This document shows positions 1 to 64,000 of a DNA stretch of 64,000 nucleotides, piece after piece (the stretch's first letter is position 1; every line of letters starts with the position of its first letter). Source of the DNA: Paraspadella gotoi. Lineage: Eukaryota > Animalia > Chaetognatha. The stretch spans positions 2,463,268 through 2,527,267 of the forward strand of contig CM119265.1 of NCBI GenBank assembly GCA_051294375.1. Reading direction: 5' to 3'. Below the pieces are notes generated by a model. The model did not search any database. It had not been told where the DNA came from and worked only from the letters and a program-made list of their open reading frames with translations. A program made the translations under genes and the position numbers.

Positions 1-505
1 CAATAATGCCGATAACGATAAATTGATTGATTTACTTTATTGATTGATTGATTGATTGATTGAATAATTAATTAATATATAAATTGATAAATTAATTAAT
101 TATTGATTAATTAAGTGACTAATTTATTAATTAACTTATTAATTATTTGATTAATTATTACATCCTGCATTTACATTTAATATAAAAAAAACGTCTTCCA
201 ATACTTAATCACAACGAAAAGAAAGGAAATTCATGATGTCTAAAAAAAGAAGCATAATCAATTAGTGAAACAAGTTTTTTGTTTTTTCCATTTAAACTCA
301 TTTCCACTCGGACGATTCCATCGAAACTTGATTTCCAGCTTAATCACACACTTTCCTACCCACATACAGAATTTCAAGTCAATCGCCCCATATATTCATG
401 AATAATTGGCGTTCAAATCTTAGGGGAGACGGAAAGACAGACAGACGAACGGACATCTTTTTTTTTTTTGCATAATTAATCATGATTCGATGTTCTGAGT
501 TATAA
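1..505 (-). mobile_element. Partial DINE-1/HINE-like (Helentron-associated) element
   Basis: Reverse complement of 44330-44945; contains a GACGGACAGAC-type microsatellite and the shared block TCACACACTTTCCTACCCAC. Confidence 0.5.
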
Positions 506-552
506 TTTACGTTTCTTTAAAAAAACCAGTTAAGATGCATGGTTTATCAGCT

Positions 553-586
<34 letters not shown>

Positions 587-603
587 ACACCGCCGCCACC
601 GCC

Positions 604-655
<52 letters not shown>

Positions 656-656
656 A
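553..656. repeat. (CCG)n microsatellite
   Basis: About 34 CCG units; only the poly-Pro frame stays open on the + strand (ORF 539-790). Confidence 0.9.
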
Positions 657-1329
657 GTAGTATATACTGGACAGTGAGATCCGCCGCCGGAATCTACTGG
701 CGAAGTCGCGCCGTCCCAGACTTGGTTTTCGCCAAGAGGAGAGATGCTTCTTTTCTCTGCACCAAAAAAGGAGAAAAGAAAAAAAAATAGGATGGGATAG
801 AATAAGAAGCGATGGAATGCCACTGTATTTTATGAATGAATGAATGAATGAATGAATGAATGAATGAATGAATGAATGAATGAATGAATGAATGAATGAA
901 TGAATAATGAATTATTATAATAAATGAATGCATGAATTAATATATTAATGAATGAATGAATAAATTAGTGAATGAATCAATTAATTAATCAATTAACTAA
1001 TTAATTGAACGAATGAATCACGGAATGTCGCAAAAGCTTGTAGGTTTATTTAAAAAGACTAGTATTATTCGTTATCGAGTCTAAAACTTTAAATTACATG
1101 TTTTCCTTGGCACCACTTGTAAGTGTAAACCAAAACCTGAAGAGATATGTTACATAATAAATAATTTGATTTATTTTGGATCCAGCTTAACAATCAAATT
1201 CGGAGGTTAAACGGATATATATACATTTATTTGTTGAGCGTCCGAGCAGCACCCTTCGATCGAAAATATTTGACCTCTATTTCGTAGAGGGTTACTTCAC
1301 GACAGTGACAGGTATTTGTGTGTGTGTGT

Positions 1330-1405
<76 letters not shown>

Positions 1406-1450
1406 AGAGAGATAGATGATGTGCAGAGCCAAATAAAATGCGGCTAGCGT

Positions 1451-1554
<104 letters not shown>

Positions 1555-2577
1555 GTTCGACCTCAACAGCGTGAATACGAGGGAGAGGGGTAAAAAAAGG
1601 GGGGAAAAAGGGAAACAATTTTTGTGAACAGGTGAACATTTATCGCGAAAAAAAATCACTCGGGTAAAAATTAAAAAAATATTCTAAACAATTAACAAGG
1701 TATAATATAATTTTTTTCAGTAATTAAGTTTTAAAATTAAACGGAACCCGAAAAAGATAAATAGATAGAAAAAGATTTGACTTGATTTATTATTTATTAA
1801 TCTCAAAGAACGTGTGACGCTGAGGATTGGTCGGCACAGCAGCGGGACGGGTGACGGTCTAAACGACGGTTTTAAAAGAGATAATTTATCACAATAAGTA
1901 TATAATCGTTAACGACCTATATATATATATATATATATAAAGAAATTCACTTCAATTCAACTCATTAAAAACACCTCAACAAACCGGCCTAACAAGTTAA
2001 TCAACCATGTCTCGATTTAAAATATAGCTCTGTCTTTCTTTTTCTCTAATTACTACAAAGATTTTAATAATGTTATCTCCGCCAAACCGTAGTTGAGTCC
2101 CGATGCCGCTACGTATATAAACTTTCTCCTCCGATTTCTTCCGGGTCCTTCCTTCCTTCCTTCCTTCCTTCCTTCCTCCTCCTTCCTTCCTTCCTTCCTT
2201 CCTTCCTTCCTTCCTTCCTTCCTTCCTTTCTTCCTTCCTTCTCATTCGTCGACGGTAAGGTTTGGGATTTTTGAAATCCCCTTTCCTAAAAAAAAACAAA
2301 AAACAAACAAACAAACAAACAAAAAACAAACAATCTATAAAATATTCCTATTTTTCGGTTTTTTTTTCGTATTTTTCAAATTCCCTTTCCCTGAAAAAAA
2401 AAATCGTCATGAAATCTTTCCATCTTTTTTATCTCCCTTTCGATTAAATCATCTCATTTTTCAAATCCATTTTGCCCCTTAAAAAATTCTCACTAAATCT
2501 TCATCTTTTTCAAACCAATTTTTCCCTAAAAAAAATTATCTTTTTTTCAAACTTAGGGTAAAAAAAATCACCAGAAA

Positions 2578-5083
2578 ATGACGAAATTTATCGCGGAAAA
2601 ATCTGAGACGAATTTCGCTAATTTCTACGATGTGGACGCGATGATAGATGCGGGGGGCGTGGGGCGTCATAACGTCTTCCCCGGCGCCATCTTGTGGTTC
2701 AACGTCGTCTTGAACGTCGTCAACATCATGGTCACCAGCTACACGGCTTACATCCCTCCAGAGTACATCCGGGGTGAGATTTCGGGTGGGAAAAAATTAT
2801 AAATATAAAGAAAAACCAAGTATGGAATACAACATGTCTATAATTGTCATAAATATCAAAAATTTAGCTTTTACAATCGATTGAAGATGATATTTGATTT
2901 TTTTTTTTTTTTTGTACATGTGTGTAAACAAATTAATAATGACATCTAACGTTATAAAAAATCTCTAGGTCCAGTTGTCAAATTCGATTGCATCTAACCT
3001 CTTTCATTCTACAATCCCCACACCCCCCCCCCTTAAACCTCGATATCTTCAACCCAACTTCCCGAAATAGACAACTGTTTGAGCGACGACAAGTTTGAGA
3101 ATTCGTCTCTACTTCGAACCGGAAACGATTCTTCGTCCTCCTCCTCCTCTTCCTCCTCCTCCTCCTCATCCTTCATGCTAGAATTCGACTTGATCTGCGC
3201 GACGCCGGAATTTGCAAATTTGGCGCCGGCGCTATTTTTCGCCGGCGGGGCGGCGTCGTCCCTCGTCGTCGGCGCCCTGCAGCGGTTCGGACGGCGCCGA
3301 GTGGTTTGGATCAGCACCGGCGTCGAAGTCGTCATGCACGCCGCTGTATACTTTGCAAGGGACGCAGTCGGGTATTTGGCGTTTAGGACCGTTGGAGGGT
3401 TCATGCAGGTGAAACGGACAGACAGACAGGTTGACTGGATTAATTTGATGGAAGAAAGATTGATTGATGGACTGATGGACTGATGGATTGATGTATTTTT
3501 TTGTAGTAAACAATAGTCATTTATATGTCTAAATTTCATATTGATTATTGACTTAATAATGAGTGGAGAAATTTGGCTTTAAAAATAATCTTTCATTTTG
3601 AAACTCAAATCATTTTTATGTGATATAGTATTAATATTAATATATTCTGAAATCTCTTGGGAATATGATAAGAATAGCATTTTTAGGAATATTGTAACCA
3701 AATTTTATTCGGAAAAAGTGTGATTTTGTTGTTCTTTTGTTAAAAAATTAATTAGCCAGAAATTAGAAGCTTCGAATCTCCTTTTCTCTTCCAGTTAATC
3801 AACTCTGGAATGAGCGCCGTCCTTTTCTTAGAAATCTTCAGCTCAGCTCATCGATTTCACGCTAACTCCTTCCTGCACCTGTACATGCCAGTTAGCTTCG
3901 GCATCGTCTCTCTGGGCGCCTACCTCGTTCCCGGGTGGAGGGAGCTGCATCTGCTTATATCTGGGTTGGCTATTGTTTATAAAAAAAATACTTAATTTCA
4001 TATTGTGCGCCAATTTTGACTTCATTTGCTTCAGATTTGAAAGATGAAAAAATAATTAAAATATTTATAACTTTTTGAAAATTAATTCTTTTTTTAAATA
4101 AAAATTACGATTATAATTAGAAATTAGTTTTAATTAAAAACTTTGATTTTCATACAGAATTTAATTAATTAATTAATTAATATAAAGTATATTGAAATTT
4201 TTAAACTTTATATAACTTTATAAGTTTTAATAAGAAAAACCAGTGGAGGTGGTCGAGATAAAAATGGCGAACAAAATGAGATGAATCGATTTATTGAAAT
4301 CTGAAAAGCGAATGGAATCGAATTGGCTAATTGTACAAAGTGGCATTCATTTTTATATGGCGAGAGAGAGAAAATTTGGTTTACATTTGTAAAGTAAATT
4401 ATTCTAAAAATACGACTGGCGTTTGAACAAAGGGAGCAAAACAATTTCTTAGCGGGGATTGGAAATTGTAAAGAATTCGTCTGGCGATTTTATTTTCTTT
4501 ATATAATAATACTCAGGATCTCCATTCGGCCACACTACCAAAGAAAGAAAATAAATGAGCATCATTTATAAATAATCGCTAATTTAAACTGATGGGACAT
4601 TAAATAAAAGTATTTTATTAGTGAAAACAAAATTTGATGCCTTCTCCCGAACGTCTTGATCAACTTGTAACGACGCAATCCATACGGCATCTTGTGATAA
4701 TCTGATATTGCAATACAGAAAAAACTCGATGATTATTAATAAGCTTAAAGGAGCTTAAAATTCAGAATTGAAAGGAGTCATATTGATGAATCAGCATTAG
4801 TTTAGTTAACTTATTAGTTTCTTTTTTAAGTTTAAAGATTAGGGGTTACCGTATGTTTAGGGATTAGGTTATGTAGTAGGGTTTAAAATATGGTTAAGTT
4901 TAGGAAATAAGGTTAATATGGATTAGGGACAAGAGTTATTGATTAGGGTTTGGGATTAAATTATGATTAGGGTTAGGAATTTCATGCTAGGAATTGGATT
5001 ATAGATTTTGTTAAATATTTGAGCTAAATATTGATATTGGAGTTAATATGAAGTTATAAATAATTGACCTTTCCATTTAACCC

Positions 5084-5156
<73 letters not shown>

Positions 5157-8100
5157 CTCTCTCCAGCCTTTCTTCATTCTTTCGCCCTCATGTGGTTCGT
5201 CCCGGAATCCCTGCGTTGGCTCTCAAGTCAGGAAGAGAGGAGAGTCATGAACATCTGAAGGAAAGATGCAAGAAAATGTTGAAGGTTGAATCGTTGGAAG
5301 ACTTTGTCAATAAAAGCCGGGCATCCCTCATGGCCAAAGGTGCTAGTGATTGCTCATTTTCTATTGCAGATTTTGCAAAATTTGAGTTATTGCTAGCTCC
5401 ACTTATTATCTTCTCTATGACAGATTGCGATCCGGACCAAAATGTCAGTCATGTTGAAATCAAGCGACAAATTCCGTGTGATGAATTTCGAGGTCCTCAA
5501 ACGGTTGGCGTTCATGAGCTTTCTTTGGATGGCGCGATGGCAACGTAAATAGATGAATCAATATGATCAAACGATTTATCAATCAATCAATCATCATTCA
5601 ATCTCTATCTTCCAGCTACTGGTCCATCAGCCTCTCTTCAACCGACCTCCTTCCTGGCGACCGATACCTAACCTTCTTCTCCTCGGCGCCACGCACGTCC
5701 GTCTATCGCCTTGCTGGGCCTCATCTAAGGATCCATCAACCGGCTGGCATTGGCGCTGATGTTTGCTGGAGCCGCGGCCTGCTTTAGCGCCGCCTATGGG
5801 CTGCAGATGACGGTGGTGAAGGAAGACAATGCTGTCTTTTGACGATCGTCGTTGGTGAGAAAAAGGATGATGATGATGAAAGGACGATGATAACAGTCTT
5901 GAAAAATGACAGAGAAAAATAATATGAAACTAATTTTGAAATTTGTACAAATAATTATTCAATCTTAGCCCCTTGACATATGAACTCAATAAATAGTATG
6001 ACTTTAGATTTTTGATTAAATTCATTTTCCTCTCGCATGGAAACATTTTAATAATTATCAATACAAAATAAATATATAATATAATATACTTAAGGGGTGG
6101 TCTTTTCATACATTGAAACATTCTTTGAAATCATTATACCACTTCATTGATAGGAAGCCAGGATACTCTGGGAGTGAATAAACGAGACTGTGAGAGAGTC
6201 TTGATTGAAAGCTTGCAGGGACCTGCTATGTCATTATCTTGTAAATGATGGAGGCCTTAAACCACCAAAGCCTGTCCAAAGTCAGGGGCAAGAAGCTTAT
6301 TTATTAAATGAATGAATATTTTTTTTATGGTTGTTACAATTTCATATAAAAATGCTTATTTTTTTTTTTGAATATGAAGTTTTTAAAAAATGATTCTAAT
6401 AAAGATTAAAAAGTTAGATAAAGGTTAGTATTTACAAATTTTCAAAAATTTAATGATAAATGGGTTTTATAAATTTAAAAAACTTTCAAAAATCCATCAT
6501 CATCGTCATCATTAATACAGTGTGTCCCAATGGTACTGTCTGTTAAGAAAAGCTTTACTGCTCCTTTTCCAGATGAAAAACTCGAATTCATAGATAAATA
6601 TGCGCACAAGTATGGACCATTTATAGGATACCTAATTTTTAAAAAAATGTGAACAAAGGCAAACTCCTTATTATACATAAAGCAAATGGAATAACATTTT
6701 TTTCAGTGATTTTTAAACAAAAAATTTTAAATTATATACTTTTTAATATTTATCAAATATTTTTTTTAATATTGGATTAAATATGTTTTAAATTTTTTCT
6801 TTAGATGCAGGACAGAAAGAAATTACCTCAATTTTTAGCTCAGAGCTTTTATAATGCAGTAATATTTTTTTAAATTATCAACTATGACCTTGCTCATTAC
6901 TTTTTGAATTGATTTAATATCAAATTAACTAGCTTCTTTTATCAACTTTTATATTTTTTTAGTATTGGTTTATTTCTTCTTATTTTATACAAATTAGAAA
7001 TTTAAATAATTTATATCTTTTAAAATATTTTTTTACATAATTTTTAAAAAAAAATTATTTTAAAGTAAAAATTATCTAAAAATTAAAAAAGAAGACAATT
7101 GAATGTTCTGCCAAAGAAAAATTGATAAAAATTGAATTCCGAAATATCATAAATTATCATAAATGGTAAGAAATTACTTACTTGTTATCAGAAATGATGG
7201 AGCTTAAACACAAGCTTCAGTACAATATGTGAAGGTTAACCGACAGTACCATTGGGACACCTGTAATTTCAAAAAGTTTGTAATAATAACCCTCATCTAA
7301 CTTTTTTAAGCTTTATCATAATCTGATAAAAAAAATTAAATTTACCCAAAAAAATTGTTGACATTATATAGTATTTGGATTAATATAAATAGCATAAGAT
7401 AAATCTTACATTTTTTTATGTTTTCAAGATCTTTTTATATAAACACATTAACAATGTTTATACGAACATCTGTTAGTTTGTAACCTGTTGCGCGCTTACT
7501 GGCAGGTGCGTTAAGCCCGTTAAGTCTGTTAAGTTTATTAATTCCACAAGTTTCTAGGCTTATCTCTCAATGCAATGTCATAGATTTAGCAAAGTTGTTT
7601 TGATCTACTGTGGTGAACTTAATAGCAAATATTTTTTATAAATGTTTTCCCTCTTGTTGAAATATTGTATCTTTTAAAAGACATTTAATTGATATAAATC
7701 ATCCCCCTCACAAAAGGTCGATTTTTCCGGGGAGCGCTGTCATTCTTCGAAGTTTTACACCAACGAATATTTCCGACTTCTTGTCGTTCATTCGTTATGG
7801 TCTTTTGCGTCGGCGCTGGAAGACTTCGTCACAAGGTAAAGGCCATTATTTTTAGTTCACGGGTCTCGCGAGTCTTTGTCACTGTCGTCGGTCCGTCGTT
7901 TGGTTGGCTCATTTGTTAAGACAGAAAAAAACCTCAATCTAGTGACTGCTCAGCGCCCTCTTCCGGAAATCCTAAAAACTATAAGGAATAAAAGACGGAA
8001 TTCCGATTGCAGTGTGCTCGTGTCATAAATAACAGTCTAAGAAAGTTATTGTAGGTCATGTTCATGTCACAAGAAATACACGTGATAAGGCAGTCACTAC

Positions 8101-8610
8101 GGCGTAACACATTTGAATTACCGTTCTTGTTCTTCGTATCTAGAATATTTGAGAAAATTTCTTGATAAGCGGAGGTTATGGAATTTACTCTCTTTTATTT
8201 TACATGGCTTTATTTAATGTTTTAAAAATTGTCTTATCTTCTTCTTTCCTTTTTACATTCGCTTACCTTTATGAATTTGTTTATTTACTATAATAAATTG
8301 ATATTCACTTATTTAATCATTTTTCATTCATTTTCATTCATTTTCATTTCAACTCTTTCCGCCCCTCCAGCGTGCCTCCTTCGCCTCTCTCCTCATCCGC
8401 TCCACGCCACCGCGGTTTCCTCTTATCATCGCCATCGTCAACGTTCGCGGCCGTCCGTCGTCATTGTCGTCGGAATGGAGGGAGACAAAAGGACGGAAGA
8501 TGGCGCAGACTGTGGAAGAGATGGAGGAAGGAGAGGAAGAAAGAGAGGAAAGGGAAAGAAGAGGAAAGGGGAAAGAGAGGAAAGGATGTTGAGGAATAGA
8601 GTTGAATTGA
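2578..8610 (+). CDS. SLC22-family (organic cation/anion transporter-like) MFS transporter, copy 1, 8 exons, with indel errors
   Basis: Approximate exons 2578-2773, 3071-3408, 3795-3964, 5167-5339, 5423-5544, 5616-5854, 7717-7834, 8371-8610, with GT-AG ends. Motifs EFDLIC, RFGRR, GWRELH, PESLRWL, YTNEYF and ETKG match SLC22 signatures (EWDLVC, DRFGRR, PESPRWL, ELFPT, PETKG). Confidence 0.8.
6237..6293 (+). ncRNA. Twister ribozyme, type P5 permutation (family B), within a dispersed repeat (~6140-6350)
   Basis: P5 TCTTGT/GCAAGA; GA-TGG; short P1 AGGCCT; T^AA; T2 AC pairs GT; C-AAA-G; P4 CCTG/CAGG; L4 T-CCA-AA-GT, whose CCA pairs TGG. P2 is degenerate in this copy. Confidence 0.65.
6518..7263. 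mobile_element. Tc1/mariner-type MITE
   Basis: ~28-bp TIRs CAGTGTGTCCCAATGGTACTGTC(T)GTTAA / TTAACCGACAGTACCATTGGGACAC-CTG, flanked by TA on both sides; no ORF. Only the right TIR is present in the duplicate at 17150-17180. Confidence 0.7.
7850..8131 (+). mobile_element. Second HINE/Helitron-like short element family
   Basis: Copies at 17753-18020 (+) and 45670-46027 (-). Starts TTTTAGT, has a GTCGGTCC microsatellite, ends ...GAATTACCGTTCTTGTT. Confidence 0.45.
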
Positions 8611-9424
8611 TGGGAATGAAAGAAGAAATTGTGTTTAAAAACGTGAATAATGAAATTCTATTAGTAATTTATTTTTTTACGCTTTTTAAATTTTCGGAAT
8701 TGCAATTTGGTCGACATTAAAATTTATCGATGTTATTGAATTCGTTTCATTCAAAAAAAATTTAAGAAATATTGGTAATGATTAATATTAAATATTATAT
8801 TTAATTTTATGAAAGTAACACGTGTAGTTTTCGCGTGATCTACCTTTCCGTGATATTCTTAGCTTGGATACATCGAGGAAGTTAGTAAGAACCTCAATTG
8901 CAGTGCGGCATTGAACAGAGAAGTTCTCTAATAATAATGTAAGCTGGACTGTTGCAGATATGAAATAATAAATATATTTTTATTAAATTATTCTTAATTA
9001 TAAGCGACAGCTTTACTTGACGTTTATTTTTACTATTAAATAAAATTTTTTAATTTTTCAATTTTTTCTAAGGCAATTTGATAAGCTTAAAGTTAATAAG
9101 GGTTATTTCATACAATTTAAAAATTTGTTGGAATTATAAAATTTCTCAAAAAGCTAAAAATTCAGCAATGCATATGAGCAGAGTTTTACGCTCTGTTTAA
9201 CCTCAAGTTCTTGTCAATTTGGTAAAGATTGTAGTACTAATTCATCTTAACTGGTTCACATATGCCTCTACAGATCCTGTTGTAAACAGATTTACGAATA
9301 AAGTAAAAATTGTCTTCTGTTATAATAAGGGAAATATCTTTAACTTCATCAGCAATGAATTTTCAAATTCATTTAAACAATCAGATAGAAGGAAAAAGGA
9401 ATTTGAGAGAAATAAAAGTTAATA

Positions 9425-9650
9425 GAAGTCGTTCAATTTTATGACCCGCCTTCATATAAGCAGTCCCTAAGCTTCGGATCAGGCTGAATACCGTGTTATA
9501 GGCGGGGTTTAAGCGCCCCGTCCCTCTTAACTGCTAGGCGGCCACCGGGCTAGAACCCGACCTTAGAGTTTGGGGAGGGCGAACTGTCTTTGCCTCGGCA
9601 AACAATGGCCGACACTCGTATGAAACGGTTGGAGGATTTTCGCTCCATCC
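9425..9650 (-). mobile_element. tRNA-derived SINE-like element, family A, carrying a twister ribozyme
   Basis: Minus strand reads 5' leader, tRNA-like head (GGCCA...GGTTCTAGCCCGG-TGGCC), twister, tail. Homologous to 11165, 19680, 21050 and 55945. Confidence 0.75.
9459..9535 (-). ncRNA. Twister ribozyme, type P5 (family A)
   Basis: AGCAGTT-AA-GAGG-GA-CGG-GGCGCT-TAA-ACCCC-GC-[P3]-CCTGA-TCCGAAGC-TTAGG-GACTGCT; P5, P4, T1 (CCG/CGG) and T2 (GC/GC) all pair. Confidence 0.75.
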
Positions 9651-9689
9651 ATTAACAGTTTATTTTTAACGTTGATTGGTGGAAGCTTC

Positions 9690-10020
9690 ATTTATGTAAA
9701 AAATTTTTTCTTTTTGGTATAAAAAGTTGAGTTTTGTTATCTATAAAAAAAGTATTCTCTCTACCCCACACAAATATTTCACTCCAATTTCCAATCCTCC
9801 AATCACGAGTCTTTTGGCAGTTTTTTTTGCAAAAGTGGACGGACAAGACGGACGGACGGACATCATTTTTTTTTGCAAAATTTTTCATAATTCGAGGTTC
9901 TGGACGATGATATTAAGTGTAATGCCCCGTGACAATATTTGGGGGCAGAGACGACGGGACGACAAAGTGAATTATATGACGTCGGAATCTGCTGATGAGC
10001 ACGATTCCGACATAAAAAAT
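9690..10020 (-). mobile_element. DINE-1/HINE-like element
   Basis: Terminal palindrome GTCGGAATCTGC-TGATGA-GCA(C)GATTCCGAC and a GGACGGACAG microsatellite; duplicate at 19920-20226. Confidence 0.6.
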
Positions 10021-11164
10021 TTATAACCCGATCGATATTCGTTTTCGATATATTACATTCACAAGTTTGTTTTCGTATATCAAGATTAAACGCAGTTTTC
10101 AACCAGACCGGTTTGAAAAAAAAAAAATTATCTCTCTCTATATTTTCTCCCTAAAAACTCCCACACTAAAGCACGATAGTTCTCTAAAGCCTCTCTTAAA
10201 TCGCCATAAAGCAAATGATTTCTTCGTTTACCGAATTCATGATGAATAAAAAAAAATTTGAATCTATTTCCGTTTTGGGTTAACAAAAATTTTCGATCTT
10301 ATATATAATTTTTAGGATGAGAAAATACTTTAATTTTTGGAAAATGTATATGGTTTCCAATGCTCATAGACGATTAGAATAAACGACGCGTCACGCATTT
10401 TTTTATAATCTACTTGGCGACCTTTTCTTCTTACTTGTGTTGAGATTTGAGAATTAATGAAAAATTAAGCAGAAATTAGACTTGTCCATAATCTTCCACC
10501 GTCAAACTTCTGACGATCGCAGCGCACGTCTAAAACGCATTGAAACTGCAGGCGTTGAAGAAAGGAAATTTCTTCACGAAGATTTACCTCAAGAAATCCC
10601 CTAATAAGAACCTCCCATTCTTCAAAATTCCCATGAAATTGCTTTTCCTTCTTCTTTCAAATATTTCCCATTTTTAAATCAAATTTTTTACTAAAAGAAT
10701 CATTCAATATATATATTTTTTAATAGGCGCTTAGCCTAATTTCAGTAAGGTGCGGTTAAAGAAATCTTGAATTAAAAACCACTGCTCAAATGATAATTTA
10801 GACATTTTTTTTAAAAAAAATAATATTTAACTCTATACCCCATATTGATTTTTAAATATTTATTTTATAAATAGGAAAGGCTAAAAATTTTTTTATTTTT
10901 TTTATTTTTAAGACCCAGACAGGTAGTTTGTAAAAAAGTTATAATTCTTTTTTTTTTTTATATTTTCGATCAATAAGTGGAGTTAAAAAAATATAAAAAC
11001 TATTAATAAATATCATCATCATTCTATCTCAATAACTTTTAATACTCTTTTTTTTAATTTCTTGACCAAGAAAACATGAGAATTTTTTGAAAGTTTCATA
11101 AATTATATTTTTTATTTTACTTTTTCCATCGCTCATAAGCATTCATCAAAAAAAAGGTAATTGA

Positions 11165-11422
11165 TGTGGAGCTAAAATCCACCAACCATCATTCAGCGGT
11201 TCATTGTGCGGAGGCAAATCATTTGCTCTCAACCCAAAGGTCCGGAGTTTCCAGATCGGTCGTATTCGCGTAAAAGCCAATTAAGAGGGAACGTGGCGAG
11301 CGCTTACACCCGCTTTAGTAACCACGGTATGTACAGCCTAGGCTCTGAACTCATCAAGCGCACGCGCTATATATTGAACTCGGATTCTGTTCGACTCAAC
11401 ACATAACAATTAATTACTGTCT
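11165..11422 (+). mobile_element. Family A SINE-like element, very noisy copy
   Basis: Alignable along its length to 55945-56157 (CTAAAATCCACCAACC ... CCCAAAGGTCCGG ... TTAAGAGGG ... CAATTAATTACTGTC). Confidence 0.6.
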
Positions 11423-11744
11423 CTTTCATAATATTTAGATTTAAATAAAAATCTATTATAAATTTGTCGAAAGAAGTATTAGTCAATTTTTTTATCCAGC
11501 GAACAATAAAAGCATTAAAATCGAACCTTTTACAAAATTCTTTTTTTACCTTAACAAGTAGGACTTCGTAGACGTGACTAAAGTTTTTGATTTTTGAACT
11601 TCCCCAGCCCCTTATTTTAATTTACATTTTCATTGAGCTAAGATTTCTAAATTTTAAACTAACTTTCCCTCCCAAAAATTCCAATTAAATTCTCACTATT
11701 TTTTAAAAAACCCCCTTTCCCCTTTAAAAAAAATCACTATTCCA

Positions 11745-12680
11745 TCAAAAAATCTTTCATGTGTCAACCCACCTTTATTTATATTAAAAATAAGATTTTC
11801 AAAAAAGAGGAAAAGTCATTCAGAAGTGAGATAGGTGTCTGTTTTGGTTTGATTTATTCAAAAAATCTTCCATTTGTCAACCCCAACTCCTTTCTGGAAA
11901 CTATTAACTTTATATTAAAAATAAAGATTTCAAAAGAGGAAAGAGTCATATCCAGAACTCAGAATTAGAATCGGTGTCTGTTGTTTGTTTATCAAAACAT
12001 ACCTCTTTCCATATTGTCCAACCCACCTTTTAATTTATATTAAAAAATAAAGGATTCAACACAGAGGCAAAAGTCATTCCAGAAAAGTGAGTAGGTGTTG
12101 TTTTGTTTGTTATCAAAAAGTCTCCAATTTGTCAACCCACCTTATTTAATTTATATTTTTAAAAATAAAGATTTCAAAAAGAGCGAACAAGTCATTCCAG
12201 AAGTGAACGTAAGGACTCTCACACTCGACCGCTCACCCGACAGTCCTCCGCTCTCTAACGGTACCACACCAGCGACACAGTATCACTCTACAGAGCTCTA
12301 TCAGTGATATCTTCTGTATTGTTTATCAAAAATCTCATTGTCCAACCCACCTTTTAATTGCACGTCTCTCAGATTAAAAATTAACAAGATTTCAAAAAGA
12401 GGAAAAGTCATTCCAGAAGTGGAGTTAGGTTGTCTGTTTGTTTGTTTATTCCAAAAATCTGTCCATTGTCAACCCAACACTTTTAATTATATTAAAAATA
12501 AAAGATTTCAAAAAGAGGAACAATTCATTCCAGAAGTGAGTAGGTGTCTGTTTGTTTGTTTATCTCAAGAAAATCTTCCATTGTCAACCACCTTTTTAAT
12601 TTATAATTAAAAATAAAGATTTCAAAAAGCAGAAAAGTCATCCAGAAGGTGCCAGTAGGATGTCTGTTTTGTGTTCATAT
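11745..12680. repeat. Degenerate tandem array, ~115-bp unit, ~7-8 copies
   Basis: Unit CCATTTGTCAACCCACCTTTTAATTTATATTAAAAATAAAGATTTCAAAAAGAGGAAAAGTCATTCCAGAAGTGAGTAGGTGTCTGTTTG; only one unit at the duplicate position 21475-21590. Confidence 0.8.
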
Positions 12681-13015
12681 GCAAAAACAGCAAGTCAAAA
12701 AGCAGTATAAAGAATTTGTCAGCGCGTTGAAACCAGACTGCTCTCTGGAATCTTTGTATTCCAAATACGATTGGTGATAACCGTTGTATCAAGTAGAGTG
12801 CTCCTACGCAAGATTTTCGGTATATATTTGAACTGGAAAAACATGCGCTTCATGAAAAAGTTGTTATTGTATAGGGAAAACGATCCCTATAAATAATAAA
12901 TAAGTCTCCCTCATAATATATATATATAGATCTAATCTAATGCCCCAATAATATATGTGTAAGATATATTTTAATCTACGACTTGGACGCGGATGATCTG
13001 ATGACTCTCCGTGTG

Positions 13016-13040
13016 NNNNNNNNNNNNNNNNNNNNNNNNN
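13016..13040. other. 25-N assembly gap (others at 33619-33643 and 37067-37091)
   Basis: Runs of exactly 25 N, each flanked by redundant, indel-rich sequence. Confidence 0.95.
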
Positions 13041-13482
13041 CCTTCCTTCCTTCCTTTCCTTCTTCCTTCCTTCCTTCCTTCCTTCCTTCCTTCCTTCCTT
13101 TCCTTCCTTCCTTCTTCCTTCCTTCCTTTCTTCCTTCCTTCTCATTTCGTTGTCGACGGTAAGGTTTTTTGGATTTTGAAATCCCTTTCCTAAAAAAAAA
13201 CAAAAAACAACAAACAAAACAAACAAAAACAAACAATCTATAAAATATTCCTATTTTCGGTTTTTTTTCGCTATTTTTCAATTTCCTTTCCCTGAAAAAA
13301 AAAATCGTCATGAAATCTTTCCATCTTTTTATCTCCCTTTCGATTAAATCATCTCATTTTTCAAATCCATTTTTGCCCCTTAAAAAATTCTCACTAAAAT
13401 CTTCATCTTTTTCAAACCAATTTTTCCCTAAAAAAAATTATCTTTTTTTTTTTCAAACTTAGGTAAAAAAAATCACCAGAGA

Positions 13483-15966
13483 ATGACGAAATTTATCGCG
13501 GAAAAATCTGAGACGAATTTCGCTAATTTCTACGATGTGACGCGATGATAGTGCGGGGGGGGCGTGCGGGGCGTCATAACGTCTTCCGGCGCCATCTTTG
13601 TGTTCAACGTCGTCTTGAACGTCGTCAACATCATGGTCACCAGCTACACGGCTTACATCCCTCCAGAGTACATCCGGGGTGAGATTTCTGGTGGAAAAAA
13701 TGAATATAAAGAAAAACCAAGTATGATACACAGTCTTAATGTCAATAAATATCAAAATTATAGCTTTTACAATCGATTGAGATGATATTTGATTTTTTTT
13801 TTTTTTTTTTAGTACATGAGTGTAAACAAATAATAATGACATCTAACGTTATAAAAAATCTCTAGGTCAGTTGTCAAATTCGATTGCATCTAACCTCTTT
13901 CATTCTACAATCCCCACACCCCCCCCCCTTAAAACCTCGATATCTTCAACCCAACTTCCCGAAATAGACAACTGTTTTGAGCGACGACAAGTTTGAGAAT
14001 TCGTCTCTACTTCGAACCGGAAACGATTCTTCGTCCTCCTCCTCCTCTCCTCCTCCTCCTCCTCATCCTTCATGCTAGAATTCGACTTGATCTGCGCGAC
14101 GCCGGAATTTGCAAATTTGGCGCCGGCGCTATTTTTCGCCGGCGGGCGGCGTCGTCCCTCGTCGTCGGCGCCCTGCAGCCTTCGGACGGCGCGCGGTGGT
14201 TGGGATCAGCACCGGCGTCGAAGTCGTCATGCACGCCGCTGTATACTTTGCAAGGGACGCAGTCGGGTATTTGGCGTTTAGGACCGTTGGAGGGTTCATG
14301 CAGGTGAAACGGACAGACAGACAGGTTGACTGGATTAATTTGATGGAAGAAAAGATTGATTGATGAACTGATGGATTGATGTATTTTTTTTGTTAGTAAA
14401 CAATAGTCATTTATATGTCTAAATTTCATATTGATTAGTTTGATTTGACTTAATAATGAGTGGAGAAATTTGGCTTTAAAATAGTCTCTCATTTTGAAAC
14501 TCAAATCATTTTTATGTGTGATATAGTATTAATATTAATATATTCTGAAATCTCTTGGGAAATTGATAAGATAGCATTTTTAGGAAAATTGTAACCAAAT
14601 TTTATTCGGAAAAAGTGTGATTTTGTTGTTCTTTTGTTAAAAAATTAATTAGCCAGAATTAGAAGCTTCGAATCTCCTTTTCTCTTCCAGTTAATCACTC
14701 TGGAATGAGCGCCGTCCTTTTCTTAGAAATCTTCAGCTCAGCTCATCGATTTCACGCAAACTCCTTCCTGCACCTGTACATGCCAGTCAGCTTCGCATCG
14801 TCTCTCTGGGCGCCTACCTCGTTCCCCGGTGGAGGGAGCTGCATCTGCTTATATCTGGGTTGGCTATTGTTTATAAAAAAATACTTAATTTCATATTGTG
14901 CGCCAATTTTGACTTCATTTGCTTCAGATTTGAAAGATGAAAAAATAATTAAAATATTTATAACTTTTTGAAAATTAATTCTTTTTTTAAATAAAAATTA
15001 CGATTATAATTAGAATTAGTTTTAATTAAAACTTTGATTTTCATACAGAATTAATTAATTAAATAATTATAATAAGTATATTGAATTTTAAACTTTATAT
15101 AACTTATAAGTTTAATAGAAAAACCAGTGGAGGTGGTCGAGAGATAAAATGGCGAACAAAATGAGATGAATCGATTTATTGAAATCTGAAAAGCGAATGG
15201 AATCGAATTGGCTAATTGTACAAAGTGGCATTCATTTTTATATGGCGGAGAGAGAGAAAATTTGGTTTACATTTGTAAAGTAAATTATTCTAAAAAATAC
15301 GACTGGCGTTTTGTTGAACAAAGGAGCAAAAATTCTTAGGATGGAATTGTTAAGAATTCGTCTGGCGATTTTATTTTCTTTATTAATAATACTCAGGATC
15401 TCCACTGGCCACACTACCAAAGAAAGAAAATAAATATGAGCATCAATTATAAAATAATCGCTAATTTAAAACTGATGCGACATTAAATAAAGTATTTTAT
15501 TAGTGAAAACAAAATTTGATGCCTCTCCCGAACGCTCTTGATCAACTTGTAACGACGCAATCCATACGCATCTTGTGATAAATCTGATATTGCAATACAG
15601 AAAAAAACTCTGATTATTAATAAGCTTAAAGGAGCTTAAAATTCAGAATTGAAAGGAGTCATATTGAGTGAATCCGCATTAGTTTAGTTTAGTTAACTTA
15701 TTTAGTTCTTTTTAAGTTTAAAGTTAGGGGTTACGTATGTTAGGGATTAGGTTATGTAAGTAGGGTTTTAAAATAGGTTAAGTTTAGGAAATAAGGTTAA
15801 TATGGATTAGGGACAAGAGTTATTGATTAGGGTTTGGATTAAATTTGATTAGGGTAGGAATTTCATGCTAGGAATTGGATTATAGATTTTGTTAAATATT
15901 TGAGCTAATATTTAAAGTTAATATGAAGTTATAAAATAATTGACCTTTCCATTTAACCCACATTCT

Positions 15967-16006
<40 letters not shown>

Positions 16007-18488
16007 GCCTTTTCTTCATTTCTTTCGCCCTCATGTGGTTCGTCCCGGAATCCCTGCGTTGGCTCTCAAGTCAGGAAGAGGAGGAGAGTCATGAACATCT
16101 GAAGGAAAGATGCAAGAAAATGTTGAAGGTTGAATCGTTGGAAGACTTTGTCAATAAAAGCCGGGCATCCCTCATGGCCAAAGGTGCTAGTGATTGCTCA
16201 TTTTCTATTGCAGATTTTGCAAAATTTGAGTTTATTGTTAGCCCTTACTTATTACTTTCTCTATAACAGATTGCGATCCGGAACCAAAAATGTCAGTCAA
16301 TGTTGAAATCAAGCGACAAAATTCCGTGTGGATGAATTTCGAGGTCCTCAAACGATTGGCGTTCATGAGCTTTCTTTGGATGGCGGCGATGGCAACGTAA
16401 ATAGATGAATCAATTGATTAATCAATCAATCAATCAATCATTCAATCATCTATCTTCCAGCTACTGGTCCATCAGCCTCTCTTCAACCGACCTCCTTCCT
16501 GGCGACCGATACCTTAACCTTCTCCTCCTCGGCGCCACGCACGTCCCGTCTATCGCCTTAGCGTGGGCCTCATCTAAGATGATCCATCAACGGCTGGCAT
16601 TGGCGCTGATGTTTGCTGGAGCCGCGGCCTGCTTTAGCGCCGCCTATGGGCTGCAGATGACAGGATGGGTGAAGGAAGACAATGCTGTCTTTTGGACGAT
16701 CGTCGTTGGTGAGAAAAAGGATGATGATGATGAAGGGGACGATGATAACAAGTCTTGAAAATGACAGAGAAAAATATATGAAACTAATCTTTGAAATTTG
16801 TACAAATAATTTATTCAATCTAGCCCTTGACTTTGGACAATATGAAATAGTCTGCAGATTTTGATTAACTTCATTTTCCTCTCGCATGGAAACATTTTAA
16901 TAATTATCAATACAAAATAAATATATAAATATATATACTTAAGGGTGTGGTCTCTTCATACAATTGAAACATTCTTTGAAACATTATACCACTTCATTGA
17001 TAGGGAAGCCAGATACTCTGGGAGTGAATAAACGAGACTGTGAGAGAGTCTTGGTTGAAAGCTTGCAGGGACCTGCTATGTCATTATCTTGTAAAATTGA
17101 TGGAGGCCTTAAACCACCAAAGCCTGTCCAAAGTCACAATATGTGAAGGTTAACCGACAGTACCATTGGGACACACTGTAATTTCAAAAAGTTGTAATAA
17201 TAACCCTCATCTAACTTTTTTAAGCTTTATCATAATCTGATAAAAAAAAATTTAAATTTACCCAAAAAAATTGTTGACATTATATAGTATTTGGATAATA
17301 TAAAATAGCATAAGATAAATCTTACATTTTTTTTATGTTCAAGATCTTCTAATAAACACATTAACAATATTTATACCGAACATCTGTTAGTTTGTAACCT
17401 GTTGCGCCTTACTGGCGAGGGTGCGTTAAGCGTTAAGTTTATTAATTCCCACAGTTTCTAGCTTATCTCTCAATGCAATGTCATAGATTTAGCAAAGTTG
17501 TTTTGATCTAGTGGTGAACTTAATAGCAAATATTTTTTATAAATGTTTTCCCTTTGTGAAAATATTGTATCTTTTAAAAGACATTTAATTGATATAAATC
17601 ATCCCCCCTCACAAAAGGTCGATTTTTCTGCGGAGGAGCGCTTGTCATTCTCGAAGTTTACACCAACGAATATTTCCCGACTTCTTGTCGTTACCTTGGT
17701 TACGGTCTTTGCGTCGGCGCTGGAAGACTCGTCACAAGGTAAAGGCCATTATTTTTAGTCACTTTTTGGTCAGTCTGTCGGTCGGTCGGTCCGTCGTTTG
17801 GTTGCTCATTTGTTAAGACAGAAAAAAACCTCAAATCTAAGTGACTGCTAGCGCCCTCTTCCGGAAATCCTAAAACTATAAGGAATAAAAGACGGAATTC
17901 CGATGCAGTGCGTGTCATAAATACAGTCTAAGAAAGTTATTGTAGTCATGTCATGTCACAAGAAATACACGTGATAAGGCAGTCACTACGGCGTAACACA
18001 TTTGAATTACCGTTCTTGTTCTTCGTATCTAGAATATTGAGAAAATTCTTGATAAGCGGGAGGTTATGGAATTTACTCTCTTTTATTTAACATGGCTTTA
18101 TTTAATTTTTTAAAAAATTGTCTTATCTTCTTCTTTCCTTTTTTACATTCGCTACCTTTATGAATTTGTTATTTACTATAATAAATTGTATTCACTTATT
18201 TAATCATTTTTCATTCATTTTCATTCATTTTCATTCAACTCTTTCCCGCCACCAGCGTCGCCTCCTTCGCCTCTCTCCTCATCCGCTCCACGCCCACCGC
18301 GGTTTCCTCTTATCATCGCCATCGTCAACGTCGCGGCCGTCGTCGTCATTGTCGTCGGAATGGAGGGAACAAAAGGACGGAAGATGGCGCAGACTGTGGA
18401 AGAGATGGAGGAAGAGAGGAAGAAGAGAGGAAAGGGAAAGAAGAGGAAAGGAGAAGAGAGGAAAGGGAGCGAGGAAGAGTTGAATTGA
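13483..18488 (+). CDS. SLC22-family MFS transporter, copy 2 (near-identical to copy 1; probably a redundant haplotype/assembly copy)
   Basis: Same 8 exons and introns as 2578-8610, differing mostly by homopolymer indels; ORFs 15940-16266 (PESLRWL) and 16405-16758 (YWSISLSSTDLLPGDRYLN). Confidence 0.65.
17087..17136 (+). ncRNA. Twister ribozyme family B, 3'-truncated
   Basis: Same core as 6237-6293, but cut after L4 (AAAGTCA), where the MITE end joins. Confidence 0.45.
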
Positions 18489-19679
18489 GGGAATGAAGAA
18501 GGAAATTGTTAAAACGTGAATAATGAAATTCACTTTAGTAATTTATTTTTCTTTTACGCTTTTTTAAATTTCGGAATTGCATTTGGTTCGGCATTAAATT
18601 TATCGATGTTATTGAATTCGTTCATTCAAAAAAATTAAGAAAAATATTGGTAATGATTAATATTAAAATAAAATTTTTTTTGGTGTCCTTATCGATTTGC
18701 GGCTTTGGATTTTAGTTGATTACTACATGGACTTCAATCTGTGTGATTCAAAATATATTTGATTAAACTCGTAATTCTTTCAGTATAGTATATATATATT
18801 TTTTTTAAAATTTATCAGTTAGAAAACTACTTGACGTTTATTTTGACTATAAAAATATTTTACATTTCGATTTCTCTAACCATTTAAGTAAGTAGACAGG
18901 GATTTTCTACCAAAGTGGAATTTATTCTCAGAAAGTAAACAAGCAAGAGGGTGTCATTTCCAGGCAGAGTGAATCAATACAATTTTGGTTCATATTTATA
19001 CTGTGTGAACGGATCGGAGGTAAGGTTAGGTGACAGAACCGTTCAATATAAGCAGTCCCTGGCGATCGGACAGGTTGAACTAGAGAAGTTCTCTCAAATA
19101 AATAATGTAAGTGGACTGTTAGAGAATATGAAATAAAAATAATTTTTAAAAATTATCTTAATTAATAAGCGCACGGAGCATTTAAGATTATTTTATTACT
19201 ATATAAAGTTAAAATTTTTTTGAATTTTTTCAATTTTTTTTTAATGGGATTCTGATAGAGCCTTAAAGTTAGATTGAAGGGTTATTTCTATACAAAATTT
19301 TTAAAAATTTTTTTTTGTTTTTATTTGATAAAATTTTAAAAACTATAAAATTCAGCCAATGATATGATGCATTGATGATTTTATTTTTAACGTTTTTTCT
19401 GTTTTTTAACCAATTTCTTGTCAAAATTTTTTAAAAAATTTGTAGTACTAACTTTCATTTAACTTTCAAAGCCTCTATCAGGATCCGTCTTAAAACTAAT
19501 TTTAAAAAAAAAAATTTTTTGTCATTTGTTATATATTAATAAATATTTTAAAAGCTTCAGTGCAACAAAGCCCAATGAACTATTCAAAAAGTTACATTTG
19601 AAAATCGATATTCAGTAATAGAAGGAAAAAAGGGAATTTTTTTGAGGAGAAAACATAAAAGTTAATAAAAGAAGTGTTC

Positions 19680-19885
19680 AATTTTTGAACCCGCCTTAAT
19701 AAGCAGTCCCTTGAGCATTCGGAACAGGCTGTAAACCGTGTTAAAGGCGGGGTTTAAGCGCCCCGTCCCTCTTAACTGCTAGGCGGCCACCGGGCTAGAA
19801 CCCCGGACCTTTGGGTTTGGGAGGCGAATGTCTTGCCTCCGGCAACAATGGCCGCTGATGAACGGTTGGAGGATTTTCGTCCATC
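19680..19885 (-). mobile_element. Family A SINE-like element with twister (ribozyme 19702-19780)
   Basis: Cleanest tRNA-like head: GCGGCCA TTGTTGCCGGAGGCAAGACATTCGCCTCCCAAACCCAAAGGTCCGGGGTTCTAGCCCGG TGGCCGC (7-bp acceptor stem, B-box-like T arm), followed directly by the twister. Positional duplicate of 9425-9650. Confidence 0.7.
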
Positions 19886-21051
19886 ATAACAGTTTATTTT
19901 TAACGTTGATTGGGAAGTTATTTGATGTAAAATTTTTTTTTTGGTAATAAAAAGGTAGTTTGTTATTATAAAAAAATATTCTCTCCTACCCACACACAAA
20001 ATTACACTCCAATCCAATCCTCCAATCACGAGTCATTGGAGTTTTTTTGCAAAAGTGGAACGGACAGACGGACGGACGGACATCATTTTTTTTTGCAAAA
20101 TTTATCATAATTCGAGGTTCTGACATGATTTAAGTGAATGCCCCGACAATATTTGGGGGCGAGACCGACGGACCGACAAAGTGAATTATAGAGTCGGAAT
20201 CTGCTGATGAGCAGATCCGACTAAAAATTTATAACCCGATCGATATTCGTTTCGATTATATTACAAGTGTTTTCGTATAACTCAAGATTGTTGAAAACCA
20301 GTTTTCAACCAGACCGGTTTGAAAAAAAAAATTATCTCTCTCTTATTTCTCCCTAACTCCACACTAAAGCGTAGTTTATCTCAAATAAAACCTCGTACTT
20401 AATCAAATCGGCTAATAAACAAATGATTTTTCGTTACCGAATTCAGATTGAATAAAAAAAAAATTTAATCTATTTCCGTTTTTGGTTAAAATTTTCGATC
20501 TTATTATAATTTTTAGGATGAGAAAATACTTTATTTTTGAAAAAGATGTTTCCAATGATCATAAGACGGGTAAGATCTTTTCGATTAGATAATCGAGGTT
20601 TTGTTCGAGATGTCATGAAACCTACTTTACCTATTATTTCTTTTTTTTCTTTTTCTCCCCAAAAAGCCACGCTGCTCTTTTTTCCCATCCCCTCCCCTGA
20701 AAAATATCTCATAGATTTGAGGAAAAAGTGATGCCTCACCTCTCTCTCTCTCTATTTCTCTCTTTTACATATTTTACACTATCACTTTTTTAGTTTTACG
20801 GCTGTCAATTTTTGGAGAGAGAGAAACTTATTCTTTAGTTATGTTTTAGACTCACATTGAAACACGTCGCCCTTCCAAAATACAGTTTTACTGGACGTAA
20901 TGGACTTTATTGTGAAAATACATTTTTTTATAATCTACTTGGCGACCTTTTCTTCTTTACTTGTGTTGAGATTGAGAGACGCTTGAGAGAAATTCCTGCC
21001 ATAATCTTCCATCGTCAAACTTCACGATCGGGCAACGTCTAAACGTCGCCA

Positions 21052-21127
21052 AGCAGTTAAGAGGGACGGGGCGCTTAACCCGCCTGTAACACGGTGTTAC
21101 AGCCTGATCCGAAGCCCAGGGACTCTT
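21052..21127 (+). ncRNA. Twister ribozyme, type P5 (family A), in a 5'-truncated element
   Basis: AGCAGTT-AA-GAGG-GA-CGG-GGCGCT-T^AA-CCC-GC-CTGTAACACGGTGTTACAG-CCTGA-TCCGAAGC-CCAGG-GACT; predicted cleavage 21076/21077. Confidence 0.8.
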
Positions 21128-21801
21128 TATGTCGAACGGTTCTGTCACTAACACATAACAATAATTATTGTCTCTTCATAATGTTGATTTAAATAAAATT
21201 TTATCAATTTGTAGTAATATTGTAATTTTGATAGCAACAATAAAAGCATTAAAATCGAACTTTTTTACAAAATTCTTTTTTTACCTGAAAGTAGACTTCG
21301 TGACTAAAGTTTTTAACTCCAGCCCTTATTAAATTTAATTTCATGGTAGATTTCTAATTTAACTAACTTTCCCTCCCAAAAATTCCAATTTTAATATAAA
21401 AAAATAAAAATAAAAATTTCAATTAAATTCTCTTATTTTTAAACCCCCTTTCCCCTAAAAAAAAATCTTCATCAAAAATCTTTCCATTTGTTAACCCACC
21501 TTTTAATTTATATTAAAAATAAAGATTTCAAAAGGAGGAAAAAGTCAGTCCAGAAGTGAGTACTACTGAGTTTGTTTGTTTGTTTAATATGAAAACTGCA
21601 GTCAAAAGCCGTATAAAGAATTTGTCAAGCGGTTGAGACACTGCGCTCTCGGAATCTTGTATTTCCAAATCGATTGTATAACCGGATCAAATCGTTATTG
21701 TCTCAAGATTTTCGGTATTCAGATTTGAACGAAAAACATTATTGAAAAAAATGTGGAATTGTTTTTTTAAGGAAAATCGACTTTAAAAAAAAAAAAGCAA
21801 A

Positions 21802-24800
21802 ATGAAGACATCAAATGCAAAAAATTTTGAGAAGAATTACGCTAATTTCTACGACGTGGACTCGGTGATCGATGCTGGGGGCGTGGGGCGTCACAACGTC
21901 CTTCCCGGCGCCATATTGTCGTTCAATATCGTCTTGACAGTCGTCACCATCACCGTTACCAGCTACACGGCTTACATCCCACCAAACTACTTCCGGGGTA
22001 AATTTTAAAAGTGAGGAGATTCTTAAGGCTGAGGCAGCAAGTCACAAGCACTGACGGCTCACCAGCGAGCCACTTCCCTAGCCCTAACCCTGGAGTGGCC
22101 CTAACCCTAAACCTAATTCATTCCCAGGCTCGCGACAGCGCCAGCAAGCCTCCCACTCAACCCTAACCCTAAACCAGGCCCCGTTCCAAACCTTAACCCA
22201 AACCAGTTTCCCCAGCTCGCTACTTCCCTAGTCCAACCCTAACCCGGGTCTCCTGTCTCAAATCCTTAACCCTAAAGTCACCCGCGGGCCTCTCCCTTAA
22301 CCTAACACGGGTCCCCCTTTCATCCCCGAGCCTAAACGTCAGCCTCTCACTTGCGGCTTTCGTCTTATTCGCTATTTTATATTTCATCACTGTTAAAGTC
22401 GCCAGCGAGGGTAATGGCGACACGCTAGGGCCCTGGCGATATCCCCATGGCAAAGTTCCACCACTCGAACCCAGCAAGCCTCCTCTTGAAGGCTAATTAC
22501 GTTATCGTTGTTTTTGGTCATTTGCGTTTTGAATTGTTGCCCCGAGGAAGATTTTTTGGCGCAACGATATATCTCCTACTAACGCCTATTTTCTCAAACC
22601 CTAACTGGCCTCACTCTTCCTTGACACTCTGTGACAGATCACTGCTCAAACAACGACAGTTTGATGAATTCATCTAAACTTCAACCTGAAAAACAATTCA
22701 TCCCCTTCTATCTCTTTATGCTGGAATTCGATCTCATCTGTACTACACCGGAAATGGCTAATTTAGCGCAGGCATTGTTTTTGCTGGATCCCGGCGTCAT
22801 CCCTTGTTGTCGGCGCCCTGCAGCGGTATGGGCGTCGCCGCGTAGTTTGGCATCTGTACTGGAGTTGAAGTCGTCATGAATGCTGCCGTTTACTTTACCC
22901 AGGATTCTGCCGTTATCTGGCCTTAGGACTGTCGGCGGTTTATACAGGTGACTATTTAGATATGTGCTTGCCGAAAAAGGTTTTTCTGCGGGGCAACTGT
23001 GGACAATTGTTGAACTCTTAAGGTCCTTTAGTGCAACGTGCACTATTTAGTGAGATTATTACATTGGAATTCACATTTACAGTTTTACTGCTCAATGATC
23101 ATATGATCAATGTGTAATTATATTGTATAAGTATATGAAATAAATTAAATAATTAATAATTAATATATGAATAAATATGCGGCTGGAAATTAGCCGCTTA
23201 TTTGATACTTACTTTCTCTTTCTATTTCAGCTAATCAACTCTGGAATGAGCGTCGTCTTTTTCTTAGAAATCTTCAGCTCAACTCATCGCATTCACGCCA
23301 ACTCTTGTCTGCACCTTCACATTCCGATAAGTTTTGGCCTTGTCTCCTGGGGCGCCTACCTCGTTCCCGGGTGGAGGGAGCTGCATCTGCTTATATCTGG
23401 GTTGTCGAATGTTTTGGAAGAATAAATAGTTATTTTTAATTTACTTGTGACTTGCGAGAATGAATAATTAACTAATCTCTCTCTCTTCAGCCTTTTTTTC
23501 ATTTGTTTCGTCCTCATGTGGTTTGTCCCGGAATCCCTGCGTTGGCTCTCAAGTCAGGAAGAGCAGGAGAGTCATCAACTGCTGAAGGAAAGATGCAAGA
23601 AAATGTTGAGGGTTGATTCATTAGAAGACTTTGTCAATAAAAGCCAGGCATCTGTCTTGGCCAAAGGTGATGTTTGCTTGTCCCATAGCTAGATTGATTT
23701 TTTTTAGATTGCTCAATGCTCATATTCCATTTTACGTCGATTGCTAGCCTCCACTCATTGCCTTTTCCATTGCAGATGGTAAAGTTGAAGTTGAAACATC
23801 AATGGATGTTGGAATCAGGAGAAAATGTTCTGTGTGGATGAATTACGAGGTCCTCAAACGGTTGGCACTCATGTGCTATCTTTGGATTGCGACATTGGCG
23901 ACGTAAATACACATCTATCCATCTACCTATAAATCAATCAATCAATCAATCAATTGATCAATTCTTCATCCCTCAGCTACTGGACGATCAGCCTCTCTTC
24001 AACCGACCTCCTTCCTGGCGACCGATACCTCAACCTTCTTCTCCTCGGCGCCACGCACGTCCCGTCTATCGCCTTAACGTGGGCCTTATCTAAGACTCTT
24101 CAACAACGACCGGCATTGGCGCTAATGTTTGCTGGCGCTGCTGTGTGCTTCAGCAGCACCTATGGACTGCAATTGAAAGGATGGGTTAAGGAAGACGACG
24201 TTATCTTTTGGACAATAGTCGTTGGTGAGAAAGAGGATGAGTGATGATCTTGAAGTGACTGAGAGGAGAGAGGGTCGCCATGCCACTCTGTGAGTGTGGA
24301 TAGCCCCCACACTTAGTGTGCCCACTGCCTGTTGGGTCTGGGAGATTTTTTTTCGTCGGTTGCCTTGCTTTCTGGAACTTTGGATCCGGCGGTAGGCTTG
24401 CTTCCGGTGGTTTGACCGGCCGTGACTCTTATTGCAAGGACTGTTCTGATCAGGGCTAGTACCCGGGACCATTGAGTTAGCCCAGTGCGCTGATGGAAGA
24501 AACAGTCGTATCCAACGGGTACTGACATTACATCACTACAATCTAATATATAATAGGTAATTGATATAAACCATCTCGCTCACCAAAGGTCGTTTCTTCT
24601 GCGGTGGAGCGCTCGTCATTCTTGATGTTTACACCAATGAATATTTCCCAACATCTTGTCGCTATCTTGGATACGTGGTTTGCGTTGGTGCCGGAAAAAT
24701 TTTTACAAGGTAAAAATAGCCATAGCCGTTGAAATTTAAATGATAATGTTTTCAGCGTTAAAATAATATATTGCGGACGAACAACTACAATACGCAACCT

Positions 24801-25657
24801 CGGTCAAACCAACTGACCTTACCAAACTTACCCTCAATCTCTTTATGGTCAAACGTTGACCTTGTAAATACAATTGTAATAGACTTAGCATCTGAGCATT
24901 TTTAACTGTTATTGTTATAACGTTGTTGAATTTTAGGAAAAAAAGTTTTTGTGCTTCAATTTTTTACCTTTTTTATTTATAAATAGATATTAAAAAATTA
25001 ATTACTAGGGTATAGAGCCATATAAACAATTTTTCGTCCATTTAAAGTATACTTAAAAATGTATAAATTTTCCTATGAGCTTGTACTCACTGTAAATTAT
25101 TAAGTGCGGCTACCCCAAGTAAAAACTTTTTTTTTGTAAAACAGTGAGAGAATCTTGCATAAGTGCAAGATATTTGTGGTTTCATTTTATTATTTTGTTT
25201 TTAATTTTGTCTTTCTTAATTTGTCTTTCTCTTTATATATGCATTTTTTAATTACAATAATCATTTCCTCAATGAATTCATTTTAATAATCCACAGCATT
25301 GCTTCCTTCGCCTCTCTCCTCATCCGCTCCACGCCCACCGCGTTTCCTCTTATCATCGCCGTCGTCAACCTCGTTGCTGTCTTCATCATCGTCGTCTGCC
25401 TGGTGGAGACGAAGGGGAAGAAGATGGCGCAGACTGTGGGAGAGATGGAGGAAGAGAAGGAGAGAGGGAGGGCGGAGACGAAAGCGAAGGACTTGGAGGA
25501 AGAAAAAGAGAAGAGAGAGGAAGAGAGGAAAGGGAAAGAGAAGAGAGAGGAAGAGAGGAAAGGGAAAGAGAAGAGAGAGGAAGAGAGGAAAGGGAAAGAG
25601 AAGAGAGAGGAAGAGAGGAAAGGGAGCGAGGAAGATGAAGAGTTAAAAAAATATTAA
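21802..25657 (+). CDS. SLC22-family MFS transporter, copy 3 (diverged paralog), 8 exons
   Basis: Exons 21802-21997, 22638-22947, 23231-23400, 23491-23666, 23776-23902, 23977-24224, 24589-24709, 25297-25657. Splice phases are consistent; motifs EFDLIC, RYGRR, PESLRWL, YTNEYFPTSCR, LVETKG. Small indels in exon 2. Introns are unrelated to those of copies 1/2. Confidence 0.85.
24255..24530 (-). mobile_element. SINE-like element, family D, with degenerate twister (24363-24439)
   Basis: Minus strand: T-arm-like GGTCCCGGGTACTAGCCCTG, then P5 CCTTGC/GCAAGG, P2 ACC/G-A-GT, T2 AC/GT, P3 CGG..CCG, L4 T-CCA-AA-GT. Older copy at 26257-26440 (+). Confidence 0.55.
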
Positions 25658-26256
25658 AGAAATTCTTTACTTAATATTTAATAAATCGGCGATGGATTGG
25701 GTGCTGTGGCGGGAGTGGTTTTTGCAGCAGTGCTTGTCGCATTGCATTAATAGTTAGAAACTTAGAACAAGGTCTGGTTAAGTATATTCAATTAATTTTT
25801 TTTTCTTTAAATGCTCCCAATGCGTCACATAATAAAAAAAAGAAGAAGGAATACGGATTTTCTAAGTTTTGAATCGCTACCCTCTGGTAAAAAATAAAAA
25901 AAAATAGCACGATAGCTTATTTATTTAATGAATGGATAATTTTTATATTGGTTGTACCAATTGAATTTTATAAAACGCTGTGTCCTGATCGTTTGCAGCG
26001 TCCAATTATTATTTATAGCATTAATTTCCATAGCAATTATTACTCATAGCATTAGTTGGCATAGCAATTATTACTCATAGCATTAATTGAAATAGCAATT
26101 ATGACTCATAGAATTATAATTTTGATATCAACACTAAAAGCATTAAAATCGAACTTGAAAGTAGACTTCAAGACTAAAGTTTTGAAACCCCGCCCTTATT
26201 GAATTTAAATTAATAGTAGATTTCTAATTAAGCTAACGTCTTATCTCTAAACTTTT

Positions 26257-26440
26257 CTAAACCCGATGGTCTTGTGTTCCAGCCCTGGTCAGAACGGTTT
26301 TTGCGAAAGGGCCAGTAGCAAGTTTACTTCCCAATCGAAAGTTTTGTAAAAGCAAGGCAAGGAAAAATCTTTCAGACTCATTGGGCATACTAAATGTTGG
26401 GGTTATCCACATTTGCAAAGAGGAACGGCGACCTTTTTTC
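26257..26440 (+). mobile_element. Decayed copy of the family D element
   Basis: GATGGTCTTGTGTTCCAGCCCTGGTCAGAAC and GGGCATACTAAATGTTGGGGTTATCCACA align with the reverse complement of 24270-24480. Confidence 0.5.
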
Positions 26441-27598
26441 TTCTTGGTTTCCATGCATTTTTTGTTTTAATTTATCATAACAGTATAGCAAATTGTATAT
26501 TCTTTGTAGTAATATCCTTATAAATTTGTAAAATTTCAAATTGATAATTTTAATAACAGATTCGGATTCGTCAAAAAAAAACGTTTATAAAATATGTTAT
26601 ATGATAGTTTAATGTTAAAGCTGCCAAAAACGATAAAAACAGCTTATTATATAATAGTTTTTATTACAGAGTTAACAAGTTAAAAATTTTAACCTTGTTT
26701 TCAAATTTTTACACTGAAAACATGGGAATTTTTTATAACATGTTTTTTATTTTTGGTCTAACTTTTTATGAGAAATCTGAATCTTTAATAAAATAATACT
26801 ATAAATATATTGTATTTTGCTTTTCTGTTCCGGACACACTTTGAACAAAATACTTTTTGTACTCAATATTCATACTATCTCGCATAAAATTATTATTGTT
26901 AATTGACTCAAATCAAATTTTTGTTTTCAAGAGCTGCGTTCATTCCTGCTTAACTACAGCGCAACTGAGGCGCCGGGCCCGACTCTGGCTAACCAAGAGC
27001 CAGAAAGTGACCACAGCCCCATGGGAGTACAACAAGCATCTCCCTCCATCCCTGTAACGTCATCAGGGGTTATACTTTGAGTGGGTGCGACCCCTTGGGG
27101 GGAGGGGATTCGTAGTGACGTAATATCGCTGTATGCGACTGTTCCTTCCATTCTTGACGCGAATATTATTGATGATTGTACCGTAACTCCGTGAGCGAGC
27201 TAGTGTATTCTGACTTGCTTTTCATTTCTATAAATTCGAAGTTGTTAATTTTATAATTTGTATTGTAGCAAACATTACATGAGCGTGAGACGTGAAGCAA
27301 GTAAAAGGGAGACTATTTTTAAAGATACAAAATAAGTAACTTATTAAAAATAGTCAACTTTAAGCTTAACCATAAAATAACAAAATATCATTTTAAACGC
27401 TTAGCGACTGTCACGAATCATTAGTAAGTTATCCTCATAGTTTTAGGTCGCAAGTGACCCAAAAAATAGGAGGATTAATTTCAAATTTTAAAATTCGATT
27501 TAACTCGGTTTTATCTCGAAATGAAAAAAGTACGAAATTAATTCGTTAAAAAAGCCGAGTTATTTCGTTTAAAAAAAAAACAGGAAAAAAATAAAACA

Positions 27599-29934
27599 AT
27601 GTACGAAGTCGGAATTTTCGCGCGAAGAAAGTTGGTTCGTGAAAGGATTTGTCTTCCAGGTGAGCGAGCGTCTGAGTGATTAATGAATGAATGAATGAAT
27701 GAATGAATGAATGAATGAATGAATGAATGTAATGAATGAAAGAATGAATAAATAAAGCGAACGAAATAAGTATTATTTTTTATCGAGACCAGACTAGGCT
27801 ACATCATGCTTACCGATAATTTTCACAGGCATCTCTCACTCTCCACTGGAGCTCCGTCACGATTTAGCTGTCGACGAATGGTGAGTCTCAACGAATGACT
27901 CACTGTGATTCACTACGAGACCTAATTTTTTCCCACCTCGATATTCACCAAACCTCCCGTCAGGTGGAGTTCCCCCTTTATCGATCAAATCAACTTTTAT
28001 GCCGACAAAGTCGGGGAGACTCGAGTCTTATCGGTCTGCGTCGGTTCGCAGCCAAACGTTCCGCGAGAGAAATCTTTTACTTTTCAAAGTTCCCAAAGAA
28101 TTGGGATCAAAGGTTTGGGCAGATTTGGAGGGTAAGTCAGTGATCCCCCCTCTCCTTCCTTCCTACCCCCGTTCTGGCTCGATAGCAAGGCCCTGTGATA
28201 TTTTCCATCGTCCACCTAATAAGCTCTTATAGTGTAGTCGTTCTGGTTCAATAGCAAGTCCCTGTGATATTTTCCATCGTCCACCCTAATAAGCTCTTAT
28301 AGTGTAGTCGTTCTGGCTCGATAGCAAGTCCCTGTGATATTTTCCATCATCCACCCTAATAAGCTCTTATAGTGTAGTTTTCTGGCTCGATAGCAAGGCC
28401 CTGTGATATTTTCCATCATCCACCCTACTAAGCTCTTATAGTGTAGTCGTTCTGGCTTGATAGCAAGGCCCTGTGATTTTTCCATTGTCCACCCTAATAA
28501 GCTCTTATAGTGTAGTTGTTCTGGCTTGATAGCAAGGCCCTGTGATATCTTCTGTCATCCATCCTACTAAGCTCTTAGTGTAGTTGTTCTGGCTCGATAG
28601 CAAGGCCCTGTGATATTTTCCATCATCCACCCTACTAAGCTCTTATAGTGTAGTCATTCTGGCTCGATAGCAAGGCCCTGTAATATTTTCCAATCATCCA
28701 CCCTAATAAGCTCTTATAGTATAGTCGTTCTGGCTTGATAGCAAGGCCCGGTGATATCTTCTGTCATCCACCCTACTAAGCTCTTATAGTGTAGTCGTTT
28801 CTGGCTCGATAGCAAGGCCCTGTGATATTTTCCATCATCACCCTACTAAGCTCTTATAGTGTAGTCATCTGGCTCAATAGCAAGGCCCTGTAATATTTTC
28901 CATCATCCACCCTACTAAGCTCTTCTAGTGTAGTCGTTCTGCGCTCGATAGCAAGGCCCGGTTATATCTTCTGTCATCCACACCTACTAAGCTCTTCTAG
29001 TGTAGTCGTTTTGGCTAGATAGAAAATCCCTGTGATATTTTTCCGTCATCCACCCTACTAAGTACTCATAGTGCCCCCTTCCTCCTACCTTCCAGGACAT
29101 CTCCCGAGATCAACGAGAAGACCTTCCACGAGGATGTCCCTACGGACTCGTCCGAACTGATCTTCCTTCAACCATCAAGTTGCTGCGCGAAATCTACAGT
29201 CCGATGATTTTCGCGATGCCTGCGGGGAGGATTGATAAGAAGTGTTGGCAGGTTGGATAGATTGGATAGGTGGGATGGATCGATGGATGGATAGATAAAT
29301 GGATGGATGGATGGATGGAAGGAAGGATAGATGAATGGACGGATGGACGGATGGATGAAGGAGATGGGGGTGAGAGATGGATAGACGGATTGGATGGAAG
29401 GATGGATAAATAAATGGATGGATGGATATGATAAGATGAATAGATGGATAGAGGGATAATTATATGTAAAATTAAAAAAATATTGATAATAATAAAGAAA
29501 TTAATATAATAAACGGTACGAGTAGATAAATCAATACGTTCTCCCTCCCTCTACTTTCCATTCATCACTTACCCACTGCAACTTACCCATCGTCTCCATC
29601 CGACCAGGCGAGCATCAAAGAAGACTTTCTGGCGGAACTGAACAAGTTCCTCCTCAGCATGACGCAGACTCAATCCAAGTTGGACGGGAAGACGGTTCTC
29701 TTCGTCCCTCAAGACGCTTTGCTTATGTCGCCTGAGGAAGGTGTTGAGTCAATTGAGGGCTAGTGGGGTTGGTGAATGATAGATTGATTCATTGATTGGT
29801 TGATGAGGTTAAGTTGTTAAATTGATTGGCCGTTTGCGTTTTGGATTTTGTAATTTTTTGTTCTTTTTTTATTTTTTAATTTATTTATTTATTAACGTAT
29901 TTATTTATATATTTATTTATTTATTTGTATATTT

Positions 29935-30013
<79 letters not shown>

Positions 30014-32360
30014 TATATTTATTTATTTATTTATTTATATCTCACCTTCCAAGCCCTGGCCAACAAATCAATGATCATGCGTCTGGAGACATCAGTCCTC
30101 AGGTGGACGGGTCAGATCAAGGAGGTCCTCAGCTCCTCCAAGTCTTTCGAAGCCTCGGATCAAGAGGGTCCGCTGGAGGAGTTGGACTTCTGGAGGAAGC
30201 GGGTCGAGGATTTGAAAGGAATCAACGAACAGTTGGGGGCGGAGACCAATGTGGCAAAAGCTATCAGTTAGCATACGATAATAATCGATCATTGGATGTG
30301 ATGATAATCCATCATCACGTCAATGAATTCAATGATTTCCGATGAAGTGGTGACCAAGAAAATATTTTTTTTTGCCATTCCGTCATTAAAATATATTCTT
30401 GTGCTATATCGTCCATTAAAATATTTTCTTTTCCATCCATCATTAAAAGGATTTTCTTTTTCCTTCCATCATTAAATTTTATTTTACCATCCCGTCACTT
30501 AAGCCATTTTATTAAACCAGCCCCGTTTAAGAAAAAAAAAGATAAAATTAAAAGGGAAGCAGTGCAGACAGTCGAGGTGTTATACGCCTCGCAGTACGGC
30601 CGATATGCATTGTGCTACGAGAGTCCGATTGCGCTCAGGGTCGACCGCCAAGCCATAAAGTCGACGCGGACGCTTTGAGAGAAGCACTCTCGACTCCGGT
30701 ACAAGGGGGGCGAGCTCGAGGCGGAACAATCCTCGTTCTAAGAGCATGAAGCGACTTAGATGGAAAACCCGACTCGCAACAGACCCTCCGCCTGCTTCCA
30801 GGCGCGTTAAACTCGACTCTCCACAAGGCGCGTCAACCACCCTCCGCCGTGAAAAGGGGATCTTTCTCTTCAGACATAAATTTATTTGGTCGGCGACCCG
30901 CCGATCTTGTAGAAACAGTTTTTTATGGTAAATCTGTCGATTTCCTCAATCATTCATTGAGTATTATTTCTAATTTTTTTTTTTTTAATAAGGAATCCAA
31001 ATCCTGTTTACTAAATTTACATTTTTTTTTTAAACTCAAACAAAAGAATACATTGTATAATACAAGTTGAGAAACAGTGTGTCGGGATCTGGCCAACGTA
31101 TAATTAAACGGGTAATCAGCGCTTAAAATCAGATTGCATTAAATCACGATAATTCTTTCACATTTGTTGATCCATTACTGATCATAACCCGATTGTTCCA
31201 GTACCAAAACTCAGTGGCTTAGCGCGCAATACACTGTAAATCAACTGCAATGGATTACTAAACTGAATGTTACTATGGTTATAATATTTTATTTCACAGT
31301 TTAAGGATATTTTTTTCAATTTTCAACTCGCACATCATTCAGTATTTTTGAACTCATTGTTTTTCAACCTTGCCCATAACTTTTTTTATTTTTAAATCAT
31401 TTTTTTAACTATTGAGGTGACTACTAAATCACACACCTTCCTAACCCACACACTTAATTATCCACTCTAATTATGATTAATTTCGAGTAGTAATTATGGG
31501 TTGAATTAGTAAAAATATTTAACTAAATGTGACTCTATGTTTTTTTTTTCATTTAAACTCATTTTAACTTGCACGATTCCATCGAAACTTTTATTCCAGC
31601 TCAATCACACACTTTCAACCACACACAAACATTTTATTTCTAATCCAACCATCCAATCACGAGTAATTAGATGGGGGACGGAGCAGACAGAGGACGGACG
31701 GCGCGGGAAACGGGGCGGACGGGACGACATGAATTTTTTTTGCATAATTTATATAATTCGATGTTTGACATTGATTTAAGTGAGTGCCCGACAAGATTTA
31801 GGGTTGGGACCGACGCAACGACGCATTATAAAGGGTCGGGATGTGCTAATAATAATAAAAATAATAATTTTTTTTTATTAATACATGAAAATTCTAATTG
31901 TATGAAATAATGTGTATAAAAAAAGATTTCAAACGATAGCGCTGTGAAAATTGAATAATGAAATATTTAGTCAAAGTTGAAATATCTTCGAGTAGAGATA
32001 TTAAACAAATATATATATATATATATATAATATCATATAAATGAATCGAGTAGAGATATATAAAAAAGTTTTCCAAATCTCTGACCAAATATGCAGTACT
32101 CTTCCGCGCATCCCATCCAACGTGCTCATGATTTGCGGCGGTAGTTTCGTCCGGTTGCATCAGCTCTGTCAGGATGCTCCTCCTTCTCCTCCTTCGGACG
32201 GAGGGTCTCGGCGACGCAGTCCAGGTGGAGCTTGCGAACGTAGTGGGATGGAGGAGTTTATTTGATTGATTGATTGATGATTGATGATAATGGAACATTT
32301 ATTCATTTTATAGATTCAGCGTTTGTGCGAGAGAATTATTCAGAAAATTCCCACATGCTC

Positions 32361-32423
<63 letters not shown>

Positions 32424-33554
32424 ACTTGTAAGCGTTCCTCCTTCTCTGCAGGCCACGACGCACTGCGTCAACAGCACTTGGGCTGTGAGTTAAAAACTCC
32501 CTGTGAAGACCGTTCCAAGTCGATAGGCGGAGATTGCAGCGTTGTGATCCCGTTGCCCACTTTTGCGGAACAGAGCTGCGGCGATGGGAAGAAAAATGAT
32601 AAATAAAATCGAACGAAGCAAACTTAATCGAAGCGCTAACAAAACCCTAACCTAATCTCTATCCCGAACCCTTATAACCTAAAAATTAATTTATTTTCAA
32701 TTAAGCTTAAACGGGGGGCGCTCACGAAAAACATGGGCCAGTTTCGGGGCCTCACAAAATCTAACGCTACATCGCAGGTAAGGTACCTCTTTTCTATTTC
32801 CTTACCCGAAATAAACTCTGGCGTGCTCAGGTAAGGAGAATTGAATCCAAATGAAGCGAATCGTGTTGATGATCTTCAGATAGAGAGGAGGTAAGTCTTT
32901 GGCGTGAGTTTCTTGCAGCTGCGCGCATTGTTCTATGGAAAGTTTAAGGAGCTCGATAATAATTTTATTTACGCTTAGAGTCAATTCTGTCTTCTCAGCC
33001 CTGACCCCTAACCACAACCACAACCAGATTGACCACAACCACGACCACCAACCAACCACAAACGACAGACCAACCAACCCGCCAAGGTCGTCAAAAACTT
33101 GAAGTTGCTGTCCGCGCTTTCGGGCGTAAACTTCTTTTGATCTGTTGCGCCAGAGAAAGAAATGGACCCCAAAGTAGAAGACTTGGCCATTTGGAGCAGA
33201 CGAATTGCTCTGGAAAGTAAATTTGATTCGAGATTTTGATATTAAACTAACAAACGATGGAACGGTAATTCCTAAGTGTTAGGCCGCACTAACAAATAAC
33301 AACATTAACAGTTTAAGGGGGATCGATCAAAACTACTATGAAGTATCAGTATGCCAGTATCAAACGATCAAAAGAGTGCCATGTACAACAGCGCCTCTCT
33401 GCCAATATTTAATCAAAGAATCAGCAGAAAGACCGACCGAAAGTGTCATTTGCTGTTTTCTCGCCTGTGTTATACCTTCTTTCTATCTTTCTCTCTTACC
33501 TTTTTTTCTTTCTTTCTTTTCTCTTTTCTTTCATTCTTTCGTCTCTCTCTCTCA

Positions 33555-33587
<33 letters not shown>

Positions 33588-33643
33588 CTCTCCTCTCTCT
33601 TCTCTCTTCTCTCCACTTNNNNNNNNNNNNNNNNNNNNNNNNN

Positions 33644-33674
<31 letters not shown>

Positions 33675-36600
33675 GAAAGAATGAAAGAAAAGAGAAAAGA
33701 AAGAAAGAAAAAAAGGTAAGAGAGAAAGATAGAAAGAAGGTATAACACAGCGGAGAAACACAGCAAATGACATTTCGGTCGGTCTTTCTGTGATTCTTTG
33801 ATTAATATTTGGCAGAGAGGCGCTGTTGTTACATGGGACTCCTTTTTTGCCAGTTTGATACTGGCATACTGATACTCATCAGTAGTTTTGATGATCACCC
33901 TTAAAACTTGTTAATGTTGTTATTTGTTAGTGCGGCCTAACACTTAAGCTATCAGTTAGCATACGATTAATAATCGATCATTGGAGCTGATGATAAATCC
34001 ATGCATCAGTCAATGATTCAATTGATTTCCGATGAATGGTGACCAAGAAAAAATATTTCTTTTTTGCCATTTCCGTCATTAAAATATATCTCTTTCTAAT
34101 CGTCATTAAAATATTTTCTTTTCCATCCATCATTAAAGGATTTTCTTTGTCTCCTTCCATCATTAAATTTTATTTTACCTATCCCGTCACTTAAGCCATT
34201 TTATTAAACCAGCCCCGTTTAAAAAAAAACATCAGATAAAAATTAAAAGGGAACGCAGGTGCAGACATCGGGTGTTATCGCCTCGAGCAGTACAGCCGAG
34301 ATTCGCATTCGCTGCTCAGAGAGTCCTGATTGCGCACAGGTCGACCGCCAACGCGTAAAGTCGACGCGGACACTTTGAGAGAAGCACTTCGGACTGCCGG
34401 TACAAGGGGGCGAGCTCGAGGCGGACAATCCTCGTCTAAGAGCATAAGCGACTTAGATGGAAACCCGACTCGCAACGACCCTCCGCCTGCTTCCAGGCGC
34501 GGTTAACTCGCTTCACAAAGGCGCGTCACCACCTCCGCCGCTGAAAAGTGGGATCTTTCTCTTCAGACATAAATCTTATTTGGTCGGCGACCCGCCATCA
34601 TTGATAGAAACAGTTTTTTATCGGAAATCTGTCGATTTCCCAATCAATCTTGAGTATTTTTCTAATTTTTTTTTTTTTAATAAGGAATCCAAATCCTTTT
34701 ACTAAATTTACATTTTTTTTTTTAAACTCCAAACAACAAAATACATTGTATTAAAGACAAGCTTGAGAAACAGGTGTCGGATCTGCCAACGATAATTAAG
34801 CGGGTAATCATGCTTAAATCAGATTGCATAAATCACGATTAATTCTTTCAATTTGTTGATCCTTACCTATCATAACCCGATTGTTCCATACCAAAACTAG
34901 TGGCTATTAGCTGCGCCAATTACATGTAAATCAACTTGCAATGGGATTAAAACTGAACTGTTACTATGCGTTATAATTATTTTAATTTCACTTTTTTTAA
35001 ACTGATATTTTTAAATTCAATTCAACTCAATCATTTTCAATTCGCAGTATTTTTGAACTCATTTTTTTCAACTTGCCATAACTTTTGTTATTTTGAAAAT
35101 ACATTTTTTAACTATTGAGGTACTCATCTAAATCACACACCTTCCTACCCACACACTTAAGTTTATCCACTCTAATTATGATTAATTCGCAGTTAATTAT
35201 GCGTGTTTGAAATTCAGTAAAAATATTTAACATAAATGTGACTCGATTGTTTTTTTTTCATTTAAACTCATTTTAACTTGCACGATTCCATTCGAAACTT
35301 TTATCCAGCTCAATCACACACTTTCAACACACACACAAACATTTTTTGTCTAATCCAACCATCCAATCACGAAGTACATTAGATGGGGAGGAGAACAGAG
35401 GGCACGACGGCGCGGACGGGGCGGGGACGCGGACGACATAATTTTTTGCATAATTTATATAAATTCGCATTGTTTGACATTGATTTAAGGTGAGTGGCCC
35501 GACAAGATTTAGGGTTGGGACCGACGTCAACGACGCATTATAAAGGGTCGGGGATGTGCTAAATAATAAATAAAAATAGATAAATTTTTTTATATTAATA
35601 CATGAAAATTCTAATTGCTATGAAATAATTGTGATAAAAAAGAGATTTTCAAACGATAGCGCTGTGAAAAATTGCAATAATGAAAAAATATTTAGTCAAA
35701 GTTGAAATATCTTCGAGTAGAGATTATTAAACAAATATAATATAATATATATATAATAATATCATCATGAAATCGAGTAGAGATATAAAAAAGTTTCAAA
35801 TCTGGCTGACCAAATATGCAGTTACTTCTTCCGCACATCCCCATCCAACGTCTCTGATTTTGCGGCCGGTAGTTCTCGTCCGTTGCATCAGTCGTGTCGA
35901 GGATGTTCTCCCCTATCTCCTCCGTTCGGACGGAGGCGTCTCGGCGCACGCAGTCCAGGCTGGACTTGCGCAACAGCTAGTGGCATGGAGGAGTTTATTT
36001 GATTGATTGATTGATGATTGATCGATAGATCGGAACATTTTATTCATTTATTAGGATTCAGCGTTGACTGCGAAGAGAATTATCCTCAGAAAATTCTCCA
36101 CATGCTCCTCTCTCTCTCTCATCATGCTTCTCTCTCTCTCTAACTCTCTCTCTGCTCTCTCTCTCTCTCTTTCTCACTTGATAAGCGTTCTCATCCTTCT
36201 CTGTGCAGGCCCACGTACGCACTCTGGCGTCAACAGCAACTTGGTGTTGAGCTGTGAAAAATCCTTGTGAAGACCTCGTTCCAAGTCGATGAGGCGGAGA
36301 TTTCAGCGCGTTGATTGAATCCCGTTGCCCACTTTGCGGAACAGAGCTGCGGCTGATGGAAGAAATTGATAAATAAAAATCGAACGAAGCCAAACTTAAT
36401 CGAAGCGCATAAACAAAAAACCCCTCAACCTAATCTCTATCCCGAAACCCTTACATAACCTAAAAATTTAATTTATTTTTCAATTTAGCTTTAAACCGGT
36501 GGAGCGCTCACGAAAAACATGGCCAGTTTCGGGGCCTCACAAATCTAACGCTACATCGGCAGGTAAAGGTAGCTCTTTTCTCTTCCTTACCCGAAATAAC

Positions 36601-38288
36601 ACTCTGGCGTGCTGTAAGGAGAATTGAATCCAAATTGAGCGAATCGTGTTGATGATTCTTCAAGATTAGAGAGGAGGTAGTCTTCTGGCGTGCAGTTTCT
36701 TGCAGCTGCCGCGCATTGTATCTATGCGAATTTTAGTAAGGAGCTCGAGTTAATATTTTATTTACTTGAGAGTCAATTCCTGTCTTCTCGCCCTGACCCC
36801 TAACCACAACACAAACCAGATTGACCACAACCACACCACCAACCAACCCCAACGACAGACAACCAACCCGCCAAGGTTGTCAAAACTTGAAGTTGCTTGT
36901 CACGGCTTTCGGGCGTAAGACTTCTTTTGATCTGTTGCGCAGAGAAAGAAATGGACCAATAAGTAGAAGACTTGGCCTTTGGACGCAGACGAATTGCTCT
37001 GGGAAGTAAACTTTGATTCGAGCATTTGATTATTAAACTAACAAACGATGAACGGGTAATTCCTATNNNNNNNNNNNNNNNNNNNNNNNNNAAAGATTAA
37101 AAGGGTTGAAAATAACAAAGGAAAAAAAGGGGAAAATGTAGAACAGAGAGAAGGGAAAAATATAGTGAGAAAGGAAGAGGAGAATAAGGAAAAAAAAATT
37201 TTTCTTAAAAAATCAAAGTTTTCATAACAAAAATCATACTTGAAAATTAACCGAATTTAACCGTTAAAATAAATATATTAACGGTTAAGTTAAAATTATT
37301 TTTAACCGTTAATAACCGTTAACTGTTAACGGTTATCGGAACTCTATTTGATACTGGCATACTGATACTCATCAATAGTTTTGATGATCACCCTTAAAGC
37401 TTGTTAATGTTGTTATTTGTTAGTGCGGCCTAACACTTAGGAATTACCGTTCCTCGTTTGTTGGTTTTAATATCAAATCTCGAATCAAATTTACTTTCCA
37501 GAGCAATTCGTCTGCTCCAAATGGCCAAGTCTTCTTACTTGGGTCCATTTCTTTCACTGGCCCAACAGATCAAAGAAGTTTACGCCGAAGCCGACAGCAA
37601 CTTTAAGTTTTTGACGACCTTGGCGGGTTGGTCGATCTGTCGGTCGTTTTTATTGTTGTGGTTGGTTGGTGGTCGTGGTTGTGGTCAATCTGGTTGTGGT
37701 TGTGGTTTAGGTTAGGGGTCAGGCTGAGAAGACAGAATTGACTCTAAGGTAAATAAAAATTATTATCGAGCTCCTTACTCTTCATAGAACAATGCGCGCA
37801 GCTGCAAGAAACTCACCCAAAGGACTTACCTCCTCTCTATCTGAAGATCATCAACACGATTCGCTTCATTTGGATTCATTCTCCTTACCTCAGCACGCCA
37901 GAGTTTATTTCGGGTAAGGAAAAGAAAAGAGTACCTTACCTGCGATGTAGCGTTAGATTTTGTGAGGCCCCGAAACTGGCCATGTTTTTCGTGAGCGCCC
38001 CGTTTAAGCTTAAATTGAAAAATAAATTAATTTTTAGGTTTAAGGGTTCGGGATAGAGATTAGGTTAGGGTTTTGTTAGCGCTTCGATTAAGTTTGCTTC
38101 GTTCGATTTTATTTATCATTTCTTCCCATCGCCGCAGCTCTGTTCCGCAAAGTGGGCAACGGGATCATCAACGCATGCATCTCCGCCATCGACTTGGAAC
38201 GGGTCTTCAAGGATTTTATCACACTCCAAGTTGCCTGTTGACGCAGTGCGTCGTGGGCCTGCAGAGAATGGAGGAACGCTTAACAAGT

Positions 38289-38355
<67 letters not shown>

Positions 38356-41300
38356 GAGAGAGCATGTGGAATTTTCTAGATAATTCCTTCGCAGCAAAAC
38401 GCTGAAATCTAATAAATGAATAAATGTTCCAATATATCAATCAATCATCAATCAAATTCAATAACTCCTCCATCCCAGCTACGTTCGCAAGCTCCACCTG
38501 GACTGCGTCGCCGCAGACCCCCTTGCGTCCGGAAGGAGGAGAAGGAGACATCCTCGACGAGCTGATGCAACTGACGAACTCCCGCCGCAATCAGAGACGT
38601 TGATGGATGCCGGAAGAGTCTAAGCGATATTTGGTAGAGATTTGGGAGTTTATTTAATATCTCTAGTGTCGATTATTATATATATTATATATATAGATGT
38701 TAGCCCAAATATTTTATTATAACCCAGAAAAAATTTTGAAGGGGTTCCAACGAACTCATATTAATTAGGTTCTTTTTTGGCTGTTAGAAAGACATTGGGA
38801 CATGTAAACCTGAAAAAACTTGACCGGAGGAAGGAAACTCTCAGAGTTCCAAGGTGATCGAGTTAACTTTGCGGTTTTCTCTTGATCGTAATCTGATATG
38901 TGGAAATTAATTTCATAAGGATTTTTTTAAATAAATAATGATTAAATCAATACTTGATTTTGATCTTTGAAATATATTTTTGTTGTAATTATATTTATTA
39001 CCTTTTATTTTTAAATAAATTTATTAATAATATAATATATATATAATATAAAGAATAACTAAAGATGATCATTTAGTTTTTTGAAATAAATACTTACTAA
39101 AAGTTTATTCCTAAAATTTTGTGGAAGAATAAAATATTAAAAATAATATTAGCAGTACTTAACTAAAAATAAAATCAAAATACACAATATTAAACTTTTA
39201 AAAACTAAAAAAATAAAGATTAAAATTTATAATACATATTCTCCATACTTTTTTTAAATTTTTGAGCTCTTTATGGCTTAAATTTTGCGCCTTTATTACC
39301 AGAGAACTCTGTCAAATTTAGATTAAATTATCAATATTTTCAGAATCTTGCTAAGTCTTTGCTTTTAGTAAATATAAAGAGTGTTTGAAAATGCCCAATT
39401 ACTACTTTTGTGGCTATGAGTAAATTGTTTTCTCCAAGAAATTATAAAACTTTTATTGTTTTTAAAACAGATTTAAAATCTAAAACAGTATTTCATAAAA
39501 AATTAAAGTAAAAATTTTGAATCTACTTGGTTTTGCCTTTATTAGATAGCTTAGATTGCATAATATTTAATTGATGCAGTAATGTTTTTGAATATGTATC
39601 AAACATAATAATACTAAGGGGAAAATATTATATTTCAATTAGTATGGCATTAGTATAGATTTACATCATGGGCCAAGATAATAAAAAGTAAATATACGTA
39701 AAATTTATCCTGGAAATAGGAACACAAAACTTTTCTTCCTTCTGTTGTAATATTTTGACTCTTTGGTGAAGAATTTAGTGATGATGACCTGAATGAGAGT
39801 GGTATTGTTTTGTAGGATGAAAGTAAAATTTAGGATATGGTAAAGAGGCTTGCTGCATGTCCTAAGCTGATGCGTCATTTTTTTTTAATTGGCATGTCTT
39901 AAACTAGTGTTAAAAACTTATAATAAACTTATTAACTACAGGTTCAAGTTTTCTTAATGCTATAGTTTAAACAGAATGGATTGATTAGTTTCAGAACAAA
40001 TCAATCAAAACCTCTTTCTATAAGTCAAACACAAAAAAAAGGGAAATTAATTGAAGGAATAAAATCTGGTATGAACCTAGTTTGATTGAATTAATATAAA
40101 AAAAAGTAATAATTATGAAGTAAATGAAAAAAAAACTGCAGGCGTTTAGTCTTATGTCGTTTTATGTGAAAGAATTTCCAAAAGTAACAATAGAAACATA
40201 TGAAGCAAATTATGTACAATGGAGCTTTATTTGTGGTTACAGCTTATTTATAAAGTTTGATTACAAAAGAAAACAAAGTTTTAATTCAGCATTAACAACG
40301 ATTTTATTAATAATGAAGGTTTCGACTCTCGCTTTTATGAGTCTTCTTCCAAGCGGTTTGACTCAACAGATTTCGGTTTCACAAGATTCCCTTCCAAACA
40401 AAGAATTGAAGAAAAGATAGTGGTCACAATGAGGAATGGTTGAGGTGAGAATAGGGAGGAGAGACGAGTGAATAATTTGAAACTAGTAAAAGAGATAGAG
40501 ATAGAGAGAAAGTGAGAGGGAAAAATCATTATATTAAGCAATATACAACAAAGATAGATTTAAATTAAGCAAACTCTAATTTTAAACAAGAATAATAATA
40601 ATAAAGGTAAATAAGTTTTAGATAATGGAGATGTAAGTAAAAATGAAATAGAAAAATAAGTGGTTAGGGATGGATAAGATAAGAAGTAAGGGAAATAAGT
40701 AAGAAAAGAGCTCAAATTTGGCACAAAATGTAGTGATTTTTCCCTCTCTCTCATTACCGGAATTTTCAAATTTATCACTCTCCTCTCCTCCTATCCTCAC
40801 CTTCTCTTGTCCTGCGCATCTATCCTTTCTTAATTCTTGTTGGAAACTTTCTTTCTCTCTCTCTCTCTCTGCACCAACTCAATGTTTGTGAAACCAAAAT
40901 CTGTTTGAGTCAAAACCCTGGAATGAAGCGCTCGAAAACAAGATCAAAATATATCCGACCTTATTGGTTGATAAATTTGTTTGTTATTGCTAATTAATTC
41001 ATTTTTCCATAAATAAAATATATAATGAAAAAAAGAATTTAACACAAGTTTTTAACTATATTAACCTTGTATGCATTTAATGTATCCTCACCACTTTTCA
41101 AAAAATATTGACTATTTTATATTTTATAGTTATAGTTAGATCATATGATTGAATTTTTATATAATCACCTGCCAGCACACCTATAACATTTCATAAACAA
41201 TATTATCCAACATTCCTACCAAATATTATTTTAAAAATTATGTAGCATAAAACGAGTTATGAATATTTAACAATTTAAGTCAGACTACAGAAGACAACCT

Positions 41301-44300
41301 ACCCACGCAACTTAAAGAAAAATGATTTGAATTGCTGCCCAAGCACTCGTACCGCAAGCTAAAAGGTTACTGATAACTTTACTCATAACTAACATCTAAT
41401 AACTTTTTAGACAGGTTTGAGACAGTTTTTAATGTCTTTTAAAGACCAAAAGAACCTATTAAATGAGTTGTGAAATTTTATATTTAAGCATAAAGAGCTC
41501 AAAAATGCTAAAAAGTATGAAGAATATAATTATAATTTTAATCATTTTTTATTTTCATTTATTATTTAAAGTTTAATATTATGTAATTTTGATTTTATTT
41601 TCAGTGAGTACTGCTAAATATTATTTTTTAATATTTATTCTTCACAAATTTAGGAATAACTTTTAGTAAGTATTTTATCAAAACTATAATTCATTTAATA
41701 TTTTATATATATAAATATTATATTATTATATAAATTTATTAAAATCAAGGTTTAATTAAAATATAAAGTCTACATCAAAAATATATTTCAAAATCAAATC
41801 AAGTATTGATTTTAATCATTATTTATTTTAAAAAATAATATCCTTTAAAATAATTTCACATATAAGATTACGATCCAAGAGAAAACCGCAAAAGTACTCG
41901 ATCACTTGGAAACTGGGAGAGTTCCTTTCCGGTCAAGTTTTTTCAGGTTTATCAGTCCCAATGTCTTCTAGCAAGACAAAAAGGAACCTAATAAAATGAG
42001 TCGTGAACCCTTCATCTGGTGTAATTGAAAATTTGGGTAACTCTAATATATTTTATTATATATATATATTATTATATATTTTGTTTAATATCTCTTACTC
42101 GAAGATATTTCATCTTTGACTAAATATTTTCATTATTCAATTTTCCAGCCTATCGTTTGAAATTCTTTTTTTATACAATATTTCTTACAATTAGAATTTT
42201 CATGTATTATAAAAAAATTTATTATTTTATTTATTATTAGCACATCCCGACTTTATAATGCGTCGTTGCGTCGGTCCCAACCCTAAATCTTGTCGGGCAC
42301 TCACTTAAATCATGTCAGAACATCGAACTATGATAAAATTATGCAAAAAAATTATGTCCGTCCGTCCGCCGCGTCCTCTGTCTGTCCGTCCCCATCTAAT
42401 TACTCGTGATTGGATGGTTGGATTAGAATAAAATGTTGTGTGTGGTTAGAAAAGTGTGTGATTGAGCTGGATATAAAGTTTCGATGGAATCGTGCAAGTT
42501 AAAATGAGTTTAAATGAAAAAAAAAACATGAGTCACATTTAGTTAAATATTTTTACTAATTCAACCCTAAATACTCGAATTAATCATAATTAGATGTATA
42601 GATTAAGTGTGTGGGTAGGAAAGGTGTGTGATTTAGTTAGTCACCTCAATAGTTAAAAAAATGATTTAAAATAAAAAAAGTTATGCAAGTTGAAAAAAAT
42701 GAGTTCAAAAAATGATGCGAGTTGAAAAAATACTAGTGAAATAAATTATTAGTACCATAGTAACAGTTCAGTTTAATCCCTTGCAAGTGATTTACATGTA
42801 TTGGCGCAGCCACTAGTTTGGTATGGTACAATCGGTTATGATCAGTAAGGATCACAAATTGAAAGAATTATCGTGATTTATCATCTGATTGGCTGATTAC
42901 CGCTTAATTATCGCTGGCAGATCCGACACTGTTTGCTCAAACTTGTTTAATGTATTTTTGTTTGAGTTTAAAAAAAAAAATTGTAAATTTAGTACAGGAT
43001 TTGGATCCTTTATTAAAAAAAAAAAATTAGAAAATACTCAGAATGATTGAGAAATCGACAGATTTACCATAAAAACTGTTTCTACAATGATGCGGTCGCC
43101 GACCAATAAATTTATGTCGAAGAGAAGATCCCACTTTTCACGGCGGAGGTGTGACGCGCCTTTGTAAGCGAGTTAACGCGCCTGGAAGCAGCGGAGGGTC
43201 TCTTGCGAGTCGGGTTTCCATCTAGTCGCTTATGCTCTTAGACGAGGATGTCCGCTCGACTCGCCCCCTTTACCGGAAGTCGAGTGCTTCTCAAAGTCCG
43301 CGGTCGACTTTATCGGTTGCGGTCGACCATCGCCATCGGACTCTGAGGCAGCGAATGCGATCTCGTCGTAGCTCGAGGCGATACCACCCGACTGTCTGCA
43401 CCTGCTTCCCTTTTAATTTTTATCTATTTTTTTTTTAAACGGGGCTGGTTTAAATAAAATGGCTAATGACGGATGGTAAAATAAAATTTAATGATGGATG
43501 GAAAAGAAAATATTTTAATGATGGATGGAAAAGAAAATATTTTAATGACGATTAGCAAAGAATATATTTTAATGACGGATGGCAAAAAAAAATATTTTCT
43601 TGTCACATTCATCGGAAATCATTGAATCATTGACTGATGATGGATTATCATCACATCAATGATCGATTATTATCGTATCTACTATGATAGTATCAATAAA
43701 TCGTTATCATTGCATCGATAAATCTTAAGGTAACATCGCTTTAATAAATTGGTGTGGTGGTATATTCACACCGCCTCAAGTCCACAATCGTTCTGCCAAT
43801 ACCATTGGCTCTGAGGGTGGAACACACCACCCCAAGCATTGCGTTACATCCACAGTCCTAAAAACTTCCATCTGTGTTGGCTAGGCGAGGCCGTCCAAGG
43901 GTAACCGCGCCAGTGAAAGGAGGCGTCACTGAGGGTCCGAAGCCCCCAAAGCCAACAGTGAGATGCCCCATCCCAATTGGCATCACAGGCAACCCGGCTG
44001 TTGCCATAAGGGGATCAACAATCTTGAAGTGAAGTTTGGGCATTTATTTATTTTAAAAATAATTTTGCCATCAAGATCACTATACTAAGAATTTTTGATT
44101 TTATGTTAGGATCTGTTGTAATATGTCATGATCACAAATTAAAAGACTCATCATGACTAATCATCTAGTTAGCTGCTTACCGCTAAATTATCGTAAGCAG
44201 ATCCGACATTGTTTGCTCAAACTTGTTTTCTATTTTATTTGTCCACAGATTCCGACTCTATAATTCACTTTTTCGGTGCGTCGGTCCGCCCCCTCAATCT

Positions 44301-45487
44301 GGTCGGGCATTCACATATATCATGTCAGAACATCGAATTATGATGAATTATGCAAAAAAACACGATGTCCGTCCGTCTATCTGTCCGTCTGTCTGTCAAT
44401 CCGTCCGTCCCACCTTAGCAAAAAACTCCAATTACTCCCGATTGGAATTAGATTTTGTGTGTGGGTAGGGAAGTGTGTGATTGAGCTGGATAATGGATAT
44501 GAAGTTTTGATGGAATCGTGCGAGTGGAAAGGAGTTTAAATGGAAAAAACAAAAAAATATATTTCACTATTTGAACGCCAATTACTCATAAGTGGATGGG
44601 ACGATTGGCTTTAAATTTTGTATGTGGGTAGGAAATTGTGTGATTAAGCTGGAAATCAAGTTTCGATAAAATCGTCTGAGTGGAAATGAGTTTAAATAGA
44701 AAAAACAAAAAACCTGTTTCACTAATTGATTATGCTTATTTTTATATTAAATGTAAATGCAATATGTATTAATTAATCAAATAACTATTAATCAATTAGT
44801 TAATTAATTAATCAATAACTAATCAGTCAAATAATCAATCAATCAATTATTTATCTATTAATTAATTATTCAATCAATCAATTTATCTATTAATTAATTA
44901 TTTAATCTATCAATCAATCAAGTCAATCGTTTTCGGCATTATTGTCGTCGTCACCATCATCGTCGTCGTTGCTTTTGTCGTGGTAAGTGACGAAAAGACC
45001 TAAAATTTATTAATTAATTACCGCTAATGATCGTGGGCAGATCCGACATTGTTTGCACAAACTTGTTTTTTTAAATTTCAGTCTTCTCTTATCTTATTTT
45101 ACTTTCAAATCTTAACTTTTTCGCGTTTTCCAAACTTTACTCTAAAATTTCTAATTTTTACATTATTCATACTATTTTTCACTTTCAACTATAATTTTCC
45201 ACTGATACTTTAATTTTCACTTTTACTTTCCCCGTTTTCACTCTTATTTCTTTCTCCTTAACTTTCTTCACTTTCTACTTTCATCTTTCCTTTCACTTTC
45301 CACTTTCCACTCTCACTTTCCACTTTCACCTCCCGTTTTTCCACAGGCCTGATCGAAGCCTTCGAGCAAAGATGCGTCGATCTTCTTGAAATCAACAAAA
45401 CTCTTCACGAATTCGCCAGATTTGAAGAAGGAGTGAAGATGGAAAGACCGATATTTCAGGGACAATATGGGAAAGAGATAGAGAGGT

Positions 45488-45525
<38 letters not shown>

Positions 45526-48513
45526 TATAGAGAAATTGAAATGTATACACTGGACAGTATCAAGAAGGTTTAATGGGCCTATTTGTCTAATAATACTTCT
45601 AAAATCACAAGAGAGAGAGAGATAGAGAGAGAGAGAGATATGAAAATATTCCAAAGCAAGGAAATAAATAACAAGAACGGTAATTCAAATGTGTTGCGTC
45701 GTAGTGACTGCCTTATCATGTGTATTTCTCATGATATGACATAACGTGACATGACATGACATAACATGACGTGACATACATAACTACAATAACTTTCTTA
45801 GCCCGTATATTTATGATATGGACTGCATCAAAATTCCGTCTTTTATTTCTTTTTAGTTTTAGGATTTCCTGAAGGCGGCGCTAAGCCGCTAACAGTCCCT
45901 TAGATTTGAGGTTTTTACTGTCCAAACAAAAGAGCAACCAACTATAGGCAAATTATATACATTTTAAATAATTGGGACAGACCGACCAAAAAATGGCTTA
46001 TAGAATAATCGCGGCGCAACTAAAAAGATAAAATAATAAATAATTAAAAATTTGAGAAGAAAAGTCTCCAATTTCCAATGAATTTTCCTCTTTCCTCTTT
46101 CCTCCTCCCCCACCTTCTCCCCTTCCTCCTCTTCTTCCCCTTCCTCCTCTTCCTCTCTTTCCTTCCTCCCCACTTTTCTCCCTGTCTCCTCTTCTTCCCC
46201 TTCCTCCTCCTTCCTCCTCTTCCTCCTCCCACTCAGATACCTCTTCGACATCGAGGCCAACTTCGAAGGTCACTTGGCGAGTCTGAGTGAAAACAAAGAG
46301 GAAATTCTCGACGTGAAGGCGACGTCGTGGCATCACAATTTCGATGTGTTCAGAACCGCGGTCAAGGAAATGGAGGTTCGCTTAAAAAGTCTTTACTGTT
46401 GACAAGAATAGTTGCGTTTTCGGTTACAAATTATTGGATGTGATCTCTAGGCGAAAAACCATAAAATAAGCCATGTAGTGAGATTGAAAACTAATTCGTG
46501 AATATCTGAAATGTTACCACAATATGCAAATGATATTTAAGACTTAGCATTGAACCTGTCACAATTTCGGCCACGAGAGGTTGTTTTTACTTTTTGGGCA
46601 TAACATCTTTGAAAATACGAGTTTAGAAAAAGTGTCACGGTTTCATAATATAACACCTTGGAGGTTTATAACGCCAGAGGCGGACGACTTAATTTAAATG
46701 ATTTATTGCCATTGGTTAACACCCCTCTACCTTAATTCCTTCACAACGCCCTCTCCAACACCCCTCCTTTGCCACAGATCATGCTGCAGAACACGATCGA
46801 CTCTGCGATGGATTGGACCATGACGACGGAGCAAGGCGTCGAGTATCTTGAGAACTTCAACTATCTCTCAGCTCGGGAGGTCATCAAACGGACGCTGGAT
46901 CGGAGGACGGATGCTATTTGGGCCAGGTGAAAGAGCTCATTTTCTGGGAAGCTATATATTTTAAATATCAGTTTAAATATTGATATTTACAAATATATTG
47001 ATATTTATATTTAAAGAGAAAAAAATGATATTCAAAGAGAAAACCCTGAAATAGAGCCTCTGAATTGTTTTTGTTCTGATATTTAAAGTGATATTTAAAA
47101 GACAGCTTCCCATTTTCTGCCAAAGTTTGAAAATAGGTTTAAGGTTTGAGCTGTTTAGAGTTGAAGATTAGGGTTAGAGATTAAGATTAGGAATTAAGTT
47201 TAAGATTAAGGTTACAGAGGAACAGAATTGAGGCGCCTTCGAAAGAAATGTGGTGATGATGTGGACGGAGTGGTCGAAGGGTGATCCAAATCCAATACTT
47301 ATCTTCAAAAGTCATAACTTGCCCTCCTTTAACTCACCGACGCAGATACACGGGCAAAGTCGCGGTTGTGAAGAGAGAATTTCTCGAGCGGAACATTGAT
47401 CTATTTCAAGAGGATCCTCCTTACGCGGGGAGAGCGATGTGGGCGAATGAACTTACCAGAAGGTGAGTGTAGGGGGAGAGAGAGAGAGAGAGAGAGATGA
47501 TCGATTCCACACTACCTTCCCTACCCATCTCTTAGAATCGACACCCCCATGCGAACCCTCAAACGAGCACCCTTCCTCAACAAGTGCGCCCGCGCCATCG
47601 AGGGTCATCGTCAGTACGAGACGCTTCGCCAAGTCATCGAGGAATACGTGCGGACGACCCACTTGGAGTGGTGCTTCAGTTTCAGGGAGGAGCAGCCGCC
47701 GACCAAGTTGATGGAGAACTGTCTGCTGAAGTCGTCGGATATCGAAGGTTAGGGTTAGAGGGTTAGAGGTTAGAGGTTAGAGGTTAGGGTTAGGGGTGGA
47801 GGAGGAGGGGGGGAGGATGAAGAGGAGGCCGTAGACCACCTTTGCGGCGAGGAAAAACTCTCTAGCCTGGTTACCAGCCCAGCCCCCGTTCCAAGGCTGA
47901 TAGAGGGGGAAAAGTTACGGATAGCACTCTGCAGTCCACTTGGCGCCTTATATTCGCACTAAGCTTTTCCTTTGTTTTCTTACTTAATCGCCAAATTTTA
48001 CATACTTTTAATATTCGTTTATTATTATAATTATTATATATCATATTATTATTTAATTAATTAATTATTATTCATTTTCGTATCAGTTTTGTCGCAACCA
48101 GCGTCATTTTGTTTCGATCGGTACCCGCTCAATTTTATCGTCTTTTCCTTTTTATTTTGAAATTTTTCATCCCCTTTTATTTCATTTTATGTCGTATTGT
48201 ATTTAATGTAATTAATCGCATCTCATTATGTCACATTCTTGTCCCGCTTTTCATTCGATCCAGTCTGCTTCAATTGTACTTTCTCTTTCTTCTTTGACCA
48301 GATACCAGTGACCAGTGACCAGTGACCACTGCCCTCTTCCAATCTCCAATTTCTCTTCAGGCTACATCGACATCAACGTGGAGAAGCTGCTGTTGAAGGC
48401 CTTGGTGGAGATGCGCCTCTGGACTCTCTTGAAGTTCGACAATCCTCATTACATCGCGGATCTGATTTTGAAGAAGGACGATCTGAGGATTGCCAAAGAT
48501 TTGGTTCTCTCGT

Positions 48514-48594
<81 letters not shown>

Positions 48595-49433
48595 GAGACA
48601 GACAGATAGGACAGACAGACAGACAGACAGACAGACCGAGAGAGAGACAGACAGGCAGACATAGAGAGAGAGAGAGAGACAGACAGAGGAAGAGAGAGAG
48701 GAAGAGAGAGGTGAGAGACAGACAGATAGACCGACAGAGAGTGAGACAGACAGACTAAGAGAGAGAGAGAGAGACAGACAGACAGCAAACAGACAAACAG
48801 AGAGAGAGACAGACAGACAGAGAAAGAGAGAGACAGACAGACAGACAGAGAGAGAGAGAGAGAGAAACAGACAGACCGAGAGAGAGAGGGATAGACAGAT
48901 AGACAGCAGACAGACAGAGAGAGGAGAGAGACAGACAGACAGACCGAGAGAGAGAGACAACAGATAGACCGACATAAATAGAGAGAAAGACAGACAGACC
49001 GAGAGAGAGAGAGAGGGAGCCCCACCCTGACTTACCTCCGACCATTTAGGTGAGGGACTACAATCGAATGATCAGTTCCATTCCAAGTTCGAAGACTGGT
49101 GAGGGAGATCTCTTCAAAGAAAAGGTCAGTTCAACCCAAATGATTAAATCACAAATTTAAAAAAAAATTAAACCATAATTGAAACGCCTTAACTGACCTA
49201 TTTAGTAAAGTCTTAATTCTTAACAATTGAAGCAGTTAATAATTACCAATTCATTTATGGGGAAGCTTGGTAACCGCACACTGAACTGTTGAAAGCTTGC
49301 GGGGTCCCGCTATGTTATTATCTTATTAGAGGAATGGAGACCTGAAACCAAAGCCTGTCCAAAGTCAGGGGAAAGATAGCTTATTTATCGATATTTTTCA
49401 TGTACCAATTTCATAAGTTGTCTCTACTCTCGG

Positions 49434-49504
<71 letters not shown>

Positions 49505-51522
49505 GTTCGCATCGCCGAACGAAAGCTAAAACCAGGCTTCACGAAGAAGTTGACTTGGATGACGCCGAAGATCGACATTGACTATTTCGTTCAAGAGTGT
49601 AAAGTCACTGTGCAGAGGGCGCAAGGGCAGGTAGGGGCTGAAGTCACTGTGTGTGTTTTAGGCTGATAGTTGTCACCGAGTCTGTTGGCGGGTTGTACTC
49701 ACCTCCCCTCGCCCTGACTCTCAGATCGACACTTTCCGCGTGGCCAACATCCGGGTGACCAAAGCCTGTCGACTTCTGGCTCACAACAGCCTCGCCTTCC
49801 TCGTGCCGGACCGGGTCTACGATATTGAGGAGATACAGGCTGAACAGGTGATTTTAGAAAGAAAGACAGAAAAGACGGAAAGACAGAAAAGAAAGAAAGA
49901 CAGAAAAGATATGGAGAAGATACAGGCTGAACAGGTGATTCTCATATCGGTCCGCCTCGCCACGAAAAGCGAACAAAAGGGCATATCGTGGCGAGGCGGA
50001 CCGATATAGAATCAATATTCCATAAAGGAATTAAAGTTTTTAGAAAGAAAGACAGAAAGGAAAGAAAGACAGAAAAGAAAGAAAAACAGAAAATAAGGAA
50101 AGAAGGAATGACAGAAATAAAAGAAAGACAGAAAAGAAAGAAAGACAGAAAAGAAAAAAATGAAAGGAAAGGAAAAAAGAAAAAAAAAGGGAGAGAGAAT
50201 CATCTCCCTTTCTTTCTTTTTTTCTTTCTGTCTCTCTTTCCTTCTTTCTGTCCATTTTCTTTCTTACCCCCTTCAAGGAAAAAGCTCGCGAAGAAGGCGC
50301 CCAGCGCCTTCGGAATTCCTTCGACGCAATCGCCGTCATCATGAAGGAGAATTGGGGAAGCTTCAGAGACGATCCAAGGGTAAATTGAATCTATAAATAG
50401 TTAATATATAGGGTAAGGTTCGGTTGGATGCCCGAAAGTTGAGTTGATTCGTGAAAAAGGGAGTGAGAAACATTTCACATTAAACCTTTCATTCTCCTAT
50501 TTTAATACAAACAAACTATCTGGTCATTCAACGAATAGTTTGTGTCTATAATCATTCCTTTTTGAACATAATTAGTCTAATCATCAATATCATTTACCCC
50601 ATTGCCCTCCGCTCTGCAATAGGACGTCCAAGAGGCGTGGAAACTCTACACGCAAAAAGTGGACACGATGATCACCAATTCTCTTCGCGCCTGCATCAAG
50701 CTCTCTTTGCAGATATTCGACCATGCGGTCAATGGAGACGGAAAAAATAATTTCAGCCCTTGTCTCAAAGTCGAGGTGGGGGAGAGAGAGGGAGAGGAAG
50801 AGAGAGAGAAGGAGGAAAAGAGAGAGAGAGGAAGAGAGAGAGAGAGAGAAAGAGTGAAAGAGAGAGAGAGAGAAAGAGGAAGAGAGAGAGGAGGAAGAGA
50901 GAGAAAGAGGAAGAGAGAGAGATAGGAAGAGAGAGAGAAAGAGAGAAAGAGACAGAGAGAGAGAGAGTAAGAGAGACCTAACTTTTTCCATATTAGGTTC
51001 TCCTAGAGAAAGGTCAGATCGCCTTCTCCCCGACCGCCTGGCGAATCTCGGCTCTCTTCGAAAATCTCATCGGAATGATAATCGCGGAATTCGCTCTCAT
51101 TCCTCGCCTGCCTGATATCCTCACTTATAGGCCAGGCCCTCGAGGAGGGGAGACTCATTATCAGGTGATGCCATGTGGAATGGGGCAGGCCGTGTCGCCA
51201 ATTGGGCTCTCTTTTTGGAGAGTGCCTAATTTCTGTTTATTCCACAACTTAATTTTAATATTAATATTTAACCTAAATATATTTTTTAATTTTTTATTTT
51301 ATTAACCAATAATTCCTTACCCTAATCCTAAATTCTAACCCTTAATCTCTAACCCTTACCCTCTAATCTTATTCTTAATCTCTAACCCTAACCTCTCGTC
51401 TCTTATTCAAATCCCTAATACAAATCACTAATCTAATCCTTAAACTAATCTTTAACTCTAAAAATTAATCTAATTCCGAATTTAGAATAAAATTGGACTT
51501 TCTGGGAAAATAAGGAATACTA

Positions 51523-51579
<57 letters not shown>

Positions 51580-54500
51580 CCTCTCCCACAGTTAATCGAA
51601 AAAGATCCCGAGAAGATTCGCCTCATGAGCCAAATCGACAAAGGAGTTTGCGAACTCGCGATTTGTCTTGAATCTTATCAGCAATCGACTTGGGTCAAAT
51701 ATCGAGAAGTTTGGGAATTGGACAAAGATGAATTCATCAAGTGAGATTGGAGACGATAGCGATGAATGGCGGGTGATTGGAGATATTTAACGAGAAAAAA
51801 AAGAGTGGTTAAATACGGATGATTGGAGATATAGTAATGAGAAAAAGAACGGTTAATTACGTGTGGTGAGTTTTGGGTTCAGTCCCCCTCACGGTCACGC
51901 TGGTTATGTGCGATGGTGCCGATATAAGCGCGCCAGCGACACGGGGTTGTTACTGCAGTTCCGAAGCCCCGAGCGCAGCTTGTCTGGAGATGCCTCACAC
52001 CCAGGGCGTCACACATGTCTCCCCGATGCCATAATGTATTCTTTTCTTAAAAGAAAAAAATCACTAATTCACACCCCTTCGATCTATCAATGTCCTTTTC
52101 GTCTCATCCAACCAATCACCGCTCTCTTTTTCCTCTATCCAACCAATCAGCGAATACATGGAAACTTCGCCAAACAACTCTGATTTCGAGACGGACATTT
52201 CCAAATACGATGACATCGCGAATCAGTGCGAAACCGAGGAGACGATCCGGATGGTGAGATTGTGAATGTGTGAATAAGTGGGTGACTGTGCGAGTTGGTA
52301 ATTAAGTGAATGAAATTGGTGAGTAAGTGCGGGAGTTGGTGAGTGGGTGAGTGGGTGAGTGAGGTTGTGAAAGAGTGAATGTGCGGGCGAGTGCTTCAGT
52401 GAGTGAGTGTGTGAATAAGTTTCTGAAAAAGTTGAGTTAGTGAGTGAAAGAGTTATTATGTGATTGCGTTAGTTACAGAGTGACTCACGGAAGACAACTC
52501 AACTTACTCCTTTCACTGCCCTTCTGCTCCTTTTTTCCCATTCTAATCTTCCTCCTTCCGCCTTCTAATCTTCCCCTTCTAATCTTCCCACAGGAGCGTT
52601 TCGCCCTCATCGACTGCAGCCCCATCAAAAGCTCCATCATGAGTCATTGTCTGGAGTGGCACAACCGCATCGGGTTCTTGCTCTTGGGCAACACCGTTCA
52701 GGAATTGCAGAGAGTTCACGATCTCATTCATGAGAATTCTGCCGTCACAGTCGTGGTGAGGAAGAAGGGGGAGTCACCCAATCGAGGGGGAAGGTGGTCA
52801 CCCCACCGAGGGGGAAGGGGGTCACGTAACCGAGGGGGAAGGGGGTCACCAACCCGAGGGGGAAGGGCATATCTTTTTTAAAAAATCTAAGATATTAATT
52901 TTTTTTAAATAAATATAGTTCCAAGTTTTTTCTTAAAATGGGAATAATGTAAAAATGTTTATTGTAACTGTTTTTCGGACTTAAAGGAATTGCATAATTT
53001 AGAGTGTGACATCAGAGGTCCCACCGAGATTCGAACTCGGATCGCAGGATTCAAAGTCCTGAATGCTGACCGTTACACCATGGGACCATTTGAGATATGA
53101 TCTTTTTGGCACTGTCAGCTTCAAGGTTTGAATTTCAATTGAGTCAATTTATTTTAAATATTTTTTTTTTTGGTGAGGGGGGGGGTTGCCCACCCAATGG
53201 CAAGGGGTTTCAATTAAGAATGGTTAGCCTTCTAAAAAATACATAGACAGTAAGAGTAGGTTTATTTTTTAAATATTGTTTAAATAGATACTATAAAATA
53301 ACGAACGCGCGAGGACAGTTTATGTCAGGTCAAAAATAAGAGTTTGGATGAGAGAAGGAAAAAGACAGTGACTGAAGCGAGGCATAATATTTTACAGATA
53401 CCATTCTGTGGGCCATTATGCGTTTTTTCACAAACTGAGAACCAAGCATTACCCCCGAACTTACTAGTTCCTCAGAGTTAAGGTCCCACCGAGATTCGAA
53501 CTCGGATCGCAGGATTCAAAGTCCTGAATGCTAACCGTTACACCATGGGACCACGATATCTCTATGTCTGTTTGAACGAATTTATTAGTAGTGTTAGCTT
53601 CACGTTTTAAATTTTAATTTAGTCGAGAGTGTTTAATTTATTTTATTTTTTGAATTTTAATTTATTTTTAGAATTTTTATTAATTTTTCGGTTTAAAATG
53701 AAATTTGTACAAACACAGAGTTGGCGAATAACCATGAATTATTAACCGAACCTCCTCAAACCTTCTACCCTACTTTAACAAGGATCTTTATATTCTCCAC
53801 CCCTCCCTTACCCTACCCATCCTCTTCAATTCCACCCCCAAGCCACCCGCCACTCTGGAGGAACTGGGGGTGAAGATCCTCGCCTACGAAGCCATCATAG
53901 AGGATCTGGAGACGACGGAGCTTCGCTTCCCCATCATCTCGGAGGCTTTGGCCATTCTCCACATGTTCGAGATTCCTGTGGACGAGGAGATGGCGACCTT
54001 GTGGGCGGACTTCTCCAATGAGTGGCTGTCGTACCAAACGGTAAAAAGAGGAGAAAAAGGAAAGGAAAAGGAAAGAAAGTAAAATAATGGAAATGAAAAG
54101 AAAAAAGTAAATGAAAAAAAAAGGAAAAAATAATAGAAAATCTGATTAAAACATAAGGAAAGAAAAGAATAATGAATCAAAAATAAGGATGGGGGAAAAA
54201 GAAATAAAAAGAAAAAGTTTTTGAGACTCTCTCACACTCTGCCCATCTCACTCCCTCTCCCCATCTCTCTCCCTCTCCTCCTCTCTCTTCCTCTCCCCAT
54301 CTCTCCCCCTAGATCCTCCACGGTGCTGGACAAATGCTGGAGAAAGTCAAAGAGAAATTCCGCGCCGACCTTCTGCGTCAGGCCGAGGAATGGCGTCAGA
54401 AATGCCTGGCGCTGTACGAACACTTCATGGCCACCGGACCTTTCTACTCTAACTTCACGAGCGAACAAGCATGCGAGATCATGGGCGAGACTCACAGGTG

Positions 54501-56323
54501 TGTGAGGAAGCTTGCATTTGATTGCCTACTTGTTCTATCTCCCTCTTTTACAAGACCATATATAATATATATTCTCATTATGTCATTATGTCACTATGTC
54601 TTTTTTTATTAATAATGATTAATATTGTATCAAACTCTCTAATCAATCACTATCATCAATGGCTATAATAATTAAAAGATTTAATATACAATTTATGATC
54701 TCGAAATATCACACGTACTGAGGTTATTTATACCAATACGACTATATGCAAATGAGATTGACGATTACAATCTTATTTTCCATTGAATCGAGAGTTTATC
54801 TCTGATACCATCCCGTCGGTACGTACATCCGTCGCTATGTCAGTCTGCCGCAGTGTCCGTACATTCTCTCTCTATTTGTCCATACATCCGTCCGTCCGTC
54901 AACAGGGACATCGATCGCCTTCGGGTCGTCGAAGCGGAGATTCGTCGCGGTCTTCTCATCTTCCGTATGGACCTTCCGCCATCCCACGATCTCTTGATGC
55001 TGGAGAGACATTTGGGGGAGATCGAAGGCATTTGGGAGATTGCAATGCAATGGGACAGGTTCGGCATTGAGTTAATTTTTTGTTGTTAAAGATTAAGTTG
55101 AAAGTTAGTATAAAGGTATAGGGATTAAGTGAGCGATTAAGGTCGGTGTTTAAGATTAGGGGTTATGATTAGAAATTGGGGATAAGGATTTAGGATTAGG
55201 ATTAGCATTAGGTTAGATTAGGGATAAGGGTTAAAGGAACAAAAATGAGGCGCTCTGGAAAAAGAGAGCCGGCCAAAGAGGGTTTGGATTAGGGAAATTG
55301 GACAGGTGGGTCAAAAATGGTTTGGATTAGGGAATTTGGGAGATTCCAATGCAATGACAATCCTGGTTAGAATATGACTGCGATTAACTTGGAAGAATCC
55401 AATACAATGGGACAAGGAGAGTAAACGATTAATTTGCGAGGAGCAAATCAACCAATCTATTCCTAACTTACCTTTCTCTCCCCCCCTAACTACACAACCA
55501 ACCCACCCCAGACTCTGGGACGAATGGCGACTCGGCGCCTTCGCCACTCTCCGCACGGAAGTCATGGAGGACACCTCCAACGAGCTTTTCAAGAAGTTGA
55601 CCCTCATCGACAAATCGTTGAAGAAATCCGGGTTCGAGTGGAGCATCGTCGCCTCGACCTGTCATCGCGTGGACGAGTTTAGGAGGACGATGCCTCTGGT
55701 CACGGATCTCCACAATCACGCCATGAGGGCGCGACATTGGGAACAGATCAAGGTTTCTATTAGGGGGGGGAGTGCGGCTTTAGAGGGGTGAGAGTAGATT
55801 AAGGGTTTTTGGGGGAAGGTCTGTTGGGAACTGATTATTTTATGGTCTTTGTTTTAGAGGTGGATGGTTTGGATTTGTATTTACAGGCGATGCCAAATGT
55901 TGGTCCACCGGTTCTTTTTTTTCTTTTTTTTTTTTCATAAGTCTATGGTGGACTAAAATCCACCAACCGTTCATCAGCGGCCATTGGTGCAGGAGGCAAG
56001 TCATTCGTCTCCCAACCCAAAGGTCCCAAAGGTCCCCAGCAGTTAAGAGGGATGGGGCGATTAACCCGCCTGTAACACAGTGTTACAGCCTGATCCGAAG
56101 CTCAGGGACTGCTTATATTGAACGGTTCTGTCATTAACACAACAATAATTACTGTCTTTTAAAGTCCCACGGTTAATTTTCTTTATCCGTTCGTACAATC
56201 TAGCTTTTTAATGCGTTTCAATTCATTTTGTATCTTTTTCCGACGCATCGATCGAAAAGTTTTAAAAATTCGTTACGTCATATATCGTCATATAATGTCC
56301 AATAAACTCTAATCTAAATCTCG

Positions 56324-56354
<31 letters not shown>

Positions 56355-57891
56355 ACCCACGCGTAAAAAGGCGATGATGGGCAAAGACTTTGACGAAACT
56401 GACGAAGGCTTCAACCTCGAGAAGATCATGGAGCTCGAGTTCGCCGCCTTCGCCGAAGGAATCCACAACACGTCGGACGCTGCGACGAAGGAGTTGGTCA
56501 TCGAAATGGGTCTCATTAAGATCAACAACATTTGGTTGAGAACCGAAGAGTCGGACGGTGAGGAGGTGAGCAGGCGGTAGGGAAGGGGAGGGAGGGGAGG
56601 GAAGGGAAGGGAAGGGAAGGGAAGGGAAGGGAAGGGAAGGGAAGGGAAAGGGAAAGGAAGGGGAGGGAAGGGAAGGGAAGGAAAGGGGGCTTGGTTGTGA
56701 AGGGAAGGGAAAGGGAAGGGGAGGGAAGGGGAAGGGAAGGGAAGGGAAAGGAAGGGAAGGGAAAGGAAGGGAATGGAAGGGAAAGGAAGGGAAGAGAAAG
56801 AAGGGAAGGGAAGAAAGGAGAGGGAAAGGGGGCTTGGTTGTGAGGGAAGGGAAAGAAAGGGAAGGGAAGGGAAGGGGAAGGGGGTGAAAGGGGATTGGTT
56901 GTGAAGGAGAGGGAAAGAAAGGGAAGGGAAAGGGAAGGGAAGGGGAGGGAAAGGGGGATTGGTTGTTGTTCGGGGGTTGGGTTAAAACGAGTCGGGTTAA
57001 ATTTTTGCCCTTTTTTTTCTTTTGCAGAAAAGGGTGACGGAAATTAGATTTTTAAATTTGGTATTTTTTGGATTAAAAAATGCGTGGTTTCTCTTTGGAA
57101 GTAAATGTATTTTTTTTTTTTTTTAATAATGTCTTCGACTCGAGTCGCGGATCCGTCCCGATTCCATCAGCGATGTTATAATGACAACCGTTTTGGTGTT
57201 TTATCTAAAATAAGCGCGTTTTACGGGTAAAGCCAATTAAATTCATCAACAAATAGTCAAACTTTGCTCCCTTCGTTCATTATTGGGCTTGGGTATGTCA
57301 AATCTCGAGAAATCAAAGGGCGCGAAAAGTAGACCCACCAAGAGTCGAACTTGGGTTTCCGGGTTCAGTACCCGGCGTGCTAACCGTTACACCATGGGTC
57401 GTATCCAGAAGGCGAGAGGAAACTTGATTAAGTATTTCTAATCTTTAAAAAAAGAGTTTGAGAGAGAGAGAGAGAGAGAGAGAGAACCGGTTTTTTAATC
57501 AGATCGAAGAAAATCGAATTTCGAGTCGCGAAAGATTAAAATTTTGTTGAGGAACCAGAAAGAGAGAGAGAATGAATGAGTGAATGAATGAATACACGGA
57601 TACGGTCATGGGCACACACTCCGCGGCCTATACGACCATTTAGTCGTTGTTCAAAGGTTAATGTAAAATTAGAAGTAGAAATTAGATTTCCACAACAGAC
57701 TCCACAGCTATAAAACTATCATAAAACGAAAATAGTTAGTTTTCATTAGAGTATGAAAAAAGAAATAATAAGTCAATACACATAATAAAATGTTCGGATT
57801 AAGAAACGGTTTCATGTCTATTACAAAAAAAACCAAAGAATTTGAGAAAACATTGAGACGTCTCGTCTTTATCTTCTTTGTAGCTTAAAGT

Positions 57892-57922
<31 letters not shown>

Positions 57923-57993
57923 CCGGTTTCTCAATCAGATCGAAGAAAATCGAATTTCGAGTCAAGAAAGATTAAAATTTTCGTTGAGGAACC

Positions 57994-58028
<35 letters not shown>

Positions 58029-58369
58029 GAGAGAGAGAAGAGAGAGAGAGAGAAGAAGAGAGAGAGAGAGAGAGAGCGCTTTCATGATTATTTTCATAAA
58101 CAGAACTAAATTCTTGCGCAGGAATGTGTTTCGATTTGACGCCGTACAAAGATCAGGGTCACTACAAACTCAAAGCTGGAGATGATATCTTTACTCTGCT
58201 GGAGGAAAATCAGATGCAGGTTGAGATAAAGAAAGAAAGATAGAAAAGAAAAAAAAAGAAAAGAAAGAAAGAAATACAGAAAAGAAAGATAGAAAAGAAA
58301 GATAGAAAGTAAGAAAGAAACGAAAGAAAGAAAGAAACAAAGATAAGAAAGAAAGAAAAAGAGATAGAA

Positions 58370-58421
<52 letters not shown>

Positions 58422-61057
58422 AAAACAAGCAAGCAAGCAAACAAGCATCGTTTTATTTTCCAAGGTTTCCTCCATGAAAGCTTCCCGCTTCTGCTCTCCC
58501 TTTCGCAAAGAAGTTGATTACTGGGAGAAAGCGTTGAATCAGATCACGGAAGTCACGGAGATGCTGTTGAAGGTCGAGTGCTTGATGTTGAAGATCGAGT
58601 GGTTCATGTTGAAGGTCGAGTGGTTGATGGTGAAAGTCGAGTGCTTGATGTTGAAGGTCGAGTATTGACGTTGAAGGTTGAGTGGTTGATGTTGAAGGTC
58701 GAGTATTGACGTTAATGGTGGAATATTTGATGTTGAAGGTCGAGTGGTTGATGTTGAAGATTGAGTGGTTGATGTTGAAGGTCGAGTAGTTGACGTTGAA
58801 GGTCGAGTGGTTGATGTTGAAGGACGAGTATTGATGTTGATGGTGGAATATTTGACGTTGAAGGTTTAGCACTTGATGTTGAAGGTTTAGTAGTTGACGT
58901 TGAAAGTCGAGCAGTTGATGTTGACGAAGAATAAAAGGTGCTGTTGAAGGATAAGCTGGGTTGATGTTGAAGAAAAAAAAAAACAAACCGATGTTAAAGA
59001 CGAAGATAAATTGATTTTGAGAAGATGAAGGATTGATGGGGCGACATGCTGTTGTTAACGGGAAGATGTTGCGCTGTTTGAGTCGGACACGTTGTGATTC
59101 TCACGCTTTAGAGGAGAAATTTGTGGTCGGTCAATCGACACGGACGTGGTTCTCTATCGGTCCTTCCAAAAATCCACAGGTCCAAACTCAGTGGCTTTAC
59201 CTGGAGAACATCTTCCAAGGCGAAGACATTCGTCGACAACTTCCCAAAGAGTCCGACGACTTTGACCGAATTAACCTCACCTGGAGAGACGTGACGCAGG
59301 GTAAGGACCGGGGGGTGTCGGGAATATTTAAAAAAAATTACAATTTAAGGAAAATTTTAAATATATATAAAGATAATATATAATATAAAGATAATCGAAA
59401 AGAAAAATAGGAAAAGAAATGAAAAGAAAGAGACGAGACGAGACGAGACGAGACGAGACGAGACGAGACGAGACGAGACGAGACGAGACGAGACGAGACG
59501 AGACGAGACGAGACGAGACGAGACAAAAGTCGGAATTAAGCATAAAAAAAACAAACAAAGAAATGTACTAAAAAGTATGAAAAGAGGCACCAAAATAAAA
59601 AAAAGACCCGAAATGTAGAAAAAGAGCTTGAAACCTGAAGATCTTCGTCCCCAGTCGTGGCCCAAGACCCCAATTGCGTGATCGCTTGTCACTCTATCGG
59701 GATTCTCAAGACCCTCATCGCGATGAGCGAAGAGCTGGAGGTCATCGAGCGCGCGTTGGAGCAATACTTGGAGACCAAGCGGCAAATCTTCCCGCGGTTT
59801 TACTTCATCTCCAACGACATCTTGCTGGAGATTTTGGGAAATTCTAAGAATCCGCCAGAGGTCATGAAGGTGAAGGAGGTTGAAGAGGGAGGGAGGGGGT
59901 GTGGGGGGGGTCGAAGAATCGAGATTGGAAGAAGAGAGGGCGAACGATTTTAACAATGGCCTCCTTATCTCAATTCAGTATTTATTTAATTTGCTTCAGT
60001 ATAGTCTTGATGATAACGAGGTATAAAGACCGAGAGATATTTTACGTACAATGCCAGATCTTGATAGAGAGAAAAAGCTAATTAAGTAGAAGAGATTGTG
60101 AGAAAGAGAGACTTTCTCGCGACCGCCAAACACAACGACCACCGGGCAAAGTGGCTAAGAAACCTTTGTCAATTAAAACATTTCATCTTTCATAAGCAGG
60201 TATAATTAATCTAATGGCGCCGTTCTTCAGCACATGCGCGCCATGTTCGACAACATCAAGTCCCTCAAGTTGGAACCCGCCAAACAAGACCCCAAGAAGT
60301 TCGTGGCCAAAGGGATGCAGTCGTCCGACGGAGAATACATCGACTTTCTCTTCAACGGGCCGCTGCTCGACGGACCGGTGGGTGGACGAGGAAGGGAGGT
60401 TTCGGGTGAGGATCGCGGGTTTAATGAGGTCAGTTTTAAGTGTTCTTGAGGACGCGACGATGCCGATGGATTAATTGATAATTTGAGAATATATAAATAA
60501 ATATTTCAGTAAGTTTATTTACAAATTTTCTATTTTATTAACTGTTTGTTAGCTATATTTATTAATAAATAATAATAAAAAAATAAGCTAAAATGAAAAA
60601 ATTAAATTTGTTTGTTTTGTTGTTTTTCTTTGTTGTTGTTGTTGTTTTTGTTGTTTTTCTTTTTTATGACAATTTTATATACATTAAAAATCGTCATTTT
60701 CGACAAGAAAGATAAAATAATACAAGCGTGACCGGGAGGGGATTGATCCCGGAGTTAACGGTTGGTACTAAGCTGTCCAAGCTCATAGGGACTAGCTAAG
60801 TTGAATCAGTCTACACGGGATTCGCCATACCCACCCTCCCAGGTGGAGTCCTGGCTCTGCGACATCGAGCACCACATGCGCCTGGCGTTGCGCGACGTCC
60901 TCTGCCGGACCCGGATGTCGCTTCGCAAACACTTGACCAAGAGAGACAAGTGGATCAAGGAATGGCCGGGTCAGCCTTGCATCACGGCGTCTTCGATGCA
61001 GTGGACGGGAGATACGGAGAGATCGTTGAAGAGGTGATTGAGAAGAGGATGAATGAA

Positions 61058-61130
<73 letters not shown>

Positions 61131-61318
61131 GAGATTCGACAACAACATCCACTCTTTTGTCTCCACCAAATATCAGAGCCAAAGAAAAGGGAGACAAAAA
61201 ACCTTTGAAGCTTCTAAAGCGAAAATACGTTCAAGTGTTGAACAAATTTTCTGAGGCGATTCGAGGGAATTTGACGAAGATCGCGAGATTGAAAGTCGTC
61301 GCTCTTGTCACCATTCAG
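27599..61318 (+). CDS. DNAH2: Axonemal dynein heavy chain, DNAH2-like (inner arm I1/f beta); N-terminal tail and linker, 3' partial
   Basis: 37 GT-AG exons: 27599-27659, 27829-27880, 27964-28131, 29096-29251, 29608-29740, 30054-30258, 37502-37626, 37788-37913, 38138-38286, 38479-38633, 45347-45485, 46237-46375, 46778-46926, 47346-47462, 47536-47747, 48361-48515, 49050-49124, 49505-49630, 49725-49847, 50278-50379, 50623-50775, 50997-51164, 51592-51740, 52151-52253, 52594-52755, 53843-54040, 54313-54497, 54906-55058, 55512-55752, 56371-56557, 58122-58219, 58465-58572, 59180-59300, 59655-59869, 60231-60377, 60843-61033, 61177-61318. Peptides [67 protein letters not shown] and KVVALVTI are typical of DNAH2. 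The first three exons are less certain; exon 6 lacks its donor because of an inversion. Confidence 0.9.
28171..29072. repeat. Intronic minisatellite, ~70-bp unit x ~13
   Basis: Unit GTTCTGGCTCGATAGCAAGGCCCTGTGATATTTTCCATCATCCACCCTACTAAGCTCTTATAGTGTAGTC, head-to-tail with no spacers. Confidence 0.95.
30259..33618 (-). other. Inverted redundant copy of dynein intron 6 to intron 10 (exons 7-10), probably mis-oriented
   Basis: Reverse complement of ~37350-43690 without the 38694-42045 insertion. Its end at 33618 reads AA|GTGGAG on the minus strand, the missing donor of exon 6. Confidence 0.8.
33947..37066 (-). other. Second inverted noisy copy of the same segment
   Basis: Starts with the same AGCTATCAGTTAGCATACG as 30259; colinear with 30259-33275 with many single-base insertions. 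Confidence 0.8.
37092..37346. mobile_element. One end of a hAT-like DNA transposon
   Basis: Terminus TAGAGTTCCGATAACCG (minus strand) with clustered AACCG/CGGTT subterminal motifs; absent from the empty-site copy at ~33850. Confidence 0.5.
38694..42045. mobile_element. 3.35-kb non-autonomous DNA transposon with ~570-bp TIRs
   Basis: 38694-39283 is the inverted repeat of 41482-42045 (terminus TAGAGTTACCCAAAT). Inserted in a TA run; empty site visible at ~32020 and ~35750. Confidence 0.8.
40281..41000. mobile_element. Nested foldback/MITE with ~260-bp arms
   Basis: 40281-40531 is an imperfect inverted repeat of 40731-41000 (e.g. TTTGACTCAACAGATTTCGGTTTCACAA / TTGTGAAACCAAAATCTGTTTGAGTCAAA). 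Confidence 0.6.
42236..42947 (+). mobile_element. DINE-1/HINE-like element
   Basis: GTCC/GTCT microsatellite near the 5' end; 3' end GCAGATCCGAC(subTIR)-ACT-GTTTG-CT-CAAAC(hairpin)-TTGTT. Confidence 0.6.
43141..43414 (+). ncRNA. Structured ~290-nt Pol III-type RNA, SRP(7SL)-like 5' half with atypical S domain
   Basis: Nested stems GGAAGCAG(G)/CCTGCTTCC, AGTCGGG/CCCGACT, CGC(C)TCGAGC/GCTCGAGGCG, AGTC(C)GA/TCGGACT, GGTCGAC/GTCGACC; TTTT right after the closing stem; AT box near -30; Alu-like 5' end with TGTAA. Redundant copies at 30551-30849 and 34245-34540 (-). Confidence 0.5.
43875..43957 (+). ncRNA. Twister ribozyme, type P5 (family C), partly degenerate
   Basis: P5 TGTTGGCT/AGCCAACA; P1 CC-AAG-GG; T^AA; P2 CCGC/GCG-A-G; T2 GC/GC; P3 CAGTGA/TCACTG; P4 GGG/CCC; L4 T-CCG-AA-GC. 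The GA-CGG segment reads GC-CGT. Confidence 0.6.
44236..45068 (+). mobile_element. DINE-1/HINE-like element
   Basis: CAGATTCCGAC near the 5' end, GTCC/GTCT repeats, internal ~100-bp tandem duplication, 3' GCAGATCCGAC...CAAACTTGTT. Confidence 0.65.
49319..49378 (+). ncRNA. Twister ribozyme family B, degenerate copy (element ~49250-49415)
   Basis: Shares CCAAAG-CCTG-TCCAAAGT-CAGG and P5 TATCTT/AAGATA with 6237; TAA reads GAA, GA reads AA, and 3 nt are missing. Confidence 0.5.
51898..51975 (+). ncRNA. Twister ribozyme, type P5 (family C-like), P4 degenerate
   Basis: P5 CGCT/AGCG; P2 GCGC/GTGC; GA-TGG; T^AA; T2 GC/GC; P3 CAG-CGAC/GTTG-CTG; L4 T-CCG-AA-GC. Preceded by B-box-like GGGTTCAGTCCC and followed by GAGATGCC, as at 43960. 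Confidence 0.55.
53016..53087 (-). tRNA. trnQ: tRNA-Gln(TTG)
   Basis: GGTCCCA TGGTGTAACGGTCAGCATT CAGGA CT-TTG-AA TCCTG CGAT CCGAG TTCGAAT CTCGG TGGGACC T; complete cloverleaf. Confidence 0.95.
53481..53552 (-). tRNA. trnQ: tRNA-Gln(TTG)
   Basis: Identical to 53016-53087 except for one D-loop base. Confidence 0.95.
55945..56157 (+). mobile_element. Family A SINE-like element in dynein intron 29
   Basis: Leader hairpin GGTGGA-CTAAAA-TCCACC, tRNA-like head (T arm replaced by a short duplication), twister, tail ending AACAATAATTACTGTC. Confidence 0.75.
56038..56113 (+). ncRNA. Twister ribozyme, type P5 (family A), intact
   Basis: P5 AGCAGTT/GACTGCT; P2 CCC/G-A-GG; GA-TGG; T^AA (cleavage 56062/56063); T2 GC/GC; P3 CTGTAAC/GTTACAG; P4 CCTGA/TCAGG; L4 T-CCG-AA-GC. 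Confidence 0.85.
57330..57401 (-). tRNA. trnQ: Atypical tRNA-Gln(CTG)
   Basis: CGACCCA TGGTGTAACGGTTAGCACG CCGGG TA-CTG-AA CCCGG AAAC CCAAG TTCGACT CTTGG TGGGTCT A; stems paired, but A33 and a C1/U72 mismatch. Confidence 0.7.
58564..58925. repeat. 21-bp tandem repeat built from an exon-intron junction
   Basis: Unit TGTTGAAG|GTCGAGTGGTTGA, ~17 copies; the first copy overlaps the end of dynein exon 58465-58572. Confidence 0.9.
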
Positions 61319-61809
61319 GTAAAAGAGGAGGGTGGGGGGGGAAAGGGAGGGCGGTTATGGGTCTGAGAGAGAGAGAGAGAGTTGGGCTCACTTTTTTTTA
61401 AAAGCGACCCAGTTTCTGTTTCTTACTTCCCTCTCTCTCTCTTCTCTTGCTCGTGCCGGTTCAGGCACCAAGGCCACTTTGCCCCAGTTTGGGCAATGAC
61501 CTAAGACTGACCCTAGTATTAGAGCCGGAATCAAAAGGCTCGCTCCGTTATCTCGGCGAGGCTGCCTGGGTGACATTAAATCTTAAGTACATTTTGTAAA
61601 AAATGAATCGAACCTAATTCGTTAAACACAGAGAAAATGTATTTCTTTGGAAAGAAAACGAAATGAACACTTTTTCAATATCAATCGTCGAGACTTGACA
61701 AAAGCGGATAAATCCCTAATGCGATTTCCAATAAGGAGGAAGATTCGAAAACCTGCAATCTTGGCAATAGTTTTTTTTTTCGTTTCTCCTTTTTATTTCT
61801 TTTCTTCTT

Positions 61810-62720
61810 TCAATCGACACCCAACCCTTTCTCGATCCTGTCCAGAAGAGTCTCTCCATTCATCTCTCTCTCTCCCTCTCTGCTCTTTTCTATCCTGTCC
61901 AGTAGAGAGTCTCCATTAATCTCGCTATCCACCCGTCCCCCCTTCACTATCCTCTCTAACCATCCCTCCCTCTCCTCCCTTCCTCCCTTCTTCCTCCCTC
62001 TCTTCCTCGTGGACACCAACCCGTGCACCCGTTTCTCGTGTCGATGCTTTTCGTTCGGTCGAGAGAATTCTTTCCCGCACACGCAACACGGCCATCGTTT
62101 CCCTTCGTGCGCGGCCTCGACGTGGGAGCGGAGATCGAACTTGATCGAGTAGACCTTGGGACAGAGCGGACAAGCGAAGGATTCTCCGCCGTGGATCCCG
62201 CGAATGTGTTGTTTCAGGGTGCTGGGTTGGGAGAAGATCTTTCCCGGGCACTGCGGGCATCGCAGCACTCGGCCCGAATGGCGGTTCATCCTGTGTTTCC
62301 GCAGGGCTTCCTTCTCGCGGAAGGCTTCGCCGCATTTGAGGCATTTGAAGGGTTTGGAAGGGGTGGCGCCGTCGCCCTCGGCGTGGTGGTCGCGGGCGTG
62401 GCGAAGGAGATCGTCGACGGTGGCTCCGCATTCTTCGCACATCGTCTTCGTCTTCTTCTTGATCTCCTCTTCCTCTTCTTTGCTCTTCCTCGTTACTCCG
62501 TTTCTTCCGACGGTTTTACCCTTCTTGTGCTGCCACTCTTGGTGTCGAGCGAGATTGTAGGCCGTCGAGAAGGGAAGCTGACACGTGACCACGTCGCAGA
62601 TCACGTGATCTGGAGGGAGGACGACCTCCTCGGGGTGGCGGAACTTAAGGGGTTGGGAGAAAGGAAGGGATTTGAGAGAGAAGTATGAAAATGAGAAAAA
62701 TGGGGAGTAGGAAATACTTT

Positions 62721-62757
<37 letters not shown>

Positions 62758-64000
62758 TTTTCTTCCTTCCTTCCTCCTTTCCTTCCTTCCCTTCCACTCG
62801 TCATCATCCCCCCATTTCCTCACCTCCACGTGATAAGACAAATCCGCGGGCGAGCCGAAGCGGCTCGAGCACCACCTGCAGACGCTGAGGCCTTTGCCGC
62901 CGTGTCGCGTAACGGCGTGACGGACGAAAACCGCCTCTCTCTCGAAGTGACATCTTCGCCGGAAGGGGATGGGCCGGGCGGCGCAGAGGTGACAGAGGTA
63001 GACCTATGTTTTTCACGTAAGTTATAAAACCGAGATCCAGTGGCGCTATTTTCTAAAAGCGCTCAGTTTCTAAACTTATTTTTCGAGAACGCCCCCTTTT
63101 TTTTTTAAATTCGAAATTAGGTTAATTTGTTTTTTTTTTTAGATAATGTTAGGTTAAGGTTCAGGATTAGGTTAGGGATTGGTTTAAAACCTAATGAAAA
63201 TATTTCAACAAAATATTAAGATTAAAATTAAATTAGGGGGTAAACGAATGGAAATGGGGCACCCTTGTAAAAGAGAGAGCCGAACTTCTTTTTAACTACG
63301 GCTTCCGTCGTGACTAAAATAAAACCACCAAAGCCAGTCCAAATTCAGCGAATGAATGGATAATTTTTATATTGGTTGTACCAATTTCAATAAAACTCTT
63401 CAAAAAGAGGTCCCTCACCCTGTTCCCCAAAACTAGATCATACCTTGTCCCCGTGATTCTCGTAAATGTGTCGGTTCTTCTGAAAGGTGGCCTCGAACGT
63501 CTCTCCCGCTCCCTCGACAGTCCCTTCCTCCCCCGCCTCCTTCGCCTTCTCGACCTCGGCCTCGCAAAACTCGCAGCGGATCGCCCACTTGACGTGATCG
63601 AGATCTCGGTGAAGGGCGAGGTTGTGAGAGGTGGTGAAACGGCGCGGGCAGAGCGGGCAAGGATGGAGGCGGGCGTCGGGCGGAGAGTGGCGGGAATCCT
63701 CGTGAAGGAGGAGGGTGTTGGGATGGAGGAAGTCGGCCGGACACGAAGGGCAGGCGAGGGTGAAGAGGCGGTGGAACGTCTGGAGTGGGGGGGGGGAGGA
63801 ATGAATGAACGAATGAATGATTGGTTAATGGAAATTTATTCTCAACTCCTCATCAATTTTTGTGGTCAGAAAGATGATTCAGTGGTTGTTGCCAAAACTG
63901 GTATCCTCCGGTATCCAGACTCCGCCCCCCTCGCACAAACCTTGAAGTGAGAGATGAGATACTCGAACCGGGCGTGGGCGACTTTGCATCCAACCACGTG
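61810..64000 (-). CDS. Multi-C2H2 zinc-finger protein, 5' partial
   Basis: Exons 63444-63779, 62824-63003 and 61810-62643 join in phase 0 with GT-AG, plus a probable further exon near 63900-64000. Fingers include CPSC..HEDSRH, CPLC..HRDLDH, CLKC..HRMNRH, CPQC..HIRGIH, CPLC..HVEAAH, CCVC..HEKRVH. Confidence 0.85.

What the first reader, a model, noticed from the sequence alone, without database searches (positions are those of the whole stretch)
6237..56113. At least four different repeat families share the same twister fold with compensatory pseudoknot changes
Seen: family A has T1 CCG/CGG and T2 GC/GC; family B (6237, 17087, 49319) T1 CCA/TGG and T2 AC/GT; family C (43875, 51898) L4 CCG and T2 GC/GC; family D (24363, minus) L4 CCA and T2 AC/GT. 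P3, P4 and P5 differ in sequence among families yet stay paired (P5: AGCAGTT/GACTGCT, TCTTGT/GCAAGA, TGTTGGCT/AGCCAACA, CCTTGC/GCAAGG). Families A, C (43875) and D share a bulged A in the 3' strand of P2, and all have a minimal P1. About ten copies in 64 kb (fewer after removing assembly redundancy). Inference: a whole superfamily of ribozyme-bearing SINEs in which the twister acts as the conserved central domain, possibly at very high genomic copy number.
Basis: partly seen in the sequence, partly recalled or inferred. Interest (0 to 1): 0.88.

Follow-up and report, generated by a model that had tools for sequence, protein, structure and literature searches.

The report
Twister ribozymes in animal LTR-like repeats
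Four families of short repeats in this likely invertebrate genome, one estimated at about ten thousand copies, share the fold of the self-cutting "twister" RNA with a self-complementary arm that likely lets it cut only in pairs, and at least two of them are likely the end-repeats of small parasitic retrotransposons rather than SINEs; cutting is untested.

Summary
A type-P5 twister fold occurs at 8 probably independent loci, in four repeat families (A, B, C with subfamilies C1/C2, D). A descriptor finds 4 sites with ≤2 defects against 0.18 per shuffled window. The C1 and D copies are decayed, but contigs from other copies restore the catalytic GA, the UAA and the pseudoknot pairs. Three of five pseudoknot pairs vary between families, always as Watson-Crick swaps. 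New here: P1 is a 6–8-nt self-complementary linker with a different inner tetramer in each of four families, as in dimer-acting hammerheads. The SINE reading fits poorly for C1 and D. They have fixed ends, short inverted termini and no tail; D has an exact 4-bp TSD; some C1 ends run into a PBS-like sequence. Best model: solo LTRs of non-autonomous, probably Gypsy-mobilised elements, i.e. animal LTR-retrozymes carrying twister instead of hammerhead. No two-LTR copy was seen, only 2 of 6 copies show a clean TSD, Rfam does not call the motif, family B may be Penelope-like, and cleavage is untested.

The parts
55944..56162 (+). Family A element (dynein intron). Starts TATGG with a 5' hairpin; tRNA-like segment with an internal deletion; twister core; 3' part. 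Flanked by AGTC at 55940-55943 and 56163-56166 (3' end inferred from the 21047 copy).
56038..56113 (+). Family A twister core with 0 descriptor defects. P5 56038-44/56107-13, GA 56051-52, T1' 56053-55, P1 linker 56056-61, predicted cut between 56062 and 56063, T2 56068-69, L4 56094-56101.
21047..21180 (+). Family A copy lacking its 5' part in this assembly version. Intact GA, CGG, palindromic linker GGCGCT and TAA; ends TCATA. The near-duplicate copy at 11160-11440 keeps the head but is noisy.
11160..11440 (+). Noisy near-duplicate of the 21047 locus, with the head region
19690..19888 (-). Family A copy with the full tRNA-like segment (B-box-like GGTTCTAGCCC) and a different, shorter 3' part; no TSD found
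9445..9660 (-). Near-duplicate of the 19699 locus; core 9456-9537
19025..19077 (-). Family A fragment starting within P4
6237..6293 (+). Family B twister core. GA 6247-48, T1' TGG, linker AGGCCT 6252-57, predicted cut between 6258 and 6259, T2 AC/GT, L4 6275-82; P2 damaged. Element about 6150-6346, ends unresolved.
17087..17136 (+). Near-duplicate of 6237, cut off after L4 by a deletion of about 940 bp relative to the first version
49319..49376 (+). Decayed family B core (U-1 and T2 5' lost); element about 49255-49415
63322..63395 (+). Family B fragment whose similarity begins at the A just after the predicted cut site
43753..44008 (+). Family C1 element, 256 bp, ends defined by contig loose ends (TGTGG ... 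CCATA). Order 10^4 copies. Core 43876-43956, predicted cut between 43902 and 43903. This copy is decayed at 43890, 43897, 43917 and 43938.
51862..52033 (+). Subfamily C2 element, 172 bp, homologous to C1 at both ends, with a shorter head. GA 51912-13, linker TGCCGATA, TAA 51925-27, 4-bp P2, P4 damaged.
24251..24540 (-). Family D element, 290 bp. TGTAGTGA ... TCACTTCA termini; exact TSD AGAT at 24544-24541 and 24250-24247; tRNA-like arm shared with A; core 24438-24363, predicted cut between 24414 and 24413. Order 10^2 copies; this copy is decayed.

Best explanation
These are four families of 170-290-bp dispersed repeats that each carry a type-P5 twister fold whose P1 helix is replaced by a 6-8-nt self-complementary linker; C and D (probably also A) are likely solo LTRs of small non-autonomous, Gypsy-mobilised retroelements whose ribozyme is predicted to cut mainly when two copies pair. 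Inferred cycle: a full element (LTR-PBS-internal-PPT-LTR) is transcribed, possibly from a degenerate tRNA-derived Pol III promoter inside the LTR. The two LTR twisters pair through the palindromic linkers to form a shared P1 and cut at U/AA. [quoted passage not shown] A Gypsy RT primed by a tRNA at the PBS copies it, and integrase inserts it with a 4-bp TSD, mostly as solo LTRs. Solo copies would cut poorly and decay. Shown: the fold, intact family majorities for C1 and D, the palindromes, fixed ends and copy abundance. Inferred: LTR identity, promoter, cleavage, dimer gating, circles and the partner element. Family B may be mobilised differently.
For: Fold above chance. In D, 5 of 5 majority substitutions inside the core (24424, 24414, 24403, 24381, 24373) restore a conserved base or pair; in C1, 43890, 43897, 43917 and 43938 do so. 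Contigs identical to the window copy (X4 record 9, 43713-43937; X2 record 6, 24295-24620) show that the defects they cover are genuine decay, not assembly error. Across families T1 pair 2 (C-G/G-C), T1 pair 3 (G-C/A-U) and T2 pair 1 (G-C/A-U) change on both sides. The inner tetramers of the linker are four different perfect palindromes (A GCGC, B GGCC, C1 CTAG by majority, D CCGG). Chance would be about 1.7e-5 if the families were independent. The 6-mers of A, B and D form self-duplexes of -8.3 to -9.1 kcal/mol and no hairpin. A palindromic short helix marks dimer-acting hammerheads (PMC4209133 passages). LTR signs: D termini and exact TSD, and equal depth at both ends (14.5k and 12.6k in X2); a 4-bp repeat around A56036; flank pluralities that fit a palindromic target AA(G/T)-ANNT-(C/A)TT on both sides of C1 and D; no tail. 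In 2 of 3 runs that list it, the loose end two bases past the C1 3' end reads TGGTGAGCC; the X2 consensus matches 11 of 13 bases of the start of a published Helenus internal region. Plant LTR retrozymes have ribozymes in 300-400-bp LTRs, 4-bp TSDs and solo LTRs (PMC4918200). Animal Helenus TRIMs have tRNA-like LTRs, 4-bp TSDs and Gypsy-type PBSs (PMC10886601).
Against: No two-LTR element or PPT was seen in the window or in the contig tables. A clean TSD was found in only 2 of 6 copies checked (C2 needs a 1-nt slip and one mismatch; C1, A19699 and B49319 have none). A, B and C end in TA, not CA. C1 depth is 1.8-5 times higher at the 3' end than at the 5' end, and B and A have 5'-truncated fragments, as TPRT gives. 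The PBS-like string also shares 8 bases with the start of C2, so it could be a head-to-tail neighbour. tRNA-like boxes are weak: a 1-mismatch B box in A (p about 0.02-0.03), not significant in C1, D or B; Rfam and ARAGORN do not call them. P1 is dispensable in known twisters (PMC5408937; PMC11662667), so monomers might cut. A and D have A-U where twisters have a nearly invariant G-C closing P4. Rfam twister models do not reach threshold.
Confidence: 0.5

Rival explanations
1. The repeats are non-autonomous derivatives of Penelope-like (for example Naiad) pseudo-LTRs, i.e. non-LTR retrozymes using a dimeric twister in place of the hammerhead, inserted by target-primed reverse transcription. This is the more likely reading for family B.
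For: 5'-truncated B fragments share the 3' end (63322, 25914), and one starts at the A after the predicted cut. Two B loci carry a ~13-nt copy of the 3' end on their 5' side. C1 has a 3' depth excess. Naiads lack canonical hammerheads (PMC8557442), and animal retrozymes are proposed to be PLE derivatives (bioRxiv 2026.07.22.740005). Unchecked AI notes describe palindrome-armed P5 twisters in Naiad tails of other genomes.
Against: D has both ends fixed, equal end depth, inverted termini and a 4-bp TSD. No head-to-tail joint is among the 15 joints shown per call (20 and 9 not shown). No group of 20 or more contigs starts at the C1 cut site among the six loose-end rows shown for X2. No RT-like motif was found in the window.
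Confidence: 0.22
2. One reading: these are tRNA-derived SINEs with the twister as a conserved central domain, mobilised by a LINE, like the hammerhead-bearing SINE-like repeats of schistosomes.
For: Size 170-290 bp; a tRNA-like arm shared by A and D (24 of 30 identical, z 5.3) and weakly by A and C1 (z 2.7); C1 3' excess; hammerhead precedent in Schistosoma (PMC6765202 passage).
Against: The tRNA-like part starts 30-60 nt inside a fixed 5' end. C1 and D have no A or simple-repeat tail. The TSD is 4 bp where seen. Tails of different families show no similarity to each other except C1/C2. A cut in the middle would separate promoter from tail.
Confidence: 0.15
3. The twister fold is a catalytically dead or incidental relic carried by elements that move as DNA (MITE-like, short TIRs, 4-bp TSD).
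For: Short inverted termini and a symmetric target preference also fit DDE DNA transposons. No Rfam call; A-U at the P4 closing pair in A and D; no cleavage data.
Against: Family majorities keep GA, UAA and all pseudoknot pairs while surrounding sequence diverges beyond alignment, with three two-sided pair changes. That points to selection on the RNA. The inverted termini are only 5-8 bp.
Confidence: 0.1

Closest known systems
Type-P5 twister ribozyme (class of Roth et al. 2014, not read; features from PMC5408937 and PMC11662667)
   Same: Permutation with ends in P5; U/AA cut site; general-base G followed by A; 3-bp T1; 2-bp T2; P2; optional P3; P4 with an 8-nt L4.
   Different: P1 is a 6-8-nt palindrome, not a hairpin. 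P2 has a bulged or mismatched A in A, C1 and D. A-U closes P4 in A and D. Not recognised by Rfam at threshold. Activity untested.
Plant LTR retrozymes (PMC4918200, PMC7761336)
   Same: A ribozyme inside a ~300-bp terminal repeat, 4-bp TSD, solo LTRs, a PBS-like sequence, presumed Gypsy partner and circular intermediate.
   Different: Animal host, twister instead of a type III hammerhead, predicted dimer dependence, tRNA-like segment in the repeat, PBS-like string of the tRNA-Trp type (label recalled) rather than tRNA-Met. No full element or circle shown.
Helenus TRIMs (PMC10886601)
   Same: Short animal LTRs (up to 323 bp) with a tRNA-like segment, 4-bp TSD, Gypsy-type PBS, many families per genome, solo LTRs.
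   Different: The paper has 0 mentions of twister, and 6 L4 octamers searched in its supplement gave 10 hits; none of the 7 passages shown is twister-like in an animal LTR (line breaks can hide motifs). The Pol III boxes here are more degenerate.
Dimer-acting type I hammerheads of Penelope-like elements and animal non-LTR retrozymes (PMC4209133, PMC7229834)
   Same: A short palindromic helix next to the cut site that two copies can complete.
   Different: A different ribozyme class; those occur in pseudo-LTRs or tandem arrays without PBS, PPT or 4-bp TSD.
T-variant twisters at the 5' end of Perere-3 RTE LINEs of Schistosoma mansoni (PMC8501958)
   Same: A twister in an animal retroelement, with weak P1.
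   Different: There the ribozyme is type P1, sits at the very 5' end and the copy starts at the cut. Here it is type P5 and internal, and both halves are kept in full copies.

Membership tests
Twister ribozyme, type P5 | U/AA cleavage site and general-base GA in L1 | tested here: met
   Present in A (56036, 21047), B 6237 and C2; restored by majority in C1 (98-100%) and D (79-100%)
Twister ribozyme, type P5 | Pseudoknots T1 and T2 | tested here: met
   Paired in all five variants at family or best-copy level; three pairs change on both sides between families
Twister ribozyme, type P5 | Stems P2, P4 and P5 | tested here: met
   Met in A, C1 and D (P2 with one bulge or mismatch). P2 of B 6237 and P4 of C2 are damaged and were not checked against contigs
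Twister ribozyme, type P5 | Stem P1 as a hairpin | tested here: not met
   A 6-8-nt linker with no stable hairpin but self-complementary; P1 is dispensable in known twisters
Twister ribozyme, type P5 | Nearly invariant G-C pair closing P4 | tested here: inconclusive
   G-C in B and C1, A-U in A and D
Twister ribozyme, type P5 | Rfam twister model at gathering score | tested here: not met
   negative; twister-P1 14.4 bits against a cut-off of 67.2
Twister ribozyme, type P5 | Site-specific self-cleavage | not testable with these tools
   Needs a bench assay
LTR element (TRIM/Helenus) | Fixed ends with short inverted termini (TG...CA type) | tested here: met
   D TGTAGTGA/TCACTTCA; C1 TGTGG/CCATA (ends in TA); sharp loose ends
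LTR element (TRIM/Helenus) | 4-bp TSD | tested here: inconclusive
   Clean in 2 of 6 copies (D, A56036); flank pluralities fit ANNT on both sides
LTR element (TRIM/Helenus) | PBS after the 5' LTR | tested here: inconclusive
   PBS-like loose end 2 nt after C1 in 32, 28 and 20 contigs (agreement 0.44-0.52); X2 consensus 11 of 13 to a Helenus internal start; none shown for D
LTR element (TRIM/Helenus) | Two LTRs around an internal region with a PPT | not testable with these tools
   None in the window; no genome held; the tool does not return whole contigs
LTR element (TRIM/Helenus) | tRNA-like boxes in the LTR (TRGCY/YGG, GGTTC) | tested here: inconclusive
   GGTTC in A; TRGCY in C1; arm shared by A and D; not significant in B, C1 or D; no Rfam or ARAGORN call
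LTR retrozyme | Hammerhead ribozyme in the LTR | tested here: not met
   No hammerhead hit in Rfam scans; twister instead. It may work like a retrozyme but is not a member as defined.
LTR retrozyme | Circular RNA delimited by the cut sites | not testable with these tools
   No run on record as RNA
tRNA-derived SINE | tRNA head at the very 5' end | tested here: not met
   30-60 nt of shared element sequence lies upstream of the tRNA-like part in A, C1 and D
tRNA-derived SINE | A-rich or simple-repeat 3' tail and long variable TSD | tested here: not met
   C1 and D end sharply without a tail; D TSD is 4 bp. B unresolved.
Penelope-like pseudo-LTR / non-LTR retrozyme | 5' truncation and partial or full tandems | tested here: inconclusive
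   Truncated fragments and a short terminal repeat in B, 3' excess in C1; none in D; no tandem joint among the rows shown
Penelope-like pseudo-LTR / non-LTR retrozyme | Similarity to the 3' end of an autonomous PLE | not testable with these tools
   No genome held

The most novel reading that the evidence does not exclude
An animal superfamily of LTR retrozymes: Helenus-like TRIMs whose LTRs carry a tRNA-derived promoter and an obligate-dimer twister. Palindromic P1 arms swap between the two LTRs of one transcript, so only full two-LTR RNAs are cut and circularised, while some ten thousand solo LTRs stay uncut. This would be a natural dimer-gated twister and a twister-based LTR retrozyme.
Probability: 0.3. 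Interest if true: 0.88.

Novelty: new variant of a known kind. Interest (0 to 1): 0.72.

Why it matters
Twister ribozymes have almost no assigned biological roles; the one tied to a retroelement in the papers read here is the 5'-end motif of an RTE LINE. A type-P5 twister kept intact across four diverged repeat families, with a palindrome that changes sequence but stays self-complementary, offers a direct test of whether twisters, like hammerheads, are gated by dimer formation. If the carriers are LTRs, the plant LTR-retrozyme design has an animal counterpart with a different ribozyme class. Standard Rfam scans miss these motifs, so such families may be common and unannotated. Ten paper searches found no report of a twister in LTRs, TRIMs or SINEs, or of a natural dimeric twister. 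The library lacks most subscription papers, and Roth et al. 2014 with its supplement was not read.

Tried and rejected
No whole genome is held, so no genome-wide model search was possible. Rfam: no twister at gathering or at E<=10 over the window; of 4 narrow scans only one gave a weak partial match. The first two descriptors were unsuitable: one search was too loose (mostly AT-rich noise), and one search had a G+C filter that dropped the family A copies; one search is the corrected one, and it still misses the noisy 19699 and 11166 copies and the decayed 49319 copy. A family A-type pattern in viral contigs gave 4 loci, none twister-like on inspection. A family C-type pattern in metagenome contigs gave 2 GC-rich loci without similarity to the window. 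No RNA holder is listed; run X9 is only guessed to be RNA and is not used as expression evidence. A hammerhead in the family A or B heads was considered by eye and rejected (no complete core). The B-box-like match in C2 (p 0.01) was discounted because that stretch aligns with the 5' hairpin of C1. One YxDD-like string in six frames lies in an unrelated antisense frame; no RT was found. Look-ups of earlier findings by place, sequence and three word sets were empty. No covariance model was built: five divergent variants from decayed copies are too few.

Full report
Setting. The window is eukaryotic, with microsatellite-rich introns, an axonemal dynein heavy chain gene (Pfam DHC_N2; the named relatives among 40 hits are DNAH2-like proteins of insects and flatworms at 58-73% identity), C2H2 zinc-finger frames and three tRNA-Gln genes. 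An invertebrate animal is inferred. The assembly is noisy and redundant: 2334-12844 recurs at about 13237-21739 with 78-94% identity, and 30258-33364 recurs three more times. Whether these are haplotypes or duplications was not tested. No genome is held.

1. Observation. All named sites show the type-P5 order of a twister. A descriptor requiring GA, T1, UAA, P2, T2, C, P4, L4 and P5 finds 1 site with no defect, 4 with at most 2 and 9 with at most 3. The means in 200 block-wise dinucleotide shuffles are 0, 0.18 and 2.2. Eight of the 9 are repeat copies. There are 11 core-bearing copies and 2 fragments, at 8 probably independent loci: A at 56036, 21047 (=11166) and 19699 (=9454); B at 6237 (=17087) and 49319; C1 at 43875; C2 at 51898; D at 24363. 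Rfam does not call them, except for a weak partial twister-P1 match on C1, the only hit in that stretch (14.4 bits, E 2.6).

2. Do the families keep the core? The C1 and D copies lack catalytic bases, so contigs of 4 of the 9 listed runs were laid on them at 80% likeness. C1 (4782, 4031, 1523 and 271 contigs laid): the majority has A at 43890 (98-100% of depth), giving GA; G at 43938 (97-99%), giving L4 CGG that pairs with CCG at 43891-93; C at 43917, repairing P3; and T at 43897, making the linker palindromic. One majority letter (43875) shortens P5 by a pair. D (310, 292, 175 and 57 contigs): the majority restores GA (24424, 79-85%), TAA (24414, 84-100%), the third T1 pair (24381, 65-78%), P4 (24373) and P3 (24403). 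Loose ends behind 24421 show one more G in the linker. A minority at 24428 (0-42%) breaks a P2 pair. Contigs identical to the window copies show that the defects they cover are real decay (position 43938 lies just beyond the identical C1 contig).

Copy number. Summed depth over C1 is 1.3-1.9 million in X2 and X4 against 85-280 for single-locus contigs, and about 0.75 million against 11-27 in X5: order 10^4 copies. For D it is 14,000, 36,000 and 2,600 against 95, 204 and 18-27: order 10^2. The tool warns that summed depth is not a copy number, so these are magnitudes only.

3. The P1 linker. Between T1' and the cut site lie 6-8 bases that do not fold as a hairpin but are self-complementary: GGCGCT (A), AGGCCT (B), an 8-mer centred on CTAG (C1 majority) and GCCGGT (D). 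The four inner tetramers differ, and all are perfect palindromes (about 1.7e-5 if independent; the families are related, so this overstates it). The A, B and D 6-mers give self-duplexes of -8.3 to -9.1 kcal/mol. The single decayed C2 copy and the 56036 copy are imperfect. Animal type I hammerheads have a short palindromic helix III and cut as dimers (PMC4209133 and PMC7229834, passages). Against a strict need for a dimer, P1 is dispensable in known twisters (PMC5408937 passages; PMC11662667 section 32), though that study focused on type P1.

4. What carries the ribozyme. C1 spans 43753-44008: loose ends at 43753 in 59, 48, 39 and 14 contigs, and at 44008-44009 in 183, 174, 145 and 43 (678 further rows not shown). 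D spans 24540-24251 (375 rows not shown), with TGTAGTGA...TCACTTCA termini, an exact AGAT duplication and similar depth at both ends. Neither has a tail. The plurality letters of the unrelated flanks fit a symmetric target, AA(G/T)-ANNT-(C/A)TT, in both families; agreement is only 0.42-0.50, so this is a weak preference. A56036 is flanked by AGTC on both sides if its 3' end is placed by the 21047 copy. C2 needs a slip and a mismatch; C1, A19699 and B49319 show no TSD (2 of 6 clean). A group of C1 contigs (32, 28, 20) continues two bases past the end into TGGTGAGCC in X2 and X5 (TGGTTGG in X4). The X2 consensus matches 11 of 13 bases of the start of the Helenus-2_SyJa internal region; the tRNA-Trp label and the two-base spacer as an integrase signature are recalled. 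The same string shares 8 bases with the start of C2, so a tandem neighbour is not excluded. A tRNA-like arm lies inside A and D (24 of 30 identical, z 5.3), more weakly A and C1 (z 2.7), 30-60 nt from the 5' end. Box matches are significant only in A, and tRNA finders do not call them. Against LTR: C1 depth is 1.8-5 times higher at the 3' end, which could be truncation or this copy's divergence. B has 5'-truncated fragments, one starting at the A after the predicted cut (63322), and a ~13-nt repeat of its 3' end on the 5' side, which looks more like TPRT.

5. Mechanism. The most likely model (0.5) is solo LTRs of non-autonomous Gypsy-mobilised elements in which two LTR twisters pair through the palindrome, cut out a unit-length RNA, and the circularised RNA is copied and integrated. 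The published retrozyme model predicts solo LTR, monomer and multimer products from a circular template (PMC4918200 passages). Only the fold, family integrity, palindromes, ends and abundance are shown. Rivals: Penelope/Naiad-derived non-LTR retrozymes (0.22, favoured for B), LINE-mobilised tRNA-SINEs (0.15), and a dead relic in DNA elements (0.10).

6. Comparison and novelty. It works like a plant LTR retrozyme but fails membership (twister, not hammerhead). It resembles Helenus TRIMs, with two LTRs and a PPT unseen. It is a twister by core features, with P1 and the Rfam score not met. Papers seen: PMC8501958 part 1 of 9 and passages; PMC10886601 parts 2-4 of 6, passages and two supplement searches; PMC11662667 section 32 and passages; passages only of PMC6765202, PMC7229834, PMC7761336, PMC4918200, PMC10085705, PMC5408937, PMC4209133, PMC8557442 and two bioRxiv preprints (preprint supplements not seen). 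Roth et al. 2014 was not read; its supplement lists eukaryotic type-P5 twisters and could hold related repeats. Ten searches showed no report of twisters in LTRs, TRIMs or SINEs, or of natural dimeric twisters. Unchecked AI notes from this scan describe palindrome-armed P5 twisters in Naiad tails of other genomes; they strengthened the Penelope rival and are not used as support.

Verdict. A real, well-supported ribozyme-fold superfamily, with the class of carrier element only moderately resolved and activity untested. New variant of a known kind; interest 0.72.

Noticed in passing
window 53016-53087, 53481-53552, 57330-57401 (minus): Three intact tRNA-Gln genes (two TTG, one CTG) antisense within the dynein heavy chain gene region.
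   Followed up: no
window 28170-29073: Tandem array of about 13 copies of a 70-bp unit (89% matches).
   Followed up: no
window 2334-26237 and 30258-43678: Two to three noisy near-copies of a transporter-like gene region (SLC22-like by eye; one fragment gave no Pfam hit) and four copies, two inverted, of a 5' dynein region; probably assembly redundancy.
   Followed up: partly
window 63322-63395: Family B fragment whose similarity begins exactly at the A after the predicted cut site, as a reverse-transcribed 3' cleavage product would (one case only).
   Followed up: partly
window 6145-6160 and 49243-49256: Both independent B loci carry a ~13-nt near-copy of the family's 3' end on their 5' side; unexplained (terminal redundancy or long TSD).
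   Followed up: partly
window 19690-19700 versus 56114-56162: Family A copies have two different 3' parts after P5; the 19699/9454 locus has a short one and no TSD, possibly a recombinant or a subfamily.
   Followed up: partly
window 250-418, 31537-31850, 35220-35337, 42236-42529, 44246-44746: Another dispersed repeat family with several copies in both orientations; no twister descriptor hit.
   Followed up: no
window 61810-63003 (minus) and 63438-63824: C2H2 zinc-finger reading frames at the window's end (Pfam for the first).
   Followed up: partly

Follow-up and report, generated by a model that had tools for sequence, protein, structure and literature searches.

Twister ribozymes provide a defined standard for judging new candidates. 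In type P5 (RF02684; PMC6765202, PMC11662667) the strand order opens at P5; the recognizable parts are the cleavage site U^AA, a GA dinucleotide, the pseudoknots T1 and T2, P4 with its loop L4, and an optional P3. Among about 1,950 scored twisters, imperfections of P1, P2 and P4 are reported to be tolerated and changes to the pseudoknots or catalytic residues are not; the literature pool of that study consists of type-P1 twisters, in which bulges are tolerated (PMC11662667). P1 itself is reported there as dispensable, while cleavage without P1 is reported elsewhere to be inefficient (PMC8501958).

Ribozymes also reside in mobile elements. Sm-alpha and Sj-alpha of schistosomes are high-copy, tRNA-related retroposons of Pol III type that carry an internal hammerhead ribozyme, and tandem copies have been proposed as their source (PMC6765202, PMC2770079). 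Animal non-LTR retrozymes are non-coding ribozyme units of 170-400 nt, with type I hammerheads in tandem units and with dispersed monomers; they have been proposed to derive from Penelope-like elements (PLEs), and their ribozymes to act as dimers in amphibians (PMC7229834; bioRxiv 10.64898/2026.07.22.740005). RtcB circularizes retrozyme monomers in vitro (PMC7229834). The bioRxiv report argues that hammerhead retrozymes are non-autonomous PLEs; its main text mentions neither ‘tRNA’ nor ‘twister’. Minimal PLE hammerheads with a palindromic helix III have been proposed to cut in dimeric form and to leave monomers whole (PMC4209133), and the PLE enzyme PAc is reported to start internally and to prefer uncut RNA and AT-rich targets, cleavage being dispensable in vitro (PMC11167929). 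Naiad PLEs are reported to be without canonical hammerheads by Craig et al. 2021 (PMC8557442), who do not use the word ‘twister’. Finally, the LINE Perere-3, of the RTE type, has a T-variant twister in P1 order at its 5′ end, with a weak P1 and a P3, and is cut at that end (PMC8501958).

The element considered here was met in a 64,000-nucleotide stretch of the Paraspadella gotoi genome (contig CM119265.1), referred to below as the window; all positions are those of the window. A blastn comparison of the region with the window finds a repeat of about 220 bp in six copies or pieces:

55944 to about 56161, plus strand: focal copy; B box and T arm lost, twister-like fold kept
19670-19888, minus strand: copy with a complete tRNA-like head (19855-19782) and B-box-like GGTTCTAGCCC; L4 damaged, 3′ end shortened
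9425-9652, minus strand: counterpart of the 19670 copy in the other duplicated block; matched by the twister descriptor, 3′ end shortened
21045-21176, plus strand: copy without leader and head; 3′ end complete
11165 to about 11425, plus strand: decayed full-length copy; P4/L4 lost
about 19000-19065, minus strand: 3′ fragment, from P4 to the 3′ part

An earlier, sequence-only reading had described a recurring element with a leader and a tRNA-like head ahead of an intact permuted twister. All the places it listed were found; it gave no strand, and three of them (9425, 19680, 19020) belong to the minus strand. Because the pairs 9425/19680 and 11165/21050 sit in duplicated blocks, the copies amount to about four independent insertions. 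The 21050 copy has neither leader nor head. The core of that copy agrees with the family majority apart from one change in P4 and one in P5. Large duplicated blocks of the window (2146-10372 against 13048-20568; 30258-33274 against 33946-37065 and 42047-43678) are 79-93% identical and hold exons of an MFS transporter and a dynein, runs of N and many small indels; they may represent duplication or uncollapsed assembly.

Abundance was judged from four public sequencing runs of this organism, whose contigs over 55800-56300 number 736 to 10,923 per run. Peak summed depth exceeds flank depth about 2-6 × 10^4 times in the three DNA runs, a ratio that is not a copy number and supports only ‘very abundant’; the fourth run, X9, which is guessed to be RNA, is used as DNA-type evidence. 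The family is homogeneous: on an 80-nt core, in which positions close to the ends of the stretch are poorly assessed, nine differences reach 1%, and the large ones are confined to the P3 loop. The repeat is genuine; it is also young and very abundant. Its parts, as they lie in the focal copy on the plus strand, are as follows:

55944-55976, plus: leader, with a hairpin (55946-55952/55959-55965) and a start, TGGTGGAC..TCC, like the conserved Naiad 5′ motif
55965-55973 and 56119-56127, plus: 5′ arm (in the leader) and 3′ arm (in the 3′ part) of a 9-bp long-range stem
55977-56037, plus: tRNA-like head, with the 5′ strand of an acceptor stem, an A-box-like stretch (55985-55996) and the anticodon-loop-like CTCCCAA
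56038-56113, plus: P5-order twister fold, all parts mapped
56038-56044/56107-56113, plus: P5
56047-56050, 56051-56052 and 56053-56055, plus: P2′, GA and T1′
56056-56061, 56062-56064 and 56065-56067, plus: spacer, U^AA and P2
56068-56069 and 56070-56088, plus: T2 and P3
56089-56093/56102-56106 and 56094-56101, plus: P4 and its loop L4
56114-56161, plus: 3′ part, including the second arm of the long-range stem and ending in an AC-rich segment

Four contigs stop at 55943-55944, which sets the 5′ boundary; the 3′ end, read from loose contig ends, is fixed at CTCTTCA. Beyond it those contigs run into mixed AT-rich flanks, and neither poly(A) nor a simple-repeat tail stands at the family's 3′ end. 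The depth of leader and head (55970-55986) relative to the 3′ part (56106-56122) is 0.81, 0.86, 0.96 and 0.90 in runs X1, X3, X5 and X9, and leader and head thus appear to be kept in most copies. The target duplications and tandem copies suggested for a look-up turned out unevenly: the two copies with both ends have candidate duplications of different lengths (5 nt at 55944, 4 nt at 11165), and no tandem junction of the element occurs in the window, nor among the 15 of 50 joints and 24 of 521 loose ends listed. Neither a partial tandem nor a 30-40-bp tail is found at any of the six window copies. A leader-like stretch following the 19000 fragment, a candidate tandem remnant, does not rise above background (60 of 2722 tiles match as well), and neither does tail-like sequence upstream of four copies.

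Ends of this kind could belong to an element moved by other enzymes, a non-autonomous element of Helitron2/Helentron type or the solo LTR of a small LTR element, with head and twister as mere cargo. The usual end rules of Helentrons and LTRs were applied. The terminal hairpin beside a 9-bp subterminal inverted repeat, the copying of whole elements, the CA at the 3′ end and the shortened 3′ ends at 19670 and 9425 all fit such a mover, but the inverted repeat's partner is placed about 35 nt short of the other end, the contigs place the 5′ boundary at TATGG rather than TG, which rejects TG..CA LTR ends, the window contains no LTR-internal-LTR unit, and the hairpin has a Naiad counterpart. This origin is quite improbable.

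The tRNA likeness of the head can be followed in the copy at 19855-19782: its acceptor stem has 7 bp, its A-box-like and B-box-like motifs are spaced nearly as in canonical tRNAs, and its CTCCCAA resembles an anticodon loop; in the focal copy T arm and B box are lost at 56027-56037, and a short duplication stands in their place. A tRNA descriptor, built on the invariant positions of tRNAs and demanding 13 of the 16 together with a full 7-bp acceptor stem, matches only the 19847 copy in the window and gives six matches in 100 shuffled windows. The invariant positions alone do not discriminate (about 13 chance matches per shuffled window). The head is not called a tRNA by Rfam or ARAGORN, no tRNA match of it occurs among phage records, and positions A14 and R57 deviate in the family majority. 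The claim of a tRNA-like head is thus upheld by the descriptor in one copy and not by the standard callers; from these motifs, a tRNA origin is likely. A classical SINE would start at the tRNA 5′ end, whereas here a 33-nt leader precedes the head in most copies. The window also contains three tRNA-Gln genes on the minus strand (53015-53087, 53481-53552, 57329-57401), within a dynein gene and opposite to it; considered as a source of the head, they do not look like one.

Behind the head, the conserved elements of a twister, N^AA, GA and an L4 of the form U-NNN-AA-NN, follow one another in P5 strand order. The U^A proposed for cleavage, 56062/56063, falls within this motif and is the predicted scissile step, with G56051 as the putative catalytic residue. 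T1 is CCG/CGG (3 bp, with one G-U in the focal copy) and T2 is GC/GC (2 bp); both can pair. That T1 had covaried to CCG/CGG, and that the T1 and T2 pairs are conserved, was borne out: in the family majority neither the catalytic residues nor the two pseudoknots are disrupted, and this T1 is shared by 20 of a further set of 120 viral (phage) loci that also form P2 and P4. Those phage-contig candidates in P5 order (L129, L170, L175, L184, L206 and 15 more) represent at least four sequence types.

The helices are less regular. P4 has 5 bp; P2 pairs CCC with GAGG, which leaves one A bulged out of a 3-bp helix. Most of the family has this form: in all four runs C>T stays at or below 2.3% at every one of the three C positions. 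Where the P1 hairpin should lie there is no stable intramolecular stem: a P1 of about 2 bp, as had been supposed, would need a 2-nt loop, and the stretch is instead a spacer of 6 nt that is complementary to itself; the family has GGCGCT, the focal copy GGCGAT.

Could the likeness be chance folding in a GC-rich repeat? A P5-order descriptor, relaxed after the element had been seen, finds two matches in the window (56051 on the plus strand, 9522 on the minus), both in copies of the element. It finds one in 150 shuffled windows, and none if P5 is held to at least 6 bp; among 120 viral loci it picks out 16, and every one of the 14 that Rfam assigns to the twisters is in that set. That post hoc relaxation and the want of a significant covariance-model match speak for chance; the rarity of shuffled matches, the same bulge and spacer in Naiad loci, and a covaried second family in the window (both below) speak against it. 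The twister fold in P5 order exceeds chance, and coincidence is scarcely credible as its explanation. A metagenome scan for relatives with the element's own P3 returned none.

Covariance models give a less favorable account, and the check with them that had been proposed went against the sequence-only reading: the Rfam twister models return nothing on the element, at gathering score or at E up to 10, while RF02684 matches 13 of 15 control loci. A model built from 13 phage twisters scores the element at 12.9 bits (E 0.18) in a different register, which is not significant; one built from 18 Naiad-type twisters gives the focal copy 16.0 bits (E 0.08) in the proposed register, third of 29. Of the ‘intact’ twister, then, the P5 order, the catalytic residues and both pseudoknots stand, and an intact helix set is not supported. 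The element is not a textbook twister: it shares with type P5 the strand order and the parts listed at the outset, and differs in its 6-nt spacer in place of the P1 hairpin, its bulged 3-bp P2 and the lack of an Rfam match, being a predicted ribozyme. With no P1 and no match it falls outside strict Rfam type P5, just as leader and missing tail place it outside the classical SINEs. If the reading as a twister is right, standard covariance models miss this form of it.

By analogy with type-P1 twisters, the helix defects fall in the tolerated class. The active nested fold lies 5.6 kcal/mol above the minimum owing to a competing YGGG/CCCG hairpin; in 18 phage twisters the same gap is 1.6-7.6 kcal/mol, and only one of the 18 exceeds the element. 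Self-cleavage of the element is a prediction.

What cleavage would accomplish is a separate matter. The sequence-only reading supposed that it parts the Pol III head from the body; in its strongest form, monomers cut efficiently, the head is freed, and the 3′ piece is a mobile or functional RNA. All catalytic residues are present, defects of P1 and P2 are tolerated in type-P1 twisters (PMC11662667), and Perere-3 copies are reported to begin at the twister cut site (PMC8501958). In the present element, however, head depth is 0.81-0.96 of body depth in all four runs, no copy starts at the cut among the 24 of 218 loose ends listed, and P5 together with the 9-bp long-range stem would keep the halves joined. 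The likeness to Perere-3, a twister in a retrotransposon with a weak P1 and a P3, does not extend to strand order or to the place of the cut; here the predicted cut is internal and copies are whole. Release of the head is a poor prospect, and the supposed separation finds no support in the copies.

The element was also compared with Naiad. The last 300 nt or so of 51 of the 54 published Naiad consensus sequences (supplement of PMC8557442), read by eye, hold P5-order twisters in seven: Mley, Movir-1, Mgal, Bpla, Mphi, Scon and Mmer, with spacers made of one or two short palindromes. In Mgal, Bpla and Mphi, again by eye, P2 is 3-against-4, with the same bulge as in the element. Other Naiad 3′ regions show hammerhead-like cores by eye, and those of CGi, Sglo, Skow and Pfla a conserved GGCGGGTG..CACCTG motif.

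Motifs derived from these consensus twisters were used to scan metagenome contigs, giving 95 loci with the P5-order fold, mostly of one closely related family. T1, T2, P4 and the 3-nt YCC strand were fixed in the scan, and those columns are no evidence; the P2 partner strand and the spacer were left free. The partner is G-N-GG in 83 of the 95 loci (GCGG 66, GGGG 11, GTGG 5, GAGG 1), and the bulged base of P2 is therefore free, as in the CCC/GAGG of the element. The spacer contains GGCGCT, the hexamer of the element's family, in 60 loci and GGCGCC in 12. In 18 chosen loci P5 and P3 covary: eight pairs show double changes, and 93.6% of positions pair, against at most 44.7% when the strands are slid.

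One locus, L273, is a full Naiad, with an N-terminal GIY-YIG domain (E 1e-5) and a C-terminal reverse transcriptase (E 8e-4, below Pfam's cut-off). It has a terminal repeat, a twister 180 nt after the reading frame, and a GGTGGA motif about 27 nt past the tandem junction. The other eight scanned reading frames of motif loci yielded no reverse transcriptase. From L273 and the consensus file (PMC8557442), Naiads share with the element the bulged-P2, P5-order twister with a GGCGC-type spacer near a fixed 3′ end, the GGTGGA motif, the absence of poly(A) and the AT-rich flanks; fixed ends, no poly(A) and an AT-rich flank are also seen in the 45 Naiad-type copies, of the 95, for which the end motif was found. 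The element differs in having no reading frame, a tRNA-like head, a shorter spacer and no partial tandems seen, and its ends break 3-4 nt before the motif as against about 27 nt in L273.

The leader carries part of this likeness. TGGTGGA occurs within the first 70 nt of at least 13 of the 54 Naiad consensus sequences. Only 0.05% of window tiles align with the L245 motif as well as the leader does; against the L273 motif the leader is not significant (37% of tiles are as good). The terminal segment reaches only the 1% level against the start of the L273 unit and gives no alignment with L245. Joined end to start, the element reproduces by eye the GTCTCTTC-N4-GGTGGAC context of Naiad_Mphi. Direct blastn of the element against the 95 loci finds no likeness (best E 0.78), a viral scan for the Naiad-type motif returns none, and no Naiad or other reverse transcriptase is found among the 148 of 405 window reading frames scanned.

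A second twister-like family lies in the same window:

6205-6304, plus strand: second-family copy
17054-17136, plus strand: second-family copy
49289-49388, plus strand: second-family copy
near 63322 and 25914: fragments

It reads GA-TGG, T1 TGG/CCA, spacer AGGCCT, TAA, T2 AC/GT and P4 CCTG/CAGG, without P3, and has a GC hairpin upstream of the fold; P2′ is decayed in the window copies. The two best matches of the Naiad-based model are members of this family, T1 and T2 have covaried, and the spacer keeps the 6-nt palindromic geometry in different letters (1.1% of hexamers self-pair as well as GGCGCT). The CTCTTCA end common to both families is uninformative, the heptamer occurring 23 times in the window.

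A rival account is that of an ordinary LINE-moved tRNA-SINE which once picked up part of a Naiad repeat, its twister being a weak or dead passenger and the leader the product of a far-upstream start or read-through. A tRNA-like head, dispersed monomers with no tandem seen, possible short target duplications of differing length and a hairpin competing with the active fold are all what it would lead one to expect. It does less well with a family that lacks a poly(A) or simple-repeat tail, keeps in most copies 33 nt upstream of the tRNA 5′ end with a Naiad-like start, and has its catalytic residues and both pseudoknots intact in the majority. We regard it as unlikely.

The reading we prefer, and to which we give somewhat better than even chances, is that the element derives from a Naiad, is non-autonomous, and carries a tRNA-like head, probably of Pol III type, where a Naiad has its reading frame. 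It is likely copied by Naiad enzymes, presumably from a partner elsewhere in the genome, rather than as an ordinary SINE. By analogy, the element would work like a retrozyme or like Sm-alpha, with a Naiad-type twister replacing the hammerhead. With retrozymes it shares unit size, non-coding content and dispersed monomers; it has no hammerhead match and, in the window, no tandem. With Sm-alpha it shares high copy number, a likely tRNA relation, a probable Pol III-type organization and an internal ribozyme, here a putative one of twister type; it has a Naiad-like leader besides, and only monomers are seen. The sequence-only reading overlooked both the tie to Naiad and the precedent of Sm-alpha, a tRNA-derived Pol III retroposon with a hammerhead (PMC6765202, PMC2770079). 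Neither a tRNA-headed twister element nor a tRNA-SINE moved by a PLE is described in the literature searched, most subscription papers and Repbase lying outside it.

A cycle can be proposed for such a Naiad derivative. The head of a tandem master would drive its transcription; twisters would cut after pairing in twos through their spacers, a lone copy cutting poorly; the unit-length RNA would be ligated into a circle, a plausible role for the cut ends that the sequence-only reading had also named; and at the junction of 3′ end and leader, where the Naiad-type signal lies, a Naiad reverse transcriptase would begin and copy one round. Copying a circle once from that junction would account for the genomic order of leader, head, uncut twister and fixed 3′ end: opening a circular or tandem template at the Naiad signal should leave the leader upstream, the internal ribozyme uncut and the 3′ end without a tail. 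An uncut linear tandem RNA would be an alternative template, which the PAc result allows.

By analogy with dimer hammerheads, GGCGCU as an inter-copy P1 would be worth -8.3 kcal/mol, the focal GGCGAU -2.5; when two copies were folded together, the spacer-paired dimer did not come out. The full proposal, a tRNA-headed, ORF-less Naiad parasite whose P1 is replaced by a palindrome, whose twister cuts only as a dimer, whose circles come from tandem transcripts while monomers stay whole, and whose circle is copied by a Naiad enzyme from a fixed signal, is put forward tentatively and may well fail in one part or another. If true, it would add a natural dimer-gated twister and a tRNA-SINE-like family mobilized by a PLE, neither of which was found described.

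Several implications follow if this Naiad reading is right. Penelope-like enzymes, and not only LINEs, can then move tRNA-headed short retroelements; Naiads gain support for a ribozyme; and twisters may be dimer-gated in the manner of PLE hammerheads. A 220-nt unit with promoter, ribozyme and priming signal would make a small test system for the role of self-cleavage in PLE transposition, and for circular RNAs as templates of retrozyme-like elements.

The focal copy lies in an intron (55753 to about 56371, plus strand) of a DNAH2-like axonemal dynein heavy chain gene, in sense orientation, and its twister would therefore be part of the pre-mRNA; dynein matches over partial stretches reach about 60-78% identity and point to an animal-like genome. 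Among other features of the window, a different dispersed repeat of 200-400 bp (39-498, 9838-9996, 19985-20208, 31540-31850, 42236-42526, 44246-44944) has a GTCC microsatellite in the copies read, a feature reminiscent of DINE-1/HINE elements. Units of about 69 bp form a tandem array at 28170-29073, and C2H2 zinc-finger reading frames at 61810-63003 and 63438-63824 lie on the minus strand, opposite to the dynein gene.
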